Below the pieces are notes generated by a model that did no database searches, was not told the DNA's origin, and worked only from the letters and a program-made list of their open reading frames with translations. Below, one piece after another: positions 1 through 64,000 of a stretch of 64,000 bases of DNA. Within the stretch, counting starts at the first letter, position 1. Each line of letters opens with the position of its first letter. The position numbers and the translations under genes are program-made. Location of the stretch: assembly GCA_963825045.1 (NCBI GenBank), contig CAWGSM010000037.1:46083-110082 (forward strand), in the 5' to 3' direction. Source of the DNA: an uncultured Flavobacteriaceae bacterium. GTDB lineage: Bacteria; Bacteroidota; Bacteroidia; Flavobacteriales; Flavobacteriaceae.

Positions 1-1871
1 TATACCCTTTTTGAAAAGGATACCGAATATGTTGTTATAGACAACAAAGTGAAGATCGTTGATGAGCAGACCGGACGTATTATGGAAGGTCGTCGTTACA
101 GCGACGGTTTACACCAGGCAATCGAGGCCAAGGAAAATGTGAAGATCGAAGATGCTACGCAGACCTTTGCAACCGTAACCCTTCAGAATTATTTTAGAAT
201 GTACCGCAAACTTTCGGGGATGACGGGTACTGCGGTTACTGAGGCAGGTGAATTCTGGGAGATCTACGAGCTTGATGTGGTGGAAATTCCAACCAACAGA
301 CCCATTGCCCGTGATGATAAAGAGGATTTGGTTTATAAGACCAAACGAGAAAAATATAATGCGGTCATAGATCATGTTACAGATCTTTCCCAGGCGGGAA
401 GACCGGTTCTTATTGGTACAACTTCGGTGGAAATTTCGGAATTATTAAGCCGAATGCTGAAACTGAGAAATGTTCCACACAACGTACTTAACGCAAAACT
501 TCATAAAAAGGAGGCAGATATTGTTGCAGAAGCGGGTAATTCCGGGATTGTAACCATCGCTACCAACATGGCAGGTCGTGGTACGGATATTAAACTGAGT
601 AAAGAAGTTAAGGAAGCCGGCGGTCTTGCGATCGTAGGTACTGAACGTCACGATTCAAGACGTGTGGACAGGCAGTTACGTGGTCGTGCAGGACGTCAGG
701 GAGATCCGGGAAGTTCTCAGTTCTATGTTTCGCTGGAAGACAACCTGATGCGTCTGTTTGGCTCTGAGAGGATCGCTAAACTTATGGACCGTATGGGGCT
801 TGAGGAAGGCGAAGTTATCCAGCATTCCATGATCTCCAAATCTATAGAAAGAGCCCAGAAGAAAGTTGAAGAGAATAACTTTGGGGTTCGTAAAAGATTG
901 CTGGAATATGATGATGTGATGAACGCTCAGCGTGAAGTGATCTACAAACGTCGTTATCACGCGTTATTTGGAGAACGTTTAAGAGTGGATCTTGCCAATA
1001 TGATCTTCGATATTTCTGAAGCGATCACCGAAACCAATAAAGCTGCGGAAGACTTTAAGAACTTTGAATTTGAATTGATCAGGAACTTCTCCATGAGTTC
1101 TCCTGTTTCGGAAGAAGAATTTAAAACTATTAATACGCAGAAGCTTACCGGTGAAGTTTATAAGACCGCCTATAAGCATTATGACGAAAAAATGCAGCAT
1201 AGCGCGGAGCGTGCATACCCTGTGATCAAGCAGGTTTATGAGGATGAGAGAAATAATTTCGAACGAATTTCGGTTCCATTTCTCCGATGGTAATAAAACC
1301 CTTCAGGTAGTTACCAATCTGGAAAAAGCCTACGAAAGTGAAGGTAAGCAACTGGTTAAGGATTTTGAAAAGAACATTACTCTTGCCATTATTGACGATG
1401 CCTGGAAAACTCACCTGCGTAAAATGGATGAGTTGAAACAGAGTGTTCAGCTGGCGGTACACGAACAAAAAGATCCATTACTTATCTATAAATTCGAGGC
1501 TTTTGAATTATTCAAAGAGATGATTGAAGATGTTAACCGCGATGTGATCTCCTTCCTTATTCAAGGGAGAAATTCCCCAAAGCGGAGCCCCTAGTATTCA
1601 TGAGGCCCGGCAGGTTAGACAAAAAGAAAAAATGGAAACCAAGAAGGAAGAAATTCCTAATATGGATGAGCGTGCAGCACAAAGCCGTGCCGCAGGACAA
1701 ACTCAACGCCAGCCTGAAACTATCGAGACCATCGTTAGAGACCGACCAAAAATAGGAAGAAACGATAAGGTTACCATCAAGCACGTAATGAGCGGTGAGA
1801 ATAAAACACTAAAATACAAACAGGCCATTCCTCTTTTAGATAAGGGAGACTGGGTGCTGGTAGATGAATAG
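1..1871 (+). CDS. secA: Preprotein translocase SecA, 3' part (starts before window); two apparent +1 frameshifts near 1279-1281 and 1553-1557
   Basis: Motifs [54 protein letters not shown] and KIGRND are spread over ORFs 49-1293, 1238-1594 and 1632-1871; frame 1 is open from base 1. Confidence 0.95.
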
Positions 1872-2013
1872 GCGTTAGGCGTTAGGCGTTAGGCGTTAGG
1901 CGTTAGGCGTTAGGCGTTAGGCGTTAGGCGTTAGGCGTTAGGCGTTAGGCGTTAGGCGTTAGGCGTTAGGCGTTAGGCGTTAGGCGTTAGGCGTTAGGCG
2001 TTAGGCGTTAGGC
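1869..2013. repeat. Perfect heptamer tandem repeat (TAGGCGT)x20 plus TAGGC
   Basis: Read directly; the first unit begins at the secA TAG stop (1869-1871). Confidence 0.98.
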
Positions 2014-2019
2014 AAAATT

Positions 2020-2053
2020 AAAAATCCTGAAGTAAAACTTCAGGATTTTTTTT
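2020..2053 (+). terminator. Rho-independent terminator of secA (possibly bidirectional)
   Basis: AAAAATCCTGAAG-taaaa-CTTCAGGATTTTT followed by further T's. Confidence 0.85.
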
Positions 2054-2083
2054 GATTTTAGAAATACCACCACCGCTTCCACA

Positions 2084-2149
2084 CTTCGACAGGCTCAGTG
2101 TTCCAGATCATGCCATCCTGAGCCTGTCGAAGGATGGGCCTGTCGAAGG
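2084..2149. repeat. REP-like GC-rich palindromic element
   Basis: 15-bp perfect inverted repeat CTTCGACAGGCTCAG (2084-2098) / CTGAGCCTGTCGAAG (2118-2132), plus a partial third copy GCCTGTCGAAGG (2138-2149). Confidence 0.7.
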
Positions 2150-2188
2150 CCGAAACTAAACGAACGTGATCATACCATGATCCCATCT

Positions 2189-2572
2189 TTACAACCTATA
2201 CTGGCTATCCAGGAACTTTTTCAAAAATGGGATCTGCAAAAAGAAGAGCGCCACAAATGCTATAGCGTACTGCATAGTTTTCGAAAAATGTAGCTCAGGC
2301 ATATCAAATTTTGGGATATTGATATTTGCGGAAAGATCGATAGACAGATCAGAATTTATATAAGAAAGCCCGGCGATCGCAATTATGACAACTCCTGTAA
2401 TCATAAACCATACAGCCTGGGGAATAAGTGGCTTATATGGAGGAATTGGAGCTGTTTTTCTCTCCACTGCCATCATGATCTTACTTTTGAAATCTGCTGA
2501 AGGTTTTTCGGTGCCCACTTCATTCAGCAATTTCTTTATGAGCCGCTCCTCTCGGTTAGATTGCTTTTCCAT
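2189..2572 (-). CDS. Putative membrane-bound anti-sigma factor (2 TM)
   Basis: Overlaps the ECF sigma stop; N-terminal 'EKPSADFKSKIM' followed by two hydrophobic helices. Confidence 0.65.
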   Translation of the reverse strand: MEKQSNREERLIKKLLNEVGTEKPSADFKSKIMMAVERKTAPIPPYKPLIPQAVWFMITGVVIIAIAGLSYINSDLSIDLSANINIPKFDMPELHFSKTMQYAIAFVALFFLQIPFLKKFLDSQYRL

Positions 2573-3143
2573 TTCTTTTGGTTATTTCTGGTTTAATGTA
2601 GCTCTGCAATAACGAAAATAGCTTTTTCCTGCTACGATATAATTTTATTTTAATATTGTCTTCTGTCAGACTTGTAACCTCCACAATTTCTTTTACCGAC
2701 TGTTCTTCAAAATAATAGAGACTTATAATAGCAGCCTCTTCTGCGGGTAATTTATCTATACATTTACTAATGATCTCACTTCTTTCCTGGCTAAGCAGCG
2801 CTTCCAATCCATTTTCTATATGATCGAGACTATCATCGGTGACCTCTTCTATTATATCAAAGGTCTGTCTTCTTTTATTCATTTTGATCCTATCCAACGA
2901 CTTATGATAAACGATCCGGTATAACCATGTAGAAAATTTAGCCTCTCCCCTATAGCTTCTTAAAGATTCAAAAGCTTTTATAAAGCTATCCTGCGACACT
3001 TCCTCTGCTTCTTCCCTGTTCTTTAAAATTCTTATTGCAATGGTAAAAACAAAATTCTGGTATCGATCTACCAATTCCCCAAAGGAATTTGTATCACCGG
3101 TAAGGATTTTATCGATCAGATTTTGGTCAGTGTGCTTGATCAT
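2556..3143 (-). CDS. ECF RNA polymerase sigma-70 factor
   Basis: Region 2 (AEEVSQDSFIKAF, FSTWLYRI) and region 4 (SVKEI...IKIKLYRSRKKL). Confidence 0.93.
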   Translation of the reverse strand: MIKHTDQNLIDKILTGDTNSFGELVDRYQNFVFTIAIRILKNREEAEEVSQDSFIKAFESLRSYRGEAKFSTWLYRIVYHKSLDRIKMNKRRQTFDIIEEVTDDSLDHIENGLEALLSQERSEIISKCIDKLPAEEAAIISLYYFEEQSVKEIVEVTSLTEDNIKIKLYRSRKKLFSLLQSYIKPEITKRNGKAI

Positions 3144-3153
3144 TATTACATAA

Positions 3154-3180
3154 GACGACAGGTTTGAGTTTCTGGTTACA
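3154..3180 (-). promoter_or_regulatory. Predicted ECF promoter TGTAACC-N16-CGTC for the sigma gene (autoregulation)
   Basis: GACG 3154-3157 and GGTTACA 3174-3180 on +; -10 lies about 10 nt from the ATG. Confidence 0.7.
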
Positions 3181-3209
3181 AAAGATTTTCAAATAAATTT
3201 ACATTTTTT

Positions 3210-3236
3210 TGTAACCGGTTTTGAAAAACGGGCGTC
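3210..3236 (+). promoter_or_regulatory. Predicted ECF promoter TGTAACC-N16-CGTC for the divergent DUF6249 gene
   Basis: Identical -35/-10 elements and spacing to the opposite-strand copy. Confidence 0.7.
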
Positions 3237-3281
3237 CTAATATAAAACGAACATTTATTTTCACATTTAAATTTAAAAACT

Positions 3282-3632
3282 ATGGGATCTGAAGTAATTA
3301 TTATGCCAATCATTTTCGGTGTTATTTTTGGGATGTTTTACCTTTATATATCTGCCCGAAACCGCGAACGACTCGCTTTAATTGAAAAAGGAGCCGACGC
3401 CAGTATTTTTTACAGTAAGAAAAAACATGTAACTCCTATCTGGAAGGTTATTATTTTGAACCTTGGCCTTCTACTTGTAGGCATAGGTTTTGGAATATTT
3501 CTGGCCAACATCCTTAGCTATAATATGGGGGTGGAAGAAGACGTAGCCTTTCCCGGTACAATATTCCTCATGGCCGGTCTGGGATTACTGGCAGGTTTTT
3601 TCGCTACGAAAAAATTAAACGAGGACGCTTAG
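3282..3632 (+). CDS. DUF6249-like membrane protein
   Basis: RNRERLALIEKG motif after TM1, then two more TM helices. Confidence 0.75.
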   Translation: MGSEVIIMPIIFGVIFGMFYLYISARNRERLALIEKGADASIFYSKKKHVTPIWKVIILNLGLLLVGIGFGIFLANILSYNMGVEEDVAFPGTIFLMAGLGLLAGFFATKKLNEDA

Positions 3633-3653
3633 TATTTTCTAAAATTCATCAGT

Positions 3654-3679
3654 TCCCGGACATAAGTCCGGGATTTTTT
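3654..3679 (+). terminator. Rho-independent terminator
   Basis: TCCCGGAC-ataa-GTCCGGGA followed by TTTTTT. Confidence 0.8.
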
Positions 3680-3742
3680 ATTTTAGGCTGTTGCCAATTG
3701 TAATTTTCTTAATTTTATTCCGCTAACCAATCATTCCAACAA

Positions 3743-4219
3743 ATGAAAAAATTCGCGATCGAAATTAAATGGGCCATCATCTTTAGTATCGCCACCCTCC
3801 TTTGGATTTTTATGGAAAAGTCTCTGGGATGGCATGATGAACTTATAGCGAAACAGGCGATCTACACGAACTTTTTTGCCATAGTGGCTATAGCAATTTA
3901 TGTATTAGCGATCTGGGATAAAAGAAAAAACTTCTTTCATGGGAAGATGACCTGGACCCAGGGTTTTATTTCAGGAATTATTCTAAGTGCGATTGTAGCC
4001 ATTCTTTCTCCACTTGTTCAATATATTTCCACTAAAATTATTTCTCCGGACTATTTTACAAATGCGATAGATTATGCAGTTGAAAATGGCCGGATGAGCC
4101 TGGAGAGTGCCGAAGGATTTTTTAATATGAAATCCTATATATTACAGGGGTTTTTTACCGCTCTTGGAATGGGAACCGTCACTTCTGCGATCGTGGCCCT
4201 GGTTTTAAGAAAGAAATAG
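3743..4219 (+). CDS. DUF4199-like 4-TM membrane protein
   Basis: Hydrophobic pattern and 'MTWTQGFISG...ISPDYFTNAI'. Confidence 0.75.
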   Translation: MKKFAIEIKWAIIFSIATLLWIFMEKSLGWHDELIAKQAIYTNFFAIVAIAIYVLAIWDKRKNFFHGKMTWTQGFISGIILSAIVAILSPLVQYISTKIISPDYFTNAIDYAVENGRMSLESAEGFFNMKSYILQGFFTALGMGTVTSAIVALVLRKK

Positions 4220-4353
4220 ATTTCATAGTCGCATCGCTCCTTTGAAATAACTACAATCTAATCACTAAAAAAAGTAATTTAAAGCCTAAGGAGAAATCTA
4301 TTATTTAGCAAAGCCTGTTTATTTTTATCACTCTTTTATTCAAAAAGAGTAAA

Positions 4354-5031
4354 CTACAGCTTCAATAATAAATTAGGATCGGGACAATTACGCAGGTAGG
4401 TTACAAGATCCTCTCGTTTTACAACTCCAGGATAATCTCCTAAATTTCCCTGCATATTTTCCATTATCTGGAAATGTAAATGAGGGGCATAATCCCCATT
4501 TTCATGAAAATCACCCAGTTCTCCAATCTTTTCACCTTTCTCAATTGGTGATCCAAGGGTTATATTTTCAAGCGATTCACGACTTAGATGTCCGTAAAGT
4601 GTATAAAATATGCGATCCTGAATTTCATGTTCCAGAATAATTGTAGGCCCATAATCTCCAAAACTATCATTATCCCTGACCGCTTGAATTTTTCCCTGGA
4701 TAGGTGCTATAATTTCAGAATAAGCCGGTGCCCAGATATCCAGACCAATATGTATATTTCTATTAATTTTGGGATTATTGAAAAGCTGAGATCGATTATA
4801 TAAAGTACGAAGTTCGTTATATCCTCCGTAGGCTGCCCGGGCATTTTTGTTCTTCAGATATTCAGTTATAAAAACAGAAAATGCCTCCGAAGAAGCAACC
4901 TCAAGTTTCAATAATTCAGGATTATTTTCAGAAAGATCAATTGCCGTAAAATCTTCACGTTTAAAATCTCCTCCTATTACCGGCGTAAATCCGGAAGTAA
5001 TTCCGCTTAAAAAATCTGAAAAACTTTGCAT
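4354..5031 (-). CDS. M23 family metallopeptidase
   Basis: HIGLD, YGHL and PHLHFQ zinc motifs. Confidence 0.9.
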   Translation of the reverse strand: MQSFSDFLSGITSGFTPVIGGDFKREDFTAIDLSENNPELLKLEVASSEAFSVFITEYLKNKNARAAYGGYNELRTLYNRSQLFNNPKINRNIHIGLDIWAPAYSEIIAPIQGKIQAVRDNDSFGDYGPTIILEHEIQDRIFYTLYGHLSRESLENITLGSPIEKGEKIGELGDFHENGDYAPHLHFQIMENMQGNLGDYPGVVKREDLVTYLRNCPDPNLLLKL

Positions 5032-5070
5032 ACCATTCAGCTTGAAAAAGCCAAATGTAATCCCTGTAAT

Positions 5071-6465
5071 CTAATTTACCAATATATCGCTAAAATTAGC
5101 TTTAATACTAATATTTCCATTCGCATCTCTGGATCTGCTATATCCGTTGAGGATCTCATTGTCATAAGTCTTTGTAGACTTTAGAGACAAACTTTTTGGA
5201 TATTTTATAGAGCTTTGGGTTCCATTATAGGTAAAATTAAAAGCGGTTTGAGGAAGGGCCAATTCCAGGTCACTATTTTCCAGAGTTATATTTAGTGTTT
5301 CAAATCCAGGTCCAAGCCTATTAATATTCAATTTTCCAAAAGATCCGGAAAGTACGCCGGTCTTTTGAATTTCATTAATAACAATATCACTGGAATTGGA
5401 ATTTAATTTAATACTTACCGCTTTCCCTATTTTACAACTACGAACAAAATCTGTAGAAAGTACTCCGTATTCCCAGGTTCCAATATTAATAGGAGAATAG
5501 GCCACTTTAACATTGGTAGCTTTACCTGAGATCTGGTTGGCCGAAAGCCGACTATGAGATAAGTCGGCCTTCAGGTTCTTAAAATTACTTCCCAGTTTTA
5601 GTTCGCCATGACGTACATTTAAATGCAGTTTGGCGTCTTTAGGAACTTTTATTTTGATCGTTCTTTTAGATTTTACTCCTTCTCCATCAATAACAATCAC
5701 ATTGGAGTCTCCATTGGCAAACTGCGCTTCCATCTGCTTTCCAAACTGTTCGCCCCAGGCTTCCATTTTCTTCCCGAAATCTTCACCCCAGGCCTCCATA
5801 TCTTTTTCAAAATCTTTACTCCAGACCTCCATTTTCGCTTCATAATCTTTTTCAAATTTTTCAGAATCTTTTTCCATTTGTTCGGCCCATTTCTCCATCT
5901 TATCTTCGAAATCCTTTCCGAATTTCTTCTCAAATTTAGCCTCCCATTTTTCCAGATACTTGTCTCCATCCTTTTTATAGGCTTCATAATCAAACTTCAT
6001 ATCTTTCATATTTTCAGCAAATTCAGGGGGTAAAGGATGTTCAGATATATTAGCCAGGATAGGTCCCACAAGGTCTGTCATTAATGGCTGCAGCATTTCA
6101 GGTAATTTATCAAGGCTTTTAAGAGCGCTCATATCCATGTCCATGTCGAAATTCATATTCATGTTCATCCCTCCCGAAGAATTGATCTTTACCACTCCTG
6201 CTGAAGAAGAAGTTTCCAGATCCCAGGAATCCAGCAACTTTTTAGTCTCTTCTTTATTGGCACCTTCTGCATTGAGATAAGCCTCGATCTCTACTTCGTT
6301 CTTATCCCAGTTTTCGATGATCACATTAGTATGCCTGGAATCTATCTCCACATTCACCTCTGCAGAGGTCTTGTAATTCTTACTCAGCTTTTTAGTCTGA
6401 GCAATGGATCCTGCCCCGATGAATAGCAGTACCAGCAATATATAGTTAAGCCTGAGAGTCTTCAT
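5071..6465 (-). CDS. Secreted protein with central helical 11-residue repeats and DUF4097/adhesin-like beta-repeat C-terminus
   Basis: Signal peptide; repeats such as MEAWGEDFGKK/MEAWGEQFGKQ; third gene of the ECF operon. Confidence 0.6.
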   Translation of the reverse strand: MKTLRLNYILLVLLFIGAGSIAQTKKLSKNYKTSAEVNVEIDSRHTNVIIENWDKNEVEIEAYLNAEGANKEETKKLLDSWDLETSSSAGVVKINSSGGMNMNMNFDMDMDMSALKSLDKLPEMLQPLMTDLVGPILANISEHPLPPEFAENMKDMKFDYEAYKKDGDKYLEKWEAKFEKKFGKDFEDKMEKWAEQMEKDSEKFEKDYEAKMEVWSKDFEKDMEAWGEDFGKKMEAWGEQFGKQMEAQFANGDSNVIVIDGEGVKSKRTIKIKVPKDAKLHLNVRHGELKLGSNFKNLKADLSHSRLSANQISGKATNVKVAYSPINIGTWEYGVLSTDFVRSCKIGKAVSIKLNSNSSDIVINEIQKTGVLSGSFGKLNINRLGPGFETLNITLENSDLELALPQTAFNFTYNGTQSSIKYPKSLSLKSTKTYDNEILNGYSRSRDANGNISIKANFSDILVN

Positions 6466-7054
6466 AACTGTTAGTTTTGGATTGTTTAAGTTCTTCTAAT
6501 TTGTTTTTTAATTTTTTGAGAAGATCCAGTCTTAACTGTAGGTTCGCGATCATAGCCTCCACGGTCTCCTCGTTTAAACCGGAATTTTCGATCTCAGCAT
6601 TCAAGGCTGTATATTCCTGATCTAAGGTTTCCAGTTTGTTCATAAATGCATCTATAAGTTCTTTATTCCTGGGAGTCATATCCAGTTTAGCCAACTGTAT
6701 ATTAAGACTCGCCATGTAATAGTCTTCTATTTTTTTAAATTCAGGAGAATCATTGCTCAACCTGTAATTTGTAGATGGAACATTCTCTTTGGTTTCCTGA
6801 TCTACAGATGTTTCTACAACCTGATTTTCCGGAACCACAGTCTCATTCTGATTTCCGAAGAAAAGAAAACCTGCGACTCCAAGAGCCACCACCAGCACCG
6901 CTGCGATTTGCAGATAACCATAGTTGTTATTTTTCTTCTCTCTGGGCAAAGCTTCATCCAAACGGCTTTCGAATCGTTTCTGATGCCCTTTGCTGATCTT
7001 TTCCCTATTACTGAGTTCCTGGTTGCGGAACATTTCTCTAATATCCTGTCCCAT
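6446..7054 (-). CDS. Putative anti-sigma factor (single TM, periplasmic helical domain)
   Basis: GHQKRFESRL N-terminus, IAAVLVVALG TM, NLQLRLDLL C-terminus; directly downstream of ECF sigma. Confidence 0.7.
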   Translation of the reverse strand: MGQDIREMFRNQELSNREKISKGHQKRFESRLDEALPREKKNNNYGYLQIAAVLVVALGVAGFLFFGNQNETVVPENQVVETSVDQETKENVPSTNYRLSNDSPEFKKIEDYYMASLNIQLAKLDMTPRNKELIDAFMNKLETLDQEYTALNAEIENSGLNEETVEAMIANLQLRLDLLKKLKNKLEELKQSKTNSYEDSQA

Positions 7055-7583
7055 TGCTTATGGTTTTAAGTTCATCCTGTAATTTTTTCTTGCCTCTGTG
7101 CACCAGAGTTCGCGATGCTACCTGAGAGATATTCAGTATTTCGCTAATTTCTTCATGATCGTATCCTTCTATTAAAAAAAGCATCAGAGGATATTTATAT
7201 TTTTCGGGTAAACGCTCGATCTCATTTTTCACCTCTTCGATTCCTATTCCATCTTCCACCTGCCAGTCTTCCTGTTCATCTACGGTCCCCAGGATCTGTT
7301 CATTAATGGCTACTAATTCCATTTTTTTGGCCTTAAGCTTATCCAGGCACTTATTGATCACAATTCGCTTTAACCAGGCTCCGAAGGTTACTTCTCCGTT
7401 AAACTGATGTAATTTGGTAAAGGCTTTTATAAAAGCTTCCTGCATGGCATCCTCCGCTTCCATTGAATCTTTTAAAAACCTTAATGCAACAAAATACATC
7501 CCGTCACAGTACTGGTTATACAGCTTTAATTGTGCCCTTCGGCTGTTTTGCTTACAAGCTTCTATTAGCTTATGCTGTATCAA
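7038..7583 (-). CDS. ECF RNA polymerase sigma-70 factor
   Basis: AEDAMQEAFIKAF, FGAWLKRIVIN, EGYDHEEISEIL. Confidence 0.93.
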   Translation of the reverse strand: MIQHKLIEACKQNSRRAQLKLYNQYCDGMYFVALRFLKDSMEAEDAMQEAFIKAFTKLHQFNGEVTFGAWLKRIVINKCLDKLKAKKMELVAINEQILGTVDEQEDWQVEDGIGIEEVKNEIERLPEKYKYPLMLFLIEGYDHEEISEILNISQVASRTLVHRGKKKLQDELKTISNGTGY

Positions 7584-7619
7584 TTTAATTTCGGTTTTGA
7601 TGGGTTAGTTCACTTTAAA

Positions 7620-7645
7620 GACGAAATAAAAAGTCTCACGTTGCA
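7620..7645 (-). promoter_or_regulatory. Predicted ECF promoter TGCAAC-N16-CGTC
   Basis: GACG 7620-7623 and GTTGCA 7640-7645 on +, upstream of the second ECF operon. Confidence 0.6.
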
Positions 7646-7751
7646 AAATTTCCGAAAAAATTTCTATTTCGTCCAATATTCTTACTTTTAATAGGTTTTT
7701 CACCTCAAAAATAGATTTATAATGGTCTGATTTTTGAAAATTTCAAATATT

Positions 7752-8345
7752 ATGGGTACGACCTCAAAACTTATACTGAAGATTCTTGGAGCAATTATAG
7801 CCATTGCCTTGATCCTTTTATTTATAATTCACTACAATACGAAAGCTCACAGTCCCGAGGAAACGCTTACCTATTCCGGGAAAACGCTGGAAATGGAAGT
7901 CTTTTATAATCGTCCCTATAAAAAAGACCGTAAGATCTTCGGTGGACTCGTTCCCTATAATAAAGTCTGGAGAACAGGGGCCAATGAAGCGACCACTTTT
8001 AAAACGAATCAGGATATCCTGGTTGACGGAAGTCTTTTAAGAGCCGGGAAGTATACTTTATGGACGGTTCCTATGAAAGATAGCTGGAAAGTGATGTTCA
8101 ATTCAAAAATGTATCCCTGGGGGATTAATTTAGACAAGGAAGCCTACCGGGACCCAAAATTCGACTCTCTGGTGATGGAGAGACCGGTAAATAAACTGAA
8201 TTCTACTTTGGAACAATTCACTATCTTTTTTGAAGAGGAAGGAGAATTTGTAAATATGGTTTTAGCCTGGGACAAAACCAGTATTACAATACCTATCAAA
8301 CAAACAGAGGCACCAAACGGTACCTCTGTTTCCTTAAATTATTAA
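7752..8345 (+). CDS. DUF2911 domain protein
   Basis: IFGGLVPYNKVWRTGANEAT motif. Confidence 0.88.
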   Translation: MGTTSKLILKILGAIIAIALILLFIIHYNTKAHSPEETLTYSGKTLEMEVFYNRPYKKDRKIFGGLVPYNKVWRTGANEATTFKTNQDILVDGSLLRAGKYTLWTVPMKDSWKVMFNSKMYPWGINLDKEAYRDPKFDSLVMERPVNKLNSTLEQFTIFFEEEGEFVNMVLAWDKTSITIPIKQTEAPNGTSVSLNY

Positions 8346-8354
8346 AATGTCAAT

Positions 8355-8786
8355 TTAATCTTCATCCAATAATAAGTTTAAAGTAACATCTATATTATCT
8401 CTTGTTGCGCGTGAATAAGGGCAAATCTCATGGGCCTGATTCACAAGCATCTCTCCTTTTTCAATATCCTGTACTCCCGGTAAATAAGAATCCAGGATTA
8501 CGGCAAGCTGTAATTCATCTTCTTCGGTTTCACCAATTTTTACAGTAGCCTTGACACTAAAATCACCCAGATCTATTTTATGTTTTTCAGCTATGACCTC
8601 TAGAGCACTTCCAAAACAGGAAGAATACGCGGCACCAAAGAGCTGTTCAGAATTTGTAAATTTTCCGCCTTCACCTCCCATACTTTCGGGCATACTTAAT
8701 TCCATATCGATAATTCCATCATCGCTACGGGTATGTCCTTTTCGTCCTCCTGTTGTAGTAACCTTAGCTTTATATAATGTTTTCAT
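8355..8786 (-). CDS. ohr: Ohr/OsmC-family organic hydroperoxide resistance protein
   Basis: NSEQLFGAAYSSCF and AHEICPYSRA cysteine motifs. Confidence 0.88.
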   Translation of the reverse strand: MKTLYKAKVTTTGGRKGHTRSDDGIIDMELSMPESMGGEGGKFTNSEQLFGAAYSSCFGSALEVIAEKHKIDLGDFSVKATVKIGETEEDELQLAVILDSYLPGVQDIEKGEMLVNQAHEICPYSRATRDNIDVTLNLLLDED

Positions 8787-8888
8787 GGCTTGAATTAATT
8801 AATTAATTTAGGTTGCTTCAATATACCAAGCAAATAAGGAAGCCTCAAAGCAGTATTTCATAAATTTGTCATAAATATTAATTCAATT

Positions 8889-9965
8889 TTGAGTAAAAAG
8901 CAGCAAAAATCAGCCCTGAGCGAAACAGACAACAATCCTTCCTCAAAAAATGTAAGCGCAGAATCTGCAAAAAATATCAGGAATTTCAGAAAAAATAAGT
9001 TTTCTGAAAAAGAACTGCTACATGAATTGCTGCAGGGAAACAAAACTGCTTTAGGTCGTGCTATCACCCTTGTAGAAAGTAACCAGAAAGCTCATCAACA
9101 GAAGGCCGAATTTATTATCGAAGGCGCTTTACCTAATGCACATAAATCTATACGAATTGGTATTACAGGCGTACCCGGAGTGGGAAAAAGTACTTTTATT
9201 GAAAGCATGGGCACTTACCTCATCTCTAAAGGAAAGAAAGTTGCAGTTCTGGCGGTGGACCCCAGCAGTAGTGTTTCCCGGGGAAGTATTCTGGGAGATA
9301 AAACCAGAATGGAAAATCTCGTAAAAGAGAAAAATGCATTTATCAGGCCGTCACCAAGTGGTGAATCGCTGGGCGGTGTAGCCCGGAAAACAAGGGAAAG
9401 TATTATTCTTTGCGAGGCAGCGGGTTTTGATGTTATCCTGATTGAAACCGTAGGAGTTGGACAAAGTGAAACCACAGTACACAGTATGACCGATTTTTTT
9501 CTTTTACTGAAACTTGCAGGTGCCGGGGATGAACTGCAGGGAATTAAACGTGGCATCGTAGAAATGGCAGATGCCATCGTGATCAATAAAGCCGACGGGG
9601 ATAATCAAAAAGCAGCCAGGGAAGCAAAATTGGAATTTAAGAGGGCACTTCATTTATATCCTCCTAAAGAAAGTGAGTGGACACCTAAGGTGAAGTTATG
9701 CAGTGCTTTATATAATTCGGGAATAGAAGAGACCTGGACTATGATCTCAGAATTTCAGAAGAAAACAGAGGCCATCGGCTTTTTTGAACATAATCGCCAT
9801 GAACAAAACAAATTCTGGCTCTTTCAAACTATAAATGACTATTTGAAAAGTCGCTTCTATGAAAAGGAAGAAATAAAGACCGCTTTAAAAGAGCAACTAC
9901 AGCTTATAGAAGAAAACAAGACCACTGCCTTTGCCGCTGCTAAACACCTTTTACGTCTCGGTTGA
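8889..9965 (+). CDS. meaB: Methylmalonyl-CoA mutase-associated GTPase MeaB/ArgK
   Basis: GVPGVGKST, VDPSS, GDKTRM, ETVGVGQSE, NKAD. Confidence 0.93.
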   Translation: MSKKQQKSALSETDNNPSSKNVSAESAKNIRNFRKNKFSEKELLHELLQGNKTALGRAITLVESNQKAHQQKAEFIIEGALPNAHKSIRIGITGVPGVGKSTFIESMGTYLISKGKKVAVLAVDPSSSVSRGSILGDKTRMENLVKEKNAFIRPSPSGESLGGVARKTRESIILCEAAGFDVILIETVGVGQSETTVHSMTDFFLLLKLAGAGDELQGIKRGIVEMADAIVINKADGDNQKAAREAKLEFKRALHLYPPKESEWTPKVKLCSALYNSGIEETWTMISEFQKKTEAIGFFEHNRHEQNKFWLFQTINDYLKSRFYEKEEIKTALKEQLQLIEENKTTAFAAAKHLLRLG

Positions 9966-10529
9966 TCCTTTGATGAATCGGGCTATTAAAAATTCCCTCA
10001 ACCTGAAGAAAATATAACCTAGCAATGCTCCAAAGAACCAGCCTGTAATAATATCTCCCGGATAGTGAACACCCAGATATATTCGGCTATAAGAGACAAT
10101 TATAGCCCAGAAAATAAGAAAAATAAAGAGCTTAGGATAAACTTTCCTGAAGATAAGACTCAAAAAAACAGCGACGCCGGTAGAATTAGCTGCATGAGCT
10201 GAGAAATAGCCGAACCTGCCACAGCGATTCGCGACTATTCTGGCATATTCCTTTACTCCTTCCTGACCACACGGCCTAGGTCTTTCAAAGCCATGTTTGA
10301 ACAGATTAGCTAGCTGATCTGTAGCGGTTATTAATAGGGCAACTACGATTATGGTAACCACCGTTGGTTTCCAACCAAATTTCTTAAAAAGCAGAAATAG
10401 CAGAATGGCATACAGAGGAATCGCCATCCATTTATCGCTAATTGCGACCCAAAGCCAGTCCCAGTTATCTGAACCTAAATTGTTGAGAAACAGAAATAGC
10501 TCTCTGTCTAATTCGGCTAACTTTTCCAT
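9951..10529 (-). CDS. PAP2-family membrane phosphatase
   Basis: KHGFERPRP, SAHA, SRIYLGVHYPGD. Confidence 0.9.
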   Translation of the reverse strand: MEKLAELDRELFLFLNNLGSDNWDWLWVAISDKWMAIPLYAILLFLLFKKFGWKPTVVTIIVVALLITATDQLANLFKHGFERPRPCGQEGVKEYARIVANRCGRFGYFSAHAANSTGVAVFLSLIFRKVYPKLFIFLIFWAIIVSYSRIYLGVHYPGDIITGWFFGALLGYIFFRLREFLIARFIKGSTET

Positions 10530-10759
10530 TAGTCGTCTTCGTATCGGCTTACCTCCCGGTCGTAAAATTCATTGGCCTGGGTAATGAGTGCTTCAGCTTC
10601 ACTTGAAAGTTCTTTTTCATCTTCTTTATCAAAATCCTCAAACCATTCGACCTCATCATTTTCCAGATTAATAATAAACCTTGGATATTCAGTATGTATA
10701 ACAAAAATTGAATCAGGAAGATCTGTATTATCTCCTAAAATAAATTTTGGCAGTTGCAT
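10529..10759 (-). CDS. Small acidic hypothetical protein
   Basis: 76-aa ORF packed between MATE and PAP2 genes; 'FVIHTEYPRF'. Confidence 0.75.
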   Translation of the reverse strand: MQLPKFILGDNTDLPDSIFVIHTEYPRFIINLENDEVEWFEDFDKEDEKELSSEAEALITQANEFYDREVSRYEDD

Positions 10760-10773
10760 ATAGTATATTCTTT

Positions 10774-12135
10774 TTAAACTGTTAGTTCTTTCCTTTTGAG
10801 GATATGTTTTTTACTTAAATAATTGAATCTAAAATACAATAATATTGCCGAGGATGTCAACCCAGCCATTAAACCCAGCCAGATACCCATACTCCCCAGC
10901 CGGTCAGCCTGGCCAAAATAATAACTAACCGGGAAACCTATGACCCAGTAAGCAATAAAACAAATCAAGGTGGGTACTTTTACATCCTGCAATCCGCGTA
11001 AGGCACCAAGAATTACAACCTGCACCCCATCACTCAACTGAAACAGGGCGGCTATGATTAGTAATTGAGATGCCAAACCAATTACTTCCAAGTTATTTAT
11101 GTAAAAGGCGGGTAAAATATCTTTCAGTAAAATAAAGAGCACGGCGAAAACCGCTTCAATTATAAAAACAAGCAGAAAAATAGAAAAACCTATCCTCCTT
11201 AACTCCTTGTATTGCTTTAGCCCAACCTGGTTCCCCACCCTTATGGTGGCCGTTACCCCGAGACCGACCGCCACCATAAAGGTCATGGAGGCCAGATTAA
11301 GAGCTATCTGGTTTGCTGCCTGGGGATTAGTCCCCAGATTTCCAGCCAGGAAAATGGTAGCTGTAAAAATGGCCACTTCAAATAACATTTGCAAGGCTGT
11401 GGGAAATCCTAAGGAAAGAAGTCTCTTGAAAATATCAAGCTTCAGCATTTCCTTTCTCGACCATTTAAAATATTCAAAAAATTGAGATTTACGTTTTAAA
11501 ATCTCCCATATAAACCATAACATGAAAAATCTGGAGATCAAGGTGGCCCAGGCTGCTCCTTCCAGTTCAAGGCGCGGAAAGAACCAGATACCATAAATAA
11601 GAAAATAGTTAAATACCACATTTACGAGGTTAGCCAGCAAAGTGGCATACATAGCATATCTTGTTTGAGAAAGTCCGTCTGCAAACTGTTTAAAGGCCTG
11701 AAAAGCCATTAAAGGCAGCATAGACAGCGCGACGATATTTAGATATGGGATAGCAAGTTCCACTACTTCTTCGGGCTGATCCAGATAATAAAGAACAGGT
11801 TTGGCGGCCAGTAACATTAAAAAAAGCAGGAGTCCGTTTATGGTACTAAGAATAAGACCATGGTGAAAATAACTCCTACCGCCTTCCAGATCTTCTGCTC
11901 CGTCTGCTTCAGCAATAAGTGGTGTAATAGCAAAAGAGAAACCGATTCCCAGGGACAAGGCAATAAAGACGAGTGCATTACCTAGTGAAACGGCCGCAAG
12001 AGGTGCGGCTCCCAGTCTTCCAATCATTAAATTATCAACCAACCCAACCATTACATGACCCAGCTGACCGAGCATAACGGGATAGGCGATATTCAGATTT
12101 CTACCGAATTCTTTGGTATAATTGGATAACTGCAA
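10774..12135 (-). CDS. MATE family efflux transporter (NorM-like)
   Basis: About 12 TM; VDNLMIGRLG, LGFPTALQ, GALRGLQD. Confidence 0.92.
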   Translation of the reverse strand: MQLSNYTKEFGRNLNIAYPVMLGQLGHVMVGLVDNLMIGRLGAAPLAAVSLGNALVFIALSLGIGFSFAITPLIAEADGAEDLEGGRSYFHHGLILSTINGLLLFLMLLAAKPVLYYLDQPEEVVELAIPYLNIVALSMLPLMAFQAFKQFADGLSQTRYAMYATLLANLVNVVFNYFLIYGIWFFPRLELEGAAWATLISRFFMLWFIWEILKRKSQFFEYFKWSRKEMLKLDIFKRLLSLGFPTALQMLFEVAIFTATIFLAGNLGTNPQAANQIALNLASMTFMVAVGLGVTATIRVGNQVGLKQYKELRRIGFSIFLLVFIIEAVFAVLFILLKDILPAFYINNLEVIGLASQLLIIAALFQLSDGVQVVILGALRGLQDVKVPTLICFIAYWVIGFPVSYYFGQADRLGSMGIWLGLMAGLTSSAILLYFRFNYLSKKHILKRKELTV

Positions 12136-12209
12136 AAACTTAAATTTAAGTCAGCAAAGGTATAGGTTTAGGATTTTTAAGTACTGAAAACTGATAATTC
12201 TTTAAAAAA

Positions 12210-13631
12210 TCAATCAGGCAGGGAAGTATTTTCAGTATTTATCCCACTAAAACCGTGCTGGTCAACAAGATACATTAAAGATGCCATAGTAGCAGCACCC
12301 AATTCAAGTTCTCTTTTATTTACCTTATCAAAGGTATCGTTGGCCGCGTGATGATAGTCAAAATAACGTTGTGAATCTGGTCTTAACCCAGCCAGCACAA
12401 TACCTTCGTCTTTTAAGGGTCCAATATCGGCACCACTCCCACCTTTTTCAAAGTAATGGATGAGATAAGGTTTAAAAAGCTTTTGCCAGGAAAGAATTTG
12501 GTCAAATTGAGAATCATTAGAGGTTATACTAAAACCCCGCGGCGTAAACCCACCAGAATCACTTTCCAGACCAAACACATGGTTCTCATTTTTATCCTTT
12601 GCCACTTCAGCATATTTATTACCTCCGCGCAAACCATTTTCTTCATTCATAAACAGCACTACCCGGATTGTTCTCCTGGGCTTATAATTAAGCTCTTTGA
12701 ATAACCTAAGTACTTCCATAGACTGGACCACACCCGCTCCATCATCATGAGAACCATCTCCAAGGTCCCATGAATCAAGGTGTCCACCCACAACCATTAT
12801 TTCATCAGGGTACACTGAACCAGTAATTTCACCAATTACATTATAAGACTGAACATCTTCATGTTGCTCACAATTCATTTTAAAATAAAGCTCCAGGTCA
12901 TTTTGAATACTAAGTAAACTGCTTAGATAATTTGCATCATTGGTAGAAATTGCGGCTGCAGGAATCCTTTTATTTACGGGTAGATCACCATAGCTCATAG
13001 AACCTGTATGAGGATTATCGTCCATTCGTAGATTCATAGACCTAACGATCACGCCTACCGCACCATATTTTGCTGCTTCCTGAGCTCCCATATATCTCTG
13101 ATCCACACAGCCACCATAAGCTTCAAAGGTATGAATCAGGTCTGCTCGCATAGGGCGATTATAGAAAACGATCTTACCTTCAATAGCTTCACGACCGTAT
13201 TCTTTAAGTTGTTCGACACCTTGAACCTCTATAACTTTAGCCTTTGTCCCTCCAGCCGGAGTAGCTACAGATCCTCCTAAAGCGGTTATATTTACATTAC
13301 GCGTTTCACCAGGACCTGTTTGGATATAAGCAAATTCCCTTTCACCCCGGGTCCATTTTGGCACCATCACAGGTTGAAGCCATACTTTATCCAAGCCAAG
13401 TTCTTCAAGTTGAACCTTTGTATATTCTACTGCCTGCTGGGCTTCGTAAGAACCTGAAAGCCGTCCTCCAATTTCATTCGATAAATAATCAAGCCACTCA
13501 TAACTTTTCCCATTAAGCAGCGACATATCATATATACTTCTAATTTTAAGGGAGTCCTGATTATACTGAGACTGGGCGGATATTGATAGGACTGAAAACA
13601 GGATGAGACAAAAAGAAAATACGGACTTCAT
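12210..13631 (-). CDS. M28 family peptidase (carboxypeptidase Q-like), secreted
   Basis: GGHLDSWD, HDDGAG, NEENGLRG, YHH. Confidence 0.9.
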   Translation of the reverse strand: MKSVFSFCLILFSVLSISAQSQYNQDSLKIRSIYDMSLLNGKSYEWLDYLSNEIGGRLSGSYEAQQAVEYTKVQLEELGLDKVWLQPVMVPKWTRGEREFAYIQTGPGETRNVNITALGGSVATPAGGTKAKVIEVQGVEQLKEYGREAIEGKIVFYNRPMRADLIHTFEAYGGCVDQRYMGAQEAAKYGAVGVIVRSMNLRMDDNPHTGSMSYGDLPVNKRIPAAAISTNDANYLSSLLSIQNDLELYFKMNCEQHEDVQSYNVIGEITGSVYPDEIMVVGGHLDSWDLGDGSHDDGAGVVQSMEVLRLFKELNYKPRRTIRVVLFMNEENGLRGGNKYAEVAKDKNENHVFGLESDSGGFTPRGFSITSNDSQFDQILSWQKLFKPYLIHYFEKGGSGADIGPLKDEGIVLAGLRPDSQRYFDYHHAANDTFDKVNKRELELGAATMASLMYLVDQHGFSGINTENTSLPD

Positions 13632-13695
13632 ATATGGCAATTTTGGGTGCTAAATAACAGGAAAAATTTATTTTTAAAAAGGATTAATTCAAAAA

Positions 13696-14574
13696 CTATT
13701 CCTTTTTAAGCTGTTCCCTGTATTCATCAATATTCCGGCGAATTTCCGGTTCCAACTCAGGTTCCTTTACATTTTTATATTTGGTAAGTTCTTCATGTAA
13801 AATACTGGCTACAATGTATCGTGCTGTTGCCTTATCGTCAGCAGGGACAACATACCATGGTGTTTCCTGAGTAGAAGTTCGATTAATAGCATCTTCATAA
13901 CACTCCTGATATTTATCCCACAGTTTTCTTTCCTTAAGATCTCCAGGAGAAAATTTCCAGTTTTTGCTGGGCTTATCCAACCTTCTCAGAAGTCGGTTCT
14001 TTTGCTCCTTTTTTGAAAGATGTAAAAAGAATTTAAAAACAATGGTTCCATTATGAACAATATGTTTTTCGAAATCCAGTATTTCTTTAAAACGTTGTTC
14101 CCAGAATTCATCATCTATATCTTCCACTTTTTCAATCCCCGGTATATTTTCATTGAGAATATATTCCGGATGCACCCTTGTTACCAGCACATTCTCATAA
14201 TGAGTACGATTAAAAATACCAAATTTCCCACGTTGTGGAAGGGCTATATAATGTCTCCATAAAAAATCATGCTTTAATTCCAGAGAAGTAGGAGTTTTAA
14301 AACTATGTACTACCACTCCCCGAGTATTGAAATCTTTAAAAACCTCACGAATAAGACTATCTTTTCCCGCGGTGTCCATTCCCTGAAGACATATTAAGAC
14401 TGCATATTTGTTATAGGCATATAAGGTATCCTGCCAATCCCCCAGATCTTCTCTAATATTCTGAAGCTCATCTTCTATTTTCTCTTCTTTAGCATGTAAA
14501 TCGACGAAGGTTTTTCTCTCAGAAAGTTTTATTCGAGAATCCACTTTGAATTGGGAAGGCTTAATATCTCTCAT
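13696..14574 (-). CDS. Polyphosphate kinase 2 family (class III-type)
   Basis: QGMDTAGKDS Walker A, FNRTHYE, KNWKFSPGD. Confidence 0.92.
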   Translation of the reverse strand: MRDIKPSQFKVDSRIKLSERKTFVDLHAKEEKIEDELQNIREDLGDWQDTLYAYNKYAVLICLQGMDTAGKDSLIREVFKDFNTRGVVVHSFKTPTSLELKHDFLWRHYIALPQRGKFGIFNRTHYENVLVTRVHPEYILNENIPGIEKVEDIDDEFWEQRFKEILDFEKHIVHNGTIVFKFFLHLSKKEQKNRLLRRLDKPSKNWKFSPGDLKERKLWDKYQECYEDAINRTSTQETPWYVVPADDKATARYIVASILHEELTKYKNVKEPELEPEIRRNIDEYREQLKKE

Positions 14575-14652
14575 ATCAACAGGTTTTGATATGAAATATA
14601 CGATCTTTAAGAGAATTAATTTTTTTATCTTCGCAGGAAATAATTTTTCAGC

Positions 14653-15258
14653 TTGGACAAACTCGAAAGAAAAGATATAATAGATAAGGTTAGCACCCTT
14701 TTAAAGGAAATTCCAACTTCCATGGATATTGTGAAAAAGGGAGGAAACAGGGATAGAAGATTTGATTATCTGGCTACACACATGGTAGACAAAGCGATTG
14801 AAAAAGACGCGCTCATCGTTTCTGACAACCGCCAGGGAATTGCAATTCTTTTTAAAACCAGTAAGAAAGACGATAATATCTGGAAAGATCTATGGTCTGA
14901 GCTAAAACTTGTTGCTAATGTCACAGGAGTTAAGAATGCCCTGAAAATTCTAAAAACGCAAAAATACATCAAGAATCAACGTCCTCAGGAAGGAGAATAT
15001 CTATACTGCTGGTTTTGGGGAATTCTGAAAGATTTCCGTGGAGCAGATACTCAGGTAGGTAAGGAAATGAAGGATGTTTTTTTTAGGACCGCGCATGACA
15101 CCGGATTGGAGTTATATGCAGAAACCCGTGGAAGAACAAATGCGATCGTTTACCAACGGGTTGGTTTTGAGCTTTTTCATGAATGGGAGCATCCAAGTGG
15201 TGACATCATGTATTTTTTAAAGTACAACCCAAAGAATCCCAGGAATAAAAGACCTTAG
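14653..15258 (+). CDS. Hypothetical protein, probable GNAT fold
   Basis: YLYCWFWG, LYAET and YQRVGFE resemble GNAT motifs A/B. Confidence 0.6.
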   Translation: MDKLERKDIIDKVSTLLKEIPTSMDIVKKGGNRDRRFDYLATHMVDKAIEKDALIVSDNRQGIAILFKTSKKDDNIWKDLWSELKLVANVTGVKNALKILKTQKYIKNQRPQEGEYLYCWFWGILKDFRGADTQVGKEMKDVFFRTAHDTGLELYAETRGRTNAIVYQRVGFELFHEWEHPSGDIMYFLKYNPKNPRNKRP

Positions 15259-16421
15259 AAGCGGCTTCCAAAAAGTTTAACATCCTCATCGGTAATTTCC
15301 TTACCACCTAAAATAATGAGCCTTTCTACAACATTTCGTAATTCGCGAACATTCCCGCGCCATTCATTTTCTTTTAAAAGATCTATGGCTTTACTGGTAA
15401 ATTCCTTTTTAGGAGTGCCCTGTTCCTGAGCTATTTTCTCACTGAAATAGTCCACTAATAATGGAATATCCTCTTTTCTTTCCTTTAAGGAAGGTACCTC
15501 GATAAGGATTACAGCCAGCCTGTGATAAAGATCCTCCCGAAAGTTATTTTCTTCAATTTCTTTTTTGAGGTCCTTATTTGTCGCCGCAATTACACGTACA
15601 TCAATCTTAATATCCTTATCGCTCCCCACCCGAGATATTTTACTTTCCTGCAGAGCTCTTAAAACTTTGGCCTGCGCCGAAAGACTCATATCTCCAATTT
15701 CATCCAGAAAAATGGTTCCTTTATTAGCTGCCTCAAATTTACCTGCCCTGTCTTTATTGGCTGAAGTAAAAGCGCCTTTGACGTGTCCAAACAATTCACT
15801 TTCTATCAATTCAGAAGGAATCGCAGCACAGTTCACTTCTATCATAGCGCCTTTGGAACGATCACTTTTTTCATGCACCCAATGTGCAACCAATTCTTTC
15901 CCAGTTCCATTTGGACCGGTAATAAGTACCCGGGCGTCTGTATGCGCTACTTTCTCGATCATTTCTTTGATATTATGAATCGCTTCGGATTCTCCTATCA
16001 TTTCATAATTCTTACTGACTTTTTTCTTAAGCCTTGTATTTTCAGCTACCAGTTCTTTGCGGTCCAGAGCATTCCGAACCGTATTTAAAAGTCGGTTAAG
16101 ATCCGGCGGTTTTGAAATATAATCAAAAGCTCCAATTTTCATGGTATTTACCGCGGTATCCAGATCACCATGACCAGAGATCATCACCACCGGGATTTCA
16201 GGTTTTATTTTTTTGATCGCTTCCAGTACCTCAACGCCGTCCATTTTCGGCATTTTAATATCACAGAGAATAAGATCAAAATCCTCATTCTTTACAAGGT
16301 CCATTCCAGCGAGACCATCTTCTGCCTCCATTACAGAATAATCCTTATTCTCTTCTGTTAAAATCTTAGTAAGTACTCTTCTAATTGAAGCCTCGTCTTC
16401 TATCAATAATATTTTTGCCAT
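15255..16421 (-). CDS. Sigma-54-dependent response regulator (REC + AAA+, no clear HTH)
   Basis: CDIKMP receiver, GPNGTGKE, ESELFGHVKGAFTSA, FLDEIGD, WRGNVREL. Confidence 0.92.
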   Translation of the reverse strand: MAKILLIEDEASIRRVLTKILTEENKDYSVMEAEDGLAGMDLVKNEDFDLILCDIKMPKMDGVEVLEAIKKIKPEIPVVMISGHGDLDTAVNTMKIGAFDYISKPPDLNRLLNTVRNALDRKELVAENTRLKKKVSKNYEMIGESEAIHNIKEMIEKVAHTDARVLITGPNGTGKELVAHWVHEKSDRSKGAMIEVNCAAIPSELIESELFGHVKGAFTSANKDRAGKFEAANKGTIFLDEIGDMSLSAQAKVLRALQESKISRVGSDKDIKIDVRVIAATNKDLKKEIEENNFREDLYHRLAVILIEVPSLKERKEDIPLLVDYFSEKIAQEQGTPKKEFTSKAIDLLKENEWRGNVRELRNVVERLIILGGKEITDEDVKLFGSRF

Positions 16422-17320
16422 TAGAATATTGTAAATTTTAGTCCGCTTCTCGCGTAAAAAGAATTGGTATCATTTATAGTAAAAAGACTCTTCTTCTTAC
16501 GGTCCCTTAAACGGATGTCGTTCAAAATAGTATTGCCGGCGTACAGGTAAAATTTAAAATGATCTGAGATACTATATTCATATCCTACACCACTTAGCAA
16601 AACGGTCATAGAAATGCTCCTTGCCAGTTTATTATTCTCCGGATCGTTGGGAGCGACATCAAAATCTTCCTGCACATTGGCAAAAAAACCGTCCAGAGTT
16701 ACAAAAGCCTGGACCGCATGTTTGTCATTAAAATAATACTTTAAATTGGATTTTGGGGTACCAACCATATAAGACCAGTTTTTGTTCCACCTTTTATAGT
16801 AATTAACGATGGGCAAGGGAAATGGAAATCCGGTGGTAGTAGAGTACTTTAATCCAAGAATAAGTCTCCATGGTTCATAATAGCGCTCATCTTCTTTTAT
16901 CTTAATAAAATAGACGGCACCGGTATATATAAGGTCCTTATTGATAATTTTTCCTGTAGTAAAATTGGAGGCTACCTTTACTCCTCCTTCCATACCATAA
17001 CGCCAGTATTCATTCATTTTGAAGGTATATCCTAAAGTGGCCGTAAACGACTGAAAATGATTGAGATCATTGGTTTGAAAATTTTCAGGATCTTCATATT
17101 CAAAGCTTACAAAGCGATACTCCAAACCAGGAACAAGATAACTCCCTTCTTTAAGTTCTATGGGATATGCTACCTGTGCTCTAAATCTTCTAAAGGAATT
17201 ATCAGAAGAAGACTGTGGGAAATAAGTGAATTCCACGCGAGCAAGATCGGTACTCTGTGAAACTGCCGAGAATCCCAGAAAAAATAACATTAAAGCCGAA
17301 AATTTTTTAATTCTCATCAT
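16421..17320 (-). CDS. DUF6268-like outer-membrane beta-barrel protein
   Basis: Signal peptide, alternating aromatic strands, GFPFPLP, C-terminal Phe. Confidence 0.7.
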   Translation of the reverse strand: MMRIKKFSALMLFFLGFSAVSQSTDLARVEFTYFPQSSSDNSFRRFRAQVAYPIELKEGSYLVPGLEYRFVSFEYEDPENFQTNDLNHFQSFTATLGYTFKMNEYWRYGMEGGVKVASNFTTGKIINKDLIYTGAVYFIKIKEDERYYEPWRLILGLKYSTTTGFPFPLPIVNYYKRWNKNWSYMVGTPKSNLKYYFNDKHAVQAFVTLDGFFANVQEDFDVAPNDPENNKLARSISMTVLLSGVGYEYSISDHFKFYLYAGNTILNDIRLRDRKKKSLFTINDTNSFYARSGLKFTIF

Positions 17321-18236
17321 CGTCATTTAAATTAATTTCAGGAGGATAAAACATATGTACATCTCTTTGAGGGAAAGGGATGGTTATATCGTTTAATCTG
17401 AACTTATTATTGATCTTGAATCGAAGTTCACTTTTCACTTTGGGATCCACGAAGCTATCAGACACATAAAAATGAAGCCCAAATAACAAGGCTGAATCTC
17501 CAAAATCTTCAAATAGTACAAAGGGTTCCGGTTTTTTAAGAATGCCTTTTTGTTCACGTGCACATTCCAATAGTACTTCCCTTACCTTTTCCACATCGCT
17601 GCCATAGGAAACTCCTACTTTTACCACTTCCCTGGTAGTTTTGTGGTTCTGGGTATAATTATATACCGTATCACTTATAAATTTGTGATTTGGAATGATC
17701 ATCACCTTATCATCCCTGGTAAGCGCGCGGGTAGTTCGTAATTTAATTTCAAAGACTCTGGCTACACGACCTTCCATTTCGATCACATCCCCTACCAGCA
17801 GTGATTTATCAAGAATAATAAAAATTCCACCAATCACATCCTGAAACAACTCCTGTAAGGCCAGACCAAGACCTACAAAAAGTGCTGCCGATGCGGTAAG
17901 AAGTATCGTGATATCAACCCCTGTTGAACTTAAGGTGATAAGAATGACCACCACATATACAAAATATCTTATGAACTTAAAGACACTGATGAATTTCATC
18001 TTGTCCTCATCCATAAGTTTTGAGGTGATAAACGATCTTATAAGCCTTAAAACAAGATTTGTAACTATAAATGCAAGGACAACAATTACAACAAGTCCAA
18101 CCGAAATGGTGATTTCATCTTTACCAACGGGAAATGAATAACCAAACTCCCAGATATCTTTCATAGTTCCCCAGATATCCTTTTCGATAACCTGGGTAAC
18201 CTTATCTTTAGTTGTTTGATCCTGTAGTAATATCAT
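17307..18236 (-). CDS. MscS small-conductance mechanosensitive channel
   Basis: GLGLALQELFQD, IIPNHKF, FEDFGDSAL, IPFPQRD. Confidence 0.92.
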   Translation of the reverse strand: MILLQDQTTKDKVTQVIEKDIWGTMKDIWEFGYSFPVGKDEITISVGLVVIVVLAFIVTNLVLRLIRSFITSKLMDEDKMKFISVFKFIRYFVYVVVILITLSSTGVDITILLTASAALFVGLGLALQELFQDVIGGIFIILDKSLLVGDVIEMEGRVARVFEIKLRTTRALTRDDKVMIIPNHKFISDTVYNYTQNHKTTREVVKVGVSYGSDVEKVREVLLECAREQKGILKKPEPFVLFEDFGDSALLFGLHFYVSDSFVDPKVKSELRFKINNKFRLNDITIPFPQRDVHMFYPPEINLNDDDEN

Positions 18237-18239
18237 TCT

Positions 18240-19538
18240 TTAGTATTTTAACCACTTATAGATTTCCTTATAACTTGGTTTTTTACCGTACATAAGAATT
18301 CCTACTCGATATATTTTTGCTGAAAGCCATAGAACTCCAAAATTTGTAGCTATCAAAATACTTATTGATATGGCTATTTCCCACCACGGAACGCCAAATG
18401 GAATTCTCATTAACATCACAATGGGCGATGTAAGCGGAATAAGTGAAAAAATAGTTGAAACCGTCCCATGCGGATTTTCTACCACAGAAAAGAATCCTAC
18501 ATAAATACCCAGAATAAGAGGTAGAATTATAGGAAACATGAATTGCTGCGTATCGGTTTCGCTGTCTACAGCAGCCCCAATAGCCGCGTAAATAGAACTG
18601 TAAAGAAAATACCCCCCTATAAAATAAATAAGAAAGAAAATTAGAAGACTGGCATAAGGCAGTTTAAGAATATCAATTACCAGTTGATTCATTTCTGGTT
18701 TCATAGCTCCATCTACCATTTCAGCAGCAGGCGGTTGAGCCGCAAAAGGATCTATCCCTAAAAAGGAAGATATTCCAAATAATAAAAATGATCCTAATAT
18801 GATCCAGATCGCAAACTGGGTAACTCCTGCCATGGAGGTGCCAAGCACTTTTCCCAGTAATAACTGAAAAGGTTTTACCGAGGAAACTATGATCTCTATG
18901 ATCCGGTTTGTTTTTTCTTCGATGACACTTCTCATTACCATATTCCCATAAATGATAATAAACATCATAAGCAGATACCCGGCCGCGCCGCCAAAGAACA
19001 TCTTGATATAATTAGACATTTTAGAACTGCGTTCTCCAGAAAAATTCTGGATCTCAATATTCACTTTTGCCCTCGCCTTATCGATCTCCGAAACATCAAT
19101 TCCTTTCGCAATAAGCTGTTCCCGGGTGAGTTTATCAGAAATGGTCTTTTCTATATTTTCCACCGTCCCAAAACCAGGCGTTTCCTTTCCAAAAAACTCA
19201 ACCTGTGCCGGTTTTGAAGACCCGGGTTCGGCACTGCCTATATGGATCAATCCAAAATATTCGTTATCCAATACCGTCTGAGTGGCTTTCTCTAATGATT
19301 CATTCGAAAAATCCAGATACTGGACCTGCTCCTTATCTTTAAATTCTTCAGCAAACAATCCGGTTTCATCATGGATACCAATAATCTTTTGATCTGTACT
19401 GTTCAGCATACTTAAATATGCGATAAGCAGAATCATTCCTACGAAAATAAGCGGACTCAAAAAAGTCATTACTATAAAAGTCCTATTCCTAACCCTGGCC
19501 AGGTATTCACGTTGGATAATTAAACGTAGATTACGCAT
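18240..19538 (-). CDS. ABC-2 transporter permease (NatB-like)
   Basis: EEKTNRIIEII, GKVLG, YSSIYAAIGA. Confidence 0.9.
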   Translation of the reverse strand: MRNLRLIIQREYLARVRNRTFIVMTFLSPLIFVGMILLIAYLSMLNSTDQKIIGIHDETGLFAEEFKDKEQVQYLDFSNESLEKATQTVLDNEYFGLIHIGSAEPGSSKPAQVEFFGKETPGFGTVENIEKTISDKLTREQLIAKGIDVSEIDKARAKVNIEIQNFSGERSSKMSNYIKMFFGGAAGYLLMMFIIIYGNMVMRSVIEEKTNRIIEIIVSSVKPFQLLLGKVLGTSMAGVTQFAIWIILGSFLLFGISSFLGIDPFAAQPPAAEMVDGAMKPEMNQLVIDILKLPYASLLIFFLIYFIGGYFLYSSIYAAIGAAVDSETDTQQFMFPIILPLILGIYVGFFSVVENPHGTVSTIFSLIPLTSPIVMLMRIPFGVPWWEIAISISILIATNFGVLWLSAKIYRVGILMYGKKPSYKEIYKWLKY

Positions 19539-20460
19539 TTTGAGTTACTGTTTTAATAAAAATATCATTTACTGAAGGGATCACTTCTACAAAATGATTT
19601 ATTCTGGCCCTGGACAGCAAAAACTGGATCAAGTCGTTTGAAGGCTCGTTATCCTTTAGTTTAATAGTAAGTTTTAAATCTTCATTAATGCTTTTAAACT
19701 TAGCCGGTCCTATGATAAACTTTTCTTCCAGCTCTCGCTTTAATGCAGCTTCATCCCTGGCGTCCAGACCTACTTCATAGGTATTGGCTTTATACTCTTT
19801 TTTAATTTCTGAAACCTTTCCATCCAGGAGTTTATTAGACTTATGAATCAGTGCAATATAATCGCATAATTCCTCTACACTTTCCATCCTGTGGGTTGAA
19901 AAAAGAATGGTAGCTCCTTCTTCTTTTAACTGAAGAATCTCATCTTTTATAAGATTAGCATTAACAGGATCAAACCCACTAAAGGGTTCATCAAAAATAA
20001 GCAATTTGGGACGGTGCAATACCGTAATTACAAATTGTACCTTTTGGGCCATTCCTTTTGAAAGTTCCTGGATCTTTTTATCCCACCAACCTTCAATTCC
20101 CAGTCTTTTAAACCAATACTCAAGTCGTTCCTTGGCTTCAGCCCTGGATAAGCCTTTTAGTCTAGCCAAATACAACGCCTGCTCTCCCACTTTCATAGAC
20201 TTATAAAGACCACGTTCTTCCGGGAGATAACCTATATGCACAATATCATCGGGATGTAATGGCTTACCCTCAAGATACACCCGACCTTCATCGGGCATGG
20301 TAATCTGGTTTATAATCCTGAGTAAGGTTGTTTTTCCCGCGCCATTAGGTCCTAATAAACCGAAAATACTTTCTTTGGGGATATCGATCGAAACATTGTT
20401 GAGTGCAGTAAAATTTCCGAAGCGTTTATAGATATTTTCTGCAACCAAAAGATTTTCCAT
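19531..20460 (-). CDS. ABC transporter ATP-binding protein (NatA-like)
   Basis: GPNGAGKTT, LSKGM, FDEPFSG. Confidence 0.93.
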   Translation of the reverse strand: MENLLVAENIYKRFGNFTALNNVSIDIPKESIFGLLGPNGAGKTTLLRIINQITMPDEGRVYLEGKPLHPDDIVHIGYLPEERGLYKSMKVGEQALYLARLKGLSRAEAKERLEYWFKRLGIEGWWDKKIQELSKGMAQKVQFVITVLHRPKLLIFDEPFSGFDPVNANLIKDEILQLKEEGATILFSTHRMESVEELCDYIALIHKSNKLLDGKVSEIKKEYKANTYEVGLDARDEAALKRELEEKFIIGPAKFKSINEDLKLTIKLKDNEPSNDLIQFLLSRARINHFVEVIPSVNDIFIKTVTQNA

Positions 20461-20552
20461 AGAGCTTTTTATACGAATGTTAAATATATATAAATAGGTA
20501 GAGAGTGAAGATGGATTAAGAAGAAATTATAATTTTTACCTTTCCTTAAAAA

Positions 20553-20634
20553 CAAAACCCACCCTTAAATTTAATTAAGGATGGGAAAAAAATTGCTATG
20601 AAAAAGAAAAATTATCACTAAAAGACTTAGTGAT
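20553..20634 (-). ncRNA. Candidate small RNA between dnaJ and the ABC ATPase
   Basis: TATATTTG promoter box (20645-20638), 5' hairpin ATCACTAA/TTAGTGAT, U-rich linker, terminator CCCATCCTTA...TAAGGGTGGG-TTTTG. Confidence 0.5.
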
Positions 20635-20670
20635 TCTCAAATATATAAATTTTTTCTTAAAAGAGGACTT

Positions 20671-21786
20671 CTAAGAAAACATATCTTTAACTTTCTCAAA
20701 GAAGGATTTATCGCTTTTCTCAGGGTTTGGTCTGAAATTCTCATCATCGGCCATATTCTCAAAAAACTCTCTTTGCTCGCGCGAAAGGGTCTTCGGCGTC
20801 CATACATTTACATGTACCAAAAGGTCTCCTTTTCCATATCCGTTAATGCTGGAAATACCTTTCCCTCTTAATCTTAATATTTTTCCAGACTGGACTCCTT
20901 CATCCACTTTAATCCGAACTTTACCGCTTACGGTGTCTATCTCTTTGGAAGTTCCTAGCGCTGCTTCCGAATAGCTTATATAAAGATCATAATGCAGGTT
21001 ATCTCCCTCTCTTTGCAGAGTGGCATGCTCTTTTTCCTGAATAGCCACCAAAAGATCTCCGGGTATTCCGTTCCCCGGCGCATCATTTCCTTTTCCAGAA
21101 ACTTTCAACTGCATTCCATCCTCAACTCCTGCCGGAATTTTAATAGAAACTGTTTCCTCTTCCATCATTAATCCCTGGGGATCCGCACCTTCCGGTTTCT
21201 TATCGATGATCTGTCCTGTTCCACTACAGGTACCACAGGGAGAAGCGGTTTGCATTCTACCTAAAATTGTATTGGTCACCCGGGTAACCTGTCCAGTACC
21301 CTTACAGGTAGTACAGGTTTTATAGGTAGTACCAGGTGCGGTAACTTTCCGTTTTACCTTGATCTTTTTCTCACATCCATTAGCGATCTCTTCCAGGGTA
21401 AGGCTTACACGAATACGCAGATTACTTCCTTTGGTGCGACGCTGTCCTCCGCCAAAGCCTCCTCCGAAACCGGAAAAGCCTCCACCAAAGCCACCACCAA
21501 AGATGTCACCAAACTGGCTGAAGATATCATCCATATTCATTCCGCCACCACCAAATCCTCCTCCATCGAAGGCCTGATGACCAAATCTATCGTATTTTGC
21601 TCTTTTCTGCTCATTCCCGAGCACTTCATAAGCTTCGGCCGATTTTTTAAACATTTCCTCGGCATTAGCATCTCCCGGGTTTTTATCTGGATGATACTTA
21701 ATCGCCATTTTACGGTAAGCCTTTTTTATTTCAGGTCCGGAAGCATTTTTATTTACACCTAATATTTCGTAATAATCTTCTTTCAT
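20671..21786 (-). CDS. dnaJ: Chaperone DnaJ
   Basis: HPD J-domain, G/F-rich linker, CxxCxGxG motifs. Confidence 0.96.
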
Positions 21787-21818
21787 GTTGGGTTTTTACA
21801 AATTTTGCAAAAGCTTTC

Positions 21819-22412
21819 TTACTGGCCGATAACCACTTTTGGATATCTGATGATGCGTTCGCCAAGTTTATAGCCTGGTTCTACAACATCAACAATCTTG
21901 CCTTTAAGTTTTTCAGAAGGGGCTGGAACCTGAGTGATCGCTTCATGGATCTCTGCATCAAAGTCATCCCCTTGCTCTACCGGCATTCGCTGCAGGCCTT
22001 TGCTTGTAAGGGTTTCTCTAAGCTTATTATGAATCAGCTCAATTCCTTGTAGCAGGTTATCGTCTGCCGATTTTCTCAATTCGTTCATCGCCCTGTCAAA
22101 ATCGTCCATTACCGGCAACATGGCTGTCATGACTTCCTGATTGGCAGTTTTAAACAATTCGAGTCTTTCTTTGGAAGTACGTCTCTTATAATTTTCAAAT
22201 TCGGCAAAAAGCCTTAAAAACTTATCCTTTTCCTTTTGAAGATCTTCTTTTAAAAGTTCTTCCTCGGTAAGATCAGATTCCCTGTTTTCAGGCTGGTCAT
22301 CAGCATTTTCCTTAGCATCCTCCACTTCATCGATAGCATTATCAATAGCCTCTTCCACCTGGTCTTTCACCTCTTTATTTTGATTTTGATTTTTATCTTC
22401 TTTACGGCTCAT
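21819..22412 (-). CDS. grpE: Nucleotide exchange factor GrpE
   Basis: AEFENYKRR, HEAI, GYKLGERIIR; ATG at 22412 preferred over the GTG at 22436. Confidence 0.95.
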   Translation of the reverse strand: MSRKEDKNQNQNKEVKDQVEEAIDNAIDEVEDAKENADDQPENRESDLTEEELLKEDLQKEKDKFLRLFAEFENYKRRTSKERLELFKTANQEVMTAMLPVMDDFDRAMNELRKSADDNLLQGIELIHNKLRETLTSKGLQRMPVEQGDDFDAEIHEAITQVPAPSEKLKGKIVDVVEPGYKLGERIIRYPKVVIGQ

Positions 22413-22442
22413 TCTTTTAAATTTTTCTTCAGCCACCTAAGG

Positions 22443-22482
22443 TCAAATTCATTGCCAATTCATTCAAAATGTCAAAATGTCA
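22443..22482 (-). promoter_or_regulatory. Sigma54-like -24/-12 element with an upstream TGACA direct repeat
   Basis: Minus strand reads TGACAtttTGACA...TTGGCAatgaatTTGA. Confidence 0.5.
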
Positions 22483-22565
22483 CAAGATCTTTTAGTAATT
22501 TTTTGGGAAGACATCATCGATAAAGGTTTTAATTTCGGCACTTAAATCAATAAAATTAAGACCAA

Positions 22566-23231
22566 ATGAAAAATATATTTCGAAGCACTTTACTCGTGGC
22601 TTTCTTAGCAATAAGTTTCACCTCGTGCAAAAATAATAAAGAAGCTGAAATTGCTGAAGCCAAAGAAGCAGCATCCGAATCTCATGAAGCTGTTAAATAT
22701 GAAGTTGATACGGCTGCAACAGTTATTGAATGGATGGGTGAAAAACCTACCGCCCAACATCACGGAACCATCGATGTTGCTGAAGGATATTTCACTTATA
22801 ATGATAGCACACTTGAAAGCGGTTCTTTTAAGATAGATATGAAAAGTATTACTGTAAATGATCTGGAAGGTGACCAAAAAGTGAATCTTGAGTCTCATTT
22901 AAAAGGAACTGTGAAAGGTAAGGAAGGGGACTTCTTTAATGTAAATAAATTCCCACAGGCTAGCTTTGAACTTACCGGGCTTTCTAAAGAAGACAATCAA
23001 ACAATGATGCAGGGAAACCTAAGTATTAAAGAAGATACCAAAAATATTTCTTTTCCTGTAACCGTCTCTCAGGACGGTGGGAAATTAACAATTACCAGTG
23101 AAGAATTTACTATAGACCGAACCAAATGGAAAGTGAACTATGGATCCAAATCTGTATTTGAAGGTCTTGGCGACAAATTCATTAGCGATGATGTGCAGCT
23201 TAAAATTAAAGTTATTGCCACCAAAGCTTAA
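22566..23231 (+). CDS. YceI-family lipoprotein
   Basis: Lipobox FTSC, HHGTI, LESHLK, DFFNVNKFP, IDRTKW. Confidence 0.9.
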   Translation: MKNIFRSTLLVAFLAISFTSCKNNKEAEIAEAKEAASESHEAVKYEVDTAATVIEWMGEKPTAQHHGTIDVAEGYFTYNDSTLESGSFKIDMKSITVNDLEGDQKVNLESHLKGTVKGKEGDFFNVNKFPQASFELTGLSKEDNQTMMQGNLSIKEDTKNISFPVTVSQDGGKLTITSEEFTIDRTKWKVNYGSKSVFEGLGDKFISDDVQLKIKVIATKA

Positions 23232-23253
23232 TTTAAATCGAAAATATAGAATG

Positions 23254-23283
23254 AAAAGGCTGCTTATACGCAGTCTTTTTTTG
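23254..23283. terminator. Bidirectional terminator
   Basis: AAAAGGCTGC-ttatac-GCAGTCTTTT between convergent genes. Confidence 0.7.
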
Positions 23284-23284
23284 T

Positions 23285-24187
23285 TTAGGAAAGATCTGCG
23301 AGAGCCCGGGCAAGATTCTTATATTTAAAATCATAACCCGCACTTTCAATTTTTTCACTACTTACCAGCTGACTTGAAAGTACCATTTGTGACATTTCTC
23401 CCAATAATGTTTTCAGGACTATTTTAGGCACATTAGGCAACCAGAGCGGTTTATTCATTTGTTTCGCAAGTTCCTTTGTAAGTTCTTTATTGGTCACTGG
23501 ATTAGGGGCTGTGGCATTGTAGATGCCTGACAGGTTATTTTCAATGGCGAACAGAAATATTCGGGCTAGGTCCTCAATATGAATCCAGGATTGCCATTGT
23601 TTGCCACTACCCAGCGCAGCTCCTAAATTAATGGAAACCGGTTTCTTTATCTTTTCCAACATTCCTCCCTCTTCAGCCATCACAAGGCCAATCCTGATCT
23701 TTGCCACATCCAAACCTTCTTTTTCAAATTCATCTGCCGCAGCTTCCCATTTTACGACTACTTCGCCAAGAAAATTGTCGGCTACCAGCTTATCATCTTC
23801 AAAATAAAGTTTTTGAAGCGAACTCGGATAAATACCAATGGCGCTGGCAGAAATAAAATTTTCCACCTCGTGGCTTTCTTCTTTCAGTGTTTTTAACAAT
23901 AAGGCTGCTGTTTGGGTACGACTTCGTATTATAGTTCGCTTATATGAGTTGGACCAGGGTTCTGCAATACTTGCTCCAGCAAGATGGACAATGGTTTTTA
24001 CACCTTCGATACAAGCTTTCTCAATCTGGCCTTCAGCAGGGTCCCAATAAAAGCCTTTATAATCATCTTCTTTTGAAATTTTGGATTTAGAAGTAGTAAG
24101 ATAATTGACTTTAATTCCTTTTTCACGGCATAAACTGGTGACCTTCGAACCAATCATTCCCGTAGCACCTGTAATTAATACCCGCAT
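23285..24187 (-). CDS. TIGR01777-family NAD-dependent epimerase/oxidoreductase
   Basis: ITGATGMIG, HLAGASI, QWQSWIHIED. Confidence 0.9.
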   Translation of the reverse strand: MRVLITGATGMIGSKVTSLCREKGIKVNYLTTSKSKISKEDDYKGFYWDPAEGQIEKACIEGVKTIVHLAGASIAEPWSNSYKRTIIRSRTQTAALLLKTLKEESHEVENFISASAIGIYPSSLQKLYFEDDKLVADNFLGEVVVKWEAAADEFEKEGLDVAKIRIGLVMAEEGGMLEKIKKPVSINLGAALGSGKQWQSWIHIEDLARIFLFAIENNLSGIYNATAPNPVTNKELTKELAKQMNKPLWLPNVPKIVLKTLLGEMSQMVLSSQLVSSEKIESAGYDFKYKNLARALADLS

Positions 24188-24257
24188 TTTTTATTTTCAA
24201 TATACGCAAGTATTAAAGTCCCTGCTGAATTTTATTAGAGGTTTAACGGGCTATCTC

Positions 24258-24932
24258 TTATTTTTTAACAGCCCTTAACATTTCTCTCTTTCCTGGTGGT
24301 CCCGGAAGTTTTTTCACCAGGAAACCTGAAGCCAGCATGGCTCTTCTTACACTTCCCTTGGCGGCATAGGTAACCAAAACACCATTCGTTTTTAAGGATC
24401 TGTACATATTTTGAAAAACTGTCTCTGTCCAAAGTTCAGGTTGAACCCTCGCCCCAAAAGCGTCAAAATATATAAGATCATAAAGTTCATTATCATCAAT
24501 TTCAGCAAATTTCTTTTGCTGTTTGGTTAGTTTAAAATATTCAGAAATAATGGCCTCCTTTTCCCATTCAACTTCATGTATTTGCTGAAAAAATTCTGAT
24601 TTATCTGCAGCTCCCGAAGCTTCGGGATAATTTAAAAGTGAAATTTCTTCCTTTGAAACAGGATAAGCTTCTACGCCTGTATATTTGATAGAATGCTGAA
24701 GTTTCCCAGCTTCAAGAAAAGTCAGAAAAGCATTTAGACCCGTCCCAAAACCAATTTCAAGAATTGAAATCTCTGAAGAATTATTGTTTTCGAGGAAATA
24801 TTCAAGGCCCATTTTTAAAAAAACGTGTCGGGCTTCCTGCACAGCTCCATGCCGGGAATGATATTGTTCATCCCATTCTGGAAGGTGAATGGTCACCGAG
24901 CCGTCATCTGTTTTTATAATCTTTCTTTCCAA
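24258..24932 (-). CDS. mnmD: tRNA mnm5s2U34 methyltransferase (MnmC2/MnmD)
   Basis: EQYHSRHGA, LEIGFGTGLN, YFDAF, PGPPGKREM. Confidence 0.88.
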   Translation of the reverse strand: MERKIIKTDDGSVTIHLPEWDEQYHSRHGAVQEARHVFLKMGLEYFLENNNSSEISILEIGFGTGLNAFLTFLEAGKLQHSIKYTGVEAYPVSKEEISLLNYPEASGAADKSEFFQQIHEVEWEKEAIISEYFKLTKQQKKFAEIDDNELYDLIYFDAFGARVQPELWTETVFQNMYRSLKTNGVLVTYAAKGSVRRAMLASGFLVKKLPGPPGKREMLRAVKK

Positions 24933-25442
24933 TTAATTTTTTACTAAAACACCATCAGCAATAAAACCGAAATTCTTTTGAGGTGCCTTGATGGAAGCTA
25001 TTTCTTCCTCATTTTTCCGGGCATCTGCAGCATAATGCTTTTGATCTTCTACAGAAGTTTCCTCAATAAATGCCTTACCGCGAACAATTACATCTCTACC
25101 TACAATATCTTTGGGAACAAAAAAACCATAGTTCAGGAATTTGACCATTGCATCATCTATTCCAGGCAAATCTAAAACCATCCAACAACCTTTCATTTCG
25201 CAAACGCTGTTCACTTTAGCTTTAAATTTCGCATTGATAGTGTCTCCTCTTCGTAAACTACCATATTTTTCTAGCATCACCGACGAAGAGAAAGTTCCTT
25301 GCGGACTTATTTTCGCACCAAAAGATTCATATTCTTCCTGAGGTTCAGCCTCAGCTACTACATCTTTTTTATCGCTCTTGTGGGTCTCATTGCAGGATAG
25401 GCAACCTATTAATAAAGCGAAAACATAGATGTATTTTTTCAT
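24933..25442 (-). CDS. DUF4920 lipoprotein
   Basis: Lipobox CLSC; VCEMKGCWM, YGFFVP. Confidence 0.85.
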   Translation of the reverse strand: MKKYIYVFALLIGCLSCNETHKSDKKDVVAEAEPQEEYESFGAKISPQGTFSSSVMLEKYGSLRRGDTINAKFKAKVNSVCEMKGCWMVLDLPGIDDAMVKFLNYGFFVPKDIVGRDVIVRGKAFIEETSVEDQKHYAADARKNEEEIASIKAPQKNFGFIADGVLVKN

Positions 25443-25514
25443 AAGGATAGTAATTATGGGCAATTGACTTCAAATTTACCAAAACTTTAGATTTTGATTC
25501 TGTTTTTTATTCGG

Positions 25515-25522
25515 TAAATTTG
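25515..25522 (+). promoter_or_regulatory. Bacteroidota housekeeping -7 promoter box TAAATTTG (ilvE); mirror box for the DUF4920 gene at 25471-25478 (-)
   Basis: Matches TAnnTTTG about 27 nt upstream of the ATG. Confidence 0.6.
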
Positions 25523-25548
25523 CGGAGTTATATAAAAATCACATATCT

Positions 25549-26598
25549 ATGATAGAAATACAAAAATCTCCCAATTCTAAAATTAGGAACACAAATTTTA
25601 ACAATCTCGTTTTCGGGCAGGTTTTTTCAGATCATATGATGGAATGTGACTACAAGAACGGAGAATGGCAAAAACCAGTTATAAAACCCTATGGACCTTT
25701 AAGTATAGCTCCCTCAGCCAGAGTTTTACATTATGGGCAGGCCGTTTTTGAAGGCATGAAGGCATATAAAGATAAAGACGATAAAATCTGGTTATTTCGT
25801 CCCGATCAAAATTTTGAAAGAATAAACAAATCCAGTAAAAGACTTGCTATTCCTGAATTCCCAAGAGAATATTTCTTCGAAGCTCTTGAGGAGTTATTGA
25901 AACTTGATAGCGAATGGATCAAGAAAGGTTTTGGAAACAGTCTTTATATAAGACCTTTTGTAATAGCTACAGAAGCTGGAGTATCGGCTTCGGCCGCCAA
26001 GGAATATAAATTCATGATCATTTGTTCTCCCGCTCAGGCTTATTATAGCGGTGAAGTTAGGGTGAAATTTTCAGATCATTATAGCCGGGCCGCCGATGGT
26101 GGTGTTGGATTCGCAAAAGCAGCCGGTAATTACGGAGCTCAATTCTATCCTACCGATCTTGCCAAAGAAGAAGGGTATCAACAGATTATATGGACAGATG
26201 CTCATTCCCATGAGTATTTAGAGGAAGCGGGCACCATGAATATCTTCTTCCGTGTAGGAGATAAACTCATTACGGCCCCTATTAGTGACAGGATTCTGGA
26301 CGGGGTTACACGTAAAAGCGTTATAACACTTGCCGAAGAATACAATATTGAACTAGAAGTTAGAAAAGTAAGTGTTGAAGAAATTCTTGAAGCGGCGAGA
26401 AGTGGCGAATTAAAAGAGATCTTTGGCTCGGGAACTGCTACTGTAATTAATCCTATTTCAGGTTTTGGCTTTAAAAATGAGAGATTTGAATTACCTGATA
26501 TGAAAGATTCTTACGGGCGATTCTTCAAAGATAAATTGATGAAGATCCAGTATAATGAAGCTGAAGATAAATTTGGCTGGAGATACGAAGTCAAATAG
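25549..26598 (+). CDS. ilvE: Branched-chain amino acid aminotransferase
   Basis: LHYGQAVFEGMKAY, LYIRPF, AKAAGNY, ILDGVTR. Confidence 0.95.
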   Translation: MIEIQKSPNSKIRNTNFNNLVFGQVFSDHMMECDYKNGEWQKPVIKPYGPLSIAPSARVLHYGQAVFEGMKAYKDKDDKIWLFRPDQNFERINKSSKRLAIPEFPREYFFEALEELLKLDSEWIKKGFGNSLYIRPFVIATEAGVSASAAKEYKFMIICSPAQAYYSGEVRVKFSDHYSRAADGGVGFAKAAGNYGAQFYPTDLAKEEGYQQIIWTDAHSHEYLEEAGTMNIFFRVGDKLITAPISDRILDGVTRKSVITLAEEYNIELEVRKVSVEEILEAARSGELKEIFGSGTATVINPISGFGFKNERFELPDMKDSYGRFFKDKLMKIQYNEAEDKFGWRYEVK

Positions 26599-26623
26599 AA
26601 AAATTCAGTTTTTAATAAAACAG

Positions 26624-26651
26624 ATCCCGGTTTAAATTAGCCGGGATTTTA
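26624..26651 (+). terminator. Rho-independent terminator
   Basis: ATCCCGG...CCGGGAT followed by T's. Confidence 0.7.
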
Positions 26652-27692
26652 TTTAGGAGGAAATAATACTGGGATTCTATATTCCCTATCATTCTCAGTT
26701 TTATCTGATGGATTGGCTCTCTTAAAAACCAGGTATCCTCTTTCATCATCGGGAGCATCAAATTGGATGTTTCCAGAAAAATCCACGAAATCTTCGGTCA
26801 TCCAGCTTCCTTTAGCCGTAATAAAACTTTCACCAAGTTTTTTGCCATCCTTATCAAGCAGCACTATAGGAGCATCGGCCTCAAAGAACCAATAACCTCT
26901 GGCTTTCCCTTTGACTTTTAAAGGAGATGTTATTTCAATATTGGGTAAGGGACTTTCTACTCTTATCAAATCTGATATTTCTCTATTATTAGCATTTTCA
27001 AATTTGAAGGACTCAAGAATATCTAAGATTTTACGTCCTAAAGCGACCTCCAACTCGCCATAATACCTTACCTGGTCACCTCCGCCAAGTTCCTGACAAT
27101 CCTGCATAGTCTTTTCGTTTCCATCTTTATCAAAGCATCTTGCATCAAAGTTCTTAACCGGAAAGTGAACAAAAATCACGGCATGATCCTTCCAATTCGC
27201 CGGTGGATTTTTAAACCTAAAAAAGAAAGCCCAGGCCTCTCCAGAGTTCAAAAGATACACATTGCTTTCTTCTATATTAAGAGCTGGTAAATTGGGAATC
27301 TCCCCATCCCATTCTTTCAAATTTCGTGTTTCTCCCGAGGGACCATCTACGGCCAGACCCTCGGGCAGGATCGCCAGGTAAGCATTTTCAGCTTCCTCAT
27401 GAATACCAAACGGCGGATTAAAACTATCGTTTTGGGAATAAATATTAATAACCGGTCCACCAGAAAGTTCCGATTCCAAAACCTGGAATCCCTCAGGATA
27501 ATTAAAAGAGAAATTCCATTTTTTATTCTGATATTTAATTTTTCCGGCTTCCTGCTCTTTTTCTTCTAATTTCTGTTCCCAATTTGTGTTTAACTTTTCA
27601 GAGTCCTTTTCCTGCTGAGAAACCTTCTCCTTTGTATCATTCCTGCAGGAAATGCAAAAAAGTAAACTAAGAATTAAAATTAGTGTCCTCAT
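26649..27692 (-). CDS. Lipoprotein with C-terminal Gmad2 immunoglobulin-like domain
   Basis: Lipobox CISC; SPLKVKGKARGYWFFEA, WMTEDFV, NPS. Confidence 0.75.
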   Translation of the reverse strand: MRTLILILSLLFCISCRNDTKEKVSQQEKDSEKLNTNWEQKLEEKEQEAGKIKYQNKKWNFSFNYPEGFQVLESELSGGPVINIYSQNDSFNPPFGIHEEAENAYLAILPEGLAVDGPSGETRNLKEWDGEIPNLPALNIEESNVYLLNSGEAWAFFFRFKNPPANWKDHAVIFVHFPVKNFDARCFDKDGNEKTMQDCQELGGGDQVRYYGELEVALGRKILDILESFKFENANNREISDLIRVESPLPNIEITSPLKVKGKARGYWFFEADAPIVLLDKDGKKLGESFITAKGSWMTEDFVDFSGNIQFDAPDDERGYLVFKRANPSDKTENDREYRIPVLFPPK

Positions 27693-27746
27693 TTTTCTTG
27701 GGAAAATAAAAAAGTGAATCTAGATTATTTCAAAATCACTTAAATC

Positions 27747-28133
27747 CTAATCATTCAGAATATTACTGAAATCTGGTTTAAAATAATTTGGGCCTTTAAG
27801 AACTTTGCCGTCCTCCCGGTAAACAGGTTTGCCATCTTCATCCAGCTTGCTCATATTGCTTGCCTGTATTTCATCAAAAACCTCCTCGATCTTATGTTGC
27901 ATCCCATGTTCAATGATAGTACCGCAAAGGATGTATAGCATATCGCCAAGAGCATCAGCGACTTCGGTAAGATCATTATTGCTGGCCGCTTCCAGATATT
28001 CTTCATTCTCTTCTTTCATCAAATTGAACCTCAGCAAATTTTTGGCTTCTCCAAGATCGGCAACAGGATTTTCTTTTATTCCAAGTCCAAATGCAGAATG
28101 AAATTCTTTAACGGCGGCAATTCTTTTCTTCAT
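27747..28133 (-). CDS. MazG-like nucleoside triphosphate pyrophosphohydrolase
   Basis: EENEEY, EVADALGD, SNMSKL, DGKVLKG. Confidence 0.9.
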   Translation of the reverse strand: MKKRIAAVKEFHSAFGLGIKENPVADLGEAKNLLRFNLMKEENEEYLEAASNNDLTEVADALGDMLYILCGTIIEHGMQHKIEEVFDEIQASNMSKLDEDGKPVYREDGKVLKGPNYFKPDFSNILND

Positions 28134-28176
28134 AGTTTCCAGCTTTTAAAGTTAACTTTGCATAAAAATAATCAAA

Positions 28177-28365
28177 ATGTTTTCTACGGGACAACTCATT
28201 TTTGCCGGATTCTTCCTTATTGCTTTTATTATTATAATGATCTTTAGTTACAGGAAAGATACCAAACTGCACCGGAAATATTATAAAGGCAGTATTTATG
28301 TTTTGATAGGGTTTATTCTTTTTATTCTAATGCTGTTTTTTATTAAAACACAGCTAAACCATTAA
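28177..28365 (+). CDS. Small 2-TM membrane protein
   Basis: 62 aa; TAACTTTG promoter box at 28153-28160. Confidence 0.7.
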   Translation: MFSTGQLIFAGFFLIAFIIIMIFSYRKDTKLHRKYYKGSIYVLIGFILFILMLFFIKTQLNH

Positions 28366-28433
28366 TAACGAAGGAAACTTCCTTCAGGCTATTTTGTAAA
28401 TTGCCTATATTAGCATAACCAATCAAACATTCA

Positions 28434-29489
28434 ATGAAAATCTTCAAATATCTTTTTTTCCTCCTGCTTATTTTTATAATTGGCGCCTCTATTTATATAG
28501 CCACCAAGGATGGTAAATTTCAGATTGAGCAAACTCAATTAATGAAGGCACCTCAGGAGGTAGTTTTTAATGAAGTGAACGAATACAGAAACTGGAAAAA
28601 CTGGGAACCATGGTCTCAGGAAAGTGATGACATGATTATTAATTATGGGGATAAGACCAAAGGAGAAGGAGCGTCTTATTCGTGGAACAGTGAAGAAATG
28701 GGGGATGGTGAAATTACTACTACCCAGGCTAATCCATTTAGCAGTTTGGAGCAGCAAATAACTTTCAAAACTCCGTTTGGTGAAAGTTCAAGCCATGTAT
28801 ACTGGCAATTTACTCAGGAAGGTGATAGTACTTTGGTAACCTGGGGAATGAAAGGCGAACAAAGTTTTATGGAGAAAGTGGCTTTTACTTTTCAGGAGGA
28901 AAGTCTTACAGATATGATGCAACCCATGTTTAAAGAAGGTCTCGATAATCTTGAAAGATCTATAAAAGCTAAAATGGAAACTTATTCCATTAATGTAGAT
29001 GGGGTTACGCAGCATGGTGGTGGTTATTATATGTATACAGCCACAGCCAGTAAAATTAGCCAGGTACAGGAAAAAATGGCGAATATGATCAAACAGGTAT
29101 CTCGTTATATGGATGAAAATTCTATAGAAAAAGCAGGCAAACCTTTTGTAATATACAATCAATGGGATGAAGATCAGGGGACGGCAATTTTCTCGGCTGG
29201 CTTTTTCACCCCCAGTGAGGTGGTCACTCCTTCTGAAAGTGCTATCCTTACAGGCTATATGCCTAAGCAACGAACTTTAAGAGTTAGTCTTAAGGGCGAT
29301 TATGGAAATTTAAAAGAAGCCTGGGATAAAGCTTACGAATACCTTGAAAGCAATGGATTAATCGTTGATGAAAATGCCAAGCCTTTTGAAATATATCCTA
29401 CAGGACCAAATGATCATGCCAATCCGGCTGAATGGGTAACCCAGATCTATATTCCATTAACAGAAGCATCAAATAAAGATAATGCTTAA
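28434..29489 (+). CDS. SRPBCC + GyrI-like effector-binding domain protein
   Basis: WKNWEPW/GASYSW N-domain; KGDYGNLKEAW, EIY, TQIYIP C-domain. Confidence 0.85.
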   Translation: MKIFKYLFFLLLIFIIGASIYIATKDGKFQIEQTQLMKAPQEVVFNEVNEYRNWKNWEPWSQESDDMIINYGDKTKGEGASYSWNSEEMGDGEITTTQANPFSSLEQQITFKTPFGESSSHVYWQFTQEGDSTLVTWGMKGEQSFMEKVAFTFQEESLTDMMQPMFKEGLDNLERSIKAKMETYSINVDGVTQHGGGYYMYTATASKISQVQEKMANMIKQVSRYMDENSIEKAGKPFVIYNQWDEDQGTAIFSAGFFTPSEVVTPSESAILTGYMPKQRTLRVSLKGDYGNLKEAWDKAYEYLESNGLIVDENAKPFEIYPTGPNDHANPAEWVTQIYIPLTEASNKDNA

Positions 29490-29853
29490 AAATTTTCTAC
29501 TTGTTTTTATTGGCGGAGGCCTGGGCAGCGGATTCAGATATATACTGAGCAAATATTTAAATGCCTCAACGCTTATACCTTACGGGACTCTAATAGCCAA
29601 TATAGGTGGGAGCCTTATCCTGGGAATAGCACTAGGTTGGGCAATTAGAACAAATAATCTTAATACTCCCGTAAATCTTCTTATTAGTGTTGGTTTTTGT
29701 GGTGGCTTTACCACATTTTCTACCTTTTCCTTTGAAAACTATGCTTTTTTGAAATCAGGTGATTATCTCCCATTCCTTTTATACTTTTTTGGGAGTTTAT
29801 TGATAGGGATATTATCCATAATTATCGGAATTTTCATTTCTAAGCTCTTCTAA
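29482..29853 (+). CDS. crcB: Fluoride channel Fluc/CrcB
   Basis: GGGLGSGFRY, PYGTLIAN, GFCGGFTTFSTF. Confidence 0.93.
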   Translation: MLKNFLLVFIGGGLGSGFRYILSKYLNASTLIPYGTLIANIGGSLILGIALGWAIRTNNLNTPVNLLISVGFCGGFTTFSTFSFENYAFLKSGDYLPFLLYFFGSLLIGILSIIIGIFISKLF

Positions 29854-29895
29854 CTCAATCTTTTTTCTAAAGAATTCAAAAATTTTATGAGTTAT

Positions 29896-29980
29896 AAATA
29901 AAGACCCCTAAAAAAATAGGGGTCTTTATTTTTTATTCCATAAAAATTATCATTACACCCCTATTTTTTTAGGGGTGTAA
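29896..29980. promoter_or_regulatory. Tandem palindromes ACCCCTA-N6-TAGGGGT upstream of the P-II/amt operon (first copy may double as the crcB terminator)
   Basis: 15-bp inverted repeat 29896-29931 and 11-bp inverted repeat 29953-29980; the same motif recurs upstream of glnA. Confidence 0.75.
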
Positions 29981-30021
29981 ACTATTTTTTGCAATATTTG
30001 ACCAATATTTAATACTTAATT

Positions 30022-30360
30022 ATGAAAAAAATCGAAGCGATTATTCGTAAGTCAAAATTTGACGCGGTGAAAAAAGCACTTCACGAAACCGAAGTGAATT
30101 TCTTCAGCTATTGGGATGTTACCGGGGTTGGTAACGAAAAGCGAGGACACGTATATCGTGGTGTCTCTTATAGCACCAGTGATATACAAAGAAGGATTAT
30201 TTCTGTAGTGGTTTCCGATGAATTTCTGGAAAAAACTGTTAAAGCTATTCTGGAATCCGCTTATACAGGCTCTGTTGGCGACGGAAAAGTATTTGTCATG
30301 CCTGTAGAAGAAGCCTATCGGATACGAACCAAAGAAAAAGGTTCCGAATCCTTGAATTAA
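30022..30360 (+). CDS. glnB: Nitrogen regulatory protein P-II (GlnB/GlnK)
   Basis: MKKIEAIIR, YRG T-loop, TGSVGDGKVFV, RIRT. Confidence 0.93.
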   Translation: MKKIEAIIRKSKFDAVKKALHETEVNFFSYWDVTGVGNEKRGHVYRGVSYSTSDIQRRIISVVVSDEFLEKTVKAILESAYTGSVGDGKVFVMPVEEAYRIRTKEKGSESLN

Positions 30361-30389
30361 ACCTCTAACCCTACTAACAAAATTAAATT

Positions 30390-31604
30390 ATGGAAGCTAA
30401 TGCTGTTTTAGATTTATTATGGATCGTCGTATGTGGAATACTGGTGTTTTTTATGCAAGCCGGTTTTACACTTGTTGAGGTAGGATTCACCAGAGCAAAA
30501 AACACTGCAAATATAATAATGAAGAACCTTATGGACCTTGCTATTGGTTCAATCGCGTTCTGGATGATTGGGTACACCATTATGTATGGTGACTCAATTG
30601 GTAGCTTTATTGGTCAGCCAAGCCTATTTTATAATGTCCGTGAAGATATGCATAACCTGTTTTTCCAAACAGTATTTTGTGCTACTGCTGCCACTATAGT
30701 TTCTGGAGCCATTGCTGAAAGAACAAAATTTTCAACCTATCTGATATTTTCTCTTTTAATAACCACTCTTATTTATCCAATCTCGGGACACTGGGTTTGG
30801 CAGGGAGACGGTTGGTTAACCAAATTAGGATTTATAGATTTTGCGGGCTCTACGGTAGTTCACTCTGTGGGAGGCTGGGCCGCTCTTGTAGCCGCCGCTT
30901 TAGTTGGACCCAGGATTGGGAAATATACTAACGGAAAATCAAATGCGATCCCGGGTCATAATATGCTTTATGGGGCTTTAGGAGTATTTATCCTTTGGCT
31001 TGGATGGTTTGGTTTTAACCCGGGATCAGAACTGGCAATATCTGGCGATAGTGCTTATAATGTCTCTGGTATTGTTATTACAACCAACCTGGCTGCTGCG
31101 GCTGGAGCCATTGTCTCTCTTTTCCTTACCTGGATTCGGTATGGTCGTGCAGATATATCCATGACACTCAACGGTGCCCTGGCCGGGCTGGTAGGTATTA
31201 CCGCCGGATGTGCTGCGGTTAGCCCTTTTGGCGCATTTATTATAGGAATTATCTCCGGACTTGTAGTGGTGTTCTCCATTGAATTCGTAGATAAGGTTCT
31301 TAAAATAGATGATCCGGTAGGTGCGATTTCAGTTCACGGTGTTGTTGGAGCTGTAGGTACCCTTTGTGTAGGGCTTTTTGCCACCGATGGGGGTCTTTTC
31401 TACGGCGGCGGATTCGGACAACTTGGAGTTCAGGCCGTTGGAGTTGTAGCCATTGGTGCATGGGCTATGATCGCAACCTTTATTGTGCTTTATATTCTCA
31501 AAAAGACCATTGGTCTGCGAGTAAGTGAGCAGGAAGAACTTGGCGGTCTTGACATCCATGAGCATGGCGTGGACTCTTATCCGGAATTCGGAAACGATAA
31601 ATAA
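30390..31604 (+). CDS. amtB: Ammonium transporter Amt
   Basis: FMQAGF, DFAGSTVVH, GWFGFN, DDPVGAISVHG. Confidence 0.96.
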   Translation: MEANAVLDLLWIVVCGILVFFMQAGFTLVEVGFTRAKNTANIIMKNLMDLAIGSIAFWMIGYTIMYGDSIGSFIGQPSLFYNVREDMHNLFFQTVFCATAATIVSGAIAERTKFSTYLIFSLLITTLIYPISGHWVWQGDGWLTKLGFIDFAGSTVVHSVGGWAALVAAALVGPRIGKYTNGKSNAIPGHNMLYGALGVFILWLGWFGFNPGSELAISGDSAYNVSGIVITTNLAAAAGAIVSLFLTWIRYGRADISMTLNGALAGLVGITAGCAAVSPFGAFIIGIISGLVVVFSIEFVDKVLKIDDPVGAISVHGVVGAVGTLCVGLFATDGGLFYGGGFGQLGVQAVGVVAIGAWAMIATFIVLYILKKTIGLRVSEQEELGGLDIHEHGVDSYPEFGNDK

Positions 31605-31611
31605 TAAAAAA

Positions 31612-31637
31612 ACGGAGCGTTTGGCGGAACGCTCCGT
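31612..31637. other. Intercistronic hairpin between amt and porin
   Basis: ACGGAGCGTT-tggcgg-AACGCTCCGT; U-tract only on the minus strand. Confidence 0.6.
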
Positions 31638-31726
31638 AAAAATCATAATCACTTCAACGATCGGTGTAAATCTGATCTATCTAAGCATCTAAACTTATTA
31701 ATCAATTAATTAACCCCTGTTTCGTT

Positions 31727-32821
31727 ATGAAAGCAATTACAAACTCAAAATTAAAAAAATTTCTGTTCCTTCTACCAATAATCCTAATAACCTCCACGCT
31801 TATTGCCCAGGAAGAAGAAGAATCACCAAAATTTTCTATCAGCGGTAGTGTGGACGCCTATTTTAGGACCAATTTTAACGGCCTAAATAAATCGCAGAAT
31901 ATATTAGGTGGGGACGAGGTAACACTTAGCCCGGCTGCGCCTGCAACTTCTTTTGCCAATGATCCAGGATTTGCCATTGGGATGGCCAATATAATTTTAG
32001 GATATGAAGGAGATAAAGTAGGCTTTGTTGCAGACCTTGTTTCTGGGCCACGTGGTGAAGATGCGGTATTCTTATCGGCAGCCTCCACCAATATAGTAAA
32101 CCAATTATATGCTTACTATAAAGTGAATGATGCCTTGAAATTCACCCTTGGTAACTGGAATACTTTTCTTGGCTATGAGGTTATATCGCCGGCAGCGAAT
32201 TTTAACTATTCCACCTCCTATATGTTTTCTTACGGGCCATTTTCTCATACAGGGCTGAAAGCAGATTTCAGTTTTGATGATAACTGGACAGGGATGCTGG
32301 CAATTATGAATCCTACAGATTATACCGAATTCAACCCAATAGGAAAATATTCTTTTGGAGGACAGGTTGGTTATTCCAATGATTCAGGCAGTGCATATCT
32401 AAATCTCCTGTATGGTGAACAATCACTTTCAGACGATGCACTATTCCAGATTGATCTCACAACTGGCTGGGATCTTACTGAGACATTCTATTTAGGTTTT
32501 AACACCACCTATCAGGATACCGAAGGCATTGGTTTTTATGGAGCCGCTTTATATCCTCAGCTGTCTCTTTCCGACAGTTTCGGGATAGGACTTAGAGCAG
32601 AATATTTTAAGGAACTGGAAGATGGTGGGATCGTGTATGATGCAGATACCAGCGTAACCGCATTTACACTTACCGGAAGCTACCAGACCGGAGGATTAAT
32701 AATTAAACCTGAATTTAGAATAGACAGTGTTTCAGACGACTATCCGGCATTTCTGGACAAGAACCTTGATCCATCAAATGAGCTTGCTTCATTTTTAGTT
32801 GCGGCCATTTATGCATTCTAG
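31727..32821 (+). CDS. Outer-membrane porin-like beta-barrel (BBP2-type)
   Basis: Signal peptide; ISGSVDAY, GYEVISP, NFNYSTSYMF, PFSHTG; C-terminal Phe. Confidence 0.8.
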   Translation: MKAITNSKLKKFLFLLPIILITSTLIAQEEEESPKFSISGSVDAYFRTNFNGLNKSQNILGGDEVTLSPAAPATSFANDPGFAIGMANIILGYEGDKVGFVADLVSGPRGEDAVFLSAASTNIVNQLYAYYKVNDALKFTLGNWNTFLGYEVISPAANFNYSTSYMFSYGPFSHTGLKADFSFDDNWTGMLAIMNPTDYTEFNPIGKYSFGGQVGYSNDSGSAYLNLLYGEQSLSDDALFQIDLTTGWDLTETFYLGFNTTYQDTEGIGFYGAALYPQLSLSDSFGIGLRAEYFKELEDGGIVYDADTSVTAFTLTGSYQTGGLIIKPEFRIDSVSDDYPAFLDKNLDPSNELASFLVAAIYAF

Positions 32822-32824
32822 ATT

Positions 32825-33439
32825 CTAGTGCTTATCATATGATTTTACACCGGCAAATATTTCTATATCTATGTCATTTTCTTCAGGAGGTATGGGACAG
32901 GAATATTTGCCGCTATAAGCGCAGTAAGGATTGTATGCCTTATTAAAATCCAAAATTACCTCTGTTGATTCAGGAATTCTCAGATCGATATATCTCCCTC
33001 CTCCATAGGTTGTTTCTCCATTAGTAAGATCTGTAAAAGGCAAAAACAGATAATCAAAATATTCGGGATCCTGGGTGAGTTCCTGGTTTTGATAAACATT
33101 CAGTTTAAACTTTCTGCCTTTTAAAGTAAAATATAATTCTCCGTATTTAACATATATGGGAAGCCTGTCCGTACTTGTTTTCATGGCAAAAGGAGGTTCG
33201 GCAGGAGTTCTTACAAATTCAGCATTTATTCTGTATTCGGGGTTTATTTCAAAAAATTCCAGCTCTTCAAAACTTTTCAAATCATCCTTATCCAAAGGTG
33301 ACTTCTCCGGATCTTCATATTCCCTATTTAATCCTTCCTGAAATTCTTCAGCAGTCTCTTCTTCTGAAGTTTGAGCATTTATCGAAATGAAAGCTGAACA
33401 AATAATCATTATTATCAATGATAGAATACTTTTAAGCAT
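32825..33439 (-). CDS. DUF1684 domain protein
   Basis: LFLPFTDLTNG, YGGGRY, DFNKAYNPYCAY, CPIPP. Confidence 0.9.
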   Translation of the reverse strand: MLKSILSLIIMIICSAFISINAQTSEEETAEEFQEGLNREYEDPEKSPLDKDDLKSFEELEFFEINPEYRINAEFVRTPAEPPFAMKTSTDRLPIYVKYGELYFTLKGRKFKLNVYQNQELTQDPEYFDYLFLPFTDLTNGETTYGGGRYIDLRIPESTEVILDFNKAYNPYCAYSGKYSCPIPPEENDIDIEIFAGVKSYDKH

Positions 33440-33520
33440 ACTTATATTCTTTTCTGAAGCTTTCAAAATTAATCATTAAACACTTAAAATTTAATTTAAT
33501 TTTGAAGCACAAACCGACCA

Positions 33521-34726
33521 ATGCAAAAAATTTTTAAATCTTATTTTGACTCCTTCGGCGGTCTGCGGAAAGAAATTTGGCTGTTATCCTTGATCACCCT
33601 GATCAATCGTGCGGGTACCATGGTGATCCCATTTCTCTCTCTTTACCTTACCAAAAGTCGAAATTTTAGCCTGGAAGAGGTAGGATGGATCCTTACTTTT
33701 TTTGGTCTCGGATCGGTTACAGGCTCATGGCTTGGCGGTAAGCTTACTGATAAAATTGGACATTACAGGACTATGGTCGGAAGTCTTATTGGTTCCTCTA
33801 TTCTTTTTGTTCTGTTACAATTTCCAACTTCTTTCTGGGGTATATGCCTGGGTATTTATCTGGTAATGACCGTTGCCGATATTTTTAGACCGGCGGTTTT
33901 TGTGGCTATTAATGCATACAGTAAGCCTCAAAACCGAACACGATCGGTGACCCTTATAAGACTTGCTATAAACCTCGGGTTTTCCTCAGGACCCGCCATT
34001 GGCGGACTAATTATTGCAACTGCCGGATATAGCGGACTTTTCTGGGTAGATGGAATTACCTGTTTAATAGCAGGACTTCTATTATTAAAACTTTTGCATC
34101 CTAAACGTTCCCAGGCTGAGGAAGAAGATATAATCACCAATGCAAAAACTGCAATAAACGACAGGTTATACCTTCTTTTTATAGCCGCCATGATCTTATT
34201 TGGACTTATTTTTATTCAGTATTTCTCGACCATGCCGTTATTCTATGCAAACTATCATATGCTGGACGAACGTGAAATAGGACTTTTACTGGGATTAAAC
34301 GGACTTATTATCTTCCTGTTTGAAATGCCACTTATAAAATTTCTGGAATCTCGAAACCACTCCGCTTCCGGTTATGTGATATTAGGACTTTTATTAACCG
34401 CCCTCAGTTTTCTGGTGATAAACCTAACCGACTGGACCGGGATTTTAATTGTTGGGATGCTTTTGGTAACGGTAGGTGAAATGATCGCTTTCCCATTCTC
34501 AAACAGTTTTGCTCTTAGTCGGTCTGATGGAAAAAAACGCGGTTCATATATGGCCCTTTACAGTATTGCTTTTTCGATAAGTCATATTTTTGGACACAAC
34601 TCTGGTATGCAGCTCATTAACCATTTTGGATATAAATTCACCTGGAACACGATGATGATCCTGGCTCTTGTGGCCTGTTTATTATTAATTCTACTGAAAT
34701 CGCTACTGCAGAGGGAAAATACTTAA
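33521..34726 (+). CDS. MFS transporter
   Basis: GGKLTDKIG motif A; about 12 TM. Confidence 0.9.
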   Translation: MQKIFKSYFDSFGGLRKEIWLLSLITLINRAGTMVIPFLSLYLTKSRNFSLEEVGWILTFFGLGSVTGSWLGGKLTDKIGHYRTMVGSLIGSSILFVLLQFPTSFWGICLGIYLVMTVADIFRPAVFVAINAYSKPQNRTRSVTLIRLAINLGFSSGPAIGGLIIATAGYSGLFWVDGITCLIAGLLLLKLLHPKRSQAEEEDIITNAKTAINDRLYLLFIAAMILFGLIFIQYFSTMPLFYANYHMLDEREIGLLLGLNGLIIFLFEMPLIKFLESRNHSASGYVILGLLLTALSFLVINLTDWTGILIVGMLLVTVGEMIAFPFSNSFALSRSDGKKRGSYMALYSIAFSISHIFGHNSGMQLINHFGYKFTWNTMMILALVACLLLILLKSLLQRENT

Positions 34727-36150
34727 TCTTTGTTTTCGATCTTTTCATCATAATACCTGGCTTCCCCCAGATATTTATAAATGATTTCATTATATTCTTT
34801 AGTAAATTTTAAATCAAGAATTCCGTCAATATTATAAAGAGCATCAATATCTGAATAGCCTGTTTTAAGAAGGTCTTCCAGGTATAATAGCGCAGTTTCA
34901 TAATCTCCGTCTCCACCGGCCAGGGAAATGATCTTAAGGTAAGCCTCTGGATCATTCTTCCTAATGGCAGTTCGAAGAACACTAATAAATATTTTGGTGT
35001 CTATAGAATAATTCCCTTTCATAATATTTCGAAACTCAAATTCCGAAACAGAATCGAGATAACCATGCAATCGATAAGCTACATTTGCTTTAGCCTGTTC
35101 ATTACTATTTTTAAGTTTCTCCAATTCATCCACCTGATAAGCCCACCAGCCAATATTATTAAAATTGGCAGCCATAATATCTGATCTAAGTAAATATTCA
35201 TACTCATCCTGCTGCTCCTTTTCAAAATAAATTGCCTGTTTAAAATTGCGCCGCTGAGATTTAAAACCATCGGTTCGTTTAATATCTTTCATACGATCTT
35301 CGATAGCATCTTCAAAACCAAAGTCCTCATATTTTTCCTTCATTCGGTCAAGCTTTTCATACGCCTGATAATAATTTCGAGAGCGTCTTAAGGTCTCCAC
35401 ATATTCAATCTCATCTTCATAAAGCTTTCGTATAAAATTTTCATCAGCCGGCCTCAGGCCTTTTCTTAAGGCTTCCAGGGTAAAACCCTTCATTGCGTTT
35501 GAAACCACTTTAGTTTCAGGCCATTGATCTTCCTTACCTTCAAAATAATAGATATCTGTGGGAAAATCCAGATCATCATAAAACCTTAAATATTCTTCCA
35601 TTTCATAGACCATATAATCCTTTTTCCCGGCAAGACCTATAAACATATAGGGCTGTTCTTTATTAATATACCTGGGATTTACAAATGAATTTCCAATAGC
35701 CATGATCCCCGCCATCTCCTTATATATTAAAGGTAAAGCCGAAGCAACCTGAGCACCTTCTGCCATCCCGGCTGAATAAATAAGTTTCTGATCTACAGGA
35801 TAATTGGTGATTACCGTATTTATCATAGCAGTAGCTGTTTTCACTATACTGTCTATAGGTTTGGATTTTAAATCCATATTCAAAGACGCAACAAGGTATT
35901 GCTGCTCTTCGGCGGCAGTTCTAAAAAGATTAGCTGTATTCCTGCCCCTTCCTTGAGGATCAAAAACAAAAATAGTAGGCCATGCTTTTTCCCCGGAATA
36001 ATTGGATGGGATATAAACCGAATAGGTTATATCGCTGATCCCGGCTATAGGTAAAGAGTCGGTTACAGCTCCACGGAGTACTCTTAATTCCTGAGCCGGA
36101 GAAAGACCGCACACAAATAAAGCTATAAATAAGAATAGGAACTTTTTCAT
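34723..36150 (-). CDS. Secreted alpha/beta-hydrolase-like protein with helical/TPR C-terminus
   Basis: YSVYIPSNY, WPTIFVFDPQGRG; nucleophile elbow reads GMAEG. Confidence 0.65.
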   Translation of the reverse strand: MKKFLFLFIALFVCGLSPAQELRVLRGAVTDSLPIAGISDITYSVYIPSNYSGEKAWPTIFVFDPQGRGRNTANLFRTAAEEQQYLVASLNMDLKSKPIDSIVKTATAMINTVITNYPVDQKLIYSAGMAEGAQVASALPLIYKEMAGIMAIGNSFVNPRYINKEQPYMFIGLAGKKDYMVYEMEEYLRFYDDLDFPTDIYYFEGKEDQWPETKVVSNAMKGFTLEALRKGLRPADENFIRKLYEDEIEYVETLRRSRNYYQAYEKLDRMKEKYEDFGFEDAIEDRMKDIKRTDGFKSQRRNFKQAIYFEKEQQDEYEYLLRSDIMAANFNNIGWWAYQVDELEKLKNSNEQAKANVAYRLHGYLDSVSEFEFRNIMKGNYSIDTKIFISVLRTAIRKNDPEAYLKIISLAGGDGDYETALLYLEDLLKTGYSDIDALYNIDGILDLKFTKEYNEIIYKYLGEARYYDEKIENKD

Positions 36151-36204
36151 AGATAATGAGAATATATGCTTAAAGATAATGAATTGTATCATGAATCATT
36201 CCAT

Positions 36205-36236
36205 AAAAAAAGCCCACATAGTACTATGTGAGCCTT
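36205..36236 (-). terminator. Rho-independent terminator
   Basis: GCCCACATAG-ta-CTATGTGAGC stem with an A7 tract on +. Confidence 0.65.
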
Positions 36237-36262
36237 AAGCGGTTTTATCAATATTATTGCTA

Positions 36263-36460
36263 TTAAGAATCTACTCTTTGATATTGCATCTCAGGTTTCT
36301 CTGGAAAAAATAATTTCGCCATAAGAGAAACTATCAGTAAATCGGTAAAGATCAGGAACATCACCCTAATTACTTCAATACCATAAAACGATAGCCCGGT
36401 AAATCCTACTAAGCCTGTGACCAATGCAAGCACTAAAAATAATAACGTCTTTCTTTTCAT
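36263..36460 (-). CDS. DUF1328/UPF0391-like small membrane protein
   Basis: FLVLALVTGLVGFTG pattern. Confidence 0.7.
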   Translation of the reverse strand: MKRKTLLFLVLALVTGLVGFTGLSFYGIEVIRVMFLIFTDLLIVSLMAKLFFPEKPEMQYQRVDS

Positions 36461-36652
36461 AACTTCCTGTTCAATTTTAAAACAAATCTAGTTACATATG
36501 AGACGAAATTTTCATAAGGAAATTACAATTAAAATCAATTTAACTAAAACAAAACTCTTTGATAACTATGTGTTAATAATAGGGCTTCAGGCACAGACTT
36601 TTTAACAGGATATTGAGCTGGAAAAAGTTGAGCGTTCAGATTTATTAAGAAG

Positions 36653-37102
36653 TCAAATGCTAATTATTTTTTTAGTAACCGGCGCATTCTCAATGACATT
36701 GGAAAGCACAATATGCGTTCTGGTCTCTCCATAGGTAATAAGTTTGTCTATGAGCTTTTCCAGGTGCGCCTGATCATGAAGAATAACTTCCATTATAATA
36801 TTTTCATTCCCTGTGATCCTGTAACAATTGATCACCTCCTTAAAGCTGGTTACTGTTTCCAGAAAGGCTTTTAGTCTTCCGGTAAATGCCCTTAGAGTAA
36901 TGATCGCTTTTAAATGATATCCCAGTTTTTGTGGGGATAACTGAGTATGGTAAGATCTTACGATCCCCGCGTCCTCCATTTTCTTTACCCGTTCGGCCAC
37001 CGCCGGTGAAGTAAGTCCTACTTTTCGCCCAATTTCAGAAAAAGAAATTCTTCCATTTTGCTGAAGCTGCTCCAGGATTGCCCAGTTTAATTGATCCACC
37101 AT
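36653..37102 (-). CDS. Lrp/AsnC family transcriptional regulator
   Basis: LQQNGRISFSEIGRKVGLTSPAVAERVKKME, CYRITG. Confidence 0.93.
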   Translation of the reverse strand: MVDQLNWAILEQLQQNGRISFSEIGRKVGLTSPAVAERVKKMEDAGIVRSYHTQLSPQKLGYHLKAIITLRAFTGRLKAFLETVTSFKEVINCYRITGNENIIMEVILHDQAHLEKLIDKLITYGETRTHIVLSNVIENAPVTKKIISI

Positions 37103-37208
37103 ATTTAAAGTAATTATATTATATTTCTTTTAAAATTAAAGATAAATATTAATTCTACAATTTTTTTAAAATTAATTTCCGCATTTCTCGTATTACATTA
37201 GTGGAAAA

Positions 37209-37616
37209 TTGCAACCAGTGAACTATTTTTCAGGAAACCGAAGATCAGGAAGATCAGCTTTATACTTTAAAGCCCAGGAGATCATGCGCATCTCCAGACG
37301 AATTTCTGATTATCTCGTACCCGATCTGGCCATATTAAACGATCGTGGAACCGAGGATACCAATGTTTACTTCACAGGGGATATCATAAGACACTCTCAC
37401 TCCCTGGTAACTAATATTGACAAAGCTGAAAGTGAATATTTTCAGGATAGCCGCATGAAGTATGTTACCAGTGTAGCTCAATTAACTGAAAGATTATATA
37501 ATGCCTGTGAGCGTTTGGAATATGTAAACAGCAATGGCCGTGAGTTTTTAAAGATCCTCCGAACCGAATTGCAAAAGTTTAGAAAACTCCAGCGTACCTG
37601 GAAGTTAAGTCTTTAG
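37209..37616 (+). CDS. Hypothetical all-helical protein resembling the four-helix-bundle (IVP/Avd-like) fold
   Basis: LYFKAQEI..., IIRHSHSLVTNIDKAE and LRTELQKFRKLQRTW pattern; TTG start. Confidence 0.55.
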   Translation: MQPVNYFSGNRRSGRSALYFKAQEIMRISRRISDYLVPDLAILNDRGTEDTNVYFTGDIIRHSHSLVTNIDKAESEYFQDSRMKYVTSVAQLTERLYNACERLEYVNSNGREFLKILRTELQKFRKLQRTWKLSL

Positions 37617-37620
37617 ATAA

Positions 37621-39420
37621 CTATCTTTTATAACCCGGAATCCCGTTATCCTCCGGAACGCCCATATCTTCCAGTAATTGTTGCCAGCGGGGATCATTAT
37701 GAAATTTTTTAAATGTAGGGTAATAAACGGCTTCAGTTAAGGTAGGATCCTTTATTTCTAATGCTTTATGCAACCATTCAAAGGTCTTTTCCCGGTTGCC
37801 CATAAAGGCGTAGATATCGGCAAAATCGGCGGCTTCTTTCGGATAATTTTTCATTAAATTATCCAGCATCTTTAAGGCTTCTTTTTTCTGCCCGGCCTGG
37901 TAAAGCGCTTTAATTTTTCCATAGGGTTTCCAGAATGGATCAGGTTCTTTTTCTATTTCCTGCATAGCTTGTTCCGTTCTTCCTAAACTCAGTAGAATCA
38001 TAGTTTTGAAGCTACTGGTAGCTAATGTACCCGGCTGATATTCTTCATAAATATTTATTTGTTTTAATGCTTCCTCTTTATTTCCCCTCCAGTAATTATC
38101 AACACCCAATACTAAATGATTGATATATAATAAAGGATCCAATTCCAATGCCTTTTTATCATTCCTAATAAATTCAGTGAGAGAACCAAAGGTCATTAAT
38201 CCTTTTCTTCTCAAAATCTCCGCATTTTCAGGTTCCAGTTCAAATGCCTTTTCCGCATTTAACTTTGCTTCTCCAAATTCAAATTTTACCATAGCCCATC
38301 TAGCCAGTTCCATATACCCCTTGGCATATTCAGGATCAATTTCAATACTCTTTTGTGCCGCGCTCATTCCTAAATTATAGGCTTCCTCTTTGAGCTCATT
38401 AGCAATGCTAAATCCTAGATAATTATAAATTTGACTCTCTAACTCCCAAATAGGAGCATAGTTGGGATCAATGGCATTAGCCTCTTTCAGTAAATCCAAA
38501 GCTTTTTCAATAGATTCACTGGTTGATTGTTCCCATAAATGTTTTGCTTTTAGATAGAGCGTATAGGCTTTTGTATCTACTTCTTTTGACTTTTTACCCA
38601 GCAAACTCACTTCCAGTTTTTTGCTTACCGCCGCCGCAATTTCGTCCTGGATCTTAAAGATATCGTCGAGTTTACGATCGTAGGTTTCCGACCAGATATG
38701 AATACCGGTGGAAATATTGATAAGCTGAGCAGTTATCCTGACCGTATTTCCCGCTTTTCGTACGCTGCCTTCCAGCAGGTATTTCACATGTAATTTCTGC
38801 CCGATCTCTTTAGTGGTGGCTTCCTTATCTTTAAAATAAAAGGAGGAGGTACGGCTGATCACCTCCAGGTCCCGATTTTTAGCCAGGTAATTCAGGATCT
38901 CTTCGCTGATACCATCGGCAAAGTATTCCTGATCTTCATCTGAACTCATATTTTCAAACGCCAGAACGGCGATGGATTTGTCGGGAGCCTTATTTTGGGC
39001 TAGAAGTTGTTTATCCGAAGTAGAGGGACTTTTTTGGGTATCTGAAACAGCAGGATTAACTTCGGAAACATTATAAAAAAGGTTGATTCCCAGTAAAACT
39101 ATAGCGATTACCAGCGCGCCGATAATAACTTTATTTAACTGGCTGTCGGTTTGGTGACTTATGGAATCTTTAGGATCTACATTTTTAGTCTTTTTAATGC
39201 CTTCTTCGGTGATCTCATATTTCCAGGAAAACAACAGCCATAATGGAAAACCGATTACCAACACGATAAGTACAAATCGTAAAAAATAATCGGGAACACG
39301 CAATGCAGGAAGGATGATGGAAAACACCTGAATAATAATCCAGGAGCCTACCAAATAGGCCAATCCCGCCTTGATGACATTGCGACGTTTTAATTCTTTA
39401 AAGTAATTCTTAAAATTCAC
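37621..39420 (-). CDS. Membrane protein with TolB-N/FlgO-like domain and TPR repeats
   Basis: ELKRRNV 3-TM N-terminus, KSIAVLAFENMS, YFADGISEEI, LEGSVRK, WSETYDR, then TPRs. Confidence 0.85.
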   Translation of the reverse strand: MNFKNYFKELKRRNVIKAGLAYLVGSWIIIQVFSIILPALRVPDYFLRFVLIVLVIGFPLWLLFSWKYEITEEGIKKTKNVDPKDSISHQTDSQLNKVIIGALVIAIVLLGINLFYNVSEVNPAVSDTQKSPSTSDKQLLAQNKAPDKSIAVLAFENMSSDEDQEYFADGISEEILNYLAKNRDLEVISRTSSFYFKDKEATTKEIGQKLHVKYLLEGSVRKAGNTVRITAQLINISTGIHIWSETYDRKLDDIFKIQDEIAAAVSKKLEVSLLGKKSKEVDTKAYTLYLKAKHLWEQSTSESIEKALDLLKEANAIDPNYAPIWELESQIYNYLGFSIANELKEEAYNLGMSAAQKSIEIDPEYAKGYMELARWAMVKFEFGEAKLNAEKAFELEPENAEILRRKGLMTFGSLTEFIRNDKKALELDPLLYINHLVLGVDNYWRGNKEEALKQINIYEEYQPGTLATSSFKTMILLSLGRTEQAMQEIEKEPDPFWKPYGKIKALYQAGQKKEALKMLDNLMKNYPKEAADFADIYAFMGNREKTFEWLHKALEIKDPTLTEAVYYPTFKKFHNDPRWQQLLEDMGVPEDNGIPGYKR

Positions 39421-39599
39421 AAGATATCTCAGATTTTAGCTTAAAATCGTAGGGATAGCGAAAAGTAGTGATTTAAATAGTTATTGCAAAGCAGGAAGAT
39501 TGTAATTTTGAACCGACAAACAATTTATCATAACGGCTGCCTTTAAAAAGGCTAATAATTGCAATTTAAAGAAGCCTTTGATTTTTAGCGGTTGAAAGA

Positions 39600-39624
39600 T
39601 TTCCTGAAACTAATTTTCAGGAAA
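39600..39624. other. Inverted repeat (hairpin or operator)
   Basis: TTTCCTGAAA-ctaat-TTTCAGGAAA. Confidence 0.5.
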
Positions 39625-39683
39625 AACCCTTTGACTGCCTGACTTTTGGCAGGTGCTCGATTAGAGGTTGAAATTCATAAGAG

Positions 39684-39752
39684 ATCCCGATTTCGCCTTG
39701 CTCGTCGGGATAAGCGACTCGCACAAATCTCGCTGCGCAAGCTGGCGAGATT
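39684..39752. repeat. REP-like double hairpin downstream of icmF
   Basis: ATCCCGA/TCGGGAT (39684-39711) and AATCTCGC/GCGAGATT (39726-39752), GC-rich in an AT-rich context. Confidence 0.55.
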
Positions 39753-39763
39753 CGGCGATCTGC

Positions 39764-42700
39764 TTACATATTTCTTCTGTACTGTCCTCCTACTTCGAAC
39801 AAAGCGTGGGTAATTTGTCCGAGGGAACAAACCTTAGTGGCTTCCATTAATTCTTCGAAAAGATTCTCATTCTGAATGGCTGCCTTCTGGATCCTGGCCA
39901 AAGTTTCATCGGCTTTAGATTCCTTCGCTTTATGCAGCGTTTCCAAAGTTTTTATCTGATGTTCTTTCTCTTCTTCGGTTGCCCTGATCACTTCACCCGG
40001 AGTAACTGTTGGAGAACCGGTTGAACTTAAAAAAGTATTAACCCCAATAATAGGGTAATCGCCATTATGTTTTAAAGTCTCATAATAAAGACTTTCTTCC
40101 TGTATCTTCCCACGCTGATACATGGTTTCCATAGCGCCAAGCACACCTCCTCTTTCGGTAATTCTATCGAATTCTGTGAGTACCGCTTCTTCTACAAGAT
40201 CAGTCAATTCTTCAATAATGAAAGATCCCTGAATAGGATTTTCATTCTTCGTTAAACCTAGTTCCTTATTGATGATCAACTGAATCGCCATCGCTCTTCT
40301 TACAGAAGCCTCTGTAGGCGTTGTGATCGCTTCATCATACGCATTTGTATGTAATGAGTTACAGTTATCATAGATCGCGTAAAGCGCCTGAAGCGTCGTC
40401 CTAATGTCGTTAAAGTCTATCTCCTGCGCATGTAACGATCGGCCTGAAGTCTGAATATGATATTTCAGCATTTGAGCACGGGAATTAGCGCCATACTTAT
40501 GCTTTAATGCTTTAGACCAGATCCTTCGTGCAACACGGCCAATCACTGCATATTCGGGATCTACCCCGTTGGAAAAGAAGAAGGATAAATTAGGTCCGAA
40601 TTTATTGATATCCATCCCCCTGCTCAGGTAATATTCCACGTAAGTGAATCCGTTCGCCAGGGTGAAAGCCAGCTGAGTTATTGGGTTTGCTCCTGCTTCC
40701 GCAATGTGATAGCCAGAAATAGAAACCGAATAAAAATTCCTTACTTTTTCTTCAATAAAATATTGCTGAACGTCTCCCATCAGTCTTAGAGCAAATTCAG
40801 TAGAGAAGATACAGGTGTTCTGCGCCTGATCTTCTTTCAGAATATCTGCCTGAACCGTACCGCGAACTACACTGATCGTTTCAGCTTTTATTTTATCGTA
40901 AACATCTTTCGGCAGGATCTGGTCTCCAGTCAGGCCTAAAAGCATCAGTCCAAGACCATTATTCCCTTCCGGAAGTTCTCCCTGATATTTAGGTCTTTCT
41001 ATATCATTATCATCATAAAGTTCTTTCAGCTTTGCTTCAACCTTATCTTCGAGTCCGTTTTCCTTGATGTATTTTTCACAATTCTGATCGATGGCAGCGT
41101 TCATAAAAAATCCGAGTAACATCGGCGCCGGACCATTAATGGTCATACTCACCGAAGTCATCGCATCTGCAAGATCGAATCCTGAATACAATTTCTTGGC
41201 ATCGTCCAAACAGCAAATGGAAACTCCTGAATTACCAATTTTTCCGTAGATATCAGGACGGTGGTCCGGGTCATTACCGTAAAGAGTCACCGAATCAAAA
41301 GCCGTAGATAAGCGTTTTGCAGGAAGCCCCTGGCTTACATAATGAAAACGCCTGTTCGTTCTTTCGGGCCCACCTTCACCGGCAAACATCCTCGTTGGAT
41401 CTTCACCAGTTCTTTTGAAGGGATATAATCCAGCCGTATAAGGGAATTCTCCAGGCACGTTTTCCTGAAGGCACCATAAAAGAATATCTCCCCAGGCCTT
41501 ATATTTTGGCAATGCCACTTTTGGGATCTGGGTATGAGCAAGGGACTCGCTATGAGTATTTATTTTGATCTCTTTATCACGAACCTTAAAACTATAGACT
41601 GGTTCTCTATATTTCGTCACTTTATCGTTCCAGGAAAGGATCATTTCCCAGTTATAAGGATCAAGATCCATCTTTACTTTATCGAATTCAGCAAAAAGCA
41701 ATTTCAGAAAATCGTTCTGGGAATCTTCTGCTACTTCATAAATTTCATCCTGATCAATTCCGTTTTTGTCTAAATATTTATGCTGATCTTCTCCGAATTC
41801 AGTTTTGATTCCCGCAACCGTTTCTATGGTCTTATATATCCCATAAAGCTTTTGCGCCACATCCACCTGAGAATTGGCCTTTTCATCATAACCACGATTA
41901 TTTTCAGCAATTTCAGAAAGATAACGAGTACGTTTTGGCGGGATCACAAAGATCTTTTCGCTCATCTCACTGGAAATTTCGAAGGTAGACGAAAGTCCGG
42001 ATTTGGTCTTTTCCTCAACCTCATCCATAATACTTTTATAAAGTGTATTCATTCCCGGATCGTTGAACTGAGAGGCAATAGTCCCGAATACAGGAAGAGT
42101 TTCAGCATCTGAATGCCACAACTGGTGATTGCGCTGATATTGTTTCTTTACATCCCGTAAGGCATCCTGGGCTCCTCTTTTATCGAATTTGTTGATTGCT
42201 ACTAAATCGGCAAAATCAAGCATATCGATCTTTTCCAGCTGAGTAGCTGCGCCAAACTCGGGTGTCATTACATAGAGTGAAACATCTGAATGCTCCAGGA
42301 TCTCTGTATCACTCTGGCCAATTCCTGAAGTTTCAAGAATGATAAGGTCATAGCTGGCCGCTTTTAAAACATCCACGGCTTCTGACACATATTTTGACAA
42401 GGCCAGGTTGGACTGTCTTGTAGCCAGTGAACGCATATAAACCCTCTCATGGTTGATAGAATTCATCCTGATCCTGTCTCCAAGTAAAGCTCCACCGGTC
42501 TTTCTTTTTGAAGGATCCACCGAAACGATCCCTATATGTTTCTCGGGAAAATCTGTTAAAAATCTCCGTACCAGTTCATCTACCAAACTGGATTTACCCG
42601 AACCTCCTGTACCGGTAATTCCCAGCACCGGAGTTTTTTCAGTTTTATAATTCTCCTTATTGAAATATTTCTTGAATTCCTCATGACGATTTTCAGCCAG

Positions 42701-43219
42701 GGAAATCAGTCTGGAAATTGTATTTACGTTTTTATTCTTTAAATTTTTAGCAACCTTATCTGAATCCTTAAGGCATGGAACATCATTATCTACCTGTTTG
42801 ATCATATCATTGATCATTCCCTGCAATCCCATCTCCCGTCCATCATCGGGTGAATAGATACGATCGATGCCGTAATCCATTAGTTCTTTGATCTCTTCAG
42901 GAAGGATCACTCCTCCACCACCACCAAAAATCTTGATATGGCCGGCTCCCTTTTCGTTCAACAGGTCATACATATATTTGAAATATTCAATATGACCTCC
43001 TTGATAAGAAGTCATCGCAATCGCATGAGCATCCTCCTGGATAGCGCAATTCACCACCTCTTCCACACTGCGATCGTGTCCAAGATGTATCACTTCAACT
43101 CCCGTTGATTGAATGATACGACGCATAATATTTATCGCTGCGTCATGGCCATCAAACAAAGAAGCTGCAGTTACAATTCTTATTTTATTTTTAGGTTTAT
43201 ACGGACTTTGTTGTTCCAT
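39764..43219 (-). CDS. icmF: Fused isobutyryl-CoA mutase (B12-binding + MeaI GTPase + mutase)
   Basis: FDGHD B12 motif, [38 protein letters not shown]. Confidence 0.9.
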
Positions 43220-43300
43220 TTTTAAAGATATCTGAATTTTGGTGTTGCAATTTACTAAAATCACAAGGAAAAAGAGATTTTAAAATCTTATAGAAATTAC

Positions 43301-43425
43301 AAAAAGCCACCTTGGGGGAGATGGCTTTTTCTATTGGAAAGTTTGATTCTTTATTTTCAGAAATATTTAATTATACAGACCCTCAACAATCAATTTTTCC
43401 AACTACTAGGTAGGTCAAGATAATT
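43301..43425 (-). ncRNA. Candidate sRNA or leader upstream of icmF
   Basis: TAATTTTG box (43437-43430) and terminator AAAAGCCA...TGGCTTTT (43301-43330) with no ORF of 60 aa or more between. Confidence 0.35.
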
Positions 43426-43539
43426 TGCACAAAATTAATACTTCTTTCCCATAATCAAAATTGATTGTTTTAGTATTATTATAACTTTTAGTGATAAAAA
43501 ATTGGCTTATTAGGGGTTATATTTGGAAAAATAAGTTTT

Positions 43540-44244
43540 ATGAAAAAATTAATTACTCTTGCAGCTCTAATCATTTTTTCTTCCTGCTCTGAACTGCAGC
43601 AAATCGCATCTCAAATTCCTTCTGAATATGGCGTAACCGATGCCGAAATAAGTTCAGGACTTCGACAGGCTCTTGAATTTGGAGTTGAGAAAGAAGTTAC
43701 AAAGCTTGCGAAAGAAGATGGATTCTTTAAAAATGAACTGGTACGTATTATTTTACCTCCAGAACTTCAAAAAGTAGATAATACCTTACGGGATCTGGGA
43801 CTTGACGCTTTAGCCGATGAAGGTTTAAAAGTATTGAATCGTGCTGCCGAAGATGCTGTAAGTGAAGCTGTTCCAGTGTTTGCCAATGCCGTAAAAGGAA
43901 TTACCTTTGCCGACGCTCGTAATATTCTTTTGGGTGCCGATAATGCCGCTACAGTATATCTTACAAACAAAACTGAGCAAGAATTGTATAGTCGTTTCAA
44001 CCCTATTATCACCAACTCCCTTAATAAAGTAGGTGCCACCCAAATATGGAAAAATATTATTGATAAATATAATTCATTACCCGTCACCTCGAATGTAAAT
44101 CCAGATTTACCCGATTATGTAACTAATGAAGCCTTGGATGGCGTCTTTGTCATGATCGCTCAGGAGGAAAAAGATATCAGGAACCGCGTTGCAGCAAGAA
44201 CTACAGATCTTCTACAAAGAGTATTCGCTGTTCAAGATCGATAG
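43540..44244 (+). CDS. DUF4197 lipoprotein
   Basis: Lipobox FSSC; GLRQAL, LNRAAEDA, EEKDIR. Confidence 0.9.
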   Translation: MKKLITLAALIIFSSCSELQQIASQIPSEYGVTDAEISSGLRQALEFGVEKEVTKLAKEDGFFKNELVRIILPPELQKVDNTLRDLGLDALADEGLKVLNRAAEDAVSEAVPVFANAVKGITFADARNILLGADNAATVYLTNKTEQELYSRFNPIITNSLNKVGATQIWKNIIDKYNSLPVTSNVNPDLPDYVTNEALDGVFVMIAQEEKDIRNRVAARTTDLLQRVFAVQDR

Positions 44245-44401
44245 GATTTTTCTTACATATTCTAATTTTTTAACAATTCTTCTTACAATTCACCTCTATT
44301 TTAAAATAAGCTTAACTACCAATTATTAAAATGTAAGTACTCCACTTCTTAGATTTGTATGCGTGTAGAAAGATTTATGCAAAAGAAAATACCCTACTAT
44401 C

Positions 44402-44584
44402 ATGTTCAGAATTTTTGAAAACAAAACAAAAGAGGAAAGGCTGTGTGCCAAATATTGCAGTTTAATGCAACGGGCGTATAAAGCAGCCTTAATTGATAAA
44501 GAACAAAGCGATCGACTCAATTCGAGGGCGAAGAAAATTCTTCAGGAGTTAAAAAGAATGAATTGTTCCCTGGTAGAAGCCTAG
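44402..44584 (+). CDS. Small hypothetical protein (Lacal_2735-like)
   Basis: KTKEERL..KY..LM..AY....DKEQSD pattern. Confidence 0.6.
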   Translation: MFRIFENKTKEERLCAKYCSLMQRAYKAALIDKEQSDRLNSRAKKILQELKRMNCSLVEA

Positions 44585-45351
44585 TGAAATTCTTTAAAGT
44601 AATCCATAGCCTCCATTAATCGGCTGCCATACCAGCTGAAATACTCTCCGTTTACAATTTTCACACTTTTAGAACACTCAATAAACCGTTGTTTATGCTC
44701 GTCCTTAAAAGGAAAAGGCTCTGAAGACAACATACATAAATCAATTTGCTTATCCTTTAATTCGCTAAATGATGTAGTGGGATATCTTTCTTGAGAAAAG
44801 ACATTCTCAAAATTATTCAATTCGAGCATTGCATTAATAAAAGTGCCATTTCCAACTACCATTAAAGGTTCATTCCAGATAAAATAAGCTACTTTCCGCC
44901 TGCGGGAAGTCTTAGCTAATTTTTGTAATATATCGGCTTTTTTCTGAATCGAATTTATCATTGTGGTTGCGAGCTCGTCACAATTCAAGATCTTTCCGTA
45001 GTCGGCCATAAGTTTATAAGCGTCTTCAAGATCGGAAATATCAGAAATATGAACTGGCGCTATCTTTTCCAGCGCTTCGACCATTTCTTTTGTATTTTCT
45101 TCTTTATTACAAAGGATGATATCCGGTTCCAGTTCTTTAATCTTGCGCAGATTGACTTTTTTCGTACCTCCTACCCTGGTCTTAATCTGTTTCAGAAAAG
45201 CAGGATGAATACAAAAATGAGTAATTCCCATAATATATTTTTCCAGCCCAAGATCCACTAATAATTCAGTCTGGCTGGGAACAAGGGATACTATACGTCG
45301 GGGAATATCATTCAGCTGCAAATTTCGGTCTAAATGATCCCTGATTTCCAT
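44581..45351 (-). CDS. Helical-backbone metal/cobalamin-binding protein (BtuF-like)
   Basis: RIVSLVPSQTE, GGTK, NKEEN, SSEPFPF, WYGSR. Confidence 0.85.
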   Translation of the reverse strand: MEIRDHLDRNLQLNDIPRRIVSLVPSQTELLVDLGLEKYIMGITHFCIHPAFLKQIKTRVGGTKKVNLRKIKELEPDIILCNKEENTKEMVEALEKIAPVHISDISDLEDAYKLMADYGKILNCDELATTMINSIQKKADILQKLAKTSRRRKVAYFIWNEPLMVVGNGTFINAMLELNNFENVFSQERYPTTSFSELKDKQIDLCMLSSEPFPFKDEHKQRFIECSKSVKIVNGEYFSWYGSRLMEAMDYFKEFH

Positions 45352-45357
45352 ATCTAA

Positions 45358-46176
45358 TTAAAGCTTATCCAGTTCGGCTGCCATCTGGTTTTGAAGAGCT
45401 TCGGCTTTCGCTCCTGCTATTTCTGCGAAATTGTCAGCATCTGAAGCATAAATGATCTTTCTGGAAGAATTTACAAGTAAGCCTACATTCTTAGTGATTC
45501 CATATTTGCAAACTTCTTCAAGGCTGCCACCCTGAGCCCCGACACCGGGAACCAGTAAAAAACTTTCAGGAATAATCTTTCTAATATCGGCTAGATATTC
45601 GGCTTTAGTCGCTCCCACAACATACATCAGGTTCTCTGAATTATTCCACTCCCTTGATTTTCTAATTACCTTTTTATAGAGATCTTCACCCCCGGTTTGA
45701 AGCGTTTGAAAATCGAAAGCGCCTTCGTTGGAAGTCAATGCCAGTAATATGGTATGCTTATTAGTAAATTCGAGAAAAGGTTCCACAGAATCCTTTCCCA
45801 TATAGGGTGCTACGGTAATCGAATCAAATCCAAGATCTTCGAAAAAAGCTTTCGCATACATACGGGAGGTATTACCAATATCTCCGCGTTTGGCATCGGC
45901 AATCGTATAGATCTCGGGGTATTCAGAATGTAAATATTCAATGGTTTTTTTAAGAGCTATCCAACCATCTACTCCTATGGCCTCATAGAAAGCGATATTT
46001 GGTTTATAAGCCACACAATACTTATGTGTCGCATCTATAATAGCCTTATTAAAGCTGAAAACAGGGTCTTCTTCTGAAAGTAAATAGGTTGGCATCCTCT
46101 CAAGATCGGTATCCAGGCCTACACATAAAAAAGATTTTTTTTTGAAGATTTGCTGCGTCAGCTCTTGTGAAGTCAT
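45358..46176 (-). CDS. pyrF: Orotidine-5'-phosphate decarboxylase
   Basis: [35 protein letters not shown]. Confidence 0.96.
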
Positions 46177-46337
46177 TTATCAGTTATCAGTTATCAGTTA
46201 TCAGTTATCAGTTATCAGTTATCAGTTATCAGTTATCAGTTATCAGTTATCAGTTATCAGTTATCAGTTATCAGTTATCAGTTATCAGTTATCAGTTATC
46301 AGTTATCAGTTATCAGTTATCAGTTATCAGTTATCAG
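46177..46337. repeat. Perfect heptamer tandem repeat (TTATCAG)x23; reads (CTGATAA)x23 on the mRNA strand
   Basis: Read directly; abuts the pyrF ATG with no spacer. Confidence 0.98.
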
Positions 46338-46401
46338 AAGTTAAAAATTTAAATCGTACTTTAAAAGATTTAATTAAAATTTTCAATTTTCAACTTTGAA
46401 C

Positions 46402-47478
46402 TTATAGTATATCTGAATTCTCTTTCAGTTTTTCGGTGTTTTCGGCCAGTCTCAATTCATCAATGATCTTTTGAATATCACCATTGATAATATTGGACAG
46501 GTCATATAATGTAAGATTGATACGGTGATCTGTCACCCGGCTTTGGGCATAATTATACGTACGGATTTTCGCGCTTCGGTCCCCACTGGAAACCATGGAA
46601 TTCCTTTTGGCTGCATCGGCTTCCATCTTTTTGGCAAGTTCCTGTTCGTATAATCTTGAACGAAGTACACGAAAAGCTTTTTCCTTATTCTTATGTTGTG
46701 ATTTTTGATCCTGACACTGGGCCACAAGACCTGTAGGCTCGTGAGTAAGACGCACTGCAGAATATGTGGTATTTACCGACTGACCTCCGGGACCAGACGA
46801 ACAGAAGTAATCTATTCTCACATCTTTTGGATCGATCTCTACATCGAATTCCTCTGCCTCAGGCAAAACCATCACCGTAGCTGCAGAAGTATGAACACGT
46901 CCCTGAGTTTCTGTTTGCGGAACACGCTGAACACGGTGTACACCGGCTTCAAACTTCATGGTCCCATAAACTTCTTCCCCCGAAATTTCAAAGATCATTT
47001 CCTTAAAACCTCCGCTGGTTCCTTCGCTAAAATCGACAATATTATGTTTCCAGCCTTTGCTCTCTACATATTTGGTATACATACGGTATAAATCTCCTGC
47101 AAAAATACTGGCCTCATCCCCACCGGTTCCGGCACGAATCTCCATGACCACATTCTTGGCATCCTCAGGATCCTTAGGAATAAGCATCATCCTGATCTTT
47201 TCTTCAAGTTCAGGCAATTGTTCTTTAGCCTCTTCCAATTGAAGTTTAGCCATTTCGCTCATTTCAGGATCGCTCCCGTCTGCAATTATTTCTTCGGCTT
47301 CCTTTAAATTATCGGTAAGTTCCATATACTTTTCCCTCTCCTCCATCAAGGCCTTGAGGTCTTTGTATTCCTTATTTAATTCAATATATCGCTTTTGATC
47401 TGATATTACATCCGGCTGAATAATCAAATCGTTCACCTCATCAAATCTTTGTTTTACGATATTAAGTTTCTCAATCAT
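46402..47478 (-). CDS. prfA: Peptide chain release factor 1
   Basis: [15 protein letters not shown] (PxT), [12 protein letters not shown]; TAAATTTG promoter box at 47510-47503. Confidence 0.97.
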
Positions 47479-47541
47479 ATAATCTTACTGATTTTAGGAT
47501 AGCAAATTTACGATAATTTAGGTGAATTGTAAGAGAAAGCT

Positions 47542-48261
47542 TTAAAGGCTTTCTAACTCGGGAACAGCTTCATGACTTCTACTGAAACCTGCAAATTTCA
47601 CTAGCCCGGCTATCCCCAAAAGATAAAAGAATCTGTCGGGAAAATAGAATTCATTGAATTCAAGGTAATAGGCAATAAAAGAGGTAATATCAGAAAATAC
47701 CAGACATAAGGTTGCGGCAGTAAAGAAAAAAGAAGTTTTATTAGCATAACGGTTACTGTATGAAATTGAGGCTATAACCATTGCGATCATCACTATCCCA
47801 TATATAAAGAAAAGGGAGTCCAGGTAAGGATACGCAAATTTTTCGGGCACCATATCAAGAAGTATAAACAACATGGCTAGATTCAGGCCAAATACAAGGA
47901 CGAAGATAATCTTCTGAAACAGGTTGGTTTTTAATTTTTTGAGTTCGGGTATAACGGCAAGCACCAATAGTGTATATGCTGAAATTCGGGCCAGAAAAGT
48001 AAATGTATTTACCCAGGCATATTCATAATAAAACAATAGTACATCGGCAATGATGAATAAAATAAAAACACTCATCATCTTACGGCTATAAGAATCTCGC
48101 CATAGCAAAAGACCAAAAAATATACTGGTACTAATTAACCTTGCCCAGCGGCTTGCATCCTGATCATATTCAAAAATGACATAGCAATTTGTAAAAAGCA
48201 ACAGTACCGTTGCGATCAATAAGAAAGACTTAAAAGGCATTAATTTTTTTGATTGGTTCAA
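47542..48261 (-). CDS. Multi-pass membrane hypothetical protein
   Basis: About 8 hydrophobic segments; LCLVFSD resembles a YhhN-like motif. Confidence 0.65.
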   Translation of the reverse strand: MNQSKKLMPFKSFLLIATVLLLFTNCYVIFEYDQDASRWARLISTSIFFGLLLWRDSYSRKMMSVFILFIIADVLLFYYEYAWVNTFTFLARISAYTLLVLAVIPELKKLKTNLFQKIIFVLVFGLNLAMLFILLDMVPEKFAYPYLDSLFFIYGIVMIAMVIASISYSNRYANKTSFFFTAATLCLVFSDITSFIAYYLEFNEFYFPDRFFYLLGIAGLVKFAGFSRSHEAVPELESL

Positions 48262-48422
48262 AAAACTTACGTAAAAGTAGATAAAGTGGTTTTAAGTAAG
48301 CTTACTTTATTTTACAAATACCACTAATAATCAGAATATTAACATTTATTTTTTTGCAAAAAAAAGAAAGTTTCGGGAGGTTTTATTAATTAATCATATA
48401 TTTTAACTGCTCAATCTCATAA

Positions 48423-48731
48423 ATGTTTAGAATTAAGAATGTCTTTCTTAAAGCCAGGGTAGGATTTCATTTCTACAAAAAACTATGGATTAGTTCGGCC
48501 GGACTCAACCTCTTGCTTATCTTTCTTCAGAATCCCATCGAATCAACGCTCCTCATAAAGATATTTTTGATAGGACTTATTTTTGCAGAATATAAATACC
48601 TGGATACAAACAACAAACTTTTGTTTTATAAGAATTTCGGGATCACTCCCCTGAACCTTTTTATTTATACCGTATTTCTTGATCTGGTACTGAGCATTTT
48701 GATGTATAAAATTATTAACCTTATTCAATGA
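48423..48731 (+). CDS. Small membrane protein partner of the ABC ATPase
   Basis: LFYKNFGI motif; ATGA overlap with the downstream ATPase. Confidence 0.65.
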   Translation: MFRIKNVFLKARVGFHFYKKLWISSAGLNLLLIFLQNPIESTLLIKIFLIGLIFAEYKYLDTNNKLLFYKNFGITPLNLFIYTVFLDLVLSILMYKIINLIQ

Positions 48732-49381
48732 TCTTTGAACTTGACAACGTAGAATTAGGTTTTGATGGGAAAGTCCTTCTCTATGGGGTTTACCTAAAAG
48801 CAGAGAAAGGCAGAATCACAGGAATTATGGGTCCTAACGGAAGTGGTAAAACAAGTCTTCTCAAGGTGTTTTTTGGAAGTTTAGTATGCAATAACAAGTT
48901 GGTACGAATAGACGGAAAAGGAACTCTCAAACCATTGTATTCAAAGAAAAAAGTACAATTATTAGCCCAGACCGATTTTCTTCCCACCAGCATAAAATTG
49001 AAAACACTTTTTAAGTACTGCCGGGTATCCTGGGATGAATTTATTTTAAAGTTTGAATCTTTCAGGAACTATCAGGACGAAACAATAAAAAAATTATCGG
49101 GAGGAGAGAAAAGAATCCTTTCTACCTGGCTGATTTTAAAAAGTCCTTCAGATTTTGTCATGCTCGATGAACCGTTTACTCATCTTGCCCCTATTTATAA
49201 GGAGATCATTAAAAATGAAATCCTGGTCGAAAAGGACAACAAAGCGATACTTTTGACCGACCACCTGTATAAAGATCTTATTGAAATTTGCGATGAGCTT
49301 TATTTACTTAAAGATGGTTGCACAAAACCTATTAACGGTCTGGAAGAATTAAAAACAGCAGGATATATCAGTAATTTCTAA
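48728..49381 (+). CDS. ABC transporter ATP-binding protein
   Basis: GPNGSGKT, LSGGE, LDEPF, LTDH. Confidence 0.88.
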   Translation: MIFELDNVELGFDGKVLLYGVYLKAEKGRITGIMGPNGSGKTSLLKVFFGSLVCNNKLVRIDGKGTLKPLYSKKKVQLLAQTDFLPTSIKLKTLFKYCRVSWDEFILKFESFRNYQDETIKKLSGGEKRILSTWLILKSPSDFVMLDEPFTHLAPIYKEIIKNEILVEKDNKAILLTDHLYKDLIEICDELYLLKDGCTKPINGLEELKTAGYISNF

Positions 49382-50557
49382 TATTCAAAATTCCCGTGTT
49401 CACTTTTAATGCTTAGTTTTTTAGTATTTGACTCCTCAACCCTACCAATGATCTTCGCATCAATATCAAAAGATTTCGATATTTGGATGAGCTTTTCAGC
49501 AGTTTCCGGAGCAACATATAATTCCATCCGGTGTCCCATATTAAATACCTGGTACATCTCTTTCCAGTCGGTTTTACTTTCCTGCTGAATCAATTTAAAA
49601 AGAGGCGGGGTTTTAAAAAGATTGTCTTTAATAATATGAAGCTTATCGATAAAATGAAGGATCTTCGTCTGTGCTCCACCACTGCAATGAACCATTCCAT
49701 GTATGTTTTCACTTCCTATATCATAAAGGATTTTTTTAATCACTGGCGCATAGGTCCGGGTTGGAGAAAGTACAAGCTTTCCTGCATCAAGTGGACTATC
49801 TTCAACTTTATCGGTTAGTTTCTTAGTTCCGGAATACACTAATTCTTCGGGAATAGAGCTATCAAAACTTTCCGGGTATTTTTCCGCAAGTATTTTCGAA
49901 AATACATCGTGACGGGCAGAGGTTAATCCATTACTTCCCATTCCGCCATTATATTCTTTTTCATAAGTAGCCTGTCCAAAAGAAGCCAGACCAACAATCA
50001 CATTTCCGGGTTTGATATTGGCATTATTGATCACCTTATCTTTTCGGATCCTTGCGGTTACTGTGGAATCTACTATAATAGTTCTCACCAGATCACCCAC
50101 ATCGGCAGTTTCCCCTCCGGTAGAATGAATTTCGACCCCAAAATCCTTCAATTCGGCAATAAGTTCTTCAGTCCCATTAATGATAGCTGAAATCACTTCG
50201 CCCGGAATTAGATTTTTATTTCTTCCGATAGTTGAAGAAAGAAGAATATTATCTGTAGCTCCCACACAAAGCAAGATCATCGATATTCATAATAAGCGCA
50301 TCCTGAGCGATCCCTTTCCAAACCGAAAGATCTCCGGTCTCTTTCCAGTACATATAGGCAAGGGAAGATTTGGTGCCGGCGCCATCGGCATGCATGATCA
50401 AACAATGCTCATCACTGCCGGTCAAATGATCAGGTACAATCTTGCAAAATGCTTTCGGGAAAAGGCCTTTATCCACATTTTTGATCGCGTTATGGACATC
50501 TTCTTTTCCTGCGGAAACACCCCGTCCTGAATATCGCTTGCTTACTTCTTTACTCAT
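49378..50557 (-). CDS. purM: AIR synthase (PurM), with an apparent +1 frameshift near 50272-50277
   Basis: RGVSAGKEDV, HADGAGTK, MNIDD|LLCVGA, GGETAD, HCSGG, VFNMG. Confidence 0.9.
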
Positions 50558-50627
50558 GAGATTTTACTTAGAGGTATCAAAGATAATTAGTTTAAACAGT
50601 TCTGGTAAATTCTGCGAAATTTTAAAT

Positions 50628-50655
50628 AAAAAAGCCACGCTTTTCAGCGTGGCTT
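50628..50655 (-). terminator. Terminator of glnA
   Basis: AAGCCACGCT-tttc-AGCGTGGCTT with an A-tract on +. Confidence 0.8.
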
Positions 50656-50679
50656 CAAAATATTCCTTTTTACATAAAA

Positions 50680-52859
50680 TTATCTTGTAAACAACAACTC
50701 TCTATATTTGGTCAATGGCCAAAGTTCATCATCCACAAAATTCAAGTTTATCACAATGATATCTTATCTCTTCGAAGTAAGGTTTCACATCATCGCAATA
50801 TGCGAATGCTTTTTCCTCAGCATCCTCGATCTTATTAGCAACTTTTCTCGCTTCGATCATCGCATTAACATTAGAGTTGATACTTGCAATATGAGCCGAA
50901 ATACTTTCAATAATCTCCAGTTGCTCTTTCGCATGTCTTGCAAAATCATTGTATAAATCTCTTTAAGTCCGCGTACATTTTCAATTAAGATATTCTGATA
51001 ACGAATAGCCGTAGGGATCACATGATTTCTGGCAATATCCCCAAGAATACGTCCTTCTATCTGAATTCTCATCGCATATTCTTCCAGTTCGATTTCATGA
51101 CGAGCTTCGATCTCGATCTTGTTCATAACTTCCAATTCTTTGAAAAGTGCAATAGTTTTCTTACTATACCTGTGCTTTAAGAGCCTCTGGTGTAGTTTTA
51201 TTATTACTTAGTCCACGTTTTTTAGCTTCTTTTTCCCAGGCTTCACCATAACCATCTCCTTCAAAACGGATATTTTTAGATTTTTTGATATATTCTCTAA
51301 GAACATTAAAGATGGCATCATCCTTCTTCATTTTCTTATCCTTAATAAGCTTATCTACTTCTACTTTAAATTCTTTAAGCTGCTTGGCACGATAGTATTT
51401 AATACAGTCATTGGCATTGGCACAGTTGGCAGTGAACCAACCGCTCGAAATTCAAATTTATTTCCTGTAAAAGCAAAGGGAGAAGTTCTGTTTCTATCGG
51501 TATTATCAAGAAGAATTTCAGGGATTTTACCAACAACATTTAGTTTAAGATCAGTTTTTTCCTCTGGCGAAAGTTTACCATCGGTCACTTTTTCAAGTTC
51601 ATCCAAAACCTTGGTTAGCTGAGAACCAATAAATACTGAAATAATTGCCGGAGGTGCTTCATTTGCTCCCAATCGGTGATCATTACAGGCACTTGCGATA
51701 GATGCTCTCAATAAATCTTCATAATCATGAACCGCTTTTATGGTATTGATAAAGAAGGTAAGAAACTGAAGATTTTTCATTGGTGTTACCCGGAGATAAC
51801 AATTGATACCTGTATCTGGTCGCAAGAGACCAGTTATTGTGTTTACCACTACCATTGATTCCGGCAAATGGTTTTTCATGCAACAAGACACTTAAAATTA
51901 TGTCTTTCCGCAACTTTTTCCATCACATCCATGATCAATGAATTATGATCAACCGCAAGATTAGCTTCTTCAAAAATAGGAGCAAGTTCAAACTGATTTG
52001 GTGCCACTTCATTATGACGTGTTTTAACCGGAATACCCAGTTTCATACATTCTATTTCAAGATCCCTCATAAAAGCGATCGCTCTGGAGGAATAGATCCA
52101 AAATAATGATCATCCAATTGTTGACCTTTAGCCGGTGAATGCCCTAAAAGAGTTCTTCCGGTAAGAGTAATATCAGGTCTTGAAGCGACAAGAGCAGTAT
52201 CAATTAAAAAATATTCCTGCTCCCAACCAAATGTAGCATTTACTTTTTTAACATTTTTATCAAAATATTTCACAACATCTGTTGCCGCATCATCAACTGC
52301 CTGCAATGCTCTTAACAAAGGAGTTTTATTATCAAGGCTTCACCTGTATAGGAAACAAAAATCGTAGGAATACAAAGAGTGTTCCCCATATAAAAGCTGG
52401 AGAAGTAGGATCCCAGGCGGTATAGCCACTTGCTTCAAAAGTATTTCTGATTCCTCCACTTGGAAAACTGGAAGCATCAGGTTCTTGTTGCACTAATTGG
52501 CCTCCTCCAAATTTTTCAATTGCCATTCCTCCCCTAATGGTTCAAAAAAAGAATCATGTTTTTCGGCAGTAGCTCCTGTTAATGGCTGAAACCAGTGAGT
52601 ATAATGTGTTACTCCTTTAGAAATCGCCCATTCTTTCATTCCTGTGGAAATATGATCGGCTACATTCCGGTCAATTTTTTTGCCCGTACTTCATGCTTCC
52701 AGTCACATTTTCAAAAGCTTCTTTAGTAAGAAACTGTCTCATAACAGTTTCATTAAATACGTTACTGGAGAAAATTTCTGATCTTCTTCCGGGCTCATCA
52801 ATCCTAACAGGCTTGCGGTTTAAAGTTTCTTTTAAAGCTTGAAATCGTAAAGTTGACAT
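50680..52859 (-). pseudogene. glnA: Glutamine synthetase type III, broken into many frames (pseudogene or low-quality sequence)
   Basis: Fragments carry [81 protein letters not shown] and WPLTKYRELLF. Confidence 0.9.
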
Positions 52860-53034
52860 ATGTGTTGTTGTTGATTTTAAAATTTGATATTGAACATTTT
52901 ACCTTTATAAATTCAATTTTTCTAATTAAAAAGTCGGTCTATATACTATTTAACCGACTTTGAAATGCGAATATAATATTCTGCAATGAGAAATTACAAA
53001 ATTTTCCCATAAAAATTACAAGTTAAAAACACAA

Positions 53035-53110
53035 TCCCCTATTGATAACAGGGGTGTAATTACAATATTTATTAATTTATAAATTTTCACCCCTATTTTT
53101 TGAGGGTGTT
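53035..53110. promoter_or_regulatory. Tandem ACCCCTA-N6/7-(T)AGGGGT-like palindromes upstream of glnA
   Basis: TCCCCTA-N7-CAGGGGTGTAA (53035-53059) and CACCCCTA-T6-GAGGGTG (53088-53108). Confidence 0.65.
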
Positions 53111-53493
53111 ACATATTTTAGATGTTTTAATTGACTAATTAGGAATTTTGGAAAAATAATTAATTACAAGCTAATTTAAACCGAAGTAGATCTGTTTGGA
53201 GTAAGTAGTGCCACTCAGAATCTAAGCTTCCAAGTAAATTTTCAGAAAAGCTAGGGGAGGTTGCAAAGGCTTCTTTTTGAAGGATTTTCAACCATTGAGG
53301 CAAAAGCTCAGCCTTCAAAATGTATATTAAACTCTGTATTTATTATTCTAATTTTCAACAAATCTCGAAATCTGGAAAGTTTTATAAGCAGATAGTAGCC
53401 CACATCCAGGTCATGGTATCGCGACTAGCAAGGAAGATCAGGATTTCTGGCCTGGATTTGAAAAATTAAGGTGTGATTTTAAAGCTGACTTTT

Positions 53494-54441
53494 TTAATTA
53501 ATAAACGTCAGAGATACGAATACGGCGTAGGCCGCGAAAAGCAAAAATCCTTTATATCTGCCTATCTCAAGTTGCTTTGGAAGAAATGCTAAAGGTGTTA
53601 GAACAAAAGCTATAGCAAGCATCCAGATCATATCGTTCGATAGGATCTCAGAAGATTTGAGAACAATTGGCTGAATTAGCGCAGTAATCCCCAAAACCGA
53701 GGCAATATTAAAAATATTAGAACCAATCAGGTTTCCAAGTGATATTGCTTTTTCCTTTTTCAATGCAGCAATAAGAGAAGCAGCAAGTTCGGGCACACTC
53801 GTTCCTACAGCGATTATGGTTACCGATATAACCCGTTCACTTACCCCTAGCTGAGTCGCAAGTTCCACTGCTCCTTTTACCAGTAATTCAGAACCACCCC
53901 AAAGCGCTAAAATTCCAATTAACAACCAGATGATCATTTTGAAATTGGAGACAGTTCGCAGGCTTTCATCTACTTCCTCCAGGATAATCTCATCTTTTTT
54001 TCTTGACCTTCTAATTAAAAGAAAAAGGTATATCGCAAGACCTACAAGCAAGAGCAAACCTTCAATTCTACTTATCTCCCCCTTGCTCGAAAGAAAATAG
54101 TAAAGTACAATTGAAAACACCATCATGACAGGCCAGTTGATCCTGTAAAAATCCCGATCTATAACCAGAGGAGTGATCATCGCTGTGATTCCCAATACAA
54201 GGCCGATATTGGCAATATTAGAACCAATAATATTTCCCAGTGAAATATCTGAAAATCCATTAATAGCAGCCTGCAGACTTACCAGTAATTCTGGTGCGGA
54301 GGTAGCAAAAGATACCACAGTAAGTCCAATTACCATTCTGGAAATATCCATTTTAAAAGATAATGCGACTGAGGATCTCACCAGAAACTCTCCTCCTACT
54401 ACCAATAAAACGAAACCAATAAGTAAAAAGACTATACTCAT
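53494..54441 (-). CDS. Calcium/sodium antiporter (CaCA, YrbG-like)
   Basis: Two alpha repeats ATSAPEL/GTSVPEL and GNIIGSNI. Confidence 0.93.
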   Translation of the reverse strand: MSIVFLLIGFVLLVVGGEFLVRSSVALSFKMDISRMVIGLTVVSFATSAPELLVSLQAAINGFSDISLGNIIGSNIANIGLVLGITAMITPLVIDRDFYRINWPVMMVFSIVLYYFLSSKGEISRIEGLLLLVGLAIYLFLLIRRSRKKDEIILEEVDESLRTVSNFKMIIWLLIGILALWGGSELLVKGAVELATQLGVSERVISVTIIAVGTSVPELAASLIAALKKEKAISLGNLIGSNIFNIASVLGITALIQPIVLKSSEILSNDMIWMLAIAFVLTPLAFLPKQLEIGRYKGFLLFAAYAVFVSLTFIN

Positions 54442-54499
54442 AGATCAATTTTTGACGAAGATAGAAGAAATGCTCCAATTATACCCAAACTAAAAATCT

Positions 54500-54542
54500 A
54501 ACTATTTTTATAGTTTACCAACTATTTTTTTCGTTATATTTG
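54500..54542 (+). promoter_or_regulatory. Probable BlaI operator pair AACTA-N6-TAGTT overlapping a TATATTTG promoter box
   Basis: Sites at 54500-54515 (perfect) and 54520-54535 (one mismatch); -7 box at 54535-54542. Confidence 0.6.
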
Positions 54543-54571
54543 AATATATGAATTTTTTAGAGTCGAAATAG

Positions 54572-54934
54572 ATGGAAAAATTAACCAATAAAGAAGAAGA
54601 AATAATGCGGGTTCTCTGGGAACTGGATAAAGCATTCGTCAAAGAAGTTTTAGCCGAACTAAAAGACCAAAAATTACATTATAATACTGTTTCTACCATT
54701 ATAAGGAACCTGGAAGAAAAGGGATATGTCTCCCATACCGCTTATGGTAAAACCCATCAGTATTTTCCTGTTGTAAGCAAGGAGAAGTACCGGAAACAAT
54801 TCATGAATATGGCAACCAAGCGATTTTTTGATAATTCTTATAAGAATGTCGTTTCATATTTCGCTAAAGAGGAAAAGATAAGTGCAGAGGAATTAAGAGA
54901 GATCCTGGAGATCATAGAAAACAGGAAGAAATAA
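54572..54934 (+). CDS. BlaI/MecI/CopY family repressor
   Basis: LTNKEEEIMRVLW, HYNTVSTIIRNLEEKGYV. Confidence 0.93.
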   Translation: MEKLTNKEEEIMRVLWELDKAFVKEVLAELKDQKLHYNTVSTIIRNLEEKGYVSHTAYGKTHQYFPVVSKEKYRKQFMNMATKRFFDNSYKNVVSYFAKEEKISAEELREILEIIENRKK

Positions 54935-57276
54935 TGGAAGATCTTTTAATTTATTTGATCAAAGCATCGGCATTGGTAGGAATCTTTTTTTTGAGTTACG
55001 TTCTGCTTCTCAAGAAAGAAACAAGTTTTGAACTCAACCGAAAATTCCTTTTCGGTGGACTTCTCGCTTCCGCTATTCTGCCTGCCGTCTATTTTACCAG
55101 GACCGTTTTTGTAGAAGCTCCTGCCACAGCCGTAAATTTCATCTCTTCATCCACAACTACAACAGTGTTGGAGCCAGAAGCAACTATGAACTGGTGGACT
55201 ATTTCAGGATATTTCTACCTGGCGATCACTGGTTTCTTTATGCTAAGGTTTCTACTCCAACTCATATCTGTATTAAGAATAATTATTTTCCACAAAAAGG
55301 AAAGCCGGGAAGGATTTCAGTTTATTAAAACCAAAGAAGCCCACCTCCCCTTTTCCTTCTTCAACTATATTGTATATAATCCAGAGAACCACTCCAAAAA
55401 AGATCTTCGGCTTATTCTGGAGCATGAAAAGGTGCACTCAAGACAGGTACATTCTGCAGATATACTTTTAGCCAACCTGGCACAAAGCATTTTATGGATT
55501 AATCCCTTCGCCTGGTTCTATAAAAAAACTATCGAACAGAACCTGGAGTTTATTGCAGACCGGGAAACAGTTTCTAATAAAGCTGAAATTAAGGAATATC
55601 AGCGTGCGCTTGTAAAAGTCTCCATAGCCGAGCTCAGACCGGCACTCACTAATCATTTTTATCAATCATTTATCAAAAAACGAATACTTATGCTTAATTC
55701 TAAAACACCAACTCACAGTCCTGCCTGGAAAATTAGTCTTATTACACCTATTATATTTGGCTTTATGCTTCTTTTTAATGTGGAAACTGAAGCGCAAATT
55801 ATTGAAAATGATGAGCCGCAAACTTCTCAAGTTAAGCTTCAGGAAAAGGAAGTGTCCATAACAATAGATAAGGAAACGACCAAAGAAGCTTTAGAGTCAA
55901 TGACTAATTTTCTGAAGGAAAGAGATATAGAGATAGATCTTGATAATGTATCCTATAACAAGGGCCTTTTAACTTCCATAATCTTTAATTTTCTCGATAA
56001 AACTACAGGAAATAAAGGAATGATGAAGAGAAATGACCCTAAGGGTATAAAACCTTTTAAATTCTACAGGAAATCAAATGGCGAAATTGGGGTTGGGGGA
56101 ATTGAAAATGAAAAAGTCTTTACTTCTTCTTCCGGGAAAAATATTTCTTCGGCTACCTCTTTTTCAGATTTAGGCCCTGAACCTCTTTACATCATCAATG
56201 GAAAAGAATTAAAAGCTTCCCGTTTAAAAAATAAATTCATAGCAATTGAATCGGAAATTGAAATTCTGGATGGGTCTGAAGCTGTAAAACGTTTCGGTAA
56301 AAAAGCTGAAAATGGCGCGGTCATCATTCCTGAAGCTCATATTATAAGAGATTTTAATAAACGCATGAAGGAACTTGATAAACAAACTACCTCTTTTAGT
56401 GGCAAATATATTATGGTAGGAGACCAGGGAAAACCTAATTTTCTTACTGTTAACACCACTAAAGAACCTGGGAAAAGTATAAATGCCACCTTTCAGAACT
56501 TCAGTTCAAAAAATAAGCCGCTGGTTATAATAAATGGAGAAAGGGTAAAAAGTAACAACTGGAAGTCTGAAACCGACCCTGAGAACGTGGAACAGGTATA
56601 TGTTCTAAAAAACAAACAAGCAACTAAAACATATGGAAAAGCAGGGAAAAATGGAGCGATTATTATCGAAACGAAAGATTTTGAGAAATCCAATGCCCCG
56701 GCTGAATATGAATTCATTAAGACCGATTCCAGATCATTTACTTTTGAATCTGCTGGCGATATTCCCGCAGTAAATATGGAGAATTCCAATGTGGTAATTA
56801 TGAGCCGGAACAAACCCATTTATGTATTAAACGACAAAATACAGGGGGAAGATTTTATTGCTAAAGAAATAGAACCCGCCAATATTGCAAAAATAAATGT
56901 TCTAAAAGGAGATCTGGCTATCGAAAAATATGGTGAAAAAGCAAAAGATGGTGTTATACAGATTTTCACTAAAGATTATATGGGTGATACTTCAAGTCCT
57001 GTGGAATCTAACCTCTTTTTTGTTAATTCTAAATATACAGATGAAGCTTTGGAAAGTATGAAAACTCAAATGATGGAGAAACTGGAACTTGATGTAAATT
57101 TTTCTGAAATAGAAAGAAATTCGGAAGGACTAATCACCTCTATTAAAATCAATGCAGTATCTGCCGATAATAAAAAAGCTTCAGCAACATTTAAAAATTC
57201 TGATGGTATTCCACATATCCTGATAGGATTTACCGAGAAGGATAATTTAGTCATTACCAGTAATAAGATAAAATAG
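54934..57276 (+). CDS. BlaR1/M56 family metallopeptidase with three TonB-plug-like periplasmic repeats
   Basis: PFSFF, HEKVH, NLEFIAD, KKRI; PLYIING...YG..A.NG.I.I.TK-like repeats. Confidence 0.88.
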   Translation: MEDLLIYLIKASALVGIFFLSYVLLLKKETSFELNRKFLFGGLLASAILPAVYFTRTVFVEAPATAVNFISSSTTTTVLEPEATMNWWTISGYFYLAITGFFMLRFLLQLISVLRIIIFHKKESREGFQFIKTKEAHLPFSFFNYIVYNPENHSKKDLRLILEHEKVHSRQVHSADILLANLAQSILWINPFAWFYKKTIEQNLEFIADRETVSNKAEIKEYQRALVKVSIAELRPALTNHFYQSFIKKRILMLNSKTPTHSPAWKISLITPIIFGFMLLFNVETEAQIIENDEPQTSQVKLQEKEVSITIDKETTKEALESMTNFLKERDIEIDLDNVSYNKGLLTSIIFNFLDKTTGNKGMMKRNDPKGIKPFKFYRKSNGEIGVGGIENEKVFTSSSGKNISSATSFSDLGPEPLYIINGKELKASRLKNKFIAIESEIEILDGSEAVKRFGKKAENGAVIIPEAHIIRDFNKRMKELDKQTTSFSGKYIMVGDQGKPNFLTVNTTKEPGKSINATFQNFSSKNKPLVIINGERVKSNNWKSETDPENVEQVYVLKNKQATKTYGKAGKNGAIIIETKDFEKSNAPAEYEFIKTDSRSFTFESAGDIPAVNMENSNVVIMSRNKPIYVLNDKIQGEDFIAKEIEPANIAKINVLKGDLAIEKYGEKAKDGVIQIFTKDYMGDTSSPVESNLFFVNSKYTDEALESMKTQMMEKLELDVNFSEIERNSEGLITSIKINAVSADNKKASATFKNSDGIPHILIGFTEKDNLVITSNKIK

Positions 57277-57295
57277 ATAATCCTTTAAAAACAGA

Positions 57296-57330
57296 AAAAG
57301 CCGTTTCCATTGAAGCGGCTTTGTTTATTT
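57296..57330 (+). terminator. Rho-independent terminator
   Basis: AAAGCCG...CGGCTTT followed by GTTTATTT. Confidence 0.65.
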
Positions 57331-57381
57331 ATAACTAACTGATCTTTAATTATTCGATATATTTGAATAAACCGACCTAAA

Positions 57382-57534
57382 ATGAAAAAGAAACTTTTTA
57401 AAGCTTTGTCTAAATTTAATAAAGCCGTTCTTCCCAGCTATTCAAAAAAGGGTTTGGATCTTCAAAAGGCCAGTAAACTACAAATGGCCATCATTGGATG
57501 GAAACTCTGGGTCACTAAAAACTCGCTGGATTAA
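57382..57534 (+). CDS. 50-aa basic small protein (below the ORF-track cutoff)
   Basis: MKKKLFKALSKFNKAVLPSYSKKGLDLQKASKLQMAIIGWKLWVTKNSLD*; TATATTTG box just upstream; stop overlaps the apt stop. Confidence 0.7.
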   Translation: MKKKLFKALSKFNKAVLPSYSKKGLDLQKASKLQMAIIGWKLWVTKNSLD

Positions 57535-58049
57535 GAGTATTTTATTAAGGAAGCCACCTCATAATTTTTTAACCTATCGGCTCCTTTAAGAAACTCCAGT
57601 TCTACAAGAAAACTACACTGTACTATGTCGCCTCCGCATCTTTCAATAAGCTTACAGGTTGCAGCAGCTGTTCCCCCCGTGGCAAGCACATCGTCATGTA
57701 ACAATACCTTTTCACCTTTCTGTATGGCATCCTGATGGATCTCCAGGGTATCGGTGCCGTATTCCAATTCATAATTTTCAGTATGAGTGTTGTGCGGTAA
57801 TTTCCCAGGCTTTCTTACGGGTATAAATCCGGCCTCCAGTTTTTCAGCCAGAAGCGTGGCGAAGAAGAACCCTCTGGATTCAATCCCAACCACTTTATCT
57901 ATTTTCCGGTCTCCTAAGTTTTTAAGAAATAAGTTTACCGCCAGCTTCATAGCCTCAGGATCCAATAACAGTGGGGTGATATCTTTATAGGTTACTCCCT
58001 TCTTTGGGAAATTGGGTATATCTCTTATATATTGATCTAAATTCTTCAT
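57531..58049 (-). CDS. apt: Adenine phosphoribosyltransferase
   Basis: IPNFPKKG, GIESRGF, RKPGKLP, LEYG, DDVLATGGT. Confidence 0.96.
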   Translation of the reverse strand: MKNLDQYIRDIPNFPKKGVTYKDITPLLLDPEAMKLAVNLFLKNLGDRKIDKVVGIESRGFFFATLLAEKLEAGFIPVRKPGKLPHNTHTENYELEYGTDTLEIHQDAIQKGEKVLLHDDVLATGGTAAATCKLIERCGGDIVQCSFLVELEFLKGADRLKNYEVASLIKYS

Positions 58050-58052
58050 AAA

Positions 58053-58706
58053 TTAAACGGTCACTGTATGATTTAAATACTTTCTGAATGGTAACATTTC
58101 CTTATAAATTTCGATTAGCTTTTCCTGAAAATCATCTTTAATAATTTCCTTTTGGGTTAAATCATGTTTTACCGCAAAACTCTTATTTCTTAAAAGATCA
58201 ATATGGCGGTGATCTTGAGAATATCCTTTAGGTGCAGTTTTTAGTTTTTCATCGTCTATAAGCTCTACAAAATTCGTTTTAAAAGAGGGTTTGTTTAAAA
58301 TTTCTGTTAGCTTTTCGCCATCATAATCTATTCCTGCCCGTATGCTATCAAGTCGGTCTTTAGAAGGTCTGTAGAAGCCGCCAGCGACAAAATTTTCGTT
58401 GATGCCAATATGAATATAAAAATCTCCCTTTCCTTTTTCTTTGTCAAGGCCGGCCCCAAAATGATCTTTATAGATTGGTTTATTGGGCTGAAACATAAGA
58501 TTATTATTGATTCGGTTGATCGCCTTTTTTCCCGTTGTAGGTGAATAATTGGGATCTATCCTGGAGAGTTGAATATCAAGTTCATTAAGCCATCGAATAT
58601 AAAAATCCCGTACCTCGTGATATTCTTTACGGTGCGCATCCATCCATTCCTTAGAGTTATTCTTATTTAGTTCCCGAAGGAATTCAAATAATCTTGAAAA
58701 GCTCAT
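58053..58706 (-). CDS. DUF2461 family protein
   Basis: NNSKEW, FYIHI, LKTAPKGY, HIDLLR. Confidence 0.88.
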   Translation of the reverse strand: MSFSRLFEFLRELNKNNSKEWMDAHRKEYHEVRDFYIRWLNELDIQLSRIDPNYSPTTGKKAINRINNNLMFQPNKPIYKDHFGAGLDKEKGKGDFYIHIGINENFVAGGFYRPSKDRLDSIRAGIDYDGEKLTEILNKPSFKTNFVELIDDEKLKTAPKGYSQDHRHIDLLRNKSFAVKHDLTQKEIIKDDFQEKLIEIYKEMLPFRKYLNHTVTV

Positions 58707-58958
58707 TTTTTTATTTTAAAGATATTAAAATGAAAGGAAGAAACTGTTGTTTTTGGTGATTTCGGTTTAAACAGGCCTCAATACTTATAAAATATAATCA
58801 TTCATTCCCCTCCTGGGCATTTATAGAGTTAACTACTTTAGGAATTTCAGCTTCTGAAGATCAACTTATTGCATTCATCATAAATTGAATAGAGTTAACA
58901 AATCAAACCATAAATCTATATATTTAATGAAGACCTAATCCATAAACTACAACGCAAA

Positions 58959-59312
58959 ATGAAGTATCAAAAGCTCGGGGAGTTTATATATCTCCCACCT
59001 AAAGAAGGCGCCCCTCTACGAGGAAAAAAAGATGTCAAGTTTAATTATTATTTGTCTAGTAGGGTGAATGGAAAACTGATCGATATTGATATCACCACAA
59101 AACTCTTTGATGATGATGATATGTATATTCGCAAGGCGTGCTATAAGGTGAGACTTTCAGATATTGAAAGCTGTGTAAAGGAAAATCTTATAGACCATAT
59201 GCGCAGCCTGGGGATGGAAGAAGAAAATATACCTTCCTCCCTTATCAACATGGGTATAACCAGTCATGCGGTAAAATGTCTCACAAAAAATTCCTATAAA
59301 GCAAGCTATTAA
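58959..59312 (+). CDS. Hypothetical protein
   Basis: Isolated 117-aa ORF with an A-rich upstream region; no recognised motif. Confidence 0.55.
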   Translation: MKYQKLGEFIYLPPKEGAPLRGKKDVKFNYYLSSRVNGKLIDIDITTKLFDDDDMYIRKACYKVRLSDIESCVKENLIDHMRSLGMEEENIPSSLINMGITSHAVKCLTKNSYKASY

Positions 59313-59409
59313 GCACTATTATTGCGCTCTCCGTTCAGAGTGAACTATGCTTTAAATGAATCCATCATCTTCTGATACTTACCTATATAGGTTTTAAGAA
59401 GACAGGTAT

Positions 59410-59796
59410 TTAAACTTTTGAAATCACCTTTTTTAGTTTATTGCCGATCTCCGTTGCAATTCCTTCCAATTCCCTATTCTTAACAGCCTGCATGGAAGCA
59501 CTAGGATCCACTGCTGCAACCTCAATTTGTCCATTCTTTAGTTCCTGAACAATCACATTACAGGGCAGCATTGCACCAATTTTATCTTCAGCTTCTAAGG
59601 CTTTATGAGCAAAAGGGGCATTACAGGCGCCAAGAATTCTATAATTCTTAAAGTCTAAATCAAGTTTCTTTTTGAAAGTTTCGGTAACATTAATCTCTGT
59701 TAGCACACCAAAGCCTTCCTTTTCAAGTTCTTCTGTAACTTTTTGTATAACGTCGTCAAATTTACCTTCTACTGTCTTATTAAAATAATAGCTCAT
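59410..59796 (-). CDS. DUF302 family protein
   Basis: EGFGVL, ILGACN, MLPCNV. Confidence 0.9.
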   Translation of the reverse strand: MSYYFNKTVEGKFDDVIQKVTEELEKEGFGVLTEINVTETFKKKLDLDFKNYRILGACNAPFAHKALEAEDKIGAMLPCNVIVQELKNGQIEVAAVDPSASMQAVKNRELEGIATEIGNKLKKVISKV

Positions 59797-60043
59797 AACT
59801 TATAATTTATATTCAGATTAAAGATAAAAAGACCGAGAAAGGAAATCAGTAATAAAGGTTACACTTGGCTAAATTTTAACGTCTCAGTTATAATTATAAG
59901 TCTTTCCATGCTTACAGCCAGCATAACTACAATAATCCGTTTAAAGACCAATTATAGTTTAGATGAAATGTGACTGCATGTACCGAAGTCAAGACAATGG
60001 CTTCATGGATTTTATCCTGATGGGGAATACCAATCTTATCCCA

Positions 60044-60280
60044 TCAACCTCCCCCGAATGCGGGTAAAAATGCCACCTCATCACCTTCTTTTAATTGAAC
60101 TTCTTTAGCTAAATTATGATTCACCGCTATTTGTACCGAATCAGAATCAGAAATCCTGTATTTCGTAAGTTGCAGTTCTTTCAGGTCTTTTACTAAAGCT
60201 CCCTGCTCTAGTTCCAGAACCTCTTCTGTTTTACCGGCTGACTCCGCAATCATTCCAAAATATTTTATGCTTACTTTCAT
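60044..60280 (-). CDS. moaD: MoaD/ThiS sulfur carrier
   Basis: IAVN...GDEVAFLP, C-terminal GG. Confidence 0.85.
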   Translation of the reverse strand: MKVSIKYFGMIAESAGKTEEVLELEQGALVKDLKELQLTKYRISDSDSVQIAVNHNLAKEVQLKEGDEVAFLPAFGGG

Positions 60281-60885
60281 TCTTTTTCCATTTGCATTAA
60301 TAATTCAACATCTTCGACGGTATCCACATCAAAATTTCCCTTTTCGAATGTTACGGTCTGAAAATTAAAATTTGCTTTGTAAATTAATTTCTTAGCCCCC
60401 TGATCTCCTTCGAGTTTTTGCAAATCTAAAAAGGCTTCACTGGAGAAAATCGCTGGAACGCCAACATTTCTGGCATATTCTGAAAAAGTCGCTTGAGAAT
60501 TACTTTTCATCTGAACTTTTATTAATTTCTGAATATTCTCGCTGGTTACAAACGGCTGATCTGAAAGCAGGATCAGCAGATGCTCCAGACCATTTTTCAG
60601 TATAAGTGACTTTTCAATGCCTTCCCTAATACTTGAAGCCATACCTTCCTGCCAGTTATTATTAAGAACAACCTCGAAATTTCTGAGCTCCAACTTTTCA
60701 TTGATCTCACTTGAATTTGCTCCTAACACCAATACTTTTGAATCAAAAGCTATGGAGTTAGCAACGTCAATAATATGCTGTAGAAGAACCTTGCCCCTGA
60801 AAGTCACCAATTGTTTCGGATAACCGAGTCGGCTGGAAGAACCCGCAGCCAGAATCACTACACCTATTTTAGCATTATTGATCAA
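60277..60885 (-). CDS. Molybdenum cofactor cytidylyltransferase (MocA-like)
   Basis: ILAAGSSSRLGYPKQL, GMASSI, DQP, GDQGA, DVDT. Confidence 0.85.
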   Translation of the reverse strand: MINNAKIGVVILAAGSSSRLGYPKQLVTFRGKVLLQHIIDVANSIAFDSKVLVLGANSSEINEKLELRNFEVVLNNNWQEGMASSIREGIEKSLILKNGLEHLLILLSDQPFVTSENIQKLIKVQMKSNSQATFSEYARNVGVPAIFSSEAFLDLQKLEGDQGAKKLIYKANFNFQTVTFEKGNFDVDTVEDVELLMQMEKE

Positions 60886-62036
60886 AGCTTCACCTCTTTA
60901 AATTCATTAGTCTGCTTTTCATGAATTGGCTCCGACTTTTCCCTTAGTGGTCTGGCCCCGGTCTTTGTTAACACAGATTGAATTTCGGCCAAAATAGAAA
61001 GCCCGATTTCCGCAGGGGTTTCAGCTCCAATTTCAAGCCCCACCGGGGCGTGAATTTTATCCAGAATCTCCTTTTTCAGGTCGTATCCTTCAACTTCCAG
61101 TTCAATAAGCATTCTTTGATATTTTTTTAACGGCCCTAATATTCCTATATATGGAATCATTTCCTCTCCTAAAAGCAGCTTTAATACCCTCAGATCATAA
61201 TTATAATTATGACTCATCAACACAAAACAACTCCGTTTGTTGATCTTGATATTTTCCAGTGTCTCATCAGGTTTGGAAACTATGACCTTGCAGGATCCCG
61301 CAAAGCGTTCTTTATTTGCATGAGTAGGCCTGCCATCGGTAATTAGCACCTTCCAGCCAAGCAGATCAGCCTGCCGCGCAAGGATCTGGGCATCATTCCC
61401 AGCACCCACTAAAATCAAGTTTACCGGTGGCTGATAATTCTGAATAAAAACATGCTGGGTCTCTCCTTCAACCGAAAATTCCGCGAAATGAGGTTTATTA
61501 TTTTTAAACGTCCATTGAGATTGTTCAATAATCAAATCAAACAATTTCTTGTCCGGTTGCTTACCCCTTAGATCGAAATTTTCATTAATTACCAGTGTGG
61601 TCCCCGGCTGTTCTTTTGATTTATTCAAATTAAACCGCACCACGATAGCTAAAGGATCATTCTGAGCGGTCACCGTTTTTAGCAAGTCACAAGGATTCAA
61701 CTGATCCTGGTAGTCTAATGGCTCAAACAATACCTGGATGATCCCATTACAACCCAACTGAGCACCGATCACCGCATCATCTTCATCGCTGGTATCGTAA
61801 GTAACCAGTTTATTTTTTTGCTGATGCAGGGCATGAAGAGCCTTTCTCAGTGCATCTCCTTCGAGACATCCACCACTGATCGCTCCGGTAATATTACCGA
61901 ATTCATCCACAAGCATCCTGGCACCGGCTCTACGGTAAGAGGAACCTTCTACGTGAACTACAGTGGCGAGGATACTTTCTGTTCCCTTGCTCTTTAGCAG
62001 TTCATATTCAGCTATGATAGCATCCAGCTCTCTCAT
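60882..62036 (-). CDS. xdhC: XdhC/CoxI Moco chaperone
   Basis: GSSYRRAGARM, ISGGCLE, LGCNG, APVGLEIGAETPAEI. Confidence 0.9.
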   Translation of the reverse strand: MRELDAIIAEYELLKSKGTESILATVVHVEGSSYRRAGARMLVDEFGNITGAISGGCLEGDALRKALHALHQQKNKLVTYDTSDEDDAVIGAQLGCNGIIQVLFEPLDYQDQLNPCDLLKTVTAQNDPLAIVVRFNLNKSKEQPGTTLVINENFDLRGKQPDKKLFDLIIEQSQWTFKNNKPHFAEFSVEGETQHVFIQNYQPPVNLILVGAGNDAQILARQADLLGWKVLITDGRPTHANKERFAGSCKVIVSKPDETLENIKINKRSCFVLMSHNYNYDLRVLKLLLGEEMIPYIGILGPLKKYQRMLIELEVEGYDLKKEILDKIHAPVGLEIGAETPAEIGLSILAEIQSVLTKTGARPLREKSEPIHEKQTNEFKEVKL

Positions 62037-63187
62037 ACAAAAGTTGCTTTTAAATGTTTGACTGTATTCTTTATTTTAGCAGCAGCCTCTTCGATCTCAG
62101 AAACTGTAGTGTTTCTTCCCAAACTGATCCGTAAGGACGAAAGCGCCAATTCATCGCTAAGTCCCATTGCTTTTAAAACATGTGAGGCTTCAACCGTATT
62201 CGAAGTACAGGCAGAACCACGAGAGATAGCGAGTGTATTTAATTTTCTTAAAAGTTGGTTGCCAGCAATATTTTTAAAAGAAATATTCGTGGTATTTGGA
62301 AGTCGGTTGGCATTCTTAGAATGGATCTTCACCTCATCAATTTCTAATAGAAAGTTTTCCATTTTGTTTCTCAGGTCCTTTATTCTGGCCGACTCTTGTT
62401 CAATTTCAGTAATCAAAATTTCAGCAGCTTTCCCAAAACCAACGATTCCCGGAACATTTAATGTGCCGGGACGTAATCCCTTTTCCTGCCCCCCGCCAAA
62501 AATTTTAGGACCAACTTCCAGCTTATTTTTGTTATTGATATACATAGCGCCGCAACCTTTGGGTCCGTAGATCTTATGAGAAGAAAAGATCGCCAGATCT
62601 AGATTCAAATTATCCAGAATAAGCGGAATCTTCCCTACGGCCTGTGTAATATCGCTCATTAAGGTCACACCTTGATTATGTACGATTTTTTCAATCTCTC
62701 TCATCGGGTGTATGAGGCCGATTTCATTATTCGCCAGCATAAGGCATACAAGAATCGTTTCAGAAGTTATGGAATCCTCCAATTCCTTTAGATCTATATT
62801 TCCTTCAGCATCTACACCTAAATAAGTGATCTTAAACCCCTGAACATTTAAAGCATCCATCGTGTCCAGAATGGCTTTATGTTCCGTTTTGCAGGTAATG
62901 ATATGATTTCCTTTACTTCTATTTCTTTCGCAAAAACCAAAAAGGGCAAGATTAGCGGATTCGGTAGCTCCCGAAGTAAAAGTGATCTCGGTGGGTTTAC
63001 ACTTCAGTAATTTTGAAATCTGTTCTCTCGAAATATCCACAGCTTCCCCGGCATCCCACCCAAAAATATGGTCACTACTGGCATTGCCAAACTTTTCGGT
63101 AAAATACGGCAACATGGAATCCACCACCCGGGGATCAACAGGAGTTGTGGCATTGTAGTCCAGATAGATTTTCTTTTTAGGATGCAT
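62033..63187 (-). CDS. Cysteine desulfurase (IscS/NifS group I)
   Basis: YLDYNATTP, FTSGATES, SSHKIYGPKG, GSACTS. Confidence 0.93.
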   Translation of the reverse strand: MHPKKKIYLDYNATTPVDPRVVDSMLPYFTEKFGNASSDHIFGWDAGEAVDISREQISKLLKCKPTEITFTSGATESANLALFGFCERNRSKGNHIITCKTEHKAILDTMDALNVQGFKITYLGVDAEGNIDLKELEDSITSETILVCLMLANNEIGLIHPMREIEKIVHNQGVTLMSDITQAVGKIPLILDNLNLDLAIFSSHKIYGPKGCGAMYINNKNKLEVGPKIFGGGQEKGLRPGTLNVPGIVGFGKAAEILITEIEQESARIKDLRNKMENFLLEIDEVKIHSKNANRLPNTTNISFKNIAGNQLLRKLNTLAISRGSACTSNTVEASHVLKAMGLSDELALSSLRISLGRNTTVSEIEEAAAKIKNTVKHLKATFV

Positions 63188-63195
63188 TCAAAAAA

Positions 63196-63223
63196 AGCGT
63201 TATATATTTATGTATATATCGAT
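63196..63223. promoter_or_regulatory. ModE-type operator
   Basis: AGCGTTATATA-N6-TATATATCGAT versus the ModE consensus ATCGnTATATA-N6-TATATAnCGAT. Confidence 0.8.
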
Positions 63224-63266
63224 ATATAAATTTAAAAGGCAAAAGACTAATCTTAAGCCTTTTATT

Positions 63267-63605
63267 CTATTTTAAAACCTTAATCAATTCTTCCTGCTGA
63301 TTTACCAGTTCATCTATTTTATTCTGCAGGTCCTCGAATTCTTTAATCACTTTTAACGCATGGGGAGTAACTTCGGCCCCACCACCATGCTGTCCACCTT
63401 TTTTCAGAATAACCAAAGGTTCCTCGGAATGCTGGTTCAGCCTCTGGATAATATCCCAGGCTTTTTTATAGGACATATGCATTTGTCCGGCAGCTTTTGA
63501 AAGCGAACCCTCTTTTCGAATTCGCTTTATAAGTTCATTTGGCCCAGGTCCATAGAACTTTTCCTCACCATCCTCAACCCAGCATTTAACTTTGATCTTT
63601 TTCAT
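63267..63605 (-). CDS. ModE-like winged-helix regulator lacking MOP/TOBE domains
   Basis: GPG..L, GSLSKAA..MHMSYKKAW, GGQHGGGAEVT; only 112 aa. Confidence 0.88.
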   Translation of the reverse strand: MKKIKVKCWVEDGEEKFYGPGPNELIKRIRKEGSLSKAAGQMHMSYKKAWDIIQRLNQHSEEPLVILKKGGQHGGGAEVTPHALKVIKEFEDLQNKIDELVNQQEELIKVLK

Positions 63606-63622
63606 ATTAAATCAAAGTATTA

Positions 63623-64000
63623 TCAAGTCTTAAATTCAGTACTTTTCATCTCATTAATAAACGGCTGCTTATAGAACCTTTTTCCGGTAGCTTTATACAG
63701 CGCATTTGCCAAAGCACCCATTATAGGAGGAAACGGTGGTTCTCCCAATCCCGTGGGATCTATTCCATTTTCAACAAAATGAACATCAATACTTTTTGGC
63801 GCTTCCTGGTGACGTATTAATCTATATTTATCAAAATTGCTCTTTTGAGGCTTTCCATCTTTGAAGTTCATCTCGCTATAAAGCGCATGACCTATTCCAT
63901 CAATAGTACCTCCTTCCACCATATTTTTAGCGGCATCTGGATTTACTACTATACCACAATCTACGGCGCAAGTAACTTTATCAATTATGGGTTCGTTATT
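63623..64000 (-). CDS. Xanthine dehydrogenase/isoquinoline oxidoreductase-family molybdopterin-binding subunit, 3' end (starts beyond window)
   Basis: CAVDCGIVVNP, EGG.IDG, NFDKYRLIR, PTGLGEPP, NALYKATGKR. Confidence 0.88.
   Translation of the reverse strand, partial: NNEPIIDKVTCAVDCGIVVNPDAAKNMVEGGTIDGIGHALYSEMNFKDGKPQKSNFDKYRLIRHQEAPKSIDVHFVENGIDPTGLGEPPFPPIMGALANALYKATGKRFYKQPFINEMKSTEFKT

Follow-up and report, generated by a model that had tools for sequence, protein, structure and literature searches.

The closest described counterparts of the sites reported here are the promoters activated by NtcA and by CRP-FNR proteins of class II/III. These regulators recognise GTA-N8-TAC (NtcA) and TGTGA-N6-TCACA (CRP-FNR), the palindrome replaces the upstream promoter element, and two activators can be placed at a spacing of 52 to 53 bp. 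We analysed a stretch of 64,000 nucleotides (the window) from an uncultured Flavobacteriaceae bacterium, in which paired palindromes stand ahead of two nitrogen-assimilation loci. Relative to the predicted -7 boxes, one site occupies the class II position and another lies 52 to 53 bp beyond it. As with the NtcA-activated promoters of cyanobacteria, the genes served are amt, P-II and GS. However, the sequence differs (CCCCT-N8-AGGGG versus GTA-N8-TAC), and some genomes with the motif lack a protein with a cNMP-binding domain. NtrC, TyrR and other Fis-type HTH activators use palindromes of 17 to 18 bp with an A/T-tract centre in tandem. The sites share these features, but their target promoters look like those of a housekeeping sigma factor.

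According to the available part of PMC3898017, the NtcA site lies near -41.5. For E. coli NarL/NarP, the available part of PMC4549865 describes 7-2-7 sites, including the engineered palindrome TACCCCTAAAGGGGTA; the half-site heptamer TACCCCT is identical and lone half-sites occur as well, whereas the half-sites lie 8 instead of 2 bases apart here (7-8-7) and the five motif genomes tested do not share any NarL-type orthologue. The Bacteroides regulon motif of Cur (BT4338), wwwTATGTTnTAnAACATAwww, is likewise a palindromic Bacteroidota global-regulon motif found by phylogenetic footprinting; its sequence is unrelated, however, and the targets given in the available part of PMC3878776 are carbohydrate genes. 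Neither a prior description of the motif nor a nitrogen regulator of Bacteroidota, or a transcriptional one of Flavobacteriales, was found in the main texts of the openly accessible literature searched. In the sea, in fresh water and in soil, much of the recycling of organic matter is due to Flavobacteriales.

Genome and Motif Searches

The genome under study is a 3.55-Mb assembly with a completeness of 84%. The scoring matrix for the sites was derived from relatives (52 upstream regions), with the study genome left out. The matrix consensus, ACCCCTA-W6-TAGGGGT, differs from the boxes of NtrC, GlnR/TnrA, NtcA and NrpR, as the earlier note had argued; the conserved form of the motif is CCCCTA-W6-TAGGGG. 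In the study genome, a score of 14.0 bits falls within the background range (16 matches of at least 14 bits in real versus 15 in reversed DNA), and the scan returned no further regulon members above background beyond the glnK and GS III promoters. No gene for GltB or GS II was found in the assembly, which is incomplete (84%), and its gdhA promoter carries no motif. A pattern search with one mismatch allowed matched 71 of 151 genomes across the order, with noise too high for profiling. Promoter boxes were predicted from TAnnTTTG, which we take to be the Bacteroidota -7 consensus.

Four Sites at Two Nitrogen Loci

The features are listed below in window coordinates.

29482..29853, plus strand: crcB fluoride exporter (TIGR00494 above cut-off); its transcript would stop in the hairpin containing site 1
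29896..29931 (core 29904-29923), no strand: site 1, candidate distal glnK operator, 27.9 bits, 15-pair hairpin with T tail
29953..29980 (core 29957-29976), no strand: site 2, candidate proximal glnK operator, 31.9 bits
29993..30000, plus strand: Bacteroidota -7 box of glnK, predicted from sequence, one mismatch to TAnnTTTG
30022..30360, plus strand: glnK, P-II protein
30390..31604, plus strand: amt ammonium transporter (TIGR00836 above cut-off)
31727..32821, plus strand: BBP2 outer-membrane porin
50680..52859, minus strand: glutamine synthetase type III (GS III), several frameshifted pieces
52968..52975, minus strand: predicted -7 box of GS III (TATATTCG); site 3 is centred 70 bp away
53035..53055, no strand: site 3, candidate promoter-proximal GS operator, spacer one base longer, weak (14.0 bits)
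53089..53108, no strand: site 4, candidate distal GS operator, 23.6 bits

The gene identities proposed earlier (P-II, Amt, the BBP2 porin and GS III in frameshifted pieces) all hold. So do the two perfect ACCCCTA-N6-TAGGGGT palindromes at 29904 and 29957, 53 bp apart, and the two near copies at 53035 and 53089, the centres of which are 53.5 bp apart. Sites 2, 1 and 4 are the top three matrix scores of the whole 3.55-Mb genome; site 3 falls within the background range when taken alone, yet its spacing from site 4 is correct. Exact ACCCCT-N8-AGGGGT occurs twice genome-wide, both times at glnK (sites 1 and 2). A single exact match would be unremarkable, because spacers from 2 to 15 other than N8 yield 0 to 2 exact matches each. 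A length deviation of one nucleotide had been claimed for both GS copies; it is present in site 3 (CCCCT-N9-AGGGG), but site 4 (CCCCT-N8-AGGGT) has the standard spacing and carries substitutions. Since the GS sites of relatives are degenerate as well (9 to 31 bits), sequencing errors are not needed to explain these deviations.

Conservation and Gene Association

All four sites are genuine, and their motif is conserved well beyond Flavobacteriaceae and strongly tied to nitrogen-assimilation genes. Within the genus, a strong and mostly paired site was found upstream of glnK at 21 of 21 usable loci, and all six exact matches in four complete genomes sit at glnK or GS. Among the GTDB matches listed, 89 of 120 exact matches are located no more than 450 bp upstream of nitrogen-assimilation genes, divided into P-II (42), GS III (30), Ald (6), Amt (6), porin (5), GS II (5) and GltB (4), with some loci counted twice. 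The association holds for 62 of the 70 named Bacteroidota matches versus none of 10 others, again among those listed. Scores of at least 14 bits were reached by 26 of 53 GS III upstream regions versus 1 of 231 control regions upstream of other genes; the 27 GS regions below this value include three genomes of the same family (G048, G092, G323). Half-site pairs were present in 25 of the 53 GS regions versus 4 of the 231 controls. Both the enrichment at nitrogen genes and the conservation in orthologous promoters (glnK and GS III of relatives) came out as the earlier note had anticipated, but its description of the regulator as Flavobacteriaceae-specific is not supported: the sites, complete or as halves, also stand ahead of GS III in most of the Flavobacteriales families tested, and some families of other orders have them there too. 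Twenty extra matches were examined; six belong to nitrogen genes, three are hairpins between convergent genes, the rest lie inside genes or at unrelated loci, and none stands ahead of a regulator gene.

Spacing and Promoter Geometry

Among relatives, the two sites of a pair are 51 to 54 bp apart in 74 of 74 cases, which bears out the proposed combination of a shared motif and a fixed spacing at functionally linked promoters. Site 2 is centred 26 bp ahead of the predicted -7 box, with its right half at the would-be -33 element. Distances to the predicted -7 box fall into classes of 24-27, 35-38, 46-50, 54-58, 69-70 and 77-80 bp. The spacing of the study glnK promoter (24-27 bp) recurs in 40 promoters of relatives and that of site 3 at GS III (68-70 bp) in 19, and in four GS promoter entries a site comes as close as 9 bp to the predicted box. 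Helical phasing at 10.6 bp gave R = 0.62 on 21 distinct distances, equalled by none of 20,000 random draws, although this statistic is overstated because the genomes are related to one another and because adding 53 to the 24-27 class gives the 77-80 class. Of the 40 promoters in the 24-27 bp class, 3 have a TTG -33 element; in the 36-38 bp class, 6 of 18 do.

Proposed Mechanism and Alternative Explanations

The paired palindromes are probably the binding sites of one conserved dimeric activator, which would serve as a nitrogen-shortage switch for assimilation genes throughout Flavobacteriales. A binding protein, the cooperative binding put forward in the earlier note, activation, a response to nitrogen and the location of the promoters are all inferences from sequence patterns. 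Two activator dimers, 52 to 54 bp or five helical turns apart, would sit on the same side of the DNA. The -33 region of glnK would be covered by the proximal dimer, which would touch RNA polymerase, and the distal dimer would extend to the second alpha subunit. In the study GS promoter, the two dimers would act over a greater distance, 70 and 123 bp away from the -7 box. The target genes would be switched on when nitrogen is short, and crcB transcription would end at the site 1 hairpin.

A repressor bound to the same sites might block the -33 region or loop the DNA at plentiful nitrogen, as GlnR, AmtR and NrpR do. The proximal glnK site indeed covers the predicted -33 position, and the few GS promoters with a site 9 bp from the box would suit such a protein; at many GS promoters, however, even the site closest to the -7 box is 36-38 or 69-70 bp upstream of it and does not touch any core element. 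Because the site-to-promoter distance is helically phased and the -33 element is missing, activation explains the data better, and we consider repression unlikely. Incidental control of the assimilation genes by a conserved regulator of a non-nitrogen signal, for example by RprY in response to the envelope or to ions, appears quite improbable. The presence profile of RprY is the best, the sequence of its sensor RprX shows a membrane anchor at the N-terminus and, by prediction, a long domain on the outside, and the RprX-RprY roles in the available parts of PMC3646045 and PMC5706477 concern sodium and oxidative stress. Nevertheless, strong sites stand almost exclusively ahead of nitrogen-assimilation genes, as the six exact matches of the four same-genus genomes illustrate.

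RNA hairpins acting as terminators or as the target of an RNA-binding protein, with no DNA-binding protein involved, are a very unlikely account of the palindromes. Sites 1 (-25 kcal/mol, with a U tail) and 2 do fold, one outer pair of site 1 covaries, and the perfect matches in L261, L262 and L277 sit between convergent genes. In contrast, the folding of sites 3 and 4 does not surpass that of shuffled sequences (z about -1.4), and the Rfam scan gave no family match in the window. RNA pairing does not explain the sites because the C-G core pairs are never swapped among relatives, pair-breaking changes outnumber G-U-compatible ones at proximal glnK sites, and sites are also found between divergent gene pairs (GS II/GS III, porin/gltB). 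Others lie upstream of the promoter box or occur as half-sites standing alone 53 bp apart.

Candidate Regulators

With regards to the protein behind the activator reading, RprX-RprY is the best named candidate, if a tentative one. OmpR-type proteins mostly bind direct repeats. RprY is present in 30 of 31 motif genomes and agrees with the presence of GS III in 73 of 80 genomes, a profile confounded by co-loss in small genomes; of the 18 genomes without GS III, which are small and have lost many regulators, 16 lack it. The five GS-bearing genomes without RprY have site scores of -1, 3, 6, 11 and 20 bits, and G321 has a 20-bit site yet no RprY match. RprY has the best profile, but its known targets, nqrA and stress genes in the available part of PMC5706477, are not nitrogen genes, and we rate it low. 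No RprY binding consensus was found in the available parts of PMC6032018 and PMC3646045. A receiver-less sigma-54 activator is disfavoured and improbable as the binding protein. A Fis-HTH protein without receiver domain occurs once in each of five motif genomes and in 80 of 80 genomes including those without GS, the target-promoter consensus contains no -24 GG, and nine sigma-54-like promoters of the study genome have no motif upstream. The remaining probability goes to a protein of another family, for example MarR, TetR, GntR, XRE, AraC, ArsR, Fur or PadR, or to an unannotated one.

Several other families were rejected. For the Crp/NtcA type, PF00027 was not found in 4 of 20 genomes (G213, G034, G207, G208), of which G213 (one contig, 99%) has a 26-bit site and G034 (92%) two strong sites; the Crp orthologue common to the first five-genome set is missing from 6 of 31 motif genomes. 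The receiver-bearing Fis-HTH protein of the NtrC type is absent from all five small motif genomes. A nadE-linked NarL-type regulator suggested by one match (L169) was not found in G228, G247, G028, G217 and G336, and G217 has no GerE match above cut-off. Of 31 motif genomes, 10 lack the most conserved Lrp/AsnC paralogue, which does occur in 5 of the 18 genomes without GS III; PF13404 has no match in G217, and the Lrp encoded in the window has its closest matches in only 3 of 5 test genomes. Rrf2 proteins (IscR/CymR) were found in 3 of 5 motif genomes, and the study genome's copies adjoin cysteine and iron-sulfur-repair genes. PhoB and OxyR occur in 5 of 5, but their gene neighbours indicate phosphate and peroxide control. 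GlnR/TnrA, AmtR and NrpR were compared by box only, and the motif is unlike their boxes (TGTNA-N7-TNACA, GGAA-N6-TTCC and others). Around amt, 943 proteins were predicted at 60 loci, and the 90 that were scanned included no transcription factor from a common family. A pattern search in study-genome ORFs of at least 90 aa found no small MerR/TnrA-like protein, and comparison of 800 of the 1672 kb of the small genome G293 with the study genome gave no new candidate.

There is, in our estimate, an even chance that nitrogen assimilation in Flavobacteriales is under a master activator outside the known nitrogen-regulator families, be it RprY adapted to inverted repeats or a member of some DNA-binding family not yet recognised, with two dimers five turns apart at housekeeping-sigma promoters and one operator inside a terminator. 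The operator pair, being defined and strong, is a ready pull-down bait and marks a small regulon of glnK-amt-porin, GS III, GS II, gltB and ald. The exclusions, which are new here together with the terminator overlap at site 1, shorten the protein list and leave RprY as one named testable candidate.

Probable Terminator Overlap at Site 1

Site 1 likely doubles as an intrinsic terminator of crcB. Its GC-rich hairpin of 15 pairs lies 43 bp past the crcB stop and is followed by a T tail. Among relatives, the distal sites have on average 8.4 T in 10 bases versus 4.4 at the proximal sites. One outer pair covaries (n = 23: CG 10, TA 5, AT 2, GC 1, GU 4, mismatch 1). Site 1 thereby resembles Rho-independent terminators in its stem, T tail and covarying outer pair, whereas the site core is invariant and repeated where no transcript ends. 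The earlier note had missed this terminator-like hairpin of crcB at the distal glnK palindrome, as well as the fact that some perfect matches elsewhere are mere hairpins between convergent genes.

Palindrome Pairs at glnK and GS III

On inspection of the sequence, the two palindromes upstream of glnK (cores at 29904 and 29957) are both perfect and separated by 53 bp, as the earlier note had claimed, and a whole-assembly search (3.55 Mb) for exact ACCCCT-N8-AGGGGT returned these two sites and no others. The sites before the type III glutamine synthetase gene (GS III) had been described as near copies with 1-nt length deviations. Both are indeed degenerate copies; the deviation applies at 53035, where the spacer is one base longer, but not at 53089, which has the usual spacing and carries substitutions. 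In a genome-wide scan with a matrix trained on relatives (52 upstream regions), three of these four sites took ranks 1, 2 and 3, and the remaining one scored 14.0 bits, which alone is background level. Adjoining genes are crcB, P-II, the ammonium transporter Amt and a BBP2 porin, together with GS III, which is frameshifted and whose site pair has a Ca/Na antiporter gene on its other flank; GS II was not found in a search of this assembly. Frameshifts split both GS III (window 50680-52859) and the adjoining purM-like gene (49378-50557). Since an Rrf2 gene on contig C6 of the same genome is likewise split, assembly indel errors are more probably responsible than decay, GS III being the sole GS found. 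An Lrp/AsnC-family regulator lies at 36653-37102, 4 kb downstream of the porin, with close matches in only three of five motif-bearing test genomes.

Conservation and Target Genes

The palindromes are real and widely conserved, and are probably the operator pair of a small regulon for nitrogen assimilation. Among 24 genomes of the same genus, P-II was detected in 23 and the start of GS III in all, and near-fixed site positions upstream of both genes confirmed that the motif is conserved in orthologous promoters. An exact-pattern GTDB scan gave at least 120 loci. Of the 120 matches listed, 89 are sited upstream of nitrogen-assimilation genes at distances of up to 450 bp (P-II, GS III, GS II, Amt, porin, alanine dehydrogenase and GltB), in agreement with the association proposed earlier; by class, these were 62/70 listed matches from named Bacteroidota, 0/10 from named other phyla and 27/40 short untitled ones. 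Named carriers among the matches listed include Flavobacterium, Polaribacter, Tenacibaculum, Flagellimonas, Salegentibacter, Christiangramia, Cellulophaga, Winogradskyella, Chryseobacterium, Schleiferiaceae and Crocinitomicaceae. Of 80 genomes in a separate set, 62 gave a GS III match; 61 upstream stretches were taken, 55 were placeable and 53 were scored, one being left out as too short and one as a same-genus row. Scores of at least 14 bits occurred in 26/53 of these regions versus 1/231 control upstream regions, and half-site pairs 50-56 bp apart in 25/53 versus 4/231. Because of these scores and the GTDB carriers, the motif is order-wide and not, as had been suggested, Flavobacteriaceae-specific. 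Around amt, across 60 loci from the whole class, a clear motif was confined to some families among the matches listed. At one locus (L169), where gldB and nadE diverge, the intergenic region has a perfect motif within a palindrome with 15-bp arms; the equivalent place in the present genome has none.

Hairpin Potential of the Sites

Site 1, the distal glnK site, begins 43 bp past the crcB stop and can fold into a stem of 15 pairs followed by a T tail; among 23 loci of the same genus, covariation is seen at one outer pair and not in the core. It is best read as the crcB terminator enclosing a putative operator, which would account for the fact that in most genomes no other copy is as perfect. 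Some perfect matches elsewhere are plain hairpins between convergent genes. Nevertheless, the proximal glnK sites and the GS sites carry mismatches and not compensatory pairs, sites 3 and 4 (53035 and 53089) fold no better than shuffles, and sites also occur between divergent genes; judged from sequence, the motif as a whole is therefore a DNA site.

Promoter Geometry

The site-to-site distance was 51-54 bp in 74/74 pairs. Bacteroidota promoters have a −7 box with the consensus TAnnTTTG, and site centres lie 24-27, 35-38, 46-50, 54-58, 69-70 or 77-80 bp from the predicted box, in phase at about 10.6 bp, a statistic inflated by kinship among the genomes. In the window, the distance to the predicted box is 26 bp for site 2 (glnK) and 70 bp for site 3 (GS). 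In the 24-27 bp class, the half-site on the right occupies the expected −33 element position, and TTG at −33 is rare (3/40 promoters). In many relatives, divergent GS II and GS III flank the GS pair, whose distances to the two predicted promoters are approximately 25 and 70 bp. In promoters dependent on two activator dimers, the proximal site covers the upstream promoter element and another lies 52-53 bp upstream of it; relative to the predicted boxes, the same arrangement is seen here. The operator pair is likely bound by an activator. At some promoters (L151, L179, L018), three or more sites or half-sites follow in series in steps of about 52-54 bp.

Search for the Regulator

The element would act in the manner of the NtcA, GlnR and NtrC regulon operators, but by their defining tests it belongs to none of them, consistent with the mismatch noted earlier. 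Its half-site equals the NarL heptamer (PMC4549865), but the half-site spacing differs. Literature searches found no paper describing the motif, nor is it described in the parts covered of PMC2864571, PMC5320631 and PMC3878776, whose supplements could bear on the point; the operator pair is apparently undescribed so far.

Neighbourhood scans found no regulator gene beside amt, among 90 neighbouring proteins from 60 loci, or beside extra motif sites. Candidates were tested in small motif-carrying genomes, "not found" meaning no match with that query in those assemblies. Rrf2 was found in only 3/5 of these, and a nadE-linked NarL-type regulator was not found in any of the five. In the present genome, the latter (L248:1057-1692, contig C37, outside the window) follows nadE, apparently has glutamate at the usual phospho-acceptor position and shows 94-95% identity in two same-genus genomes. 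A conserved AsnC paralogue was missing from 10 of the 31 motif genomes (approximately 14 bits or more, two matrix scorings combined). An NtcA analogue is disfavoured because no cNMP-binding protein was found in 4/20 genomes, among them G213, which is assembled as one contig and has a site of 26 bits.

RprY, the OmpR-type response regulator of RprX-RprY, matches GS III in presence in 73/80 genomes, is present in 30/31 motif genomes, and GS-bearing genomes without it have weak sites in 4/5 cases. Against RprY stand co-loss in small genomes as a possible source of this fit, a genome with a strong site in which RprY was not found (G321), and the direct-repeat binding usual in the OmpR-type family. 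Its published targets, in the part of PMC5706477 covered, are unrelated to nitrogen, which also counts against it, and term searches of the covered parts of PMC6032018 and PMC3646045 yielded no RprY binding consensus.

In five motif genomes, the Fis-HTH proteins amount to one per genome, a sigma-54 activator without receiver domain, located in the present genome as follows.

Receiver-less AAA+/Fis-HTH protein: L245:1495-2754 (contig C16), flanked by miaB and lptE

This activator occurs in 80/80 genomes, including all 18 without GS III, down to 0.3 Mb. Matches to it end near residue 310-336 in two families, f3 (7/7) and f9 (3/4), which may reflect divergence of its DNA-binding end there. In this genome, the sigma-54-like promoters (dnaK, grpE) have TGACA repeats and lack the palindrome motif. 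These TGACA/TGTCA repeats precede the promoters upstream of grpE (window 21819-22436) and dnaK (contig C35, near 16454), and could possibly be the binding site of the universal activator; sigma-54 of Flavobacteriia has been linked to chaperone genes (PMC12316311, in the part covered).
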